From the NCBI RefSeq assembly GCF_006345805.1, contig NC_043002.1, forward strand, positions 66,836,001 to 66,900,000: a stretch of DNA of 64,000 nt, read 5' to 3'. A program made the translations under genes and the position numbers. Of this stretch, positions 1 through 64,000 are shown one piece after another. The DNA comes from Octopus sinensis (taxonomy: Eukaryota). How positions within the stretch are numbered: the stretch's first letter is position 1; every line of letters begins with the position of its first letter. The notes under the pieces were generated by a model. That model had not been told where the DNA came from and did not search any database. It saw nothing but the letters and a program-made list of their open reading frames with translations.

Positions 1-349
1 ATCAATTAACCCTTTCTCTCTCCTCACCATTTGCTAGTTTTGTGTCTAAATTAATAATAATTAATCAGTCGGAGAGTGACGATCTGAAAAATCGATAGAG
101 CATCGGACAAAATATCATGTGCTATTTCTTCCGGTTCTTTACGTTCCAATTTCAGATCTCGCTCAAATCAGCTTTACTTTTCAACCATCCGTGGTCGATA
201 AAATAAAGTACCAGTGAAGTACTTACCAGGTCGATGGTGTTCACTAGCCCCATTCTCGTCAAGAATATTTGGTTTTTATATAGTTTCTGTTTGACCAATT
301 TTACTTAAAAGGTATGTGCTGCTCCGAGGTTATTTTTTTTTCTTCCCAG

Positions 350-439
350 TTGCTCAAGATGCTACGCAGCGGAATGGAAGCTGGAAGCTCTAGATTGCGA
401 AGAGAACTTCTTAACCACCGAAACACATCATGCTTGCAT
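350..439 (+). CDS. candidate internal exon (90 nt), host gene unknown
   Basis: Acceptor ttttttttcttcccag| and donor |gtatgg. Open in two frames (LLKMLRSGMEAG... or CSRCYAAEWKLEALDC...). No recognisable homology. Confidence 0.2.
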
Positions 440-1483
440 GTATGGTTCGGAACAAAGCGCGCGCGCACATACTCAAACACAGTTCTCTGTATGCATAATA
501 CATGCATGTGTCAAAGTGAGGGCCTCTCTTAGTTGATGTTCGCCAGGTTAGAAATAGCAGCAGCCAAGTTTCTCTGAAATCACACCCAGACAAGTTTATC
601 ACAAGTCACTCGAACAACTACGTCCTATACACACAAACACACACGTCATTATTGAGTTTTATTTCAAGATTTCTTGCCAATACAGAAAGAGCCAGTTTCT
701 AACCTAGATCCAAGACACCTCCATTGGAATTTAAACATCAACAACAGAATTTTTTGCATCTATGTATGTTTACGCGCAGATTTCTACGTTTTGTTTTATG
801 TACGTCTACTCATGCGTTCGATACACTATAACGACACAGCAACTCAAGTGTATAAGCCTTAACAGTGAAGAGCTTCCTTGTTTTTTCTCTCCTAACATCT
901 TCAAAAAAAAAAAACGCATGGTTGTATATCTAGACATGTTCATATATACTTAAATGATAGGATTTTTACAGTTCCAGTGATGGTTTGGATCTGTAGTCTT
1001 TGAATCAGCTTTCTCCTTTCTCGTATGTATGCATGCATGCATAGGACGTTGTCGCCCTCTGGCCACAAATGTGGTTTGGAAAATACAAGAGAAAGAGGAC
1101 ATCTAAGGATCATTGATAAGAAGTTTGCAAATCCAGTACCGAAGATACACTTTCTGTTTCGCACCCATTATTATTGGAGCCACAGGTATTGATGAACATG
1201 GAATTTTGGGGAGAGAATGCAAATCCTTAATTCTTACACTACAAATGATCACGATATCTGGGACTACAAAAGCCTGTAAGACGTTCTCAAGATTTATAGG
1301 ATGATGAGCAAAATGAGATGCTTTCCTTCATAACCTTGCTGCCAAAATTTATTCCAAACTAAAAAGAGAAAAAGAACGAACACGCACGCACGCAAGCGCC
1401 GTTTACCATCGGTCTGTTTGATCAGAGGTGACTTGAAACTAAATAACATTATCATCTTCATCACCAACAAAAACACATATATA

Positions 1484-1877
1484 GGCGCAGGAGTGGCTGT
1501 GTGGTAAGTAGCTTGTTTACCAACCACGTGGTTCCTGGTTCAGTTCCACTGCGTGACACTTTGAGCAAGTGTCTTCTACTATAGCCTCGGGCCGACCAAA
1601 GCCTTGTGAGTGGATTTGGTAGACGGAAACTGAAAGAAGCCCGTCGTATATATGTTTGTGTGTGTATATGTTTGTGTGTCTGTGTTTGTCCCTCCAACAT
1701 CGCTTGACAACCGATGCTGGTGTGCTTACGTTCCCGTAACTTAGCGGTTCGGCAAAGAGAGACCGATAGAATAAGTACTAGGCTTACAAAGAATAAGTCC
1801 TGGGGTCGATTTTCTCGACTAAAGACGATGCTCCAGCTTGGCCGCTGTCAAATGACGGAAACAAGTAAAGAGTTAAG
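1484..1877 (+). mobile_element. SINE-A, full length (tRNA head + CORE-like segment + internal microsatellite + CR1-like tail)
   Basis: A box TGGCTGTGTGGT, B box GGTTCAGTTCC, CORE-like CTTGAGCAAGTGTCTTCT, internal TA/TG repeat, 3' end GCTCCAGCTTGGCCGCTGTCAAATGACGGAAAC. Repeated many times in the window. Confidence 0.9.
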
Positions 1878-3228
1878 AGTGATTTGCGCGCGCACGCATA
1901 CACACACACCACACACACACACTTTCCCCGTTTTTTTTTGTTTTTTTTTGTGCCCTAGATACGAAGTGTATTAAGTATAATCTAAAGAATATAGGGAAGT
2001 TGAATAAGCCACAGTAAACTGTACTTTCTTTATAGTATAACCAGAATACTTAATTCTATAAACTTCTCTGATTCTGGCGTCGAAAGTATAGAAGAAAAAC
2101 GCAAACAGAACACTTTATATTCAGATGCAGCACACGCATATATATATATATATATATGAACACATATTTTGTTATATATGTTAATATAAAACGAACACTT
2201 ATAAAAGAATTAAATCAAACAGTGGCAGGTTATTATTTATGTTTCATTTTCCCACACTTGACAACAACAGTTTGTCTCAGAGTCTATTTTCTTACTTCAG
2301 TCTATTTTACTTATTTATTCATTGCGTTTTTTTTTTTTTTTTGAAGATGTTAGGAGAGAAAAAACAAGGAAGCTCTTCACTGTTAAGGCTTATACACTTG
2401 AGTTGCTGTGTCGTTATAGTGTATCGTTTATTGACAGCCTGTTAGTTTGAGACAGTCATCTAAGTCAGCCGATCTCATCATATGTCAGTAAAGTGCACTA
2501 GATTTTCTCAGCAGAGCGTCGAATCGGCAAGATAGAATCACAGACCGCTGGCCAGAACATAAAGAATTCTATTTATTGTAACATATAGCATTAACAAGAA
2601 AATATGGTTTTGCTTTATATATATTTCACGAAATTCTTCTCTGTATTAAAAAAAAAAAAAAACGAGGAAAAAATTTAAATTATATGGGCAAGTTTATTTT
2701 TGACTTCTTAATGTTATTTAGTTTACCAGCAAGAGAAAGTTTTAGAAGACACGCAAATTTGTTCAACAACTCGAATGGTTCGTGTGGGTGGAAACGTACT
2801 CGTGTTGCGTGTGTGTGTGTGTATGGTAATCTGTGGGTCTTAAACTTCGTCTTCCTGTTGGGTACCTCAGAAATTAGTCTGCCGGAGTTAAAATTCAATG
2901 AAAAGAACTGAGAATGCCAAAGTAGCATCACAGAGCGCGACAGAACCCCACCACCCATGTTTTAGATGGCCATTGGTGTATCGCTAGGCAAGTCAGCCAG
3001 GGTGGAAATGGTGCTTTTACTGTAAATTAATGGGTTAACGTCTATTCTTTTAATTTTCTTTTTTTGTTACCGCCAGGCTTTAAGCTTGCGTAGGCATGGC
3101 TGTGTGGTAAGAAGTTTGTTTCCAAACCACATGGCATTTGGATAAGTGCCAACGCACGAAACTCTCGCACCTTGAATCATCCTGTTGTTTCTGCTAAATA
3201 TTAATAAAAAAAAAAAACAAACATAAAA

Positions 3229-4084
3229 GGGCGGTGAGCTGGCAGAAGCGTTAGCATACCTTTTATCTGTCCTTGTTTGTTCCCTCTATGTTTAGCCTCT
3301 TGTGGGCAATAAAGAAATAAGAAACGTTAGCACACCGGGCGAAATGCCTAGCGGTATTTCGTCTGCCGCTACGTTCTGAGTTCAAATTCCGCCGAGGTTG
3401 ACTTTGCCTTTTATCCTTTTGGGGTCGATTAAATAAGTACCAGTGACGCACTGGGGTCGATACAATCGACTTAATCCGTTTGTCTGTCCTTGTTCGTCCC
3501 TTCTGTGTTTAGCCCCTTGTGGGTTGTAAAGAAATGGGTATTTCGTCTGCTGCTACGTTCTGAGTTCAAATTCCGCCGAGGTCGACTTTGCCTTTCATCC
3601 TTTCGGGGTCGATTAAATAAGTACCAGTTACTCACTGGGGTCGATACAATCGACATAATCCGTTTATCTGTCCTTGTTCGTCCCCTCTGTGTTAAGCCCC
3701 TTATGGGTAGTAAAGAAATAGGTATTTCGTCTGTTTTTACGTTCTGAGTTCAAATTTCGCCGAGGTCGACTTTGCCTTTTATCCTTCCGGGGTCAATAAA
3801 TTAAGTACAAGTTGTGTCCTGAGGTCGATCTAATCCACTGGCCCCCTCCCCCAAAATGTCGGTCCTTATGCCTAGAGTAGAAAATAATCGTTAGCAGGCC
3901 GGGCGGAATGCTTAGCGGTATTTCGTCTGTTTTTACGTTCTGAGTTCAAATTCCGCCGGGGTCGATTTTGCCTTTCATCCTTTCGGGGTCGATGAATTAA
4001 GTACTAGTTGCGTAGTGGGGTCGATCTAATTGACTGGCCTCCTCTCCAAAAATTTCGGGCTTTGTGCCTAGAGTAGAAAAGATT
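3229..4084 (+). mobile_element. SINE-B tandem array (about 4.5 units, two tail types)
   Basis: Head GGCGGTGAGCTGGCAGAA, B box GAGTTCAAATTCC, central GCCTTTCATCCTTTCGGGGTCGAT..AAGTACCAG block repeated. Tail-1 (..TAAAGAAATA) on inner units, tail-2 (..GTGCCTAGAGTAGAAAA) on the last two. Confidence 0.9.
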
Positions 4085-4179
4085 AATGAAAAACATACGT
4101 ATAATTTGAGTTTTATTTTTCCTGTTTGCATCAACATGCATGCGCACACACACATGTGTATATCTGTGTGTATTTGTGT

Positions 4180-4385
4180 TTATGTTTGTCGCCCACTATC
4201 GCTTGACAACTGGTGTTCGTTTGTTTACCTCCTCCTAATTTAGCGGTCCGGCAAAAGAGGCCGATGGAATAAGTACCATACTTTAAAACTAATAAGTAGT
4301 GGAGTCGATTTGTCCGACTAAACCCTTGAAGGCGGTGCCCCAGCACGGCTGCAGTCCAGTGACTAAAACTAGTAAAAGATAGATC
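4180..4385 (+). mobile_element. SINE-A 3' module
   Basis: TCGCTTGACAAC...GGCGGTGCCCCAGCACGGCTGCAGTC matches the 3' half of 1484-1877. Confidence 0.85.
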
Positions 4386-4689
4386 AGAGATAGGATACGT
4401 AACGTGAGTTTAGCAACAGTAAAACAATGGAAACACATTTTGTGGTGAATGGATAATAGCATGGTATATCTTGGTCTGTGTTTGTGAAGTAATGTATTCA
4501 ATCCAGTTAGAAATTCCAGACGATGAAAGAAATTCTTGATCCCTTTGAAGACTTCTTAAGAAGGGTAGCATTGATTGAGTACTTGGATATTTGAGGCTGA
4601 CTTATTTCACAATATTTCCGTTGTACCGCACCGGCAAGCAGCAAGCATGTAAAAGTAATTGTGGTTAGGGTCAAACTAAGCGAAAATAT

Positions 4690-4742
4690 AGTGAGTCTGT
4701 CTGTTTGTCTATCTATCTGTTGTTTGTCTATCTATCTATTTG

Positions 4743-4775
<33 letters not shown>

Positions 4776-4890
4776 TTGTCTATCTATCTATCTGTCTATC
4801 GATATGTCTGTCTATCTGTTCGTCTGTGTGTGTATGTATGTGTATATATGTATGTGCCGTAGGTATGTGTTTATATGTGTGTGTATGTGT
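4690..4890. repeat. (TCTA)n/(TG)n microsatellite
   Basis: Direct reading. Confidence 0.95.
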
Positions 4891-5461
4891 GTGGTGGAGG
4901 TTGTGTGCTGTCAACAGAATCGTTAAATTCTCATGAAACTCTCCAAAGTATTTAGTTAAACCATGAATTTAAAGAATTTCGCTTTAAGATACAGACAGCA
5001 TCAAAGTATAATTGTTGAAATGCAAATTGTGGCCAAAACAACAATAATAATTACTAAAACAAAGTCTTCGTTTCCTTCTTGGTATGATGATGGATGTACA
5101 ATCGCCGCTGAAACAGAATCTTCATATACAGGTTCGATTCTTGATCGAGCCATTTACCTCTTTTAACTCCAGTTATCTATTCAAATTGCAGACAATTCAC
5201 AGTCAATGGTCTCTGAAGGGATGGGTTTTCTCGGATTGATTTGACCTTAGTCTATTAGATGACGATAAAATCTTATCTAACAATTCATTAAGGATTATTG
5301 AACTTTTTTATTTGCTCAAGATGGCTGTCATATCGTTTCTGACGGAGATTGTTTACGATTAAGCGGTGTGTTTTTATTCATTAAACTAGACACTTTAGAT
5401 TTAATAATTGTTTTCTTCTAGTTACCTATGGTCTCAAACTTTTGGTTCGAGGTTAGCAAGT

Positions 5462-5990
5462 TCGGCGGAGGGAGCAAGTCGATTACATCGGCCTCGTGTC
5501 GACCCCGAAAAAGATAAAAGGCAAAGTCGACTCCGGCGGCATTTGGACTCAGAGCGTAAAGTCGGACGAAATACCTATTTCTTTACTACCCACAAGGGGC
5601 TAAACACAGAGGGAACAAACAAGGACAGACAAACGGATTAAGTCGATTATATCGACGCCAGGACACAATTGCTACTTATTTTATGAAACCCTGAAGGGAT
5701 GAGAGGTAAAGTCGACCTCAGCGGAATTTGAACTCAGAACGTGAAAACGGACGAAATAGCTATTTCTTTACTACCCACAAGGAGCTAAACACAGAAAGGA
5801 CAAACAAGGACAGACAAACGGATTAAGTCGATTATATCGGCCCAGTGCGTAACTGGTACTTATTTAATCGACCCCGAAAGGATGAAAGGCAAAGTCGACC
5901 TCGGCGGAATTTGAACTCAGAACGTAACGACAGACGAAATACTGCTAAGCATTTCGCCCGGCATGCTAACGATTCTGCCAGCTCGCCGCC
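5462..5990 (-). mobile_element. SINE-B tandem array (3 units)
   Basis: Reverse complement of the SINE-B body. Junction GACGAAATAC/GCTATTTCTTTAC near 5570 and 5755; full head ends at 5990. Confidence 0.9.
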
Positions 5991-6649
5991 TTAGTAATAG
6001 TTACGTAATTCAACCTAATTAATAAACAACTTTCTTTATTACAATACAAATAGATATTATGACAGATTCATTTAAACTGATGGAGATCTTGCTGTAGTTC
6101 TCATACTCTCTATCTCTGGTTATCATGACAATGCGGTATGATTAACAAATAATGAATACATGCTTCACAGCATGAAATGGAAGGAGGTGAAAGGTCAAGA
6201 GCGCCACCTGTTTTAAATATTCAATTTGAGTAGTCTATGATTATACAATGCAACTTAATAAAATATGGCTGTCTTTCTGAGAAAAAAGGTTGTCTGAGAG
6301 TGGTTATGCTATTGTCATTCTGGTTTAGCCCCAAGACAGCTCTGCTCGAGTAGGACTATGATCAAAGTATTTCTAACCGTGACCATTTCATCGCATTTTT
6401 TCCGGTTTCAATACAGTTTCAATGTATCTAAAACCGCATTATCCGAGGTATCTTTCCAACTTTTAAAAGAGTTTAGCAAGTGATTTGAGGCATATCTGCT
6501 ACTACTTCTAGCAAGTCAAGCGACCATTTAAAAGCTCTCTCGTTGGCGCGAGTGCGTATGAGATTTGCTGAGGTAATTATATATATAGGTATATAGACTT
6601 AAACATATACAGTAATTAAAATGTAAATTTTGTATGTATGTATGTATGA

Positions 6650-6825
6650 AGCCCAGTTACAACTACAGCCGGCTATTACCGGTAAAGGTATTAGTTGCCA
6701 ATTCTATACAAGACATTGTAGATCTTTAGCTGGGCTAAAAAGTCACATTCGATCGCAGCACCAGTAACAGTTAAGCTTCGTGCAATGGCCATACTCGATA
6801 ACGTGGGGGCAGCCATAATAATAAT
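6650..6825 (+). mobile_element. RTE LINE 3' fragment
   Basis: Encodes degenerate C2H2 finger SCQFYTRHCRSLAGLKSHIRSQH followed by a short UTR and (ATA)n tail, as at RTE ORF ends. Confidence 0.6.
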
Positions 6826-6946
6826 GTATGTAAGTCATTATTCAGTTTTATTTCAAGTACTGGAATTTCAACATCAACAGGATATATTTGTATGTATACA
6901 TGCAGATTTGTATGTTTTGTTTCATGTATGTCTTCTCATGCATATA

Positions 6947-7518
6947 CGAGGGAAAGTCAAAAATTATCCGCGCTTTTGCCATAACATATCTTTATTATTG
7001 TCACACTGTCTTCTGTGCATGCATGCTTATAGTTAGTACTGTTATGGTCACGTGATCGATGTTTGAGCCTGATCGCGCCAGTTTTCTTGTGCACCAAAGA
7101 ACAAAGAGCAGTGGTTCGAGAGATGGTTCACCGCTATCATCTCTCGAGTTTGCTGGATTTTCTCGTCAGTGGTGAGGTTGAGGGGCGTCATGCTCCCTCT
7201 TCGTGCATCACGCTTGTCCGGCCACTTTTAAACTTCTCGATCCACACTACGCAGTAGGACACTGTCCTTGCATTGTGCTAAAAGCCTCCGATGAATTTCA
7301 GCACCTGATACACCTTCCGACCAGAGAAATCGGATCACTGTTCTCTGTTCTTCTTTGGTGCACATTGTTAGTGGAGTGGCCATGCTTACAATGTAAAGCC
7401 AGAAAGAAAAATGGCACTATCAGCCTCAAACTTCGATCACGTGACCATAATAGCACCAACTATAAGCACGCATGCACTGAAAGTAGTGTGACAATAATAA
7501 AGATATGTTATGGCGAAA
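6947..7518. mobile_element. fold-back mariner derivative made of two inverted 5' ends
   Basis: TA|CGAGGGAAAGTCAAAAA TIR start. About 6975-7110 is an inverted copy of about 7350-7518. Minus strand encodes mariner HTH N-terminus MATPLTMCTKEEQRTVIRFLWSEGVSGAEIHRRL...EKFKSGRTSV. Confidence 0.8.
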
Positions 7519-7735
7519 TACTTATTTTATGGGTCTTTTTGCCGAACCGCTAAGTTACGGGGATGTAAATACACCAACACTAGTTCTCAAACGATAGTGG
7601 GGGGGGGGGGACAAACACACACACCGTCTTCCAAATCCACTCAAACGGCTTTGGTCGGCCCGAGGCTATAGCTGAAGATACTTGCGCAAGGTGCCACGCA
7701 GCGGGACTGAACCCCGAACCATGTGCTTGAGTAGT
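7519..7735 (-). mobile_element. SINE-A, internally deleted
   Basis: Reverse complement of the head/CORE and part of the 3' module. It replaces the outer right TIR of the mariner. Confidence 0.8.
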
Positions 7736-7739
7736 AGTA

Positions 7740-10153
7740 GAAATGAAAGGTTTTGTTCCAGATGTGAGCTGTTCTGTAGATATCAGTTCTGGCATCGCGT
7801 CCAACGTACTGGCAGCGAGGTTGGCCCTCGACCAACACCTCAACGCCAAACACTAAGGATGCGTTGTCAGAGCTAGGATGCGTGCTCTGAGGAACGGAGT
7901 TGGTGCCGCCCGAGAGGCTCGAGTGACGGAGGCGAAACGAGGAAACAAAGCCACCATTAGGTCTCTGACGGATGAACAGGGGGCGCGATTTACTCGAGCC
8001 TGAAAGGATATGTGAGGCCTTTCAGCAACACTTTGCCCGACTGTTTGGGACAACTGGTTGATCAGAACGCAGAGTGGTCTTTAGTGCCTACCTGCATGGC
8101 CTGCCACGACTCTCAGCAAGAGAGGCGGAGTGTTGTGAAAGACCTATCACAGCCGCGGACGTGATGGCAGGCTGCGCGGGAGACACGTCGCCAGGCTTGA
8201 ATGGTCTTCCCTATAAACTTTATTGTCATATGCCAGACTTGTTTAGAGGTGTCTTGGCAGCTGTCTTCTGTAACTGGCAGCAAAACGGGAATATCCCCGT
8301 CTCTGTAAAGCGAGTGCTAAAGAAAGATCCAAACAAGGGGAACGTCATAGATAACTCCAGGCCCATCACTCTATTCAATGCAGATTTGAAGATTTTGGCC
8401 AAGGTGTTAGCCGAGAGGTTGGCGCTTGTCATCGAGAAACTAGTCGACAAGGCGCAAACGTGCGCCGTGCCGGGTAGGAGTATCCATCTAAGGACAGGGT
8501 GGTTAAGAAAGCTGGCATGGGCGGGGCGCTGATCAATTTGGATCCATCAAAAGCTTTCGATATGGTAGACCATCACTACTTGGAGGCTGTACTTAGAGCG
8601 GCTGGTTTCGGTCCCATCTTCCGTGGTTGGATCGCAGCGGCATTCGCTCGGTAGTTCGCGTAAATGGTCATCTGTCTAGACCATTTAACATCACGCGTTC
8701 GTTTCGCCAAGGATGTCCCCTCTCGTCGCTTCTGTTCGTATTGACTCTTGAGCAGGAGCTGGCGACGCTGAGGGGCATCTCGCGAGAGCTGGAATGCGGG
8801 AGAGCGTGTATGCATACGCGGACGACGTCACCGTCATAGTGTCGAGCCACAGGCAAATCGACCTGGTCGGCGAGACACTAAGACGAAGCGGTAACGGGAG
8901 CAAAAATTAAACGAGAAAAGTCAGTGGGTTTGCAGCTCGGCACCTGGAGAAGCAAGTTCATGCCGTCCAACAGCGTCTCCATCGTGGGACGCTGGACCGA
9001 CGAACCGGTTAAATTGCTCGGAGTCTGGTTCGGTCCGGACCTCCAAATGGAGAAGAACTGGGGCGAGATAACGACTAGGGTAGCCACTCGCACTCAGCAA
9101 TGGGCCGAGAGGAAGCTATCCCTAAAAGGTCGGGCAAAGGTGACGAATACGTACATCGCATCCGTCATCGAGTACCGTCTGACCGTCGTACATTGTCCCA
9201 CCCCTACCATCACCAAACTGGAACGCATACTCTTCCGCTTTTTTGAGGAAGGGAAGTGTTCCGATGGTTAGGCGATTCATTTGATGTCAACATCCGCTAA
9301 ATGGAGAGCATGCCGTGGTTTATGATGCGCAGACATACGTTGAGACTGCGACATCTCCGGCGCTTCATAGACCACAGTGAACAGATGTGGTCGCCGTTTG
9401 TGCTATCGAGAAGCATTATCCTTCCGGGATAAGCTCTACAGACACGGTTCGATACACACCGGACCGACTTGCCCGAGATGCGGTCTGAGCGACGAAACCA
9501 TTCTGCACGCACTCATGCAGTGTCCAACCAGTTCAGACCTGTGGGCTTATGCCGAACGGCTGCTGTCACGTGTGGGACGAATTCGCTTGTCGGTCGAGTC
9601 TATCGGGAAAATTGCTCCGCCACCTTCCCTCAACCAGGAAGGCAAAGCAGTCTTCATCGTACTGGTGGCCATAGTGAAAGAATGTGTGTGGTGGACTCGA
9701 GCGAAAGGATTAGAGACAAACGCTTACCTCTCTGGCCAATCGCTCATCAACTTTTTCAAGTACCACTTGAAAAGGAAGGTGAGAATAGAGAGGCAAGTTT
9801 TGTCTCGTGAAAGTTTCAACAAAAGGTGGGTGAATGTAGCAAAGATCGTACGTGCGCGTGACGAAACCACTTTGAGCATGATCCTGTAAATCCAAAAGAG
9901 AGAGAGAGAGAGAGCACTTTGCTCGCATGTGTATATTCCCTCCCTGTCTGAGGTTACCGTGGTCTTTTCCGTAGGTTTTTCTTTCCACGGATAAACTTAA
10001 TCTTGTTTTGAACTCTTAATATTTTCTGTGATACACGATCAGAACTTTTGATCAGAACTTTATTTTTCTCCTTTTTTTTTTCTATTTTCGAAAAGAAAAG
10101 CTCTACATTGTATTTTGTCCCCTCTGTTAGACCCTGTGTGGCTAATAAAGAAA
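7740..10153 (+). mobile_element. L1-Tx1 clade LINE, 5'-truncated, decayed ORF2
   Basis: ORF pieces SPGLNGLPYKLY, NSRPITLFNADLKILAKVLAERL, FRQGCPLSSLLF, ayADDV-like segment, C-terminal CPRCGLSDETILHALMQC zinc knuckle. Ends AATAAAGAAA. Confidence 0.9.
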
Positions 10154-10639
10154 CTTATGTATGTATGTATCTATCTATCAATCCATCCAGCCAACCACCT
10201 TTCTCGCTGTCTGTCGGTCGGTCCGTCCATCCGTATACACACATACAGAACACGAAATCACAACAAAGATTCACATAAAAGCAGGCGTAGATTCACGTAA
10301 GGTCACACGTAATACATTTTCTAACGTCAACCTATGCAAGCATCGCCTTAATTATTGCAAGCATTTCTCCACTCTCCCACCACTTTGGGTGTGGGTTGTT
10401 GCTGTTTAGCTTGAGTGACACTCTCATATTCCACTCGCTAATACGATATGAAACTTTCTTACTGGTTGCCACGCTACACTAAGCTGTCAGCTTCAAGACC
10501 GATATTGCTAGCCGTAAGATGTTTGAAGAGTTAGATTGCCACCAAGTGTCACTCGACCAACACTACTTGAGAAGAGTACTATTTCCTCTGCAAACACTAA
10601 TTAGTTGAGGTATGGGTACATTCAACTCAGCAAATCCTC

Positions 10640-10743
10640 CTTTACACACACACACACGCACATTAACATATAAACATATACGTATATGTATATATATATA
10701 TAGATACGTATATACATATAGATACGAATATATATGTAGATAC

Positions 10744-10794
<51 letters not shown>

Positions 10795-10835
10795 CGTAGA
10801 TACGTATATATATGTTTATACATGTGTGTAGATAC

Positions 10836-10893
<58 letters not shown>

Positions 10894-11130
10894 GTATATA
10901 TGTGTGTAGATACGTATATATATATGTATATATGTGTGTAGATACGTATATATATATATAAATAAATATACTCATACATATATCTATATATCTATCTATC
11001 TATCCATCCATCCAGCCACCTTTGTCTGTCTGTCGGTCCGTCCGTCCGTCATTCCATCCGTATACACACATATAGAACACGAAATCACAACACAGATTCA
11101 CGTGTATGTATGTATGTATGTATGTATGTG
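10640..11130. repeat. compound (TA)/(TG)/(TATG) microsatellite
   Basis: Direct reading. Confidence 0.95.
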
Positions 11131-11458
11131 CATTACTCCATTCATACAAAATCTCTTATAACCCAGTTTTTGTACAAAAGATCAACTTTTGACTTGTACA
11201 ATCCGACATTTCCGACAAAAAGACCTCTACCCACCCTTTATACGAACCCTTCAATACCAAGTTCTAGAGACGAACCCCTTAATATCAACCCCTTAAACAG
11301 TCCGCCAGAGACAAATTCAGGGGATTATGTAGTCAGTTCCGATTTGTGTACAAAAGTTAGGTAGGTATTTTTTGAACAGAAAATGTTTTTCGCATTTTAA
11401 AACGACAGACATATAGCAGTGTATACACAAAAAATGTATACACATATACATTTAAATA

Positions 11459-11681
11459 GGCGGAGACGAGACTGTGTGATAAGAAGTCTGTTTTTCAACC
11501 ACATGGTTCTGGGTTCAGTCCCACTACGAGGCGCCTTGGGTAAAAGTGTTCTACTGTAGCCTCGGCTCGACAAAAGATTGTGAGTGGATTTAGCAGACGG
11601 AAACTGAAAGAAGACCGTCGTATATATGTATGTATGTATATATAATTGTGTGTCTGTGTTTGTCCCTCCAACATCGCTTGG
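11459..11681 (+). mobile_element. SINE-A 5' part, 3'-truncated
   Basis: Head, CORE and microsatellite present. Breaks off after CCAACATCGCTTG. Confidence 0.85.
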
Positions 11682-11715
11682 CTAAGAGTCATCATTCAGT
11701 CACACTGGACAGATG

Positions 11716-11754
<39 letters not shown>

Positions 11755-11780
11755 ATATGTATGTATGTATGTATGTATGT

Positions 11781-12083
11781 GGAGACGCAATGGCCTAGTG
11801 GTTAGGGCAGCGGACTCGCGGTCGCAGGATCGCGGTTTCGATTCCCAGACCGGGCATTGTGAGTGTTTATTGAGCGAAAATACATAAAAGCTCCACGAGG
11901 CTCCGGCAGAGGGTGGTGATCCCTGCTGTACTCTTTCACCACTCTTTCTTCCACTCTTTCTTCTGTTGGCCTGCTCGCTTAGCCAGCGGGGTGGCGTCAT
12001 TCGAAGGCTAAAACAATGCGAACGCATTGTGACCAGCGATGTGTAACAACATCTGATGGTCTGGTCGGTCACGTGATCACGTG

Positions 12084-12085
<2 letters not shown>
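11781..12085 (+). mobile_element. SINE-D (tRNA-derived), full length
   Basis: A box TGGCCTAGTGG, B box GGTTTCGATTCC, tail (TCACGTGA)2. Second copy at 63190. Confidence 0.85.
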
Positions 12086-12114
<29 letters not shown>

Positions 12115-12122
12115 ATATATAT

Positions 12123-12506
12123 AAATCTTTAGTTAAATATATTCAATAAGAATATTGTATCCTGAATTTATATTGAGTGCTCTATTATATCAGTCATCAT
12201 TATCAGTTTTCTGATATTGATTTCCTAATATTAATAATATATATAATAATAAATATTAGGGAATAAATCCAAATTTACAGGGAAAAATCAGATTTAGGAC
12301 TGAATCCAATTTTATAGTAAAATATTATATAATATTAATTAGAGACAAAACCACTATTATGCAAATCAAACAAAGAAAGACTTAATCCAATAGATAAAAT
12401 TTTTTATATAAATTAAATAAAATTTTATTTAATTTATATAAAATTTTTTATGTATTGGATTAAGTCTTTCTTTGTTTGATTTGCATAATAGTGGTTTTGT
12501 CTCTAA

Positions 12507-12519
<13 letters not shown>
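12123..12519. mobile_element. AT-rich element ending in a ~195-bp palindrome, probably a Penelope-like pseudo-LTR remnant
   Basis: Spacer-less inverted repeat centred at 12422/12423, bounded by (TA)n on both sides. Family call is inference. Confidence 0.5.
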
Positions 12520-12562
<43 letters not shown>

Positions 12563-12566
<4 letters not shown>

Positions 12567-13841
12567 TGCGAAGAGTAAATTGTTAGCATGTTATATTTTT
12601 TTTATTTCGCACATCTGCATTATTTGCTTTTGATTTTATCGACTACACAGTATAGTATGGTCAGTTGGGCACATTCTGTGAGAAAAACAGCACCATGACG
12701 CAATTCACTCTGCCAGAAATTTGGAAACCACATGCTGTGCTGCTTGGCATCCGCACCGGAAACTCCAATACGAGCATTTCAGAGCGTTTGGGTGTCAGTC
12801 TGAGGACAGTACAGTGGATTTGGAAAGAGTTGGATGAGTCTAAGAGTGATTACGAAGGTACGGCAACTCGGAAAACTCACGCTGGTCCTTCTTATAAAAA
12901 AAAGAACTCCTGGGTTTGTTGGTGCGATCCAGGCCATGTTTGACAACCATCCCTCCAAGTCAATATGGTCCACCGCCAGGGACATGGGAGTGTCTGAGTT
13001 TCTTATCAGGCAGGTAGTGCATGAAGACATTCGGTATTCCTCATGCAAGATGAGAAAGGGCCAACTTTTATCCCGAGCCGTCAAGGATAAGAGCAAAGAC
13101 CGCGCTACGAAGCTTTTGCACAAAGTCAAGCATCCCATCCTACCGAGCATGCTTTAGTTTTTCTCAGACGAGAAAAATTTCTGCCAGGATCAAAATGGTG
13201 AACACACAGAACCACCGTTGGCCTGCCGTACCCCAAAACATGTACCGAGAGTGATAAAAAAATTAAACATTCAGTCAACAGCTTGGTGTTTATAGTGATC
13301 ACTAGTGATGGCGACATTATGCTTCGATTCATCTTCCTACACGACCTCACACTCAATTCGGAGGCCTACATCAACCGTCTAGAGGAGGTAGTGCTGCTCT
13401 GGGTCAAGAGGGTGGTCGCTGGAACACCCCATGTTTAGCTAACAGGACTCTGCAACATGCCACACAAGCAGGAGAATCCAATCATGACTATCAGACAATT
13501 TCTGCGACCACATCATCCCTAACGTCTGGCCACATAGATTCCCACAGTGCACCCACTAATCATTATGTGTGGAGCGCAGTTGAGCAAGAGACCAACAAAA
13601 CTCCTTGTAAGATCAAAGATAAACTGAATGCAAGGATTATGGCAACATTCACCAACTTGAACAGAGAGACCGTGCAGAAGAGTTGCAGGAAATTCCGAAG
13701 TCGTCTGGAGGCCGTAGTTGAAGTCAATGGCGATTTTATTGAATAAATTTATCTTTTAGTATTTCAAGAATTTTTTATGCAAAACGAGATCTCAGTGTTA
13801 TTTTCATTTCTGCGTAATTTAGACGACAATTTATTCATCGC

Positions 13842-13847
<6 letters not shown>
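12563..13847 (+). mobile_element. Tc1/mariner DD37D (maT-like) transposon, full length, decayed transposase
   Basis: TIRs TATGGTGCGAAGAGTAAATTGT / ACAATTTATTCATCGCACCCTA inside (TA)n. HTH region, FFSDEKNF, QQDSATCH, and WP..SP.CNPL(D/N) with 37 residues between the 2nd and 3rd catalytic positions after one frameshift fix. Several stops and frameshifts. Confidence 0.9.
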
Positions 13848-13895
<48 letters not shown>

Positions 13896-14147
13896 ATATA
13901 TATAATATATATATATATATATAATAAAGATATAGATAGATACAGATTAGAAGATAAATAATCAGTAGAGCATACATACGCATCTGTGTTTATACATGTG
14001 CCCGTCTTTGCGTAAACGCGCGCTTTTTTCTGAATAAACAAACGTTAGTTATCCGACAATTGTTCATAAATCAGATAAACAGATAATTTCTTAGGAAACA
14101 TTAGTTTCTCTTTAATTATTTTATACACACTCACATACATATGTATA

Positions 14148-14182
<35 letters not shown>

Positions 14183-14404
14183 ACACACACTCACACATAT
14201 AACTGTGTGTTTTTTAACTTTAGAACTCATATGGGCGGTTAGCCGGTTTCCATGGCGTATAAGTAGCCGAGATCATAACATTTCCCTTGAAAGAGACGTT
14301 GGTGCGTTGTAGGGTTCAACGCCAGTAATTTTGAGGGAAGGGGACAAATTGATTACTTAGACCCCAGCATTTGACTGAGATCTTATTTTATCGACCACGA
14401 AGCC

Positions 14405-14528
14405 TTACTCTTTTACTTTTTTACTTGTTTCAGTCATTTGAATGCGGCCATGCTGGAGCACCGCCTTTAGTCGAGCAAATCGACCCCAGGACTTATTCTT
14501 TGTAAGCCTAGTACTTATTCTATCGGTA
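14405..14528 (-). mobile_element. SINE-A 3' module
   Basis: Reverse complement of the CR1-like tail and adjacent segment. Confidence 0.85.
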
Positions 14529-15284
14529 TGAAACGAGTAAAAGAGCAAAGAGAGAGTATAGCATCTTATGGAACTTTGTATTCAAATTCACTGTAGATAT
14601 TTTATTGAATATTTTGGAAGCGTCTTTCAATGTATCACAAATATACTTCATTAAAGTATTAACTTTAGTAACTAGTGTCCGAACTAGAAAATGTATCTCT
14701 CATTCATTTGTTACCCTGAAATGATAGCTAATTATTGATACCCCTCCCCAACAAATACACACACGGACACACCCACTTGCACACACATGCACATGCGCAC
14801 AGAAATACACAAACAAGTATATAAACCATCTAACCTTGATCAATGCAAAATTCAAAAGACACATCAACAATAATCACTCTCGCGTGATTATCAATATATA
14901 TGAAAAGCAAAAAGAAATACATACCTTCTTCTAATCAAGGAAATGCTTGATGAAAATAGAAGCTATCACAGATTAATAAATTATAAACGATCCAATAAAA
15001 CAAAATACAACATCTCAAGCTTGTCTTCCTCCAACAAATACAACTGGAATAAACATTAGGTTACTAAATCAACCAACCAAGAGATAAAAGTATAAGCAAT
15101 CAACAGAGGTAAAAAGCAAACCAATAAAAAGACACAAGCAAGAGACGACATCTACCTCTCACTAAAATGGGGTCTTGGGGGCAGCAATTTCAATGAAAAA
15201 TCTCATACATCTCGTGAAGTACAAAATTATGATCCAGGATCAGATTCAGAGAAATATGGTTGATCCCCAACATTTTTTCAAGAT

Positions 15285-15529
15285 CAGTGGTTCTCAACCT
15301 ATCTGACTTTTACGGCTCCATATAAGATTTTGCTAAAGTTTGTGTGTAATGAAGTGGTTATACTTCTACAGTACCTAAAATAGTTTAACAACTTTTTTTT
15401 ATACAATTCCTAATAATATTTAATTATAAAAATATATGATTTTTAAAACATTGAATGGCTACAGGGGTCAACCCGAATAAAATAGGAATCAAAGTGGTCC
15501 ATATGTACAAAAATAGTTGAGAAACACAG
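15285..15529 (+). mobile_element. hAT (Charlie-like) MITE
   Basis: TIRs CAGTGGTTCTCAAC / GTTGAGAAACACAG. 8-bp TSD TTCAAGAT/TTCTAGAT matching the nTCTAGAn target. Confidence 0.85.
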
Positions 15530-15559
15530 TTCTAGATGCTAAGATTAACTCTGAAAACG

Positions 15560-16260
15560 TCCCTGACCTTGAGAGGTAAATATTTCTCTGACAATCACAG
15601 GTACAGAAAAAAATAGGCTTTCTATGAAGATAAACTATAGCTGTTGGTCCCAACATGAAATGAACATCTCAAATAAACCCGCCAAGCAGGTAATCCTAGA
15701 CTGCTTAAGCCGAAGTGCAGAAGCTTGCCTGTTAGATCAAATATGCGACATTAAGTAGGTATTGTATGAAGCTGAAGTCACCTAAAACCAGACGATCGGT
15801 AAAAAAAAGTCACATAGGCATGTATAGGGAGCGATCAGAGAAAAATTTTAGAACTAAGAGTCATAATTCAGTCACACTGACAACAGAAATTTCACGACTC
15901 TAGTAAGTTACACCTAACGATATATATTAACCATTTAGATAACTCACATTATTAAATCTAACAAACCGCTCACAGCTTTCTGTCTTCGCCATGCCTAACA
16001 TCCTACTCCTCGACCATACGTCAACACACCAGAATAAACACACTTCTAACATGAATCTTTATGAATATGCCGAGGTGCTACACCCCAAAATATATCAGTA
16101 ATCCTGTAGACATTCTTAGGAACTGAAGACAGTCTTCAGCATATTATACGACATAATATAAATCCAATCAACAAACTATGATACACAACTTAAATTTCTG
16201 TAAATCTGATGCCTACTGATACAACGTCTTTGTCCAAATTCTCATAAATCACCGTCAGCT
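15560..16260 (+). mobile_element. Penelope-like element remnant (GIY-YIG region)
   Basis: Degenerate motifs INYSC.PNM, ACLLDQIC..VLYEAEVT and KSHIGM, resembling the PLE KISYSC / CPL.G.C..V.Y.A.V / YIG motifs. Confidence 0.55.
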
Positions 16261-16579
16261 ACAATCTGTAATATTTAAGGCGTTATCTTTGAACATTATT
16301 ACTATTAAAATTCAATGGCTTGCGATTAACCACCGGAGAACCTAGTTGGTGGCAGCAAGATGACAGTCCACTTTTATTGTTAAAGGATATAGTTGACAAT
16401 TATAAAATGTGAAGTAAAGTTTGAGCACAAATTGCATAGCGCTGGGGAAATATTTTGTGACAATTGCATTTCTCGTGTGTATTAGAACCATAAATGGAAT
16501 GAAATCTTTTCGACCTGGATTCGAAACTAATCAATATAGCAAAACTTCGTCAAAAACTTACCTCTTCTTTACGAGTATA

Positions 16580-16778
16580 CTGGTTTAAAATTTTGGCACA
16601 AGGCCAGCAAGGGAGGTAATCGATTATATCGACCCCGGTAATCAACTGGTACTTATTTTGTCGACCCCTGAAAGGCAAAGCCGACCTGAGCGGAATTTGA
16701 ACTCAAAACGTACTGACGGACGAATTGCCGCTAAGCGTTTTTCCCGACGTGCTAACGATTCTGCCAGCTCGCCGCCTT
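16580..16778 (-). mobile_element. SINE-B (tail-3 variant)
   Basis: Head to GCTGGCCTTGTGCCAAAATTT tail, reverse complement. Confidence 0.85.
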
Positions 16779-16877
16779 CTTCTGCAGAAATATATTAAGC
16801 GACTTCGTTATTGAAATGACTATTGCTTTGTTACTAACGTTTGATTCTCTACTGAAACACGAATACATTAATATGAA

Positions 16878-16912
<35 letters not shown>

Positions 16913-17017
16913 CAAAAGAATATATCTATAGTGTGCATATTTGTAAATTGATGTATGAGCTTCGTATTTTAATTCATGATCATACTTATGGACACGTACA
17001 CTGCGAAGGAAAAAGCT

Positions 17018-17074
<57 letters not shown>

Positions 17075-17867
17075 AACATTCAATGTCTAAAAATATCGTA
17101 ACTGAGGAAGAAGTTCAATTAGTTATGTAAGTAAATGAAGGCGACCCGGATATAAGTGTTATGGCCTTTTATACCAACCATACCAAGTAGGTACTCGTAC
17201 CAATAGCTTAACCTCGCGAGACCTCACATATATTGAGAAAATAAATTAACAGAAAATAATTTGCAGAAGATGTCTTTCCCTTAGATATATGTTTACGTAT
17301 GTGTATGTATATTTATATATCATATTACATAAGCATATATGTGTGTGTATATATATGTATATATATATAATATTACACGCGCGCAGACACACACATATAT
17401 TTGAAAAGAATGACTTCGCTAGTAGTTCTAATCAATTTAATTTTCTTATAATATAATATAATTTTATTTTACTGTATGATTTTTAGATCTAGTAAGTTCC
17501 TTGTTAACTTTGGTGGGGAGATGTTTTAAAGATTCCGTGTTAACTCTTTTGGAGAACTTTCTCGCATTCGTCGATGGCGGTTGTCAAACTGATTTTCGGG
17601 TTGTGTTGTGCTGTGTGAATCTGTATAAAGAGATTTGGACATGTCGGGGTTTGTTAATAATAAGTGTAAGAGTGAAGGAGTATTGATGAACCAGAGCTGA
17701 AAGAAAATAGTGAATGGTAAAAGAAACCCCCCAAAAAAACCCCAAAAAACTGGTCTACAAACCAAGCTGTAAAATTAAATTAAATTATATATTAGTAGAA
17801 AATTAAATTGATTAGAACAACCAGAGAAGTCATTCTTTTTCTTTTTCAAACATTCCTAACTGCACCA

Positions 17868-17894
<27 letters not shown>

Positions 17895-17899
<5 letters not shown>

Positions 17900-18239
17900 T
17901 CTTGTTTCAGTCTTTTGGCTGTGACCATGCTGGAAGCCCGCTTTTAGTCCAACAAATCGACCCCAGAACTTATTCTTTGTAAGCCTGGTATTTATACTAT
18001 CGGTCACTTTTGCCGAACAGCTAAATTACGGGGAAGTAAACACACCAACATCGGTGTCAATCGATAATGGGGAGACAAACACAGGCAGACAAATACATAC
18101 ATATATTGATATATATATATGTGTGTGTGTGTATATATGTGTGTGTGTATATATGTGTGTGTGTGTATATATGTGTGTGTGTGTGTATATATGTGTGTGT
18201 ATATGTGTGTATGTGTGTGTGTATATGTGTGTGTGTGTG

Positions 18240-18270
<31 letters not shown>

Positions 18271-18365
18271 ATATATATATATGTGTGTGTGTATATATAT
18301 ATAAACATACGAAGGGCTTCTTTCAGTTTCCGTCTACCGAATCTACTCACAAGTCACCTGACAGT
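17895..18365 (-). mobile_element. SINE-A with a ~200-bp expanded internal TA/TG array
   Basis: 3' module at 17895-18090, array about 18105-18305, CORE end at 18310-18365. Confidence 0.85.
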
Positions 18366-18595
18366 AAATCAAAACCATTCAATTCCAAGATTTAAACAAA
18401 AAAAATATTTTATACGAGACTTCGCTTATAAATAGACAAATGCCAAAAAAAAAAAAGTGATTTTAACTCACAACACTCAACTGTTAAACATTCATAATTG
18501 GAATGAATAAATAAAATTGAATATTAAGTCTTTATTGAATTTTGATTTACTGTCGGGTGACTTTTGGCCAACTCTCTCTCTCTCTCTCTACTATA

Positions 18596-18657
<62 letters not shown>

Positions 18658-18671
18658 GTGTGTGTGTGTGT

Positions 18672-19712
18672 GTGGTGGTTGCCTCCTCCTCGTGCAGAGT
18701 TTGACCATCTCCTGTACCTACACCTTAGAACCATCATAGCATCTGATGTGGCATTTTAAGCAGACAATGTTCTGAAAAGACACCCACATAGATTGCACAT
18801 CCGATTTGGACCACCAAGAGCTGCAGATAAGTTCTGATCTTTGTGGATCTTTAAATGGCTTCTGAGGCCTCCGTTAGATTTGCAAACCTTCTGGTATACA
18901 CTGCATTCAAAGGTGTGCACAGACATATAGGCTGAACAGTTCGTAGAGGCTCGTTTTCCATGGGTTCGCAAATGAGATTTGAGCCTAGAAAAAGAAAAGC
19001 ATGGTCTGTCACAAACTGTGCACACAAAAAGGTCATTGTCATTCACCTTCTCGTCATTCTTCCTTAGATCTCTTTTGAGTCTTACATGCATTATCCTGGC
19101 CTCTTCAGATGCTTTCACTTCACTCCACACTTTTGTTCGCCATCCAACTCGATCTGAAGCAAGGGTTTCCATGTCTTCTGGATCCATTCCAAGTGACTTC
19201 ATAGTAGTTCTTACGTCGTCCTTAAACCTTTTTTTAGGTTTACGCCGATAGCGTTTCCTCTCTGCAAGCTCACCATAAAACAGCTGTTTCGGCATGCCTT
19301 CAACCGCCATTCGAACAATATGGCCACACCATCTCATTTGGTTCCTCAAAATCATAGCTTTTATTGACATCTGTGTTTGGAGTAAAAGAAGTCTATTTAA
19401 TTTTTAAAATGCGATGAAGGCATTTTTGGTGGAATTGTTCTAACAATTTAAAATGTCTTTCATAACAAGTCCATGTTTCACAAGAATACAACGGGGATGG
19501 TATGACAAATGATTTATAAAGAGCCAGCTTTGTATTCTTATTTATATGTCGCTGGCACCAAACGCGTGACTCCAAACCACCAAATGGTTTTGCTGTCCTT
19601 TGAATTCGCAGATGTATTTCTGTATCAAGATTTCTATCATTTTGTACAGAGCTTCCAAGGCAGATGAACGAATCGACAACCTCAAGTAACTTACCCGTAA
19701 CAAAAATTTTAG
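18672..19712 (-). mobile_element. RTE LINE, 5'-truncated, with three C-terminal C2H2 fingers
   Basis: LEVVDSFICLGS, LYSCETWT, RWCGHIVRM..MPKQLFYGEL, then CTVCDRPC..LKSHLRTH, CSVYQKVC..LRSHLKIH, CNLCGCLF..(frameshift)LKCHIR. (CA)n tail. Confidence 0.9.
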
Positions 19713-19758
19713 GCGGGTTATATATATATATATATTATAGTGTGTGTGTGTGTATATA

Positions 19759-19799
<41 letters not shown>

Positions 19800-19964
19800 A
19801 TTTATTTATTTATTCATTTTTCATGTTTGTTTTAATGTATGATTTTATACAAAAACTGTCAATCATGATTAAGGCTACACAAACGAAACTTCGAAGTAAT
19901 TATTAACTTTACCGCATGCACATATAGTATGATTTGTTTCCCAAACGGGATAAAGAAAACTCAC

Positions 19965-20048
19965 GACGTAAGTAGCCTCGTGTCAAGGCGCATATCAAAT
20001 TTTATGTTCCGAGTGTTCAGATATCGCCGGGATTGAGTTATCCAGACG
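19965..20048 (-). CDS. candidate internal exon (84 nt, phase 2-2)
   Basis: Acceptor tatttatcttatag|, donor GTC|gtgagt, open frame xVWITQSRRYLNTRNIKFDMRLDTRLLTx. No homology recognised. Confidence 0.25.
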
Positions 20049-20200
20049 CTATAAGATAAATACTAACTGAATACGGTAGAAACGTGGGTTAAATGCCTTG
20101 TATTATACCTGCGTCTCTTAACATCTGAGGTTCAATTTCAGAAGTGTTAAGTTTGCTTAGCGACCAGCTGGAATCGATAAAGACAAATTCCACTGACATA

Positions 20201-21117
20201 CAGTAATACCTCGACTATCGGGGGTGTTACGTTCCAAAGCCCCACCTCTGTGATAGTTGAAAATCCGCAAAGTAGAAACAGTACTGTATATTTTTACTCT
20301 CTTTACCTGTTTCAGTCATTTGACTGTGGCCATGCTGGAGCACCACCCTTAGTCAAGCAAGTCGACCCCAGGAATATTTCTTTGTAAGACTAGTACTTAT
20401 TCTATCGGACTCTTTTGCCGAACCGCTAAGTTACGGGGACAAGCACACCAGCATCGGTTGTCAAGTGATGTTGGGAGGACAAACACAGACACACACAAAC
20501 ACACACACGCATACACACACACACCACACACACGCATATATATATACATATATACGACGGGCTTATTTCAGTTTCCATCTACCTAATCTACTCACAAAGC
20601 TTTGGTCGGCCCGAGGCTATAGTAGAAGACACTTGCCCAAGGTGCCACGCAGTTGGACTGAACCCGGGGCCATGTGATTGGTAAGCAAGCTACTTACCAC
20701 ACAGCTACTCCTACGCCTACTTTTAAAATTATTTTTATAATTTGTATACATTTATTTTATTATAAATGCAAAACAACACCACACACTCGCCTCCTGAGTT
20801 TCGTTTTCCATACGGTATGTGCGACTCTTTGTTTACTCATCTACGATACACAATGTATTTCCTTTTAATTTATTTTAATTAATGTCTTATACAGTACTGT
20901 ACTGTATTTTTATTTATTAATCTATTAATTTTCAAACGGGAAAATGTTTATTTTACCTCAGAAATGATTAAAATCTAAAAAATATAAATACCTATCGGCC
21001 ACAGAAATCCGCGATATACTGTTGAGACCGCGATATAAATTTACATATATTAACCAGAAAAATCCGCGATATACTGAATGCGCGATCGATAAACGGCGAT
21101 ATGGCGTGTGATTACTG
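20201..21117 (+). mobile_element. Tigger/pogo-like MITE interrupted by SINE-A
   Basis: TA|CAGTAATACCTCG ... GTGATTACTG|TA. Internal sequence shared with 22731-22959. Confidence 0.85.
20296..20718 (-). mobile_element. SINE-A, full length, nested in the MITE
   Basis: Complete reverse complement of the SINE-A consensus. Confidence 0.9.
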
Positions 21118-21773
21118 TATTGGTGTTGAATTAATCGATTATATCACTTCCATTCATATGTCTCACTTTGTTCCTATGTTAGAAATAATTTTTATTGTAA
21201 TTAAAACTGTTTAATTGTTGATACAGCCTTAATTTCATTCTAACCATTATTTATTTATTTGTTCCTATATATGATGGAATCCCCCTCTCTACTTGAAGAG
21301 ATATGATCTAAGATTAGGTGAAAGGATTTCTGATTTAGACACAAAGCCTGATACTTTGCTATATCGATTCCGGAAGAACGAATGGTAAAGTTTACCCCAG
21401 CAAGAATTGAACTTAGATCATTAAACAACCAGAACAATACCGAAAGCATGTTATTTTCTGATGCCTTAACGATTCTGCCAGCTCGTCGCTATTTTTTTTT
21501 ACTAATGCTCTGTCGAGTCTGCTAGTAAATATAATTATTTCTACTATACACACAAAGCCTGGTATTTTGCAGGAAGTGGGTTAGTCGGTTACATCGACCC
21601 CAGGTATTTATTTTATCGATCCTGAAAGGATGAACGACAAAGTCGACTTCGATGGAATTTAAACTCAGAATGTGAAATCAAGAAGAAATGCCGCTAAGCA
21701 TTTTGTCCAAGATTAAATACAATAAAATAAGCAATAGATAGAACCTCGTAAAGTTGTTTTTCTGGAAGTTTAC

Positions 21774-21920
21774 CATTTTTGCTACGGCAGTCACATAAAC
21801 AGTTTTGAACACATTTAATAAACTGAATTCATTGATTAAACTATTTTCATGAGATTGGAACTGTTTCCGCTGAATCTTAGAACCGTAAATAGACTCCAGA
21901 AATCTACAAGTTGATAGCAG
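21774..21920 (-). CDS. candidate internal exon (147 nt, phase 0-0)
   Basis: Acceptor tttcccttgatttctcacttag|, donor ATG|gtaaac, 49 open codons LLSTCRFLESIYGSKIQRKQ...TAVAKM. No homology recognised. Confidence 0.2.
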
Positions 21921-22153
21921 CTAAGTGAGAAATCAAGGGAAACTCATAAATCTCTGCTTAACTTTAACCGGTCGTCTGTTTGCTTTTGATAACAATGGTA
22001 GTTACAGATTGAAGTAGTACACACACACACACACACACACACACATCACTTCCTAGCTGTGTGTCGTATACATACACGCAGACATAAACATACTTCACCT
22101 CTTTTCTTTGCTTTCTATCACGAACGCGCATACACACATGCACACTCACATAT

Positions 22154-22186
<33 letters not shown>

Positions 22187-22288
22187 ACACACACACACAC
22201 ATACACACACTCTCTTTTCATTGCTATCTACGTACATCTATGCCCTGCCACACACACACACACACAAACCTCTTTTCCGTGCTTTCTA

Positions 22289-22330
<42 letters not shown>

Positions 22331-22632
22331 CTCTTTTCCGTGCTTTCTATCACACACACACACAAACATTGATTTATAACTTTGTAAAGAAAGTATGGAC
22401 GGTTTTGCTTCCAATCGATTTTCTTTTTCAGTCTTCAGAAATTAATGAAGTATGCATTGATGATGCTACGATTCCAGTGATTCATTACCATTTTCTGCTT
22501 TCTTTTAGAAAGAATGCCAAAGCTAATCACATTTAAACACAGGCATCTCTCCATATCTGGCCGTTTACTTTGGGTCATGGGAGTTCAGCTTCAAAACTTG
22601 CCTTTATTTCGCATATTTTCCTTCTTTTAATC

Positions 22633-23150
22633 CAGTGCTTCTCAACTGGGGTCCATATGATCTTTAAGGGTCCGTATAAGATTTTGCTGTTAAAATTTAT
22701 CGGCGATAAATTGTTTATAGTTCTAGAATACAGTACTCCCTCGATTATCGCAGGTGTTACGTTCCAACTCCACCCACCCCCGCGATAGGTGAACATCCGT
22801 GAAGTAGAAACAGTGTTGTACTGTATATTTTTATTATTGTTTTTATAATTTGTATATATTTATTTTATTATAAATGCAAAAACAACACCACGGCAGAATC
22901 GACGAAAGCTTAAATAATAAATCGCGATAGGTGAACCGCAATATGGCGAAGGATTACTGTACACAAAATATTTTAACAATTTTTTGATACAATTTTTAAT
23001 ATTTAATTATAAAAGAATATAATAGGATTTTCTTTAAAATATCGAATTACTGTGAGGGTTCACCGGAATAAATAAGAACCACCGGAATAAATAAGAATCA
23101 AAGGAGTGCTTAGGCAAATAAAAAAAAAAAAAAAACAATCGAGAACATAT
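22633..23150 (+). mobile_element. hAT MITE (same family as 15285) containing a Tigger-like MITE
   Basis: Left TIR CAGTGCTTCTCAAC. Body matches 15285-15529; right end degenerate. Confidence 0.75.
22731..22959 (+). mobile_element. Tigger/pogo-like MITE
   Basis: TA|CAGTACTCCCTCGATTATCGC ... GGCGAAGGATTACTG|TA. Confidence 0.85.
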
Positions 23151-23154
23151 GCGT

Positions 23155-23330
23155 AAGAGTGGCTGTGTGGTAAGTACCTTGCTTACGAACCACGTGGTTC
23201 CGGCTTCAGTTCCACTGCGTGGCATCTTGGGCAAGTGTCTTCTACTATAGCCTCGGACCGACCAAAGCTTTGTGAGTGGATTTGGTAGACGGAAACTGAA
23301 AGAAGCCCGTCGTATATATGTATATTTATG

Positions 23331-23387
<57 letters not shown>

Positions 23388-23575
23388 TTGTCTTCCCAAC
23401 ATCGCTTGACAACCGATGTTGGTGTGTTTACGTCCCCGTAACTTAGCGGTTCGGCAAAAGAACCGATAGAATAAGTACTAGGCTTACAAAGAATAAGTCC
23501 TGGGGTCGACTTGCTCGACTAAAGGCGGTGCTCCGGAATGGTCACAGTCAAATGACTGGACCAAGAAAAAGAATA
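23155..23575 (+). mobile_element. SINE-A, full length
   Basis: Consensus match with internal (TG)n. Confidence 0.9.
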
Positions 23576-23676
23576 AGCGAATAAACTACTGTTTTAATCT
23601 ATTATTCAGAAGGACTGCAGTGCCCACGCCCTTTAGAGAGGCTCTGAGATGAGTGGGAGAAAGGTATCGTCTAACT

Positions 23677-23882
23677 CAGTGGTTCTCAAAGATCCAGAGG
23701 GGCGTTGAAGAAAAATGGGCGATAATGGGGTGATTAAAACGGGGCAATGTATGTAAGAAAAACATACAAATTAAAGGGTTAATTAGGTATTTGTGAAATA
23801 CTGTTATTTTGAATTTGCTGCAGAAAATGGTTTATGTCTGTGATGGTGAGTGGGGGCGGGGTACTAGGTTTGGGAACCACTG
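23677..23882 (+). mobile_element. hAT MITE (second family)
   Basis: TIRs CAGTGGTTCTCAAA / TTTGGGAACCACTG. TSD GTCTAACT/CTCTAACT. Confidence 0.85.
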
Positions 23883-24539
23883 CTCTAACTGGAGAACTGT
23901 CCTGAATGCTTGTAACTGAGCTGACTCCACTAAAAGTACACAAAGTGTCGGGTGATGGTGTCAAACCGGGTAGAGGGTTAAGTCTACAATCCAAGTAAGC
24001 CGTGGCGGAATTTGAGCTCAGAAAACTGAGACCCGGAACAAATACCACAAAGCATTTGATCCGATATTCTTTCTCACAGCTCTAATAATCCTTGGATTGT
24101 TAATTCATTTTGTCAACCACGAAAGGAAAAGAGGCAAGTTGAGCTTGAATGGAATTGGAATCCAAACCTTTAAGGGTCGGAACAAAAACATGAAGCATGC
24201 TATCCGATGCTCTAACAACTCTGTCAATTCGCTGTGTTACGAAGGCTTACTTAAACACTTAATCGGTTTAACACAGCTACATGACCCCTGGTGGTAGAGG
24301 TGGACTTCAACCGAGTTAGCTTTCTTGTGATCATTCCCGTTTTGGAGGCCTCAAAAATGACATGGTCTTTGTTTTTCTTTCTCTGACCAAATTGTTCATT
24401 ATACTACCCTAAAAAACTCCTGGTGAACATCAGTCTTCTCCCCAAGAAAGTATTTAAAACCATTCTTGCAATTTCATTAAAAGATCTCTAATTATATGCT
24501 ATCTACTTAAGCACTTCGTTCCCTATGGATCATAGCCCA

Positions 24540-24860
24540 CTGAAGACCTTTTTCCTACTGTTTTCGATTCTGGATTGTCTTTTATGCTTCTCTCAAGCTG
24601 GATCCCTGCTTTTTCCGCACTGCCTCATTATCTCGCCCTATATGCTTTCCAAAGGGAAGGCCTTCCACTCTCAGGTCTTGGTTTGAATTGTCATCAACGC
24701 TTTGTTTTTTACAGGTAGGGGCATTGGTTCTACGCAAACCCATTTTAACCTCTAGTAAGAGGTGGTCCACATTCGTCTGGCACTTGTCCAGCGCGGGAGA
24801 CCCTACTCTGCCAGGAGCTTGCACTCTGCTAGCATAGCTCTCTGAGTCACTGAGGCGCAC
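24540..24860 (-). mobile_element. probable non-LTR (RTE-type) 5' UTR fragment
   Basis: CTATGCTAGCAGAGTGCAAGCTCCTGGCAGAGTAGGGTCTCCC resembles LINE 5' UTRs by recollection only. Confidence 0.3.
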
Positions 24861-25524
24861 ATGTGATCACACCGCAGTAAGAACATGAACTTTCGAAATT
24901 GCATAGAGAGCTATGGGGCTATTTGAGTTTGGCGTCTTGATCACTTATACTACGCAGACCCCGTTCTTGTCTTGTGGGGGAACTTAAGCAGCGTGAACAT
25001 TATGTCGAGGTATTTTTCATGCTATTGCATGCAGCTATCAAATCAACATAGCCTTATGTGTAATATCTACATGCATGTAAATGTAATCATATCACATATC
25101 AGTAATAACCCAGATAAAAATATCACTGGAGCTTAACATAGCACATGATATTCTGAAATTGACTAATATGAACACGCACACATACACAACCATACACAAC
25201 CATACACAAGCATACACAAAAACACATACACTCATACACACACAAGCACACGCACAAATACACACACGTATATGAGTTTATATGTATGTGTTTATATGTG
25301 CGTGTTCATATATGTACACTATATATGTGTGTAGATATATACATATATAGGTGTGCACTCAGACACACCAGTATATGTCTGTATACATACATGCATATTC
25401 ACGCATGTATGCATGCGTATGTGTATATAGGTACATGTACACACATCTGTATGTGTGTTTATAGTAGTCCTCTGCTCAGTTCACACACACACACACACAC
25501 ACACACATATAATAATAATAAATG

Positions 25525-25763
25525 CGCTCTTTTAAAGCCTAACCAGGCTCATGGGCCCGGTTTCCCGGTTTCTATGGCGTATGTGTTCCCCAGCTGGACG
25601 GGACGCCAGTCCATGCAGCATTACTCATTTTTGCCAGCTGAGTGGACTGGAGCAACGTGAAATGAAGTGTTTTCCTCAAGAACACAATACGTCGCCCGGT
25701 TCAGGAATCGAAACCACAATCTTACGATCATGATGCTGACACCCTAACCACTAAGCCACGCGC

Positions 25764-25767
<4 letters not shown>
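25525..25767 (-). mobile_element. SINE-C (tRNA head, V-SINE-like body)
   Basis: A box TGGCTTAGTGG, B box GGTTTCGATTCC, body ATGGACTGGCGTCCCGTCCAG...GAAACCGGG. Abuts a (CA)n/(CATA)n array. Confidence 0.75.
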
Positions 25768-25829
<62 letters not shown>

Positions 25830-27094
25830 ACATACATACATACATACATACATACATACATACATACATACATACATACATACATACATACATACATACA
25901 TACGTACATACGTACATACATACATACATATGAAATCACCCTACAAAGAATTAGTTTTAAATGTAATAAGTTTGTATGAAGCTTATCCTTCTGTTTGCTC
26001 CTAATTGTGCAACCTGGACTGGTGTATAGTGAGCCATGTTCAAGACACAAAGGAACGTACTTCCTCTTGTGGAAGTTTGTTTTATCATAGTTTCCGATTT
26101 AAGCAGTTTTAGTCGGAAACAGTATTTGACTGGTAATTCATTTTATCGACTCTGGAAGAATGCAAAGAAATGTTGGCCTTTGTGGGATTTGAACTCTGAA
26201 CATAAAGAGCCGCAAGAAATAACGCAAGGCTTTTTGGATCGACATTCGAAGACGTAAGCCCCTCTGGCCTTTGTAATCCGTGTGATTATCTTTAAAAAGA
26301 ATAGTGATTATGTAGCCACCGAGTCGGCTTTCACCGAATCGACCCTGATCCAGCAATAAGATTTGAAGAGATTAGGTTGCTATTTCTAGTTGTTCACACT
26401 ACCACTTAATGGCTTCTTCGTTGGCTCGTTTGAAGATAATAGTTTTATACACAAGAGATATTAATATTTCTTTGTGTTCAATAAAGAAGAAAGAAAAGTT
26501 TACATTTGCTTTGGTCAAAACACGTGACTCATATTCCCCACTTTCACATAAACCTAATTCATCCGACATTCTTCCATGCCACTCATTAAAGTTTGTGTCA
26601 ATCCACTTCATATCAAACGCAGCGCTTTCTTTTCCTTCTTCTTATTACATTCGTTAGAAATTGTCTTTGGCGCCATGTTATATTTGCAAAGCCTCGTTTG
26701 GACATCTTCCATTGCAATTTGTTAGAGTTTTGTAGTAGAGATTATATTTTATGTCTTACATATGATTTTAGCTCTCAGCATTAGAAAGGCATAAAAAAAC
26801 AAAAGCAAAGCACACGTACACACACACACGCATACACACGCACACACACGCACATAAAATATAAAACTGGTTCACAGTGGTTTAGTAAATTAATATATAT
26901 AAATTGTCTTTAATATGCATGCTTCCTTTACTTAGCACTTATCTCTCTCTCTCTCTGTCTCGTGGCTGTGTGGTAAGAGGTTTGCTTCCCAACCATGTAG
27001 TTATGAGATCAGTTCCACTGCGAGGTACCTTGGGTAAATGTCTTTTACTATAGTCTCAAGCGGCTCAAAGTAGACGGAGCTGAAAGAAGCTCAT

Positions 27095-27154
<60 letters not shown>

Positions 27155-27156
27155 TA

Positions 27157-27360
27157 TGACGCGTAATCACAGAGTGTGAGTTCGAATCTCATAGCCAGCG
27201 CCCGACCCTCTTTTCTGTAAAATAGGGGTAGCTTATCCTGTTCAGGCTATATTATTAGCATTATCCTGCGTTTGAGAATTTATAATCATTTTAACTTTCT
27301 AAGACATCTCAACGCTTTAAAGCAAACTTCGTTTGTTTGTTACGTTCATCGTAATTTGAA
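27157..27360 (+). mobile_element. 5'-truncated tRNA(Thr-CGT-like)-derived repeat inside (TA)n
   Basis: TGACGCGTAATCACAGAGTGTGAGTTCGAATCTCA..CCAGC gives an anticodon arm plus T arm, followed by an unrelated body. Confidence 0.5.
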
Positions 27361-27369
27361 TATATATAT

Positions 27370-27428
<59 letters not shown>

Positions 27429-28078
27429 CTAGCAAACGCACCATCCTTTGGACGGTGTCATCTATTATAATGCTGCACTCCTTTGGGCGGTTTAAGTTGA
27501 ATTAGCCCGCAGTTAGAAGTCGTTTCAGGTTGATAAGCGTAAAATGTATAATTACCAATTTTGCTAGCAGTTTATTATATGGTATTAAGCAACCTAGGTA
27601 ATGAATACATTTTTGTGAACACAAATTTGGCAGTTAGCAATAAATGAAAGTCCATGAAATGAGATCGCAATTGCAGTAGGCATTAGGGATCCTATATCTT
27701 ACCTGCAGTAAGTATTAAGGGTCCTAGATCGTTGTTGTAGTAACTGTGAATCCCTTGCAGCAGCAGTAGTTTCAACATTACGCTTCCTTCGGGCTGTTCG
27801 CTGTTGTGGAGAGTCTGTAGCCTTTACAGCTGAAGTATTTTTGGCAAGACGCGCCAATCGGGCTGTTCGCTGTTGTGGAGAGTCTGTAGCCTTTGGAGCT
27901 GAAGTATTTTTGGCAAGACGCGCCAATCGGATAGCCCGTTGTTGAGGTGATTCAGTAGCCCCAGCGTCAGCAACAGTTGCAGTATGACGGGTTCGGCGGA
28001 TCACAACCTCTTCTTCAGACTCAAAAAGACCTGTACACAGATTCAGGCACACCTTCCGTTTTATTATGTATATATAGA
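27429..28078 (-). mobile_element. non-autonomous Helitron (650 bp)
   Basis: On minus strand: A|TCTATATA 5' end, subterminal hairpin CACCGTCC-AAA-GGATGGTG, CTAG|T 3' end. Internal ORF with 69-bp (23-aa) repeats TDSPQQRTARLARLAKNTSAxKA, like Helitron N-terminal repeats. Confidence 0.85.
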
Positions 28079-28089
28079 TATATGCTTGT

Positions 28090-28710
28090 GTGTGTGTCCA
28101 CTACTGCTACGTTACAGAACGTATACACTCCGATGTTGGTGTGTTTACGTTCCGTAACTTAGCAGTTCGGCAAAATACCGATAGAATAAGTTCCAGGCTT
28201 AAAAAAAGAATAAGTGCCGGGGCCGATACATTAGACTAAAAATTCTTCAAGTTGGTGCTCCAGCATTGCTGCAGTCTAATGACTGAGAAAAGTAAAAGAT
28301 GACATATATATGGAGTGGCTGTGTGGTAAGTAGCTTGCTAACCAACCACATGGTTCCGGGTTCAGTCCCACTGCATGGCATCTTGGGCAAGTGTCTTCTG
28401 CTATAGCCCCGGGCCGACCAATGCCTTGTGAGTGTTTGGTAGACGGAAACTAAAGAAGCCTGTCGTATTATGTATATATATATATATGTATGTGTGTGTT
28501 TGTGTGTTTGTGTTTGTCCCCCTAGCATTGCTTGACAACCGATGCTGGTGTGTTTACGTCCCCGTCACTTAGCGGTTCGGCAAAAGAGACCGATAGAATA
28601 AGTACTGGGCTTACAAAGAATAAGACCCGGGGTCGATTTGGTCGACTAAAGGCGGTGCTCCAGCATGGCCGCAGTCAAATGACTGAAACAAGTAAAAGAG
28701 TAAAAAGAGT
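28090..28710 (+). mobile_element. SINE-A 3' module followed by a full SINE-A
   Basis: 28090-28300 is the 3' module; 28310-28710 is a complete copy. Confidence 0.9.
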
Positions 28711-29214
28711 ATATATATATATATATATATATATAAATTTCAGTCGTCAGTAATTGTGACTGAGGGTGCTGGATAGTACCTATATTGCAAGAAATAAGAG
28801 TTAAAACTCTTTAAACTGCAAGGAAGCACATTTTCATACACTGACAGGGGAAATAAGCGCCCTATACATCGTATAGTTGCGTAGTCAGTTGCATAGTCTG
28901 GGTGAATGGAGTAATTAACCCCCTCACCACCACTCCAGCACACTACGCAACCTGGCGACTAAAGACAGAAAAAAACAACAACAAAAGAAACTATGTGAGT
29001 GTGTATACGCACACAAAACACACATATGCATACCCAACACGTAGACACACATATAGAGATACAAACGTAAACACATGCGCAGATAGGGATACATACCACA
29101 GAAAAACAAAATAGAATAGACAGGTCAAAGCCGGAGAGAAAAAGGAAACATGAGGGACAGGAAGTCATTGAAGAAGTCACAGAATGTGTGACGAAAAGAA
29201 TAATAATAATCCTT

Positions 29215-29415
29215 TTTACTATAGGTACAAGAAATTTGGGTTGAGGGGATTAGTCGATTACATGGACCCCAGTGTTTCACTGGTACTTAATTTATCGGCC
29301 CTGAAAAGATGAAAGGCAAACTCGACCTTTGTGGAATTTGAACTCAGAATGTAACGACGTGCGAAATACCGCTAAGCATTTTGCCCGGCTTGCTAACGAT
29401 TCTGCCAGCTGGCCG

Positions 29416-29467
<52 letters not shown>

Positions 29468-29679
29468 CTTTTCTACTCTAGGCACAAGGACCGAAATTTT
29501 TGGGGAGAGGACCAGACACTTAGATCGACCTCAGTACGCAACTGGTACTTAATTTATCGACCCCGAAAGGATGAAAGGCAAAGTCGACCTCGGCGGAATT
29601 TGAACTCAGAACGTAAAGACAGACGAAATACAGGTAAGCATTTCTCCCGGCGTGCTAACGTTTCTTCCAGCTCGCCGCC

Positions 29680-29680
<1 letters not shown>
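29215..29680 (-). mobile_element. two SINE-B copies embedded in (AAT)n
   Basis: 29215-29418 and 29468-29680, separated and followed by (AAT)n runs. Confidence 0.9.
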
Positions 29681-29749
<69 letters not shown>

Positions 29750-31014
29750 TGATAATGGTGATAATGTGAAGATCAAATAAATAGTGCGTGTGCTTAATTA
29801 GTAAAAGATGACCGTCCGCAAACATAGCACTATCTATTTCAACACACGATTTCACATCAAGAATCCTGCAAAACACACACACACATATACAAGTAATACA
29901 TACGTACATAGTTAAATATAGAATGATGGATATCTCTCTCCCTCTCTCTAAACAAACACACACATGTATATATGAATACATCTATATATGCCCGCCTCAC
30001 CGTCTGTCGTTGTGTTCACTTATCTCAGTTTTTCGTCCAGAAGGTTGTAAAACTTATCCGGTAATCGTTTTGTCCGATGGCCAGTTTACTAATTTGGTCC
30101 CTTCTTTTATTTGTTCAAACTATTTATTGGTTGTTTACCACAAGCAATACATTACAATACGTACATACGCACACATACAAACGTACACACACAGGCGCGC
30201 ACACACATGTATATATATATATAGATATATATATATATATATATATATATCTATATAGTATATATATATATATTATATAATATATAATAATTATATATGT
30301 ATGTATATATATGTATATGTGTGTAGGTGTCTATGTATGGAATGAATACAATAATTATAGTTAAGAAGTAAAAACAACTTAAAAATAAACAACTAAAACC
30401 AGAGAGGAAAGGAAAAAAAAAACAAGATATAAACTTCGTAAGATTCTACAAACAATATCTTTTGAGATTATTTATTCTGTATGTTGTTTTATATGAAAGG
30501 TTTATGTCGTTTTGTCTAAGATTTTTCCAATTACGATCGTTAAAATAACTGAAAGGGAAAACAGCTTCGAAATGTATTTGGTGCGATAAGATCTACTAAG
30601 TAGTGTCATTGTTGAAAAAGTAACGCTGAAGAGTTATTTTGACAGAAGGTTCGACAAGAACGTCGGTAATAAAAAACAGTCTGTTAAAGGTCGACAACAA
30701 CAGAAACAACAACAACAAAATAACAACAAAAACGAAAAAAAAAAAGAAATCAAACAAAATAAAACAAAGCAAAAACCTCTCGATAAACCCCGTCGATCGA
30801 ATGTGAACGTCATCATCATCATCATCATCATCGTTATTGTCGTCGTTGTCGTCGACGTCATTGTCGTGGTCAACATCATCATCATCGTTGTTATCATTGC
30901 CGTCGTTGTCAGCATCACCACCATTATCATCATCATAATCATCATCAGAAGCAGCAGCACCGACAATAATTGCTGTCCCACTACTACCCATAAGGTCTTC
31001 GCTTGGAGCTACTG

Positions 31015-31071
31015 GTAACATGTAACCCAGTACAACCTGTTACATGGTCGGGTCGTTGGCGACTAAACTGG
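31015..31071 (+). ncRNA. candidate HDV-like self-cleaving ribozyme
   Basis: Helices occur in HDV order: CATGTA/TACATG, CCAGT/ACTGG, AC/GT around AACCT, GG, TCG-TTGG-CGA hairpin, CTAA. P3/L3 and the P1 end are non-canonical. Confidence 0.4.
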
Positions 31072-31374
31072 CAACCCCACCAAGATTTCTTGGTGAGGAG
31101 GGTGATTTGGACACCCAGCAGGACTAAAAACAAAACCTGTCAAAGGGCAGAGGAACTCTCTTATGAGTCAATGGCCATCCAAAATCCGGAGTGGAGCCCC
31201 TAAGGCGGTTGGATCGCGCCATGCGTGCCACCTTCCTGCAGCTCCTGCATCTTGGTCTACCCCCAGTCGTCTTGACTTTGTCTTGCCACTGGATCCGGCG
31301 CACCAGGACGAGAGAGTGAGGCTGATCCTGCGCAAGTCACCCTCACTATAATCCAATTCACGCATGTCACGACA

Positions 31375-31388
31375 TCATGACGTCATGA
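31375..31388. promoter_or_regulatory. perfect CRE (TGACGTCA) inside a 14-bp palindrome in the RTE 5' UTR
   Basis: TCATGACGTCATGA read directly. Function untested. Confidence 0.35.
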
Positions 31389-31589
31389 CACACCATCCAA
31401 AGTCCTGTGGCGATGGGGAAACGGCGAAGTAGCAGGTGAGGATACACTTGGAGCTGCAGTCGTGAACCCACACACAGGCGGCTCAGGACATGTGGTCGCC
31501 CCTCACTGAACTGAGGCAGCAGTGGAGTCCGGCAGCCTCCTGAGTGACCGAGCAGCCCTCTTCAGGATCGCTCTGCTCGCCTCCCCAGC

Positions 31590-34500
31590 ATGAGGACGGG
31601 GCTAGAAAAGGTTGCCCTAAACATAGCCTGCCTCACCTCACCCTGGTCAGCAAACCGCGGCTGGCGGGGATCCTTTCCAAGCGGTCGAAACAAAGAAAGA
31701 AGAAAACAAACAAAGGTGCTCACTTTCGCAACTTGGAACGTGAGAACTCTGCTTGACAACACCAAAGCGGACAGACCAGAGAGACGAACTGCCCTGGTGG
31801 CCAGAGAACTGAGCCGATACAATGTCGATATTGCAGCACTGAGCGAGACCCGCCTTGCGGACAAAGGCCAGCTGACAGAGACAGGCGGCGGCTACACTTT
31901 CTTTTGGAGTGGTCGCAGCAGCGAAGAGCGTCGTGAGGCTGGTGTTGGTTTTGCCATTAAGTCAGTACACGTGCGGAAACTGGAAAGCCCCCCCCCCGAG
32001 TATCAACGATCGGCTGATGAAGATGCAGCTCCCACTTGGAAACAAGACTAGTGCGACCATCATCAGTGCTTACGCCCCCACCATGACCAACCCTGAAGAA
32101 GTTAAGGACAGGTTCTATGAGGAACTCGACTCCCTCATCACGTCAGCCCAGCCTGGGAAGCTCATCCTCCTTGGGGATTTTAACGCCCGTGTCGGGACTG
32201 ACCACCAAGCCTGGCATCGCGTACTGGGAAAGCAAGGAATCGGAAAGTGCAACAGCAACGGACAGCTCCTTCTGCGTGCGTGTGCCTCTCATGATCTTAC
32301 CATCGCCAACACCTTGTTCCGTCTGCCAACACGCAACAAGACATCATGGATGCATCCACGCTCCAAACACTGGCATCTGATAGATTACGTCAGGGCGAAA
32401 GACAGGCGGGACGTGAGACTAGTCAAAGCCATGTGCGGAGCTGACTGCTGGACGGACCATCGCCTCATCATCTCCAGGATGGATTCTACATCCGACCTAA
32501 GAGAAGACCACAGGGTCAGAAAGTGACGAGGAAGCTTAACATCACGAAATTAAAGAACCAGCTGACTGCACAAGATCTCCAGTCACGTATGGACAGCAAG
32601 CTGTTGGACATTCGGAGTGACCAGTCCAGCATCGATGAGCATTGGGAATCATTCAGGGACACGGTTCATTCCATCGCCCTTGAAACTCTGGGCCAAGTTA
32701 CGAGGAACCACCAGGACTGGTTCGACGAAAACGACCAGGAAATCCAAAAGCTTCTGGAAGAGAAACGCCGTCTGCTGCGGGCTCACCAAAATGACACCAC
32801 CTGCACGGCAAAGAAGGCCGCTTTCAACAACATTCGCAGCACAGTCCAGGCTAAACTCCGCCTCATGCAAGACGCATGGTTAAGCGCCAAGGCGGATGAG
32901 ATTCAGGGATACGCAGACAAACACGACACCAAGAAATTCTACGAGGCGCTGAAAGCTGTCTATGGACCGCAGTTCTCCTTTGGATCAACCCCCCTGCTCA
33001 GCTCGGATGGAACCTCACTCTTGACTAACAAGAGGCTGATTCTGGAGAGATGGGCAGAGCATTTCAACATCGTGCTCAACCGACCAGCCCAGATCAACGA
33101 CGAAGCCATCGCACGACTCCCCCAGGTGCCGACAAACCACGAGTTGGCTGTTCCCCCTGCAGTCGAGGAAGTGAGCAGAGCCATCAAAAAAATGTCCACC
33201 GGCAAAGCTCCAGGCTCTGACGCCATCCCTGCAGAGGTGTTCAAGTCGGGCGGCCCCACCATGATCAGTCAGCTCACCAGCCTGTTCCAGTCGATGTGGG
33301 ACAGGGAACAACTCCCTCAAGATTTCCGGGACGCAACAATCGTCCACATTTATAAGCGGAAAGGAGATCGGCAGTCCTGCGACAACCACCGAGGTATCTC
33401 CCTCTTGTCCATAGCGGGCAAGATCCTGGCCCGGGTCCTGCTTGACCGCCTTCTGGAACACTTGGAGCAAGGCCTTCTCCCTGAGAGCCAGTGTGGCTTC
33501 CGCGCGGGTCGAGGGACCACTGACATGATATTCGCCGCCCACCAGCTCCAGGAGAAATGCATGGAGCAGCACCTTGACCTCTGCATGACCTTTGTTGACC
33601 TCACCAAGGGCTTTGATACAGTCAGTCGGGAGGGACTATGGAAGGTCATGGGAAAATTTGTTTGCCCCAGCAAATTTATTGCAATTGTTCGCCAGTTCCA
33701 CAACGGAATGACAGCCAGAGTCCTTGAAGACGGCAACTCATCTGAAGCCTTCCAGGTGACCAACGGAGTCAGGCAGGGCTGTGTCCTGGCCCCAACACTG
33801 TTCAGCATCATGTTCTCGGCAATGCTGTCCGACGCCTTTAGGGACTGCAAGTCCGGTATCGACATCAAGTACAGGACAGACGGGAAACTTTTCAACTCCA
33901 GAAGATTGCAGGCTGTCACAAAGGTGAGGGAGACAGTCGTCAGAGACTTTCTCTTTGCTGACGACTGCACCCTTAATGCAATCGATGAGCAGGAGATGCA
34001 GCTCGAGATGGACAGGTTCTCATCAGCCTGTTGACAACTTCGGTCTCACATCAGTGCCAAGAAAACCGAAGTGATGTTTCAGCCAGCCCCCGGCAAACAA
34101 TACCATGAGCCTCAGATAAGGGTGAACGGACGGATCCTACGAGTGGTGGAAAACTTCACCTACCTGGGCAGCACTCTCTCCTGCAATGCCAACATAGATG
34201 CTGAAACCATCAACAGAATCTCCAAGGCAAGCAGCGCGTTTGGGAGACTGCGAAAGAAAGTCTGGGAGCGGAGAGGAATCAGCCTCAACACCAAGCTGAA
34301 AGTCTACCGGGCAGTCGTGCTTACCACCCTACTATACGGCTGCGAGACGTGGACTGCTTCCGAAGGCACGAGCGCCAGATAAACCACTTCCATCTCAGGT
34401 GTCTTCGGAACCTCCTTCACATCCGCTGGCAGGACAAAGTCCCAGACACGGAAGTTCTGAAGCAGGCAGATCTCCCTAGCACCATCACAATCATGCGCAA

Positions 34501-34911
34501 GGCCCAGCTGAGATGGGCGGGCCACGTCTCCCGCATGTCCGACACTCGCATCCAAAACAGCTCTTCTACGGTGAACTCGGCCAGGGCAGGCGCAAAGTCG
34601 GAGGGCAGAAGACGCGCTACAAGGATAGTCTCAAGGTCTCTCTCAAAGACTTCTCCATCGGAACAGAGACCTGGGAGACACTTGCTGCCAACCGCTCATG
34701 CTGGCGCAGCGCAATCACCGTGGGAGCAGGGACAGCCAAGGAGGGACGGATTCGGTCAGCGGAGCAGAAACGTCAGATGCGTAAAGCCAGAGCCGCCTGC
34801 ACCAGTAGCACGGCCCCTACCCACTTCTGCCCCACCTGTGGGAGGGGCTTCCTTGCCCGGATTGGCCTCACCAGCCACCTCCGGTCTCATGGCGTCAGTT
34901 CCATCAGATGA
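31590..34911 (+). pseudogene. RTE ORF (APE endonuclease + reverse transcriptase + C2H2 finger), about 1100 aa, 6 frameshifts in this assembly
   Basis: TWNVRTL, AALSETR, SAYAPT, LLGDFNARVG, TDHRL (APE); KAPGSDAI, PESQCGFR, FVDLTKGFD, GVRQGCVLAP, LFADD (RT); CPTCGRGFLARIGLTSHLRSH. Confidence 0.95.
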
Positions 34912-35287
34912 TGTCAGTTGGTCATCTTCGAACCGAAGGACGAACATTATTATTACTACCCATAGAACCACAGTAATACTGCAGCCTCACTCGCAGCAGT
35001 AGCAGCAGTCACTACTCATGATTCATAAACATGGGTAAAGGTAGCCACGAAATCTGAACATTTTGGCCTTTACACCTAGCTGCCTCTCTCTCCTGATAAC
35101 CAAGTGCAGAAACCTAAATGTAGAGGACTTGGTGAACCGGCAGCTTATCAACAAGCACTCTCATTATAGATTGAATACCTCCTCGTTCTTATAGTGCACA
35201 GCTGGCGGAGTTGATGAGTGGTGATTGCCAACCAAAGAATCGAGCGTTCGTATACTTTTATCCACGGAGTAATTATCACGAGACATT

Positions 35288-35525
35288 AAAGGCGGCGAGC
35301 TGGCAGAAAGGTTAGCACGCCGGGCGAAATGCGCAGCAGTATTTCGTCTGCCGTTACGTTCTGAGTTCAAATTCCGCCGAGGTCGACTTTGCCTTTCATC
35401 CTTTCGGGGTCGATAAATGAAGTACCAGTTACGCACTGGGATCGATATAATCGACTTAATCCGTTTGTCTGTCCTTGTTTGTCTCCTCTGTGTTTAGCCC
35501 CTTGTGGGCAGTAAAGAAATAGGTA
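35288..35525 (+). mobile_element. SINE-B monomer with tail-1 and 18-bp TSD
   Basis: TSD TAATTAT(C/G)ACGAGACATT at 35270-35287 and 35526-35543. Confidence 0.92.
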
Positions 35526-35943
35526 TAATTATGACGAGACATTTTCATTTAATCGATACAGTACATCTGGTAAATGCAATTTCTCGGGTTATTATGCGTG
35601 AGTCAACTTCATTTATGGCTCTCAATTAATCGTCTGCGATCTTTCTCTTTTTTGAGGATCTCGTTTCGATTACGAAATCTATGATGTCAATATTGAACTG
35701 TATGCTCATTGGTTGAAATCTGGGACCAGATTCTTGGCCTATATTGCAATCAGTTTCCAGTGCTTTGCATTTCATTTTGGTCTCGTAAAGTAAAATCCTT
35801 CGAATTTAATTTTTTTGTCCATTTTCCCTTTGACAATCTGAAAGAAAGTAAAAACATAAGAGAGAAATCAAAACTTTTGACATAATCGAGTATAACGCAA
35901 TCTGCGCTTCAAAATAGTATATTACATGAAAATAGTTAAATAA

Positions 35944-36620
35944 TGGCGCAGGAGTGGCTGTGTGGTAGGTAGCTTGCTTACCAACCACATGGTTCCGGGT
36001 TCAGTCCCACAGCGTGGCACCTTGGACAGGTGTCTTCTGTAGCCTCGAGCCGACCAAAGCCTTGTGAGTGGATTTGGTAAACGAAAACTGAGAGAAGCAC
36101 TTCGTATATATATGTGTGTGTCTGTGTCTGTGTTTGTCCCCCCAACATTGCTTGACAACCGATGCTGGTGTGTTTACGTCCTCGTAACTTAGCGGCTCGG
36201 CAAAAGAGACCGATAGAATAAGTACTAGACTTACAAAGAATAAATCCTGGGGTCAATTTGCTCGACTAAAGGTGGTGCTCCAGCATGGCCGCAGTCAAAT
36301 GACTGAAACAAGTGACAGAGTAAAAGAGAGAGTAAATGTTTATTCCAAAATTTAAAAGTAACAAAAAAAAATCACAATTAATTTCTGAACCAATCTTTCT
36401 TTTCTTCTTTCATTTTCTTTTACTTGTAACAGTCATTGGACCGTGGTTATGCCGGATCACCCCCTTCAGGGGTTTTGGTCGACCAGATCGACCCCAGTAC
36501 TTATATTTTATATTTCAGGTACTTATTGTAGCCGTCTCTTTTGTGGAACCACTAAACCAAGGAGACGTAAACAATCCAACGGTTGTCAAGCGGGAAAGGG
36601 GACAACACAATCATAAAGAT
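35944..36620. mobile_element. SINE-A full copy (+, 35944-36332) and 3' module (-, 36410-36620)
   Basis: Consensus matches. Confidence 0.88.
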
Positions 36621-36629
36621 GCCCCCACC

Positions 36630-36678
<49 letters not shown>

Positions 36679-36750
36679 TGTATATGTATGTATATATATA
36701 TATGTATGTATATATATATGTATGTATATATATATGTATGTATATATATA

Positions 36751-39700
36751 TCCTTAAATCCTTAAAAATGTTTTAGCCCGAGGCCGCGGCATGCTGGGGC
36801 ACCACACCGCTGAATGAGCTACACTAGTTTGTGAATCCACCTCTGATACGTGGCACTTGATCAACAAGGGAGTTCGATGCTGCTGCCCGCATCCGTGTCT
36901 CCTGTCGTGAGGTAGGTTCATCTGGACTCCCACAAAGAAGAGATCTTTTAGTTTTAAAGAAACCCACATCCACACCATGTAAGTCTCTCAGGCATTTAGG
37001 GAGGATGTTAAAGAGCTGTGGTCCTCTGAAACCCAAGCTGTTGCAGTATCTGGACCTGTATTTTGATGGTGATGTTGGAATCCTTGGCACCACGCAGCGG
37101 CGCCCCGTTCTGCGGTTGGAGTAACTTTGAATGCCAAAGTTTGGGACAAGACCCTCCAGGATTTTCCAGATGTATATCACTGCATATCTCTCCCGCCTCC
37201 GCTCCAGGGAGAAGAGGTTTAATACCTTCAGTCTTTCCCAGTAGCTGACATTTTGCATTGAGACGATTTTCTTTGTGTAGCTTCTCTGAGTTGCTTCGAG
37301 TTCTGCTGTTTGTTTTATATTGTGTGGTGACCAAAGTTGGGAGCAGTAGTCCAAGCGGCTGAGGACAAATGTTTTCCATAGGACCATCAGTGTCTCCTTC
37401 TCTCTTGTTCTGAAAGTTCGGAGAATCCATCCAGCTAGCCGTCTGCATTTTATCACCAGATTAGCAATATGCATTTGGAAAGATGCATCATTGCTCATGT
37501 CAATGCCCAGTCACGCACTGATTTTGACTCAGGGATTGCAATTCTTCCTGGGCCAGTGTATCCAGTCTTCACGTCATTTACCTTTGTGTGCCAGTAGCGC
37601 AGGGCCTGGAACTTACCTGCATTAAACTGCATGTTGTTGTCCTCAGCCCACCTGTATATTGTGTCCAGCTCATGTTGCAGATGCGCAATATTTTCAGGGT
37701 TTTGTATTGCGTGGGAGACTTTTGTGTCATCTGCATAGCTAGCAAGGGTGGTCATCGTAGCAACTGAAGGCATGTCTGAAAGGGCCACTATGAACATCAG
37801 TGGCCCCAAGACAGTGCCCTGTGGGACACCGCTTGTTATTTGCGTTTCCCTGGAGGTGGCTCCATTGCTCACAACTGCCTGTTTTCTGTCTTTTAGGAAG
37901 TTGTGCAGCCACTCTCCAAGTTTCCCGCCTATGCCGAGACCACGCAGTTTGTGACAGATCATACCATGGTCGACTTTATCAAAGGCTTTTGCAAAGTCAA
38001 GATATATTACAATCCACATTTGAGCCATTTAGTAGCTGTTTCAACACCCAGTCATAGTGTTGCAGGAGCTGTGTTAGGCAGCCTCTACCTGGTCGAAATC
38101 CATGCTGGGTGTCAGACAGTAAGTCATTTTCTTCAAGGAACATAATTAGTTTCTTACGGACTATTCGTTCCATGACTTTGCTGATGTGTGAGGTCAGAGA
38201 GATAGGCCTATAATTTTTAGCATCTGCTCTGCTACCTCCCTTATGGATAGGGCATATTACCCCCTCTTTCAGTTTGACTGGAGCTTACCACTTGCAAGAA
38301 AGCTCTGAAAAAGAAGCTGTAGCGGTTTTGCAAGGGCTCGTTTGCACATTTGAGAAGGATCGCTGGGAATCCATCAGGTCCAGCAGCTGAGTTTGTGTCA
38401 ATCTCATCAATGGCTAGTGTGATATCATCTTCTTCGATGTTGATGTACTCAATTTTTGTCTCTTGGCCGCTGGTAAAGTGGCAAAGAATTCTTCTGGGTT
38501 GTTTACTTGCCTGTGTCCTAGAGGTGTAGTGAACACACTTTGGAACTGTTCGTTCAGTATTTCACTTATCCTCGTGGGATTTCCTGTGAGAGAGCCATCT
38601 TTTTGGAAGAGAGGTCCTATTCTCTGGTGCACTGTGGCTGTCTCTTTGGCAAACTTAAAGAAGCTTTAGGGTTTGATTTTATTTTCTATTACCCAAGCTT
38701 CTTTATCTGCTCTCTCCTTTTCATGGGACTGATGTAGACTTTTCTCAGTTTCCATTAGCATTCTTTCGAGCCGAGACTTCTCACCACTTTTGGTGTGCTT
38801 GCTCAGGCGGTTTGCAATCCTTGTCGTCGTCTCATAAGAATCCTCCTTTCTCTAGGGATCCTGTTTTTGTTCTTGTGTGTGCTGGCCCTGCACATTGGGA
38901 CATATTTGTCACATATGGCTTGTATTATGGACATGAAGTGTTTGTGTTTCATGTTTATGTCCGGTGTGGAGAGACATTCAGGCCAATCCTGTTTGAGGAT
39001 CTCTTTCTCAATCGACTTCCAGTTGGCTTTATGAAAGTTTAAGTTGGAGAGATGGTGGGTGCTTCGTATAGGCTGTGTGTCTGCGGGGGCTTTTGTTCCA
39101 TACATAGACAGCTCTATTATGTTTTGATCCGAGATCATTGTCGGCATCACATTAACATTATGGATATATCCATATTGTTTGTGAAGCAGAGATCCAGTAT
39201 ATTATCTGCCCTTGTTGGTTGCAGAACTATTTGCTCTATGAAAGAGGTATTTGTGAGATGGATCAGGACTCCACCTGTGCCTGCTGATGGTGTGTCATCC
39301 CTGGGAGCATCTGCCCCCCAGGCCATTCCACATTGGGGAGGTTAAAGTCACCCATGAAGAATACACTGTTGTGCTGTTCAAGGTTGGTGAGGACTTCTCC
39401 TATTTTTGTTAGGCAGTCTTCAAACATGCCTGAGTGTTTTGGGGCATCTGGTGGGCGATATGTAGTGCATATGACGATATTCAGTTGTCTTGTGTGTACA
39501 ATTTGAGTTTCACATACTGAGTTTGAATATGACAGCAGGACCTGGGGCGTGAGGTCATCTCGGATGTACATTGCAACTCCACCATGGCTCCTCCCTTTTC
39601 TATCTGTGCGTATGACTGCATATTGCGGCATGTGTATTTCTGCATCACCTATATCGGGTTCAAGATGCGTTTCTGTGATTGCATGTCACAAGGTCTCTCA

Positions 39701-40091
39701 GGAATGAAATTTTCTTTTTACAGTTTCCGCGCAGCAGCCCTCCTATATTCAGTAGAAATATTTTTGTGGTGTGTGTGTTGGTGTTGGTGTCTGTGGTGGC
39801 CATCCTGCATCTGTTGGAGGTGGCCTTATGTGGTGGTAGTTCCAGCTTTGTGCTTGTAGCCAGGTCAGCTGCTGAACAATTTTTTGTGCCATGCACAAAA
39901 AAGACTGCTGTTCAGCTGCCGCCCTTCTCACATCTGGGTGAAGCTGGCCACCTGTTGGGTTTCCGCGCACCACATCTGCATACCGTCTTTCAGTAGTGGT
40001 CAGTGCGCTTTTTCCCCTTCTTTTAACTTTTTGTTTTTGTTTTTGTTCTCCCTTAGGGAGGGACCTCTGTCTCGCGTCCGTGCGGTTTTGG
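36751..40091 (-). mobile_element. CR1-clade LINE #1: complete ORF2 region plus end of ORF1, frameshifted
   Basis: LLNIGGL, GGVAMYIR, YRPP, MGDFNLP (APE); YLDFAKAFDKV, GVPQGTVLGP, YADDTK (RT); GWILRTF, LDYCSQLWSP, LERRRER. Tail (TTTAAGGA)n. Confidence 0.92.
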
Positions 40092-40267
40092 TATGTATAT
40101 ATATATATATGTATGTATGTATATATGTATGTATATATATATGTATGTATATATATATGTATGTATGTATGTATATATATGTATGTATGTATGTATATGT
40201 ATGTATGTATGTATATGTATGTATATATATGTATGTATGTATATATATGTATGTATGTATATATATG

Positions 40268-40306
<39 letters not shown>

Positions 40307-40388
40307 GTATATATGTATGTATGTATATATATATATGTATGGATATATATATGTATGGATATATATATGTATGGATATATATATGTAT
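40092..40388. repeat. (TA/TATG)n array
   Basis: Direct reading. Confidence 0.95.
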
Positions 40389-41723
40389 GGGTTCCGTAAT
40401 GGAAGGGACTGCCTAACGCAGCTCCTGCATCACTTTGAGGACATTTTGAGAGCTTTGGGAGAGGGCTCCAACACCGATGTCATCTACCTTGATTTCAGTA
40501 AGGCCTTCGACAGGGTCGATCACAAGATCCTATTGAAAAAACTATCCGACATTGGTGTCTCTGGAAAGTTACTGAAATGGATTAAGTGTTTCCTGACAGA
40601 CAGATCTCAACATGTTGTAGTTGAAGGGGTAAAATCAAGCCCAGCCAAAGTCAGTAGTGGCGTTCCGCAAGGCACTGTGCTGGGCCCACTTCTTTTCATC
40701 ATTACATTAATGACATTAATGACATCATCAAGCACAGCAACATAAAAATCTTTGCAGATGACTCCAAGCTACAGAAGGTCATAAATGAGGCGAGTGACCG
40801 GACATGCCTTCAGTCAGATCTACTGGCTGTTATCCAATGGCAGAAAAAAACAATATGCTGCTGAACGAGGATAAATTTGAGCTAATCCACTTTGGAAAAG
40901 AGGATGCCCTGAAACTCCCATACTCCCTTCCTTCAGGTGAAACTCTCGCGGCGTCCAACAACATCAGAGACTTGGGAGTAATTGTGGACAACAACGTAAG
41001 CTGGGCCACTCATATAAACACCAAAGTTGACATGGCCCGCAGAATGTGTTCCTGGATTCTCAGAACTTTTCAGTCGAGAGATATCCACACCATTATCCTT
41101 CTCTTCTCCACTTTTGCCCGACCCCACCTTGAATACTGTTGTCCACTGTGGTCTCCCCACACAATACAAGGTATCATAAAAGTTGAAGCACCACAAAGGG
41201 CAATCACAAAAAAGATAGATGGCATGACAGGCCTCGACTATTGGGGTCGACTAGAAAAGCTAAAACTCTATTCTCTCCAACGTCGTCGTGAGCGCTACAT
41301 CATCTGCATGATGTGGAAAATATTCCATCAGCATTGCCCAAATGATGTTGGCATCACCTTTAAGGTACATCCAAGGCTTGGGCCCCGTGCCATCCGCCCA
41401 AAACAAAATCGCACTCTCATCTCATAACAACAATACGGCACAATTATTTCACCTCAATTGGCCCCGCTCTCTTTAACATTACACCAAAAACATTAAAACA
41501 GAAACTGACCCTATAGGGTTCAAGAAGTCTTTGACAGATTCCTTCAAGAAATCCCGGATAAACCCCCTACACCCGGATATGTCTCTGTAAACATAACTCT
41601 CTACTTGAGTGGGCCATAGTGCCCAAATTCTGACTTGAAAGACTTCACCAGGTGGTGCTATTAAGTTAGACATGGCCTGGGCCAATAATGGCCGAAACCT
41701 ATCAAAGTATCAAAGTATCAAAG
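40389..41723 (+). mobile_element. CR1-clade LINE #2 (different subfamily), 5'-truncated
   Basis: [50 protein letters not shown]. Tail (TATCAAAG)3. Confidence 0.92.
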
Positions 41724-41850
41724 TATGTATATATGTATGTATGTATATATATGTATGTATGTATATATATGTATGTATGTATATATATATGTATGTGTTA
41801 TATATGTATGTATGGATATATATATGTATGTATGTATATATGTATGTATG

Positions 41851-41884
<34 letters not shown>

Positions 41885-42234
41885 TGTATGTATATGTATG
41901 TATGTATGTATATGTATGTATGTATGTATGTATATATATGTATGTATGTATGTATATATATATGTATGTATGTATATATATATGTATGTATGTATGTATA
42001 TATATATGTATGTATGTATATATATATATGTATGTATATATGTATGTATGTATGTATATATATATGTATGTATGTATGTATATATATGTATGTATGTATG
42101 TATATATATGTATGTATGTATGTATATATATATATGTATGTATGTATATATATATATGTATGTATGTATATATGTATGTATGTATGTATATATGTATGTA
42201 TGTATATATATATGTATGTATGTATATATATATG

Positions 42235-42280
<46 letters not shown>

Positions 42281-42512
42281 TGTATGTATATGTATGTATG
42301 TATATATATATATATGTATGTATATATATATATGTATGTATATATATATATGTATGTATATATATATATGTATGTATATATATATATGTATGTATATATA
42401 TATATGTGTATATATATATATGTATGTATATATATATATGTATGTATATATATATGTATGTATGTATATATGTATGTATATATGTATGTATGTATATATA
42501 TATGTATGTATG

Positions 42513-42546
<34 letters not shown>

Positions 42547-42548
42547 TG

Positions 42549-42582
<34 letters not shown>

Positions 42583-42927
42583 TGTATATGTATGTATGTA
42601 TATGTATGTATGTATGTATATGTATGTATGTATATGTATGTATGTATGTATGTATGTATATGTATGTATATATATATGTATGTATATGTATGTATGTATG
42701 TATATATATATGTATGTATATATATATGTATGTATATATATATGTATGTATATATATATGTATGTATATATATATGTATGTATATATATATATGTATGGA
42801 TATATATATGTATGGATATATATATGTATGGATATATATATGTATGTATATATATATATGTATGTATATATATATATGTATGTATATATATATATGTATG
42901 TATATATATATATGTATGTATATATAT
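41724..42927. repeat. 1.2-kb (TA/TATG)n array
   Basis: Direct reading. Source of the 400-aa YMYV/IYIH ORFs. Confidence 0.97.
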
Positions 42928-45387
42928 GATTGATTGATTGATTGATTCTAGTTTCAGCTTATGAGCTGTGGCCATGCTGGGGCACCGCCATTTGGTGTTG
43001 CTACTTGGTTTCACTTCATGGAGGCTTTCTAGCAACTGCTATTTGGTGCATGAGAGAGTTCGATGCAGCTGCCCTCATCTGCCCCTCCTGCCGTGAAGTT
43101 GGTTCATCTGGGAACCTGACAGGAAGAGATCCAGCTTCATTTAAAGACATCTGTATCCACCCCATGCAGGTCTCTCAGGTTCTTCGGAGGATATTGAAGA
43201 GCTGTGGGCCTCGGAAGCCCAGGCTATCACAGAATCTTGTCCTACATCTTGATGGCAGGTTTGGTGTCCTAGGCACCACGCAGTGGCGCCCAGTTCTGGC
43301 ATTTGCGTAACTCTCGATGCCAAAGTTCAGGACACTTCCCTCCAGGATCTTCCAGATGTATATTATGGCATATCTTTCCCGCCTACGCTCCAGGGAATAT
43401 AATTTAATCTCTTGAGTCTTTCCCAGTAGCTTACATTCTGCATAGAGGCTATCTTCTTCGTGTAGCTCGTTGGATCGCCTCAAGTTCTGTGATCAACTTG
43501 ACACTGGATGGTGACCATAGCTGAGAGCAATAGTCAAAGTGGCTTAGGACAATGTCTTCCAGAGGACCATCATGGTTTCTTGTTCTCTTGTTCTAAAGGT
43601 TCTAAAATCCATCCAGCCAGCCGTCTACATTCCATTGTCAGTTTAGCAACATGTACATGAAGGTCGCGTCATCACTCATGTGAATACCCAGGTCACGCAC
43701 TGATTGTGCTCTGGGATTGCAATCCCTCGGGTCCAGTGTATTCATGGGTATTGCATTCAGTTTTGCATGCTGATAGTAATAAGCTTGAAACTTTCCAGCA
43801 TTGAACTGCATGCTATTCTTTTCAGCCCACTTGTATATTTTCGTCCAGCTCACATTGCAGGTGTTAGTGTCCTCAGGGTTCTGTATTGCCTGTGAAACTT
43901 TGTATCATCTGCATAACTTGTGATCGTGGCTCTCTGCGTGGCTGAGGGCATGTCTGAGAGGGCCATTATGAACATAGTGGTCCCAGAACAGTGCCCTGCG
44001 GACACACCGCTCACTATTTTTGTGTTAATGGAGGTGGCCCCATTGGCTACTACCACCTGACTTCTATCCTTCAGAAAGTCATGAAGCCTTCTCCCAGTTT
44101 TCCAACTATGTTGAGATCACGCAGTTTGTGACATATCATTCCATGATCGATTTTATCAAAGGCCTTTGCAAAGTCGAGATATATCACTTCCACATTTGAG
44201 TGGTTGAGCAGCCGTTTCAGCACCCAGTCATAGTGTTGTAGGAGCTGAGTTAAACAGCTTCTCCCTGGTCGGAACCATGTTGGGTGTCGGGCAGCAAGTC
44301 ATTCTCTTCAAGGAAGGTGATCAGCTTCCTTCTGACTATTCGTTCCATGACCTTGCTGATGTGTGAGGTCAGAGAGATAGGTCTATAGTTCTTGGCTTCC
44401 GCTCTGCTACCTCCTTTATGAATGGGGCATATTTTACCGTCCTTCAGTTTTCTGGTAGTTTGCCAGCTGCAAGGAAGCTCTGAAAGAGGAACTGCAGTGG
44501 TCTTGCTAGGACTCTCTTACATGCTTTTAGGAGGATTGCCGGGAATCCATCGGGGCCAGTAGCTGAGTCTGTTTTCATTTCATCTATAGCCTTGGTTACA
44601 TCGTCTTCCTTTATATCGATGTAATCTATCGTTGCCGCCTCTGATTTTATATCTGCAGTGGTAAAAAAGTCAGTTGGATTGGTGATTTGGAGATGCCCAA
44701 GGGGTGGAGTGAAAACACTCTTGAATTGTTCATTCAGTATTTCACTTACCCTCATTGGTTTTCCTGTAAGTGTGCCATCCTTTTCGAGGAGTGGCCCTAT
44801 TCTACAGTGCACTGTAGCTGTTTCTTTGGCATACCTGTAGAAAGCTCTGGGGTTAGATTTTATGTTTTCTATAGCCCAGGCTTCTTTGTCTGCTCTTTCT
44901 CTTTCTTTTTCATGGGAGAGTTGCAGACATTTTTCGATTTCCAACAGTTTTATTTTTAGGCGGGACTTTTCACTGCTTTCAATCTGTTTGTTTAGGCGAT
45001 TTGAAAATTTCGTACGCCGTCTCATTAAATTTTCCTCTCTCTGGGGATTTTTTTTCTGTGTACAGTGGCCTTTCTCTCTGGGACACATTTGTAGCATATG
45101 GCTTGCATTACAGACATGAATTGTTGGAGTTTCACGTCGATGTCTGGCGAGGAGAGACATTTAGGCCAGTTTTGTTTGAGGATCTCTTTCTCAATTTGTT
45201 TCCAGTTTGCCTTATGGTAGTTCAAGCTGGAAAGATTTTGAGGGTTTCTTGTAGGCTGCATGTCCGTGCTCTCTTTTGGCCCGTACATGGTCAGCTCTAT
45301 CATGTTGTGATCCGAGAGTAGTGTCGGTGTCACTTTCACATTATGGATGAGATCCATGTCATTTGTGAAGCAGAGATCCAGTGTGTT
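42928..45387 (-). mobile_element. CR1-clade LINE #3, 5'-truncated within the APE domain
   Basis: [44 protein letters not shown]. Tail (AATC)5. Colinear with #1. Confidence 0.92.
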
Positions 45388-46229
45388 ATATGTATGTATG
45401 TATGTATATATATATGTATGTATGTATATATGTATGTATGTATGTTATATATGTATATATATATATATGTATATGTATGTATGTTATATATGTATGTATA
45501 TATATATGTATGTATGTATATATGTATGTATGTATGTATATATGTATGTATATATGTATGTATGTATATATGTATGTATGTATATATGTATGTATGTATA
45601 TATGTATGTATGTATATATATATATATATGTATGTATGTATATATATATATGCATGTATATATATATATGTATGTATGTATATATATATATGTAGTATGT
45701 TATGTATATATATATATGTATGTATGTATATATATATGTATGTATGTATAATATATATGTATGTATGTATGTATAAGTATATATGTTATGTATGTATGTA
45801 TATAATATATGTATGTATGTATGTATATATGATGTATGTATGTATATATATATGTATGTATGTATGTAATATATATATATGTAATGTATGTATGTATTAT
45901 ATATTATGTATGTATGTATATATATATGTATGTATGTATATATATATGTATGTATGTATATATATGTATGTATGTATATATATGTATGTAATATATATAT
46001 GTATATATATATATGTATATATATATTGTATGTATGTATGTGTATGTATGGATGTATGTATATGTATGTATGTATATGTGTATTATATATATGTATGTAT
46101 GTATGTATATATATATGTATGTATGTATGTATATATATGTATGCATGTATGTATATATATATATATCTGTCTGTATGTCTGTCTGTATGTATATATATAT
46201 ATATATATATGTCTGTATGTATGTATGTA
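45388..46229. repeat. (TA/TATG)n array
   Basis: Direct reading. Confidence 0.97.
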
Positions 46230-46695
46230 TCTCTTATTATAAAAGGCAGATTTTATCTGCCTCCCTTTGTCAGTTATAGAAATCTACAATATAGGATTTC
46301 TTCAATTACAATTTACCTAGCATTTTTAAGAGTAGAATGCATCAGGTCATGCCAGGTCCAGTTTTTAAAATTTAAACTCCAATTAAGCAAAATTTACAGA
46401 AAACTCACATTCTGGTGTGTATGTCAAATGCTTTTCTTAATGTGGTTTACACCACACGCACACACACACACACAGTGTGCAACGAATAAAATGAAAGTAA
46501 TTCACTGTGTGTTGACAGGTAGACAATAGAATGCGATGGCGATGTAATATTTGTTTCTGTCTATCACGCTGATAGATACATGAGTAAAATGTATGGCAAG
46601 CTAAGAGATAAGAGTGAGTGAAAATGTTCTTGGAAGAGAGTAAATAGCGAGAGTGATTTGAGGAAGACTTTACATTAAATAACCGTAGTGGCTTG
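46230..46695 (+). mobile_element. probable Helitron 5' portion
   Basis: A|TCTCTTATTATAAAAGGC start like the other Helitron 5' ends. No CTAG 3' end found. Confidence 0.45.
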
Positions 46696-46715
46696 TATAT
46701 ATATATATACATACA

Positions 46716-46979
46716 TAAGACAGTAAGGTGTGATTTGAGGGAGATTTGGCTGCTATTTCTACCATGTCTAGCTGCCATGTAGGGGTCTCCCTCATAGGCT
46801 CATACATACATATATACATAGATAAGACAGTAAGGTGTGATTTGGGGGAAATTTGGCTGCTATTTCTACCAGGTCTAGCTACCATGTAGAGGTCCCCCTC
46901 ATTGGCTCATATTATATACATACATAAGACAGTAAGGTGTGATTTGAGGGAGATTTGGCTGCTGTTTCTACCAGGTCTG
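46716..46979 (+). repeat. 2.5 tandem copies of a 102-107-bp unit
   Basis: TAAGACAGTAAGGTGTGATTTG..GATTTGGCTGCTATTTCTACC starts at 46716, 46823 and 46925. The core also occurs dispersed (about 6480, 26360, 56030). Confidence 0.85.
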
Positions 46980-47049
46980 TTAGGCCTTCTCATGTAAACT
47001 CAAGCTTTCTCATGCCTTGAACATAAGACCAAAGCAGAGAATGTATTCT

Positions 47050-47290
47050 TTTATTCTTCTGCTTTTTCCAGCCATTGGTCTGTGGCCATGCTGGGGCAAT
47101 GCCTTGAAGAATTGTAGTTTAATGAATCAACTCCAGTTTTATTTTTGTAAGCATTGTACTTATTCTATCTGTTTCCTTTGTCAAACCACTAGGTGACAGG
47201 GATGTAAACAAACCAACATTCGTTGTCAAGCAGTGGTAGAGGACAATCACAAGCACAGACACGCACACACACACACATACATGCATACAC
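47050..47290 (-). mobile_element. SINE-A 3' module
   Basis: Consensus match. Confidence 0.8.
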
Positions 47291-47317
47291 ATATACACAC
47301 ATACATACATACATACA

Positions 47318-47353
<36 letters not shown>

Positions 47354-47371
47354 TATGTGTGTATATATATA

Positions 47372-47789
47372 TTGCAGCGTGGAAGGTGTTTGTAAGCCAT
47401 TTAAGAAACACACAAAAACCGTTAGATTCACTTCAACATTTAAATTTAATTTGCCAAAATATTTTCCTCGCTTTGAGACCGCGACCTGTTCACTGACAAA
47501 AATATCGTGCTAACAGGTCGCGGTCTCAAAGCGACGAAAATATTTTGACAAATTAAATTTAAATTTGAAGTGAATCTAACGGTTTTTGTGTGTTTCTTAA
47601 ATGGCTTATAAACACCTTCAACGCTGCAACTGTTTTCGTTCCAGCACACGATCTCAGATCAAGTCACTTGCTATGCAAGTACATCTCTGTAACTATATAT
47701 ATATTTATATATATATATATGTATATTGGTAAAAACAGTAAGATAACAAAAGAAAGAAAGAGACCTCAATATTATGTAAATAGAGGAAA
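47372..47789. mobile_element. element with a 119/118-bp inverted repeat, probably a Penelope-like pseudo-LTR remnant
   Basis: Arms 47372-47490 and 47512-47629. Abuts a TA microsatellite. Family call is inference. Confidence 0.55.
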
Positions 47790-48183
47790 TCTTTATATAT
47801 AAAAGTGAGGTTGTGTGTCTGTCTCCTACGATTTAGATTCCTAACTACTCCCACATTTTGCGGTGCAGTTTAACCAAAACCGGGTATCTTATAGTCGTGA
47901 TTCATATCGAGACCGTCTGGCTATTAGCGCGCGTCTACGATGAGTCTACGATTTAAAAAAAAATTTACCATCAATTTTTCCCATTTTTAATCCATTTTTG
48001 ACATATATATGGGAAGTAACTCTCTAAAATTTATTATTAAATCTCAGAACGTAAAAAGCTACAGTAACACCCCTCCACTTTGTGGTTAGCCATATTGAGA
48101 TGGCTATTATACTTTACATCTCTAAAAATGCTTATATAATTATTTCCCTTACAAACCCGAGCAACACCGGGCGATACTGCTAG
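47790..48183 (+). mobile_element. non-autonomous Helitron (394 bp)
   Basis: A|TCTTTATATATAAAA 5' end, CCCG-AGCAACAC-CGGG hairpin, CTAG|T 3' end. Confidence 0.85.
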
Positions 48184-48231
48184 TGTATGTATGTATGTAT
48201 GTATATATGTATGTATATATATGTATGTATG

Positions 48232-48267
<36 letters not shown>

Positions 48268-48369
48268 TGTATATATATATGTATGTATGTATGTATATAT
48301 ATATGTATGTATGTATGTATATGTATGTATGTATGTATATGTATGTATGTATGTATGTATATATGTATG

Positions 48370-48400
<31 letters not shown>

Positions 48401-48600
48401 GTATGTATATGTATGTATGTATATATGTATGTATGTATATATATGTATGTATGTATATATATGTATGTATGTATGTATATATATGTATGTATTATGTATA
48501 TATACGTATGTATGCCGTAATCTCTTTTAGAGAGACTTAGTAATTTTAATATTTCTATTATGTATATATATATATGTATGTATATATATATATGTGCGTG
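48184..48600. repeat. (TATG/TA)n array
   Basis: Direct reading. Confidence 0.95.
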
Positions 48601-49394
48601 TGTGCAAAGGGCTTCCACACTGTTTCTGTCAATCAAATTCACTCATAAGGTATTCGTTAGCTTGGGGCACTAGTAGAAAACACTTGCACAATTTGCCGCT
48701 CAATGGAATCGAACCGGAAACGACGTGGTTGAAAAGCAAGCTTCTTAACCACGCACCCATTCTTTCATAACTCTTGGTGATTTATCATTTACATATGAAA
48801 ATCTACAATCTGTTTGCTTCTTTCAGCGTTTGGTTTATCCACGTTTCTACATCTTATTGAATTGATGTAATTCAGAAACCAGAGAAGATTCACCAGATTA
48901 GTTTTAAGTTCCATTCGGGTTTCATTTTCGATTGAACCGACATGTTGCCATATTGTCAATACTAGTTAATTTTCTTCTGGTTTTCTGTCAATCTTAAAGA
49001 TTTCTGCGAGTGTCTAATCAAATTCACTAATCAACTTGTGTCATACATTTTCATTTTTTTACCCCCTTTCTTATTGCAAATTTATTTTGATATTTGTGTT
49101 TTCATATATGGTGTATGGTTTAATTTATGATTGCTTAACTAGATATGATATGATATCCATTGTGCAGCAAATGGCACCAACAAACATGGATATCAGTTTT
49201 GGCAAAACTCCATTCCAGTGAGAAAGAACTTAATTAACTCATAGTTCTATATTTAAGAGATGAGGAATTATATACATCATTTACATTATTTACATTCGAC
49301 CGATATTTGTCCAAATGAGGACAAATATCCGTCGAATGTAAATAATGAAAATAATGTTAATTAACTCAGTTGTTTTTAATATTCGTGCTGTTAA

Positions 49395-50660
49395 AGGTGG
49401 TGAGCTGGCAGAGTTATTAGGTCGCCGGACAAAATGCTTAATGGCATTTCGTCCGTCTTTACGTTCTGAGTTCAAATGCGGTCGAGGTCGACTTTGCCTT
49501 TCATTCTTTCTGGGTCGATAAAATAAGCATCAGTCGAGCAACGGGGTCGAAGTAATCGACTTACCCCGCTCCCCCAAAATTGCTGGCTTTGTTCCAAATT
49601 TGAAACCAGTATTCAGGGTATCAGAGGGTGGCGAGATGGCAGAATCATTAGCATGACGGGAAAAATGCTCAACAACATACCGCCCATTTTTCCGTTCTGA
49701 GTTCAAAAGCCGCCAAGGGACCTTTGCCCTTTTATCCTTTCGAGGTCGATAAAATAAGTACCAGTTGAATTCTGGGGTTGATATAATCGACTTACTCCTT
49801 TTCTCGAAATTGTTGGCCTTGTGTAAAAGTTTAAAAAGTAATATTCTTTTCTACTCTTGGCACAAGGCCCAAAATTTTTGGGGAGGAGGCCCAGTCGATT
49901 AGATCCACCCCAGTACGCAACTGGTACTTAATTTATCGACCCCGAAAGGATGAAAGGCAAAGTCGGCTTCGGCGGAATTTGAACTCAGAACATAGCGGCA
50001 GACGAAATACTGCTAAGCATTTCGCCCGGCGTGCTAACGATTCTGCCAGCTCACCGTCCTTTTAAAAGCAATATTCTTTTCTACTCTAGGTACAAGGCCC
50101 GAAATTTTTGGGGAGTGGGCCCAGTCGATTAGATCGACCCCAGTGCGTAACTGGTACTTCTCGACTAATCGACCCCGAAATGGTGAAAGGCAAAGTCGAC
50201 CTCGGCGGAATTTGAACTCAGAACATAGCGGCAGACGAAATACTGCTAAGCATTTCGCCCGGCGTGCTAACGACTCTGCCAGTTCACCGTTCACCGTCCT
50301 TTTAAAAGCAATATTCTTTTCTTTTCTAGGTACAAGGCCCGAAATTTTGGGGGAGGGGGGCCCAGTCGATTAGATCGCCCCAGTACGCCCGGTGTGCTAA
50401 CGATTCTCCCAGCTCGCCGCCTTTTTAAAAGTAATATTCACGCCTTTAAGGGCAGCGAGCAGGCAGAATCGACAGCGCTTTGTATATGAAGCTTTGAGTT
50501 CTGAGTTCTTTAAGTTCTGAGTTCAAATCTCCCCAAGTTCAACTTTGCCTTTCATTCTTTTAAAGTCAATAAAACAAAATACCAGTGAAGAACTGGGTCA
50601 ATTTAATCAACTGACCCCGCTCTCACTTTGAAATTGCTGGTCTTGTGCCAAAATTAGAAA
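49395..50660. mobile_element. SINE-B cluster: three + copies and a - strand tandem triplet (49841-50425)
   Basis: Triplet units start at 49841, 50071 and 50311, each separated by TTAAAAG(C/T)AATATT. Confidence 0.88.
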
Positions 50661-51107
50661 GGAATATTTACGCTGTTTAGAGTTGTGATGAGGTAGTGAC
50701 AGATCAGCAGCAGTAGTAACAGCAACAGCAGACTGATTTGACGTCTTTAGTTACGCCCCTCTACTCTCTGAATTACTCGTCCCGCTGAGATCAATTTTGT
50801 TCTCTCATCGTTTTAGGGCGGAGGAAAGTAACTGAGAGCCTTGTACTGGAATCTAATAAATCGACGACACCCCACACCCCGGAAACTTGCTCTCTTGTTA
50901 TCAATAATGGAAATATACTAAGCTGCGAATAGATATCTAAACTCAAGCACACACACACACACACACACAATTATACACACACACATAGCAATGCAGTTGT
51001 ATATTTTTAGTGTTTGATGACCTATTATTATGTATGCACATGTATATATAACTGTTTCTATCAACACACGTATAGTAGACACAAACATACATACCTCAGC
51101 GCATGCG

Positions 51108-51921
51108 TGGCTGAGTGGTAAGAAGCTTGCTTCCCAACCACATGGGACCTTGAGCAAGTGTCTTCTACTATAGCCTCGAACCGACCAAAGCCTTGTGAGT
51201 GGACTCAGAACGTAAAGTCAGACGAAATACCTATTTCTTTACTACCCACAAGGGGCTAAACACAGAGGACAAACAAGGACTGACAAACGGATTAAGTCGA
51301 TTATATCGACCCCAGTGCGCAACTAGTACTTATTTAATCGACTCCGAAAGGATGAAAGGCAAAGTCGACCTCGGCGGAATTTGAACTCAGAACGTAGCGG
51401 CAGACGAAATACCTATTTCTTTACTACCCACAAGGGGCTAAACACAGAGGGGACAAACAAGGGCAGACAAACGGATTAAGTCGATCATATCGACCACAGT
51501 ACGTAACTGGTACTTATTTAATCGACCCCGAAAGGATGAAAGGCAAAGTCGACCTCGGCGGAATTTGAACTCAGAACGTAGCGGCAGACGAAATACCTAT
51601 TTCTTTACTACCCACAAGGGGCTAAACACAGAGAGGACAAACAAGGACAGACAAACGGATTAAGTCGATTATATCGACCCCAGTGCGCAACTAGTACTTA
51701 TTTAATCGACTCCGAAAGGATGAAAGGCAAAGTCGACCTCGGCAGAATTTGAACTCAGAACGTAGCGGCAGACGAAATACCTATTTCTTTACTACCCACA
51801 AGGGGCTAAACACAGAGGGGACAAACAAGGACAGACAAACGGATTAAGTCGATCATATCGACCACAGTACGTAACTGGTACTTATTTAATCGACCCCGAA
51901 AGGATGAAAGGCAAAGTCGAC
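51108..51921. mobile_element. SINE-A head fused to a 4-unit SINE-B (-) array, 182-184-bp period
   Basis: Units start at 51204, 51386, 51570 and 51754. Confidence 0.92.
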
Positions 51922-52189
51922 TGGCCCCCACTCCCCAAAAATTTCGAGCCTTGTGCCTGGAGCAGAAAAGGATATTCTCTGATGTTATGAATTAACAAGT
52001 TTTGCCAAACAATATTTGTGTATATAATATTTTTATTAAATTTCAAACCTTCATGATTGGGATGCTCGTGAAATAACTTGGGGTGATTTGAACTCAGAAC
52101 TTAATGCTTTGGTGCGAAATAACTATCGCATGTGATGAGCTGCGCTGCTTTTGAGTTTTTCTAAAATGATTCTTATTATAAAGACAAAC

Positions 52190-53170
52190 AAGATGGCGAG
52201 TTGGTCGAATCTTTAGCACTCCGGACAAAATGTTTAACGGCATGGCATTTCGTCTTCATGATCTGAATTTAAATTTCGCCGAGGTCGACGACAAAGTCTT
52301 TCATTCTTTCGCGGTGGATAAAATAAGTACCAGTTACACAATGAGGTCGATATAATCGACTTAACCCCCTCTCCCCCGAAGGTGCTGACTTTGTACCAAC
52401 ATTTGAAATCCTTATTAAGACATGTAGAAGGCAGCGAGCTGTTAGAATCGTTTTCATGTTCGATAAAAATGCATAGCTGTATTTTCTTCTGGTTTTATGT
52501 TTGGAGTTCAAATTTCACCGGAATCGACTTTGCTTGTTATCCATTCGGGGGTCAAAAAAATGAATACTAGTTGAGCACTGGAATCGATGTAACCGACTAC
52601 TATAGCCTCGAATGACCAAAGCCTTGTGAGTTGACTCAGAACGGAATGTAACCGACTACCTATTTCTTTACTACCCACAAGGGGATAAACACTGAGAGGA
52701 CAAACAAGGACAGACAAACGGATTAAGTCGATTATATCGACCCCAGTGCGTAACTGGTACTTATTTAATCGACCCCGAAAGGTTGAAAGGCAAAGTCGAC
52801 CTCGGCGGAATTTGAACTCACAACGCAACGGCAGATGAAATACCTATTTCTTTGCCACTCACAAGGGGCCAAACACAGAGAGGACAAACAAGGACGGACA
52901 AACGGATTAAGTCGATGATACCCCCCCCCAGTTCGTGACTGGTACTTAATTTATCGACCCTGAAAGGATGAAAGACAAAGTTGACCTCGGCGGAATTTGA
53001 ACTCAGAACGTAACGGCAGACGAAATACGGCTACGCATTTCGCCCGGCGTGCTAACGATTCTGCTAGCTCGCCGCCTTGAATTGATCTAACCGACAACCT
53101 TCTTTCCCACCAAAAAAATAAAAACAAAAGAAAAAAAAAATTCAAGCCTTGTACATATAGTAGGAAGAAT
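52190..53170. mobile_element. SINE-B cluster: two + copies, a 2-unit - array (52660-53077) and a tail fragment
   Basis: Consensus matches; array junction near 52840. Confidence 0.85.
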
Positions 53171-53605
53171 TATAAAGCGAAGTCGTTGATTGGCTAGCTC
53201 CCTCATGATCGGCAACAAAGAATAATTCTGAGAAAATTCTTTGTTTTGTCAACAGGAAATAACGGCGGGCACCGATTCAGTTGAGAAAGCATAACAAGCG
53301 TTAACCAACTGACCCAATACCAGCATACTTGACACATCTTTGCGAAGAGCACTGATTCATTTTGGACATCCGTTTCAGGCCGAACAATATGGTCAACAGC
53401 AGCTGTCACGTGATGTCTAGGAGGTTCTTGATTGGTTATAAATGACAAGACTTCTATGTGCTCACAATTATGTACTTACATACTTCTGACTTCAGGCAAT
53501 TTTTTGAGTGTATTACGAAAAATTTCGTGCATGTGTGCGCGCACGCACGGATACTTATACGTATGTAATGCATATAAGTTTGATGTGTGCGTGCGTGTTT
53601 GAGCG

Positions 53606-53692
<87 letters not shown>

Positions 53693-53695
<3 letters not shown>

Positions 53696-54020
53696 TTGTT
53701 TCAGTCTTTGACTGCGGCCGAGCTGGGGCACCGCCTTGAAATTTTATTTGCCGGTACTTATTTTTTTATAGTCTGGTACTTAATTTATCGATCTCTTTTG
53801 CCAAATCACTAAGTTGTGGGGACATATACACACTAGCACCGGTTGTCAAGCGGTGGTGGTAGGCAAATACAGACACAAAGGCACACACACATACACACAC
53901 ACACACATGACGGGCTTCTTTCAGTTTTTGTCTATCAAATCCACTCACAAGTCTTTTGACGGTCCAAAGGTGCCACACAGTGAGACTGAACCTTGAACCA
54001 CGAGGCTGGAACGGCAAACT
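53693..54020 (-). mobile_element. SINE-A, degenerate, followed by (TCTA)n to about 54240
   Basis: Consensus match. Confidence 0.8.
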
Positions 54021-54021
54021 A

Positions 54022-54093
<72 letters not shown>

Positions 54094-54175
54094 GTTCTAT
54101 CTATCTGTCGTTCTATCTATCTGTCGTTCTATCTATCTATCGTTCTATCTATCTGTCGTTCTATCTATCTGTCGT

Positions 54176-54232
<57 letters not shown>

Positions 54233-54329
54233 ATGTCTGCCTGTCTGTTTGTCTAGATGTAGTAGAAGTAGTAGTCTATGTATCTAGTAATAATAGTAGT
54301 AGTAGTAGTGGTACTAGTAGTAATAATAA

Positions 54330-54450
54330 TAAATGATAAACCAGATATTGTGCTCATCGATAAAGATGAAAAAGAGGTTAAGGTCATAGATGCTGCGACA
54401 TCTGTTGATTTGAAGGTGAAAGATAAAGAACTAGAAAAGATATCCATTGT
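54330..54450 (+). mobile_element. Dong/R4-type LINE fragment (restriction-like endonuclease motif)
   Basis: NKPDIVLIDKDEKEVKVIDAATSVDLKVKDKELEKI fits PD..D...K...K of RLE domains. Starts right after (TAA)n. Confidence 0.7.
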
Positions 54451-55288
54451 GCTACATGGTTTTGGGATGGGGTGCGCTTCATATATAATAAAAAATATGA
54501 GCTCATAGTTGTTCAGTTCTAATTTCGATGAATATTTAACTCGTAATTCAAGTGCTGAATGTCAGCACTTTGAGCACAAGGTGTCAAATATGAACACCAG
54601 ATCATTTAGCAATCAGCATTAAGGATCAGATCATCTGGTATCTGTTATCTCTAAGAGCCGTGCGATTTATTAAAAAGATGATTAAAGTTTCCATTTTATT
54701 TTTAAATGGCTATGTCAGAGTACCAACACAAGGAGTTTGGATGGAGGAATTATCAGAGGGTCAAATAAGATACCTTGCGTTATGTATTCCGGCTCTTTGC
54801 CTACTTATGTCCTTTTGTATACAATGTATCAAATCCGACGCCTTGTGGTTTGACGGCACTTTGTGTGAAAGAAATTAAATTTGACGCCTTGTGGTATCTA
54901 TTTCAGCGCTCTGTGAATGTCAGCACTTTGAGCACAAGGTGTCAAATACGACGCTTTGCGATCTGTAGTCCGGCTCGCGAAATTTTTTCCCACGCGAGTT
55001 CCGGACCACTGTAAAGTACTCATTTGCATACAGTCAATCAGAGCTCACCATTCCCTTGTCAAATTAACAAATGTTGGCATTCAGAATGGCGACCTCCGAT
55101 TACCACGCGAATCTTGTATTGTACTCTTTCAGATGCCAATATCATTGATACTGAACACAAACGCTTGTTAGCGGGAGGTTCAAATTACTATAGCAATCAA
55201 AGATAATGTTTTGGACGAGTATGAAAGTACGAAAACTGCTTGAAGGTTTTATAAATACACTGTTGTCAATATTCTGAAAATAACACCC

Positions 55289-55538
55289 GGATCTTTTCTT
55301 TTTGAAGGCCAGATTTTCCTAGTTAACTAAAAAATTTGAAACTTCGTATACTGGTAGAATGTGTCAAAAGAAAACATTATTGTAAACAAAATTGAAAACA
55401 AAATTGTAATTTGTAACTTAAACGTAGTTTAATTTTTACGAATTTTAACCAATGAAATACCAACATCTTCGAATATTAACCAATGAAATCCCAACATTGC
55501 TGCGTTATCGATATTGATAAAGAAATATAGCAGACGCA

Positions 55539-55570
<32 letters not shown>

Positions 55571-56356
55571 TTGCACAAGCACATAGTAATTAATATATAA
55601 GCGTACACACATACAAACGGACATATACATACACACACATACGCACACAAGCAAAAATACACGTTGTGTTTTGCCACTTGCCGCAACAAATTTGCACAGA
55701 AGGGGGGGGGGGTCAATGTTTCATCGTTTCGGGGTCGATAAATTAAGTACCAATTACGCACTGGTGTCGAGGATTTTTTTCCCAATTTATATCACAGCTT
55801 CCGACAAGCTGGGGGCATCCTTTTATGAAAAAATATTTCGCAAATTTTTACAATACGACTCACACTCCATGCGCAAACTCGAGACCGATTTAGGCATATT
55901 ATTGTTTTGTTTTTGTTGTTTCTGGCCCTTCAAAACCATGGGAGAAGCCTTTTCGGTAAAAAACAAATAAAGAAAATATTCAAAAAATATCGTTAATATT
56001 TTTATTGGGCGACGAAATTAATCGATTTAAGAGATATAGCTGTTATTTCTAGCACATGTAGAAGACAGAAGAAGAGGTAAATAATTTGAGCTGCGATTTC
56101 ATTGGTTAAAATTCTTAAAATTAAACTACGTTTAAGTTACGAATTACAATTTTGCTTTCAATTTTGTTTACAATAATGTTTTCTTTTGACACATTCTACC
56201 AGTATACGAAGTTTCAAATTGTTTAGTTAACTAGGAAAATCTGACCTTGTACATATAGTAGGAAGAATTATAAAGCGAAGTCGTTGATTGGCTAGCTCCA
56301 GTATAAAATCTGGCCTTGTTAACTAGGAAAATCTGGCCTTCAAAAAGAAAAGATCC
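55289..56356. mobile_element. MITE with ~170-bp TIRs and a perfect 8-bp TSD (MULE/Merlin-like)
   Basis: GGATCTTTTCTTTTTGAAGGCCAG ... CTGGCCTTCAAAAAGAAAAGATCC. TSD TAACACCC at 55281-55288 and 56357-56364. Confidence 0.85.
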
Positions 56357-57235
56357 TAACACCCCCGCCGAGATCGACTTTGCATTTCATCCTTTCGGGG
56401 TCAATAAATTTAAGTACCAGTTGCGCACTGGAGTCGATCTAATCGACTGGCCCCTCCCCCAAAATTCCGGGCCTTGTGTAGGAAAAAATATTTGTAAACA
56501 ACGTGTTATGTCTCTGGTAATTTTATTTCATGTAAATAAATCTTATTTAGCTGTTATTTTTAGCACACCTTACAACCACCAATGTTTAATGCAAATGCGA
56601 TAAACAACACGTTACATGCGATAAACACATTAAAATTTTTAACAGGAAGATTTAGAATTAGTTCTCCGGTAATTTTTTTCATGTAAATAAATGTTTATGT
56701 TAATTTAAAAGAGAAAAACAGTTAGTTTTAAATCTGAGCGTGATGTTGGCAATAACCTTAAATTTAAAAGATTTACCCCACAAATCTTATTTAGCTGTTA
56801 TTTTTAGCACACGTCACAACCATCTCAATGCTAGTGACAAAAAGAAACAAACATTAACCTAGACGGAGAAGTTGCTGTCTGCCAGTAGAGAGAGAAAGAG
56901 TAAAGAATGCACGGTACTGACTAGAAAGGATAAAGGTGGCTCTGCTCTGGTTGGCTATATTCAATTAAGTTCATTACTGACGGCCCTTTGTGTACTGGGT
57001 ATCAAATAAATTATCCTGCAGTACCTGTTCCGGCTCTTTGTGAAATAACAGCAATGCTTGCGGTAACACTGTTAGTTAGTCTCTATCGGTCTAAGTCGGC
57101 GACGTTTTCTTTTGGATAACTTCAGTGGCTTGGACAGAAGAAGACTTGCATGCATGGGCAACAGATAGTCTTCCACACACACATACACACGCACACAGAC
57201 ACCATCTCCACACACTTAAGAGCAGCAGCCATTAC

Positions 57236-57325
57236 CTTGTAGCGCTCATTCGAATCCGAACCGCCAGGTGGCCGAGTATACATCATGATCAAAACCACAG
57301 TAATGATGATCAAACCATTATGCAT
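57236..57325 (-). CDS. candidate first coding exon of a secreted or membrane protein
   Basis: MHNGLIIITVVLIMMYTRPPGGSDSNERYK: n/h/c signal-peptide layout, in-frame stop just before ATG, phase-0 donor AAG|gtaatg, unique CpG-rich surroundings. Confidence 0.45.
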
Positions 57326-57909
57326 TCAGTCAGCGGCAAGCCATCACGTGATTCAATTTTCTAGAACTTTATCTTTAGACCCTATAAAACGGCGGTTTTT
57401 GGCGGTAATCGCAAAATGTTGAGACAGCCGCACGTCGTCTCCATTCTCATCACCACCCAGCCGATTAAGACAGCAGATAGCAGACAGGAATTTCCGTCGC
57501 CCCGAACATAGCGCAATTATTTTCGAGTTGTAATGGACCAGCCACAGATTTCTATATCAGTTAAGTTGTAAACCCCAAGCTCTATGTCCCTTTCTGCATG
57601 TAATTACTGATGTTAGTTTTTGTAAAAGACCATAACGGTTAAAACTATGTGCAGTAATAAAGTGTTCTCTTAATTGTTCGCCGATGTTGCTAGTCACTTC
57701 TCGCAGCCCAAGAAATACATTGTCATTCACTACCGCGAGACTTGCAACAGCAACTACCACTGCAACCAAACACGCAACAACTATTTACAAGGATTTCGTG
57801 ACCGGTGGATGGATGAGAGATAGTTACTCTTAGACTGAAGCTTAACGCCGAATTCCTGCCTTGTTGTGGACCCCACTTCAAGTAATCAAGGGCCCAGTGG
57901 TAAAATCAG

Positions 57910-58115
57910 TTTCAAACTCAGGCACAAGGCCAGTAATTTTGAGGGAGGGGTTAAGTCGATTATATCGACCCCAGTAATCACGTGGTACTTATTTTATCGA
58001 CCCCAAAAGGATTAAAGGCGATGTCGACCTCTATGGAATTTAAACTCAGAACGTAAAAACCCGACGAAATGCCGCAAAACATTTTGTCCGGCGTGCTAAT
58101 GGTTTTGCCAGCTTG
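57910..58115 (-). mobile_element. SINE-B
   Basis: Consensus match, tail-3. Confidence 0.8.
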
Positions 58116-58396
58116 CAGCCTTACCCAGTGGTACTATTAAACCATTTACACACTATGTCTACCATACAAGAACAATCAGGATTCAACACAGTTTCTGTCT
58201 ACACAATTTCAGTTTCAGGGCTTTGGTTAAACCAAGGTTTATGGGAGAATCACATATCAAGGTGCCGAGCTTTGGGATCGAACCGGGTACCATTTAGTTG
58301 TGATGTAACCTTCTTAAGCACACCACCATGTCTGCAACAATGGAACCGTAATCAACACCACGAATTTGAGACGTAATTAACAGCAAGTAATCTTTA

Positions 58397-58485
58397 TTAA
58401 ACACTAGTTTTTAAGAGTCCTTCAGTGACATATATCAAAGCTAGAGCGGACCCCGCTGTTACAGCTAGTCTGGAATATAGGGGAG
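58397..58485 (-). CDS. candidate terminal coding exon of a gene lying to the right
   Basis: Acceptor (t)9ctttttgatag|, xPLYSRLAVTAGSALALIYVTEGLLKTSV*, AATAAA overlapping the stop codon. Confidence 0.2.
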
Positions 58486-58599
58486 CTATCAAAAAGAAAA
58501 AAAAAAGCGTACAAATATATAACAAATTAAACAAAAGTCTGTGAGCAGAATAAAATCCCGTCACCTCCTTGTTGATGTTGAACAAATGTTATGTAATAC

Positions 58600-59310
<711 letters not shown>

Positions 59311-59956
59311 TATATTACATTAAGGGTGAGTGATTAGTCATTTCCCGTTATTCTATTAATTTCCCATAGAGTTCCCCCCTTTTTTTATGTTGTTCTATTA
59401 CCATTAACCCCAACCCAGCCGCTCTCATAATGAAATCACTTGAAACAGTTCTTCATTAAACAACATATCTGACACTTGTTCATCATGCTATTGTTTGCTG
59501 TCATTTTTTGTTCTTTTTGTTTCTCTTTTCTTTACAATACACTGAGCATGCGCGCACGTTCTTAAATTTTGTTTATTACTACTTAATAGGATGAATACAA
59601 CTTCAGTATAACGACAGCATTCGTCGTATTCGTCCTTCTCCTCCTCCTGCACCCCTTCTTCTTCTTCTTCAACATCGTCGTCGTCATCATCACCATCATC
59701 ACCACAATCTACGGCGACAATATCAATGTTGTGTGATCCCTCGAGAGACTCACTACATGCTTGTTAGACCTGCTAGACTTCGCAGCGAAATCTCCCTCAA
59801 ATTGTACAACCTGTCGTCTTAACTACAGGACAAATACATCGAACAATATAGTCACTAAATAATCGACAAGACGTGCTTGCCGTGGCTGGAACACCTTTGA
59901 AAATAAGTCTGCACGATCAGAGTAGGACTGGGACTCAACAACAACATATCAATGAT

Positions 59957-60003
59957 CATGAAACTTAATCTCGGGGCTGGTGGTTCGATCCCTCCTTTGG
60001 GCG
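59957..60003 (+). pseudogene. tRNA-Lys(CTT)-derived fragment, 5' third missing
   Basis: CATGAAACTTAATCTCGGGGCTGGTGGTTCGATCCCTCCTTTGGGCG aligns to the anticodon-to-3' part of tRNA-Lys-CTT. Confidence 0.6.
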
Positions 60004-60070
60004 AATGTATTTCCTTTTTCGAGAGCTGTGGATGAGTAGCGTTAGAGAACACATAGTATTTATTCTATTG

Positions 60071-60399
60071 CAGAGGTTCTAAACCATTCTTTTGGCCTAT
60101 GGACCACTTTGGTTGCTATTCTATTCTGGTGAGCACCCATAGCTATTCGATGTTTATGGCGACTTCTTTCAAAATTCCTATTTTGTTTTTCACATATTCA
60201 CTTGTGCCGGTTGAACAATGTAAAATGCTAGAAAAAGAAACCAAACTCTTTCTAGTAATAAATACATTGAAATCGAATTTTTTTCATAGACCCTTAAAAT
60301 ACTGCTGTGGATCCCCAATTTACTGTTTTGCGTGTGTGGACCTCCAAAAGTCATTCATGGACCCCCAGGGGTCATATTGACTCCAGTTGAGAACCACTG
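60071..60399 (-). mobile_element. hAT MITE (15285 family, inverted)
   Basis: CAGAGGTTCTAAAC ... GTTGAGAACCACTG. TSD TTCTATTG/TTCTGGTG. Confidence 0.8.
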
Positions 60400-60409
60400 T
60401 TCTGGTGCT

Positions 60410-60904
60410 TGACTTTCTGAGTTCAAATTCTGCTGATGTCAAAATCGGCCTTTCATCCCTCCGAGGGTCGATAGAATTAGGTACCAGTTATAAGGGAGTT
60501 AGTCAATGACTAATCCCGATTCCATATCTCAGGACTTGTCTACGAGAAACGATGGCAAGAATCGGTAGGGCATCGGAAAAATTACCTTGTATTTCCCTCG
60601 TCCTTTAAGTCTCTTTTGTTCTTATTCCTCTGATGTCGCTAAAGTAGCTTTCCAGTCATAAGTGGGGATTAGTTAATGATATTGACTTGACAAACCACTT
60701 TCCCAGATTCCAAACCTTGTGTCTACAATACAATGCATAGCAGAATTTCGCCCGTTGTTACATTCTGGGTTCAAATTCTGCCGAGGTCGACTTTACCTTT
60801 CATCCTTTAAGGGTCGATAAATTAAGTACCAGTGAAACACTGGGGTTGATGTGATTGACGAGTCCTCTCCTCCAAAATGTCAGACCATGTGCCTATAGTA
60901 GAAA

Positions 60905-60905
<1 letters not shown>
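60410..60905 (+). mobile_element. two degenerate SINE-B copies, the second ending in (ATT)n
   Basis: Consensus matches. Confidence 0.75.
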
Positions 60906-60942
<37 letters not shown>

Positions 60943-60944
<2 letters not shown>

Positions 60945-61199
60945 TAGTTTTATTTTTATAACGTGCTTTCGCTTCACTATCAAACACAGCTCTGTGTGTC
61001 TTGGGTATGTGCTATGGTTTGCTGTGATGCTCTTATGGTTACTGTATTGAAAGTGTTTTGTGTAAGATGTGTGCAGTGCCCAGTAGTGCAATTTTATGTT
61101 TGTAGCATATATTTGTAAGTCCTGGTATTTTTATGTATTTGTCTGAATATTTTTTATCATACCTAATGCACCCACTATGATAGGAATTGTTTCTGTTAT
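60943..61199 (-). mobile_element. Dong/R4-type LINE 3' end inside (TAA)n
   Basis: TETIPIIVGALGMIK...IALLGTAHILHKTL* followed by a UTR. (TAT)n on both sides. Confidence 0.8.
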
Positions 61200-61210
61200 T
61201 ATTATTATTA

Positions 61211-61254
<44 letters not shown>

Positions 61255-61255
<1 letters not shown>

Positions 61256-62830
61256 CTGGGCAAACAGTACCGTATCATCCAGATCTTATGTAGATAAGGT
61301 AATATGTAGGCCAGCAGATAGGAATAGCATAGGTTGTCCACAATTTGAATTCGTCAATAACACAGACCACAAATTAGTGAACTGTACGGTTGACCAAGAA
61401 AGGCTCCATAGGCAGGGACCCGGATGCTGGAAGCTCAACGCGTCCTTCCCGGCGCGTCAAGCTTTCAGAGACCGGCTTAGTAAGTTAGTCCATCGAAAGT
61501 TGAAGGGTGCAGTCGTCAACAACCGATGGTAGGATGGATGGGTGGGTGTTAAGGAGGGTTAAAACGGGTGATTAGAGTAGAATCTATAGAATTAAGCTGA
61601 GAACTAGCGATAGAGAAGACTAGAGTAAAGGGTGGCCTAGTTACGAAATTAGAAGAGGCACTCAATAGTGGTATGGCGACCGACGCGCTGGCAGCGAGAT
61701 TGGTTCTGAACCAATTCTTCAACACTAAGCATGAAGGTTGCATTGTTATAGCTAGGGCGCGTGCTCTAAAACAGGAGGGAACAAAAGCCGTTCAATGGGT
61801 CCGGGTGGCCGAGGAGCAACGTCGTAATAAAACTACAATTCGGTCTTGGAAGGGTTGGGACGGGCGCATGCTACACGAATCGAAGCAGATTTGTGCGGAA
61901 TTTCAGCGGCACTTTGCTCAACTGTACGGGGTACGCAGGGGTTTGGAGGCGGAAGCGAACTTCACTTTCTACCTTGTTGTTATGCCGCGGTTTTCGGCTA
62001 GGGACGTGGAGTTCAGCGAAATGCCGATAACAACTGAAAATATATGTGAAGCGTTGGCTAGTTGTCCTATTTCTTTACTATCCACAAGGGGCTAAACACA
62101 GATAGGACTAACAAGGGCAAAAGGATTAAGTCGATTACATCGACCCCTGTGCGTAACTGGTACTTAATTTATCGACTCCGAAAGGATGAAAGGCAAAGTC
62201 GACCTCGGCGGAATTTGAACTCAGAACGTAACAGCAGACGAAATACCGCTAAGCATTTCGCCCGGCGTGCTAATGATTCTGCAGGCTCGCCGCCTTGTCG
62301 AGAGGAAGGTCTCCGGGATTGGATAGTCTGCGCTTCGAGCCTTATATACTTATGCCAAACTTGTTTGGAGAGGTCTACCGCAACTGGCAGCAGAATGGGA
62401 GAATACCCGGGTCTGTGAACTGAGGTGTGGTGACGCTACTCATAAAGGGTCCGAACAAGGGCGACATTGTCGATAACTTTTGGCCGGTAACTCTGCGAAA
62501 TACAGATGACAACATTTTGGCCAAGGTATTAGCAAATAGGTTGGCGCTTGTCATTGACAGACTAGTGGTTGATGTGAAGACTTGCGCTATCCCCAACAGA
62601 ACTATACACGATACCTTCCACCTCACGCGATACATCACAGAGAGGGTTGGTAAAGAACCTGTCCTCAAGGCTGCTGGTTTCGATCCCGTTTTCAGAAGCT
62701 GGATCGCTGCAATGTACAGTGATGTTTGTTTGGTGGTCAAAGTAAATGGCCACCTCTCGGAATCGTTTAGTATCACACGTTTGGTCCGTCAAGGATGCCC
62801 ACTCTCACTCCTACCCTACGTAGGCCGATG
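61255..62830 (+). mobile_element. L1-Tx1 LINE remnant (APE end to RT) interrupted by SINE-B
   Basis: SYVDKVI, TDHKLV, GPGCWKLNAS, PVTLRNTDDNILAKVLANRL, RQGCPLS. Colinear with 7740-8750. Confidence 0.88.
62066..62296 (-). mobile_element. SINE-B monomer with tail-1 inserted in the Tx1 LINE
   Basis: Full head to TAAAGAAATAG. Short duplication TTGTC on both sides. Confidence 0.9.
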
Positions 62831-62904
62831 TAATTGACTTAGCACCGCTCCTGGAATTCTAGTCTTGTGCCAAAACCTGATGCCATCATCATTGTTGTTA
62901 TTAA

Positions 62905-63375
62905 GGCGGCGAGCTGAAAGACTCATTAACACGTTGAGCAAAATGTTCAGTAGCGTTTCTACCAGCTTCTTAAGTTCTGTGTTCGTGTCCTATCGAGGTC
63001 AATTTTGCCTTTCAACTTTTCAGGGTCGAGAAAATAAGGTACCAGCCAAGAACTGGGATCGATATAATCGACTTGCTCCTTCCTTCAAAAATGCTGGTCT
63101 TGTATCAAAATTAGAAATGTGTAAAAAATAATGTAAATAAAATGTGTAAATAACAACAGTAACCGCACGAACAGCAACAACAGCAACGTGGAGGCGCAAT
63201 GGCCCAGTGGTTAGGACAACGGACTCGCGGTCGTAAGAACGCGGTTTCGATTCCCAGACCGGGCATTGTGAGTGTTTATTGAGCAAAAACATCTAAGCTC
63301 TACGAGGCTCCGGCGGTGGGGGGGGGGTGAACCCCGCTGTACTCTTTCACCACAACTTTCTCTCACTCTTTCTTC
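62905..63375 (+). mobile_element. degenerate SINE-B (62905-63115) and 3'-truncated SINE-D (63190-63375)
   Basis: Consensus matches to copies elsewhere in the window. Confidence 0.8.
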
Positions 63376-64000
63376 CTACTTCTGTCACAAAGCAGAGGGA
63401 CCATGGAGGAGCCCACTATGGTATGGTAAACTTTCAGACCCTAGTCTAGATTGCGAATCCTCTGTACCCCAGGATGGTTCAGCTCTCCACTCGTTAATAG
63501 CCACCGTTTACGGAATGAAGATAACAACGTAGCTTTCGCGCCCGTGCAACCGCCACTCTATCGCGTGTGGTGGGTGGATATTCAAGTTGCCACACGCATT
63601 CTTAGTAGCTTAGAGTAGGATCGAATTAAAGATTATTCTTTGTGGCTAATGGCGTGAGTCCTGGTTGGAAGAAAACAACATTTTCAACAGTAGTAGTAAT
63701 AGAAGCAGCAGCAGCAGCAGCAGCAGAATCACCACCACCTCAATAACAACAGCAACAACATCGTCGTATATTAACAGAGAGTTCAACTGTAGAAGGATGT
63801 CCAAAACTTTTAAGAACGTAAAAGTATTTATAAGATGGTTAGTTCCACTGAGAAAATGCTATTCAAGGAATTAAGACAAAGTGAGTAATATGAGAATATA
63901 CCAACAGCTTGGATTTCATATGCATAAATGATGATGATGATGATAATAATAATAATAATTGACCGTTTCGAGAGAGAACAACTGAGTATGAAAGAAAACT

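What the first reader, a model, noticed from the sequence alone, without database searches (positions are those of the whole stretch)
3229..53077. Tx1-tailed SINE-B builds arrays with one invariant junction at four separate loci: a SINE that may home into its own family
Seen: arrays at 3229-4084, 5462-5990, 51204-51921 and 52660-53077 all join tail-1 to an internal point of the head as ...TAAAGAAATA|GGTATTTCGTC, about 48 nt into the SINE, between the Pol III A and B boxes. Inner units always carry tail-1. The 3'-most unit can be a different, more diverged variant with another tail (CTGTTTTTACG body with tail-2 at 3721-3890; degenerate unit at 5462-5570). Tail-1 monomers also end at AAATA|GG (35520, 62066). 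Established: Tx1-clade L1 endonucleases are often sequence-specific (tRNA, snRNA, 5S, microsatellite targets). Inference: either the Tx1 machinery targets the GGTAT site of existing SINE-B copies, or RT template-jumps at the GGTAT microhomology. Either route turns a SINE into a dispersed satellite.
Basis: partly seen in the sequence, partly recalled or inferred. Interest (0 to 1): 0.8.

Follow-up and report, generated by a model that had tools for sequence, protein, structure and literature searches.

The report
Octopus SINE arrays with one fixed junction
A short octopus retrotransposon repeatedly ends up joined, tail to position 48 of the head, to other copies of its own family, which seeds small tandem arrays; this is a real variant of known SINE-derived tandem repeats, but whether it comes from targeted insertion or from copying errors of the reverse transcriptase is not settled.

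Summary
The window is octopus-type DNA. It carries four head-to-tail arrays of one SINE, written H(47 nt)-[B(118)-T1(66)]n. All nine inner junctions are ...AAAGAAATA|GGTATTTCG (10 matches against 0.11 expected). A tenth case lies in the Octopus vulgaris assembly.

Local duplication alone does not explain the junction, and neither does one multimeric master. Two dimers flanked by target-site duplications combine two T1 subfamilies in opposite order. In three arrays T1 is joined exactly to B1 of a different, older subfamily.

Local duplication did enlarge two arrays: L3 is an X-Y-X-Y repeat and L1a/L1b share private changes.

The T1 tail matches the 3' end of a LINE in the window that has a zf-RVT domain (L1/Tx1-like; the clade was not tested).

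Ordinary T1 insertions have 17-22 nt duplications and start at RRWA sites (GGTA twice, AGTA). The related 5-mer RGWAK occurs on the SINE's sense strand only at H15, B1 and T1-52. H15 and B1 are the two recurrent junction points.

B1 is the first base of the 3' arm of a conserved 12-bp hairpin.

Best reading (0.45): nested target-primed insertion into resident copies with homology-assisted, seamless 5' joining, followed by unequal crossing-over. Main rival (0.3): reverse-transcriptase template jumping at B1. It is a new variant of a known kind.

The parts
3230..4084 (+). Array L1. Parts: H1-31 (3230-3260); 59-nt 5'-truncated T1 insert (3261-3319) with a 17-nt duplication AGAAGCGTTAGCATACC / AGAAACGTTAGCACACC (3244-3260, 3320-3336); H15-47 (3320-3352); unit L1a B+T1 (3353-3536); unit L1b B+T1 (3537-3720); unit L1c variant B + T2 tail (3721-3885); unit L1d H17-47 + variant B + T2 (3886-4084).
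   Evidence: L1a and L1b share private variants (ATACAAT, GTTCGTCC).
5440..5990 (-). Array L2. Parts: H (5990-5944); L2a B+T1 (5943-5761); L2b variant B + near-consensus T1 (5760-5576); L2c old T3-like unit with an internal deletion (5575-about 5440). A probable 14-nt duplication GTAACTA..A..AA flanks the whole array.
   Evidence: L2b has 22/118 changes in B against 1/66 in T1 (Fisher p=0.0003).
51203..51921 (-). Array L3. Parts: B45-118+T1, three full B+T1 units, then B1-29 of a GACTTTACG variant. Units a=c and b=d (99%), a 368-bp higher-order repeat. The 5' end is joined to an inverted T2 tail at GTCGAC. The 3' end is joined to a 3'-truncated antisense SINE-A.
52661..53076 (-). Dimer L4: H + beta-type unit (53028-52845) + alpha-type unit (52844-52661), inserted into an older + strand SINE.
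53079..53099 (-). 5' copy of the 21-nt target-site duplication of L4 (GGTTGTCGGTTAGATCAATTC).
52580..52600 (-). 3' copy of the L4 target-site duplication (GTAGTCGGTTACATCGATTCC). A 45-nt filler (52601-52645) with its own 14-nt duplication (partial copy 52643-52660) separates it from the array.
35291..35521 (+). T1 monomer M1 (beta type), with a 22-nt target-site duplication at 35266-35287 and 35522-35543 (GGAGTAATTATCACGAGACATT / GGTATAATTATGACGAGACATT).
62066..62294 (-). T1 monomer M2 (beta type), followed by GGACAAC. Only a short or unclear duplication.
8074..10154 (+). Degenerate LINE copy with RT fragments and a C-terminal zf-RVT domain. Its last about 41 nt (10114-10154, TTTGTCCCCTCTGTTAGACCCTGTGTGGCTAATAAAGAAAC) match T1 positions 22-64. 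It is the likely family of the T1 partner.
49830..50421 (-). Related but different array: three T2-tailed SINE-B units, each followed by the same spacer that also flanks the array (SINE plus target-site duplication repeated).

Best explanation
SINE-B is a retrotransposed SINE built as head H (47 nt), body B (118 nt) and one of several related 3' tails. T1 is the youngest tail. It derives from an L1/Tx1-like LINE whose own 3' end is present in the window.

Proposed mechanism:
1. The T1 machinery inserts by target-primed reverse transcription. It makes 17-22 nt target-site duplications and nicks at sites that read N|RRWA on the element strand, often |GGTA or |AGTA.
2. Position 48 of every SINE-B copy (GC|GGTATTTCG) is such a site. 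It is the first base of the 3' arm of a conserved 12-bp hairpin.
3. T1 RNA is reverse transcribed from a nick at that site in a resident SINE-B copy of any subfamily.
4. The new cDNA is homologous to the resident head just upstream. The 5' end is therefore joined through homology and leaves no visible duplication. The product is H-(B-T1)-B..., a seamless head-to-tail junction.
5. The same happens, less often, at the second motif site, H15.
6. Once two units exist, unequal crossing-over adds more. Arrays can also be copied as multi-unit Pol III transcripts, because the consensus has no T4 terminator.

Shown: the anatomy, the recurrent independent origin of the junction, the target motif, the LINE-like tail, and local amplification.
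Inferred: that the acceptor is resident DNA rather than RNA, and that the 5' end is resolved by homology.
For: - The junction is invariant at 9 places in the window and once more in O. vulgaris.
- Its origin is recurrent and independent. L1 and L2 share no flanks. T1 is joined exactly to B1 of other subfamilies in L1c, L2c, L3e and L2b. The dimers L4 (beta-alpha) and O. vulgaris L006 (alpha-beta) are heterodimers flanked by 21- and 18-nt duplications.
- Target bias: four T1 insertions with proven duplications outside SINE-B start GGTAT/GGAGT, GGTAG/GGTTG, AGTAT and GATAA. RRWA is found in 8 of 11 non-B1 junctions against a background of 0.043 (the motif was defined post hoc).
- On the sense strand of the SINE consensus, RGWAK occurs only at H15, B1 and T1-52. 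H15 and B1 are exactly the two recurrent junction points (window 3319|3320; L006 about 5900).
- At H15 the window holds a 5'-truncated T1 fragment with a 17-nt duplication of head sequence. This is direct evidence of insertion into resident SINE-B DNA at a recurrent junction site.
- L2c looks like an old resident. Its tail and body are about as diverged as the other T3-type copies, and the flanking duplication matches only 10/14.
- The L1c/L1d pair is more diverged (13%) than L1a/L1b (7%).
- Tx1-clade LINEs and the SINEs they mobilise are known to prefer specific positions in another repeat family (PMC4494074).
- The tail matches the LINE 3' end at 36/43 positions, and the LINE has zf-RVT.
- Local growth: L3 units a=c and b=d at 99%.
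Against: - No B1 insertion with a visible duplication of B1-20 was found, so insertion into DNA at B1 rests on analogy with H15.
- In L2 the head next to the old-looking duplication is young and T1-type (1 mismatch in 47). In L4 the head carries a marker of the first unit, not of the supposed resident.
- In L1b, L3d and the first unit of the O. vulgaris dimer, the first 20 nt are not of the resident's type. A simple staggered-cut model fails, and a flap or annealing-type resolution has to be assumed.
- The 5' unit of L4 has about twice as many private changes as its 3' unit.
- A short motif alone predicts about 5% of events at B1, not about half. The extra preference is unexplained.
- The sample is one 64-kb window plus 40 kb of O. 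vulgaris.
Confidence: 0.45

Rival explanations
1. RNA-level concatenation. During one retrotransposition event the reverse transcriptase copies a SINE-B RNA up to position 48. It stops there because of a pause at the hairpin apex or because the RNA was cut in the loop. It then jumps to the 3' end of a T1-tailed RNA that the enzyme recognises, and repeats the process. The last template is copied to its 5' end and supplies the only head. The whole chain is integrated with one target-site duplication.
For: - One duplication flanks each whole heterodimer (L4; L006), and probably the whole L2 composite.
- The head and the first 20 nt of each unit belong with the unit they precede, not with the 3' unit.
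- The units of the O. vulgaris dimer carry equal numbers of private changes, 12 and 14.
- A headless solo unit starting at B1/B2 sits inside a SINE-A copy (L006 6431-6608).
- The chimera [SINE-A 1-95][T1 last 36 nt][SINE-A 20-end] has overlapping parts that differ by 25% (L006).
- B1 lies at the loop/3'-arm boundary of a conserved hairpin: 84% of cells paired against 39-59% when the partner is slid.
- End-to-end template jumping is an established property of non-LTR reverse transcriptases (R2; own knowledge).
Against: - It does not explain why both recurrent junction points coincide with the nick-site motif of ordinary T1 insertions.
- It needs old, degenerate T3-type RNA (L2c) and SINE-A RNA to start the reaction.
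- The 17-nt overlap around the T1 fragment at H15 has the length of a normal duplication.
- Known template-switch chimeras have variable, not fixed, breakpoints in the 3' partner (own knowledge).
- L1a/L1b and L3 need local duplication anyway.
Confidence: 0.3
2. The junction arose once or a few times in dimeric or multimeric source genes. These were transcribed as a unit by Pol III and retrotransposed like a dimeric SINE. Unequal crossing-over then changed the copy number.
For: - The consensus unit has no run of four T, and L3 and L4 have none at all, so read-through transcripts are possible.
- Dimers are flanked by one duplication.
- There is a higher-order repeat in L3, and L1a/L1b share private variants.
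- L2c and L3e share the otherwise unseen variant GACTTTACG.
Against: - Subunit order differs between the dimers (beta-alpha against alpha-beta), and L2 is alpha-variant-old.
- The 3' units carry T2 or T3 tails of other, older subfamilies and are joined at exactly B1.
- No position-specific diagnostic changes are shared across loci.
Confidence: 0.12
3. Purely DNA-level events (replication slippage, unequal or ectopic recombination between SINE copies) created the same junction independently, helped by GGTA microhomology after T1.
For: - M1 and L4 have GGTA directly after T1, 184 nt from GGTA at B1.
- Recombination between repeats is the usual explanation offered for SINE tandem arrays (PMC10702118, PMC11481361).
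Against: - Heterodimers cannot arise by duplicating one unit.
- In L1c, L2c and L3e the foreign sequence type starts within 12-14 nt of the junction. Homologous crossovers would have to fall in the first 11 nt three times.
Confidence: 0.05
4. Assembly artefact: collapsed or chimeric repeats in a draft assembly.
For: L3 units are 99% identical in pairs, a pattern that mis-assembly could produce.
Against: - The same junction occurs with different, diverged units and unique flanks at four loci.
- It also occurs in an independent chromosome-level O. vulgaris assembly, with an intact 18-nt duplication.
Confidence: 0.02

Closest known systems
Tx1-clade LINEs and their SINEs that prefer specific positions in another repeat family (Tx1-Mar and SINEU in Mariner-N4_AMi of crocodilians; Tx1L in Tx1D; PMC4494074)
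   Same: A SINE with an L1/Tx1-like tail lands repeatedly at defined positions in an interspersed repeat. The preference is partial, with many insertions elsewhere, as reported for SINEU-1 and SINEU-2.
   Different: Here the preferred target is the SINE's own family, in the same orientation. The product is therefore a head-to-tail array with a seamless 5' junction rather than a nested insertion with duplications. Clade membership of the partner LINE and the LINE's own target preference were not tested.
SINE-derived satellites of squamates (PMC10702118) and tandem-like SINE arrays of bivalves, type TSD1-(SINE)n-TSD1 (PMC11481361)
   Same: Tandem units are made from part of a SINE, with a longer terminal unit reaching the SINE terminus. 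Several loci share the same unit boundaries. Some arrays have dimeric higher-order units. A duplication flanks the whole array.
   Different: Every unit here keeps a complete 3' tail and loses only the first 47 nt of the head. Units within one array belong to different subfamilies and ages. Arrays are short. Those papers invoke unequal recombination and give no site-specific mechanism.
Chimeric retrocopies made by reverse-transcriptase template switching (U6-L1 type chimeras; R2 end-to-end template jumps; own knowledge)
   Same: The 5' partner is complete at its 3' end and is joined to a 5'-truncated 3' partner. One duplication surrounds the composite.
   Different: The breakpoint in the 3' partner is fixed to one nucleotide, and the partners are members of one SINE family.
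Dimeric SINEs amplified as a unit (Alu-type; own knowledge)
   Same: Two related monomers lie head to tail within one pair of duplications.
   Different: The order and type of subunits are not fixed. Copy number varies from 2 to 4.5. The second unit lacks the A-box part of the head.

Membership tests
LINE-dependent (tailed) SINE | 3' tail shared with a LINE | tested here: met
   T1 positions 22-64 match 36/43 of the last 41 nt of the LINE copy at 8074-10154.
LINE-dependent (tailed) SINE | Target-site duplications and 5'-truncated copies | tested here: met
   Duplications of 17-22 nt at M1, L4, L1 (nested insert), L005 and L006. Truncated copies at 3261-3319, L006 2273 and L006 6431.
LINE-dependent (tailed) SINE | tRNA-derived head with Pol III A and B boxes | tested here: inconclusive
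   A B-box-like GAGTTCAAATTCC is seen at B25-37. ARAGORN and Rfam report nothing. The head folds with a long hairpin.
Tx1 clade partner LINE | RT-domain phylogeny placing the LINE in Tx1 | not tested
   No reference set was available. Only Pfam RVT_1 (weak) and zf-RVT were found on the degenerate copy. L1-Tx1 is the L1-type group reported as active in O. vulgaris (PMC13282606).
Tx1 clade partner LINE | Target-sequence preference | tested here: met
   RRWA is found at 8 of 11 non-B1 T1 junctions. B1 and H15 are recurrent junction sites. This was tested on the SINE only, not on LINE copies.
SINE-derived satellite / tandem-like SINE array | Head-to-tail units derived from part of a SINE, with an extended terminal unit | tested here: met
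SINE-derived satellite / tandem-like SINE array | Long, homogenised arrays | tested here: not met
   Arrays have 2 to 4.5 units. Units are 82-95% alike, except for the recent L3 duplication.
Dimeric SINE amplified as a unit | Fixed subunit order with position-specific diagnostic bases | tested here: not met
   L4 is beta-alpha, L006 is alpha-beta and L2 is alpha-variant-old.
Template-switch chimeric retrocopy | Single duplication around the composite | tested here: met
   L4 has 21 nt, L006 has 18 nt and L2 probably 14 nt.
Template-switch chimeric retrocopy | Variable breakpoint in the 3' partner | tested here: not met
   The breakpoint is fixed at B1 in 10 junctions and at H15 in 2.
Site-preferring nested insertion (SINEU/Tx1-Mar type) | Duplication of target sequence at the preferred site | tested here: inconclusive
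   It is seen at H15 (17 nt, 3244-3260 and 3320-3336). It is not seen at B1, where all junctions are seamless.

The most novel reading that the evidence does not exclude
A SINE driven by a Tx1-like LINE homes into its own family. The nick motif sits at the apex of the head hairpin, and homology between the new cDNA and the resident head completes integration without a second staggered cut. Each hit adds one headless unit, so retrotransposition itself, not recombination, seeds SINE-derived satellites across the octopus genome.
Probability: 0.4. Interest if true: 0.7.

Novelty: new variant of a known kind. Interest (0 to 1): 0.55.

Why it matters
How interspersed repeats turn into tandem repeats is usually put down to chance duplication and unequal recombination. 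Here the first step appears to be site-specific and coupled to retrotransposition. If so, it offers a defined and testable route from SINE to satellite. It would also be an example of a mobile element that targets its own copies, which is a safe harbour. SINEs make up about 12% of the O. vulgaris genome (PMC13282606), so the process could shape a sizeable part of it. The inner units lack the A-box part of the head and are dead as source genes, so self-targeting would also act as a brake on the family.

Tried and rejected
- Searching for more loci mostly failed. A viral-contig scan with the junction found nothing.
- Translating across the junction found one metagenome contig with a monomer.
- Translating head+body found two O. 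vulgaris proteins and gave the useful loci L005 and L006.
- The LINE C-terminus found only three short metagenome contigs. Two contig ends read (L008, L009) show no T1-like tail, and the third (L007) stops about 20 nt short of where the T1-like 3' end begins in the window's LINE.
- Two window ORFs are not on record in the contig index.
- ARAGORN and Rfam found nothing in the window.
- A PDB sequence search with the LINE C-terminus gave only irrelevant hits.

Ideas rejected:
- L3 and L4 as whole-array duplicates. The shared flank is a 45-nt filler with its own 14-nt duplication.
- RNase P processing as the cause of the H15 junction. The tRNA-like fold starts at H1, not H15.
- Priming by base pairing between the T1 3' end and the nicked strand at B1. 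The two sequences have the same sense and are not complementary.
- Homologous crossover as the source of the T1|old-B junctions. The foreign sequence type starts within 12-14 nt of the junction.

Full report
**What is there**

The window is cephalopod-type DNA rich in SINEs, LINE fragments and (TATG)n microsatellites. A peptide translated from the element matches 'hypothetical' proteins of Octopus vulgaris at 96%.

I split the element into four parts:
- a head H of 47 nt (GGCGGCGAGCTGG...GCTTAGC);
- a body B of 118 nt (GGTATTTCG...ATAATCGAC);
- tail T1 of 66 nt (TTAATCCGTTTG...GTAAAGAAATA);
- tail T2 of 51 nt.

A segment map and direct reading give four arrays:
- L1 (3230-4084, +): H interrupted by a T1 fragment, then B-T1, B-T1, variant B-T2, and H17-47-variant B-T2.
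- L2 (5990-5440, -): H, B-T1, variant B-T1, and an old B with a T3-like tail.
- L3 (51921-51203, -): B45-118-T1, three B-T1 units, then B1-29.
- L4 (53076-52661, -): H, B-T1, B-T1.

Two T1 monomers lie at 35291-35521 (+) and 62294-62066 (-). Tandem Repeats Finder reports periods of 184-185. The junction 18-mer occurs 10 times against 0.11 expected.

**Are the loci independent?**

- L1 and L2 lie 1.4 kb apart in opposite orientation. They share nothing outside the SINE sequence.
- L3 and L4 lie 0.7 kb apart and share 38 nt of an antisense SINE-A next to the array.
- Reading the L4 end shows that the dimer is flanked by a 21-nt target-site duplication: 53099-53079 GGTTGTCGGTTAGATCAATTC and 52600-52580 GTAGTCGGTTACATCGATTCC. 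The dimer sits inside an older + strand SINE.
- The shared piece is a 45-nt filler with its own perfect 14-nt duplication. It is a secondary event.
- L3 has lost both original flanks. Its 5' end is joined to an inverted T2 tail at the palindrome GTCGAC. Its 3' end abuts a 3'-truncated SINE-A, which retrotransposition cannot produce.

**Local duplication**

In L3, units a and c are 99% identical, and so are b and d. The two types are 95% alike. This is a 368-bp higher-order repeat made by unequal exchange. L1a and L1b share private changes (ATACAAT, GTTCGTCC). Arrays therefore do grow locally.

**Local duplication and a single master are not enough**

- The T1 family has two subtypes: alpha (GATTAAATAAG) and beta (GATAAATTAAG, with T at B17).
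- L4 is beta-alpha.
- A second dimer was found in the O. vulgaris chromosome assembly (L006 10233-10646). It has the same junction AAAGAAATA|GGTATTTCA and an 18-nt duplication GATAAT[G/A]ACAGTAATCAA. It is alpha-beta.
- In L1, L2 and L3 the last T1 is joined at exactly B1 to a body of another type: CTGTTTTTACG with tail T2, and GACTTTACG twice, once with an old T3-like tail.
- L2b has 22 changes in 118 nt of B but 1 in 66 nt of T1 (p=0.0003), so it is a mosaic.
- The foreign sequence type begins within 12-14 nt of the junction in three loci, which rules out homologous crossover.

The junction therefore formed repeatedly, by a site-specific process tied to the T1 3' end.

**The tail and its LINE**

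- T1, T2 and T3 align as diverged versions of one tail. T1 carries a roughly 20-nt insertion.
- The only LINE copy in the window with a zf-RVT domain (8074-9889; Pfam) ends at 10114-10154 with TTTGTCCCCTCTGTTAGACCCTGTGTGGCTAATAAAGAAAC. This matches T1 positions 22-64 at 36 of 43 positions.
- The tail is therefore from an L1/Tx1-type LINE.
- L1-Tx1 is the L1-type group listed as recently active in O. vulgaris (PMC13282606). I did not test clade membership.

**Target sites of T1 insertions**

| Insertion | Duplication | Start of target |
|---|---|---|
| M1 | 22 nt | GGAGT / GGTAT |
| L4 | 21 nt | GGTTG / GGTAG |
| O. vulgaris monomer L005 | 21 nt | AGTAT |
| O. vulgaris dimer L006 | 18 nt | GATAA |
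| 59-nt T1 fragment in the L1 head | 17 nt (H15-31) | AGAAG / AGAAA |

- Three further unselected T1 ends in L006 are followed by AGAAG (inside a SINE-A), AGATG and TATAT.
- Of 11 junctions not at B1, 8 read RRWA against a background of 0.043 per site. All 4 proven insertions outside SINE-B do so. The motif was defined after seeing the data, so the p-values are optimistic.
- On the sense strand of the SINE consensus, RGWAK occurs at only three places: H15, B1 and T1-52.
- B1 is the array junction.
- H15 is the site of the nested fragment in L1. It is also the junction of a second, seamless T1-T1 tandem in L006 (about 5900, AAAAAAATT|AGAAACG).
- The two recurrent junction points thus coincide with the nick motif of ordinary insertions. 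At one of them a normal duplication of head sequence is visible.

**The hairpin**

The consensus RNA folds with H32-43 paired to B1-12 around a UAGC loop. Across 23 copies of all subfamilies, 84% of cells pair, against 39-59% when the partner is slid. Covariation is modest. B1 is the first base of the 3' arm. The junction itself reads GAAATA-GG-TATTTC, a near-palindrome whose meaning I could not establish.

**Mechanism**

Two routes fit the core facts.

*(A) Nested target-primed insertion of T1 RNA at the B1 nick site of resident SINE-B DNA, with the 5' end joined through homology to the resident head.* In favour:
- the motif coincidence;
- the duplication at H15;
- the old look of L2c and of its flanking duplication (10/14);
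- the greater divergence of L1c/L1d compared with L1a/L1b;
- the known habit of Tx1-clade LINEs and their SINEs of preferring positions in another repeat family (PMC4494074).

*(B) Template jumping of the reverse transcriptase from position 48 of one SINE-B RNA to the 3' end of a T1 RNA.* In favour:
- the single duplication around heterodimers;
- the young head on L2, and the head marker of the first unit on L4;
- the first 20 nt of L1b, L3d and the first O. vulgaris dimer unit not being of the resident's type;
- equal private-change counts in the O. vulgaris dimer;
- a headless solo unit starting at B1/B2;
- a SINE-A/T1/SINE-A chimera.

Weaknesses:
- Route A needs a flap- or annealing-type resolution in place of a simple staggered cut. 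It also leaves unexplained why B1 takes about half of the events when it holds about 5% of the motif sites.
- Route B does not explain the motif coincidence. It also needs old T3-type RNA as the starting template.

I put A at 0.45 and B at 0.30. A small set of multimeric masters plus unequal exchange gets 0.12, pure DNA recombination 0.05 and artefact 0.02. With higher confidence (about 0.75), the junction is formed repeatedly by the retrotransposition machinery and is then amplified locally.

**Comparison with what is known**

- Tandem arrays of SINE parts with an extended terminal unit are described in squamates (PMC10702118).
- 'TSD1-(SINE)n-TSD1' and 'TSD1-(SINE-TSD1)n' arrays are described in a bivalve (PMC11481361).
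- The T2 array at 49830-50421 is of the second type.
- What differs here: each unit has a complete tail, the junction is fixed to one nucleotide, units within an array are of mixed subfamily and age, and the junction position ties to the insertion motif.
- This makes it a new variant of a known kind. The data are one window plus 40 kb, and a genome-wide count together with orthologous empty sites would settle the mechanism.

**Caveats**

- The subfamily markers rest on few copies.
- The L3 higher-order repeat could be inflated by assembly.

Noticed in passing
window 49830-50421 (-): An array of three T2-tailed SINE-B units. Each unit is followed by the same spacer AATATT[G/A]CTTTTAAAAG, which also flanks the array. 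This is the SINE plus its target-site duplication repeated (period 233). The first unit is internally deleted.
   Followed up: partly
window 52601-52645: A 45-nt filler copied from the 3' junction of L3 (part of B plus 38 nt of antisense SINE-A, compare 51165-51212). It is flanked by a perfect 14-nt duplication GTAGTCGGTTACAT and looks like a templated patch from 1.4 kb away.
   Followed up: partly
window 51921/51922: The 5' end of L3 (B45) is fused to the start of an inverted T2 tail at the palindromic GTCGAC. This is probably a microhomology-mediated deletion between inverted SINE-B copies.
   Followed up: no
window 29200-29740 (-): Two SINE-B copies, one T2-tailed, each embedded in an (ATT)n microsatellite. 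T2-type tails run into ATT repeats.
   Followed up: no
window, whole: About 39 SINE-B segments lie in 64 kb. Neighbouring copies of all ages are head-to-tail far more often than head-to-head (about 12 same-orientation clusters against 4 opposite). Examples are the full-length pairs with 10-13 nt spacers at 49397/49627 and 52194/52430.
   Followed up: partly
L006 2150-2470 (-), Octopus vulgaris OX597833.1: Chimera [SINE-A 1-95][last 36 nt of T1][SINE-A 20-end]. The overlapping SINE-A parts differ by about 25%, and the junction is T1|AGAAGG.
   Followed up: partly
L006 6431-6608 (+): A headless solo unit (B1/2-118 + T1) inserted in an antisense SINE-A, with only a roughly 5-nt duplication.
   Followed up: partly
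L006 5670-6125 (-): A T1-T1 tandem with a different fixed junction, T1|H15 (AGAAACGTTAGC). The same point carries a T1 fragment with a 17-nt duplication at window 3319|3320.
   Followed up: yes
L001 (metagenome contig ERZ23499442), whole: Cephalopod DNA inside a metagenome assembly: a beta-type T1 monomer directly followed by a T2-type SINE-B truncated at about B72.
   Followed up: no
window 31590-35002 (+), 36824-39631 (-), 39996-41427 (+), 44444-45357 (-), 18756-19370 (-): Several LINE fragments with APE endonuclease and RT domains. Some are interrupted by very long (TATG)n/(GTAT)n arrays (40091-40389, 41723-42928, 45389-46230, 48184-48514). Two carry C2H2-like zinc-finger motifs after the RT.
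   Followed up: no
window 1467-1614, 7636-7696, 20587-20656, 23220-23280, 28374-28434, 35946-36072, 51100-51203: A second abundant SINE (SINE-A: GGCGCAGGAGTGGCTGTGTGGTAAG...GGAAACTGAAAGAAGCCCGTCGTATATATG), always followed by TA/TG microsatellite.
   Followed up: no
window 27789-27960 and 46699-46978: Unrelated tandem repeats of 69 bp (2.3 copies, 87-97%) and 107 bp (2.7 copies).
   Followed up: no
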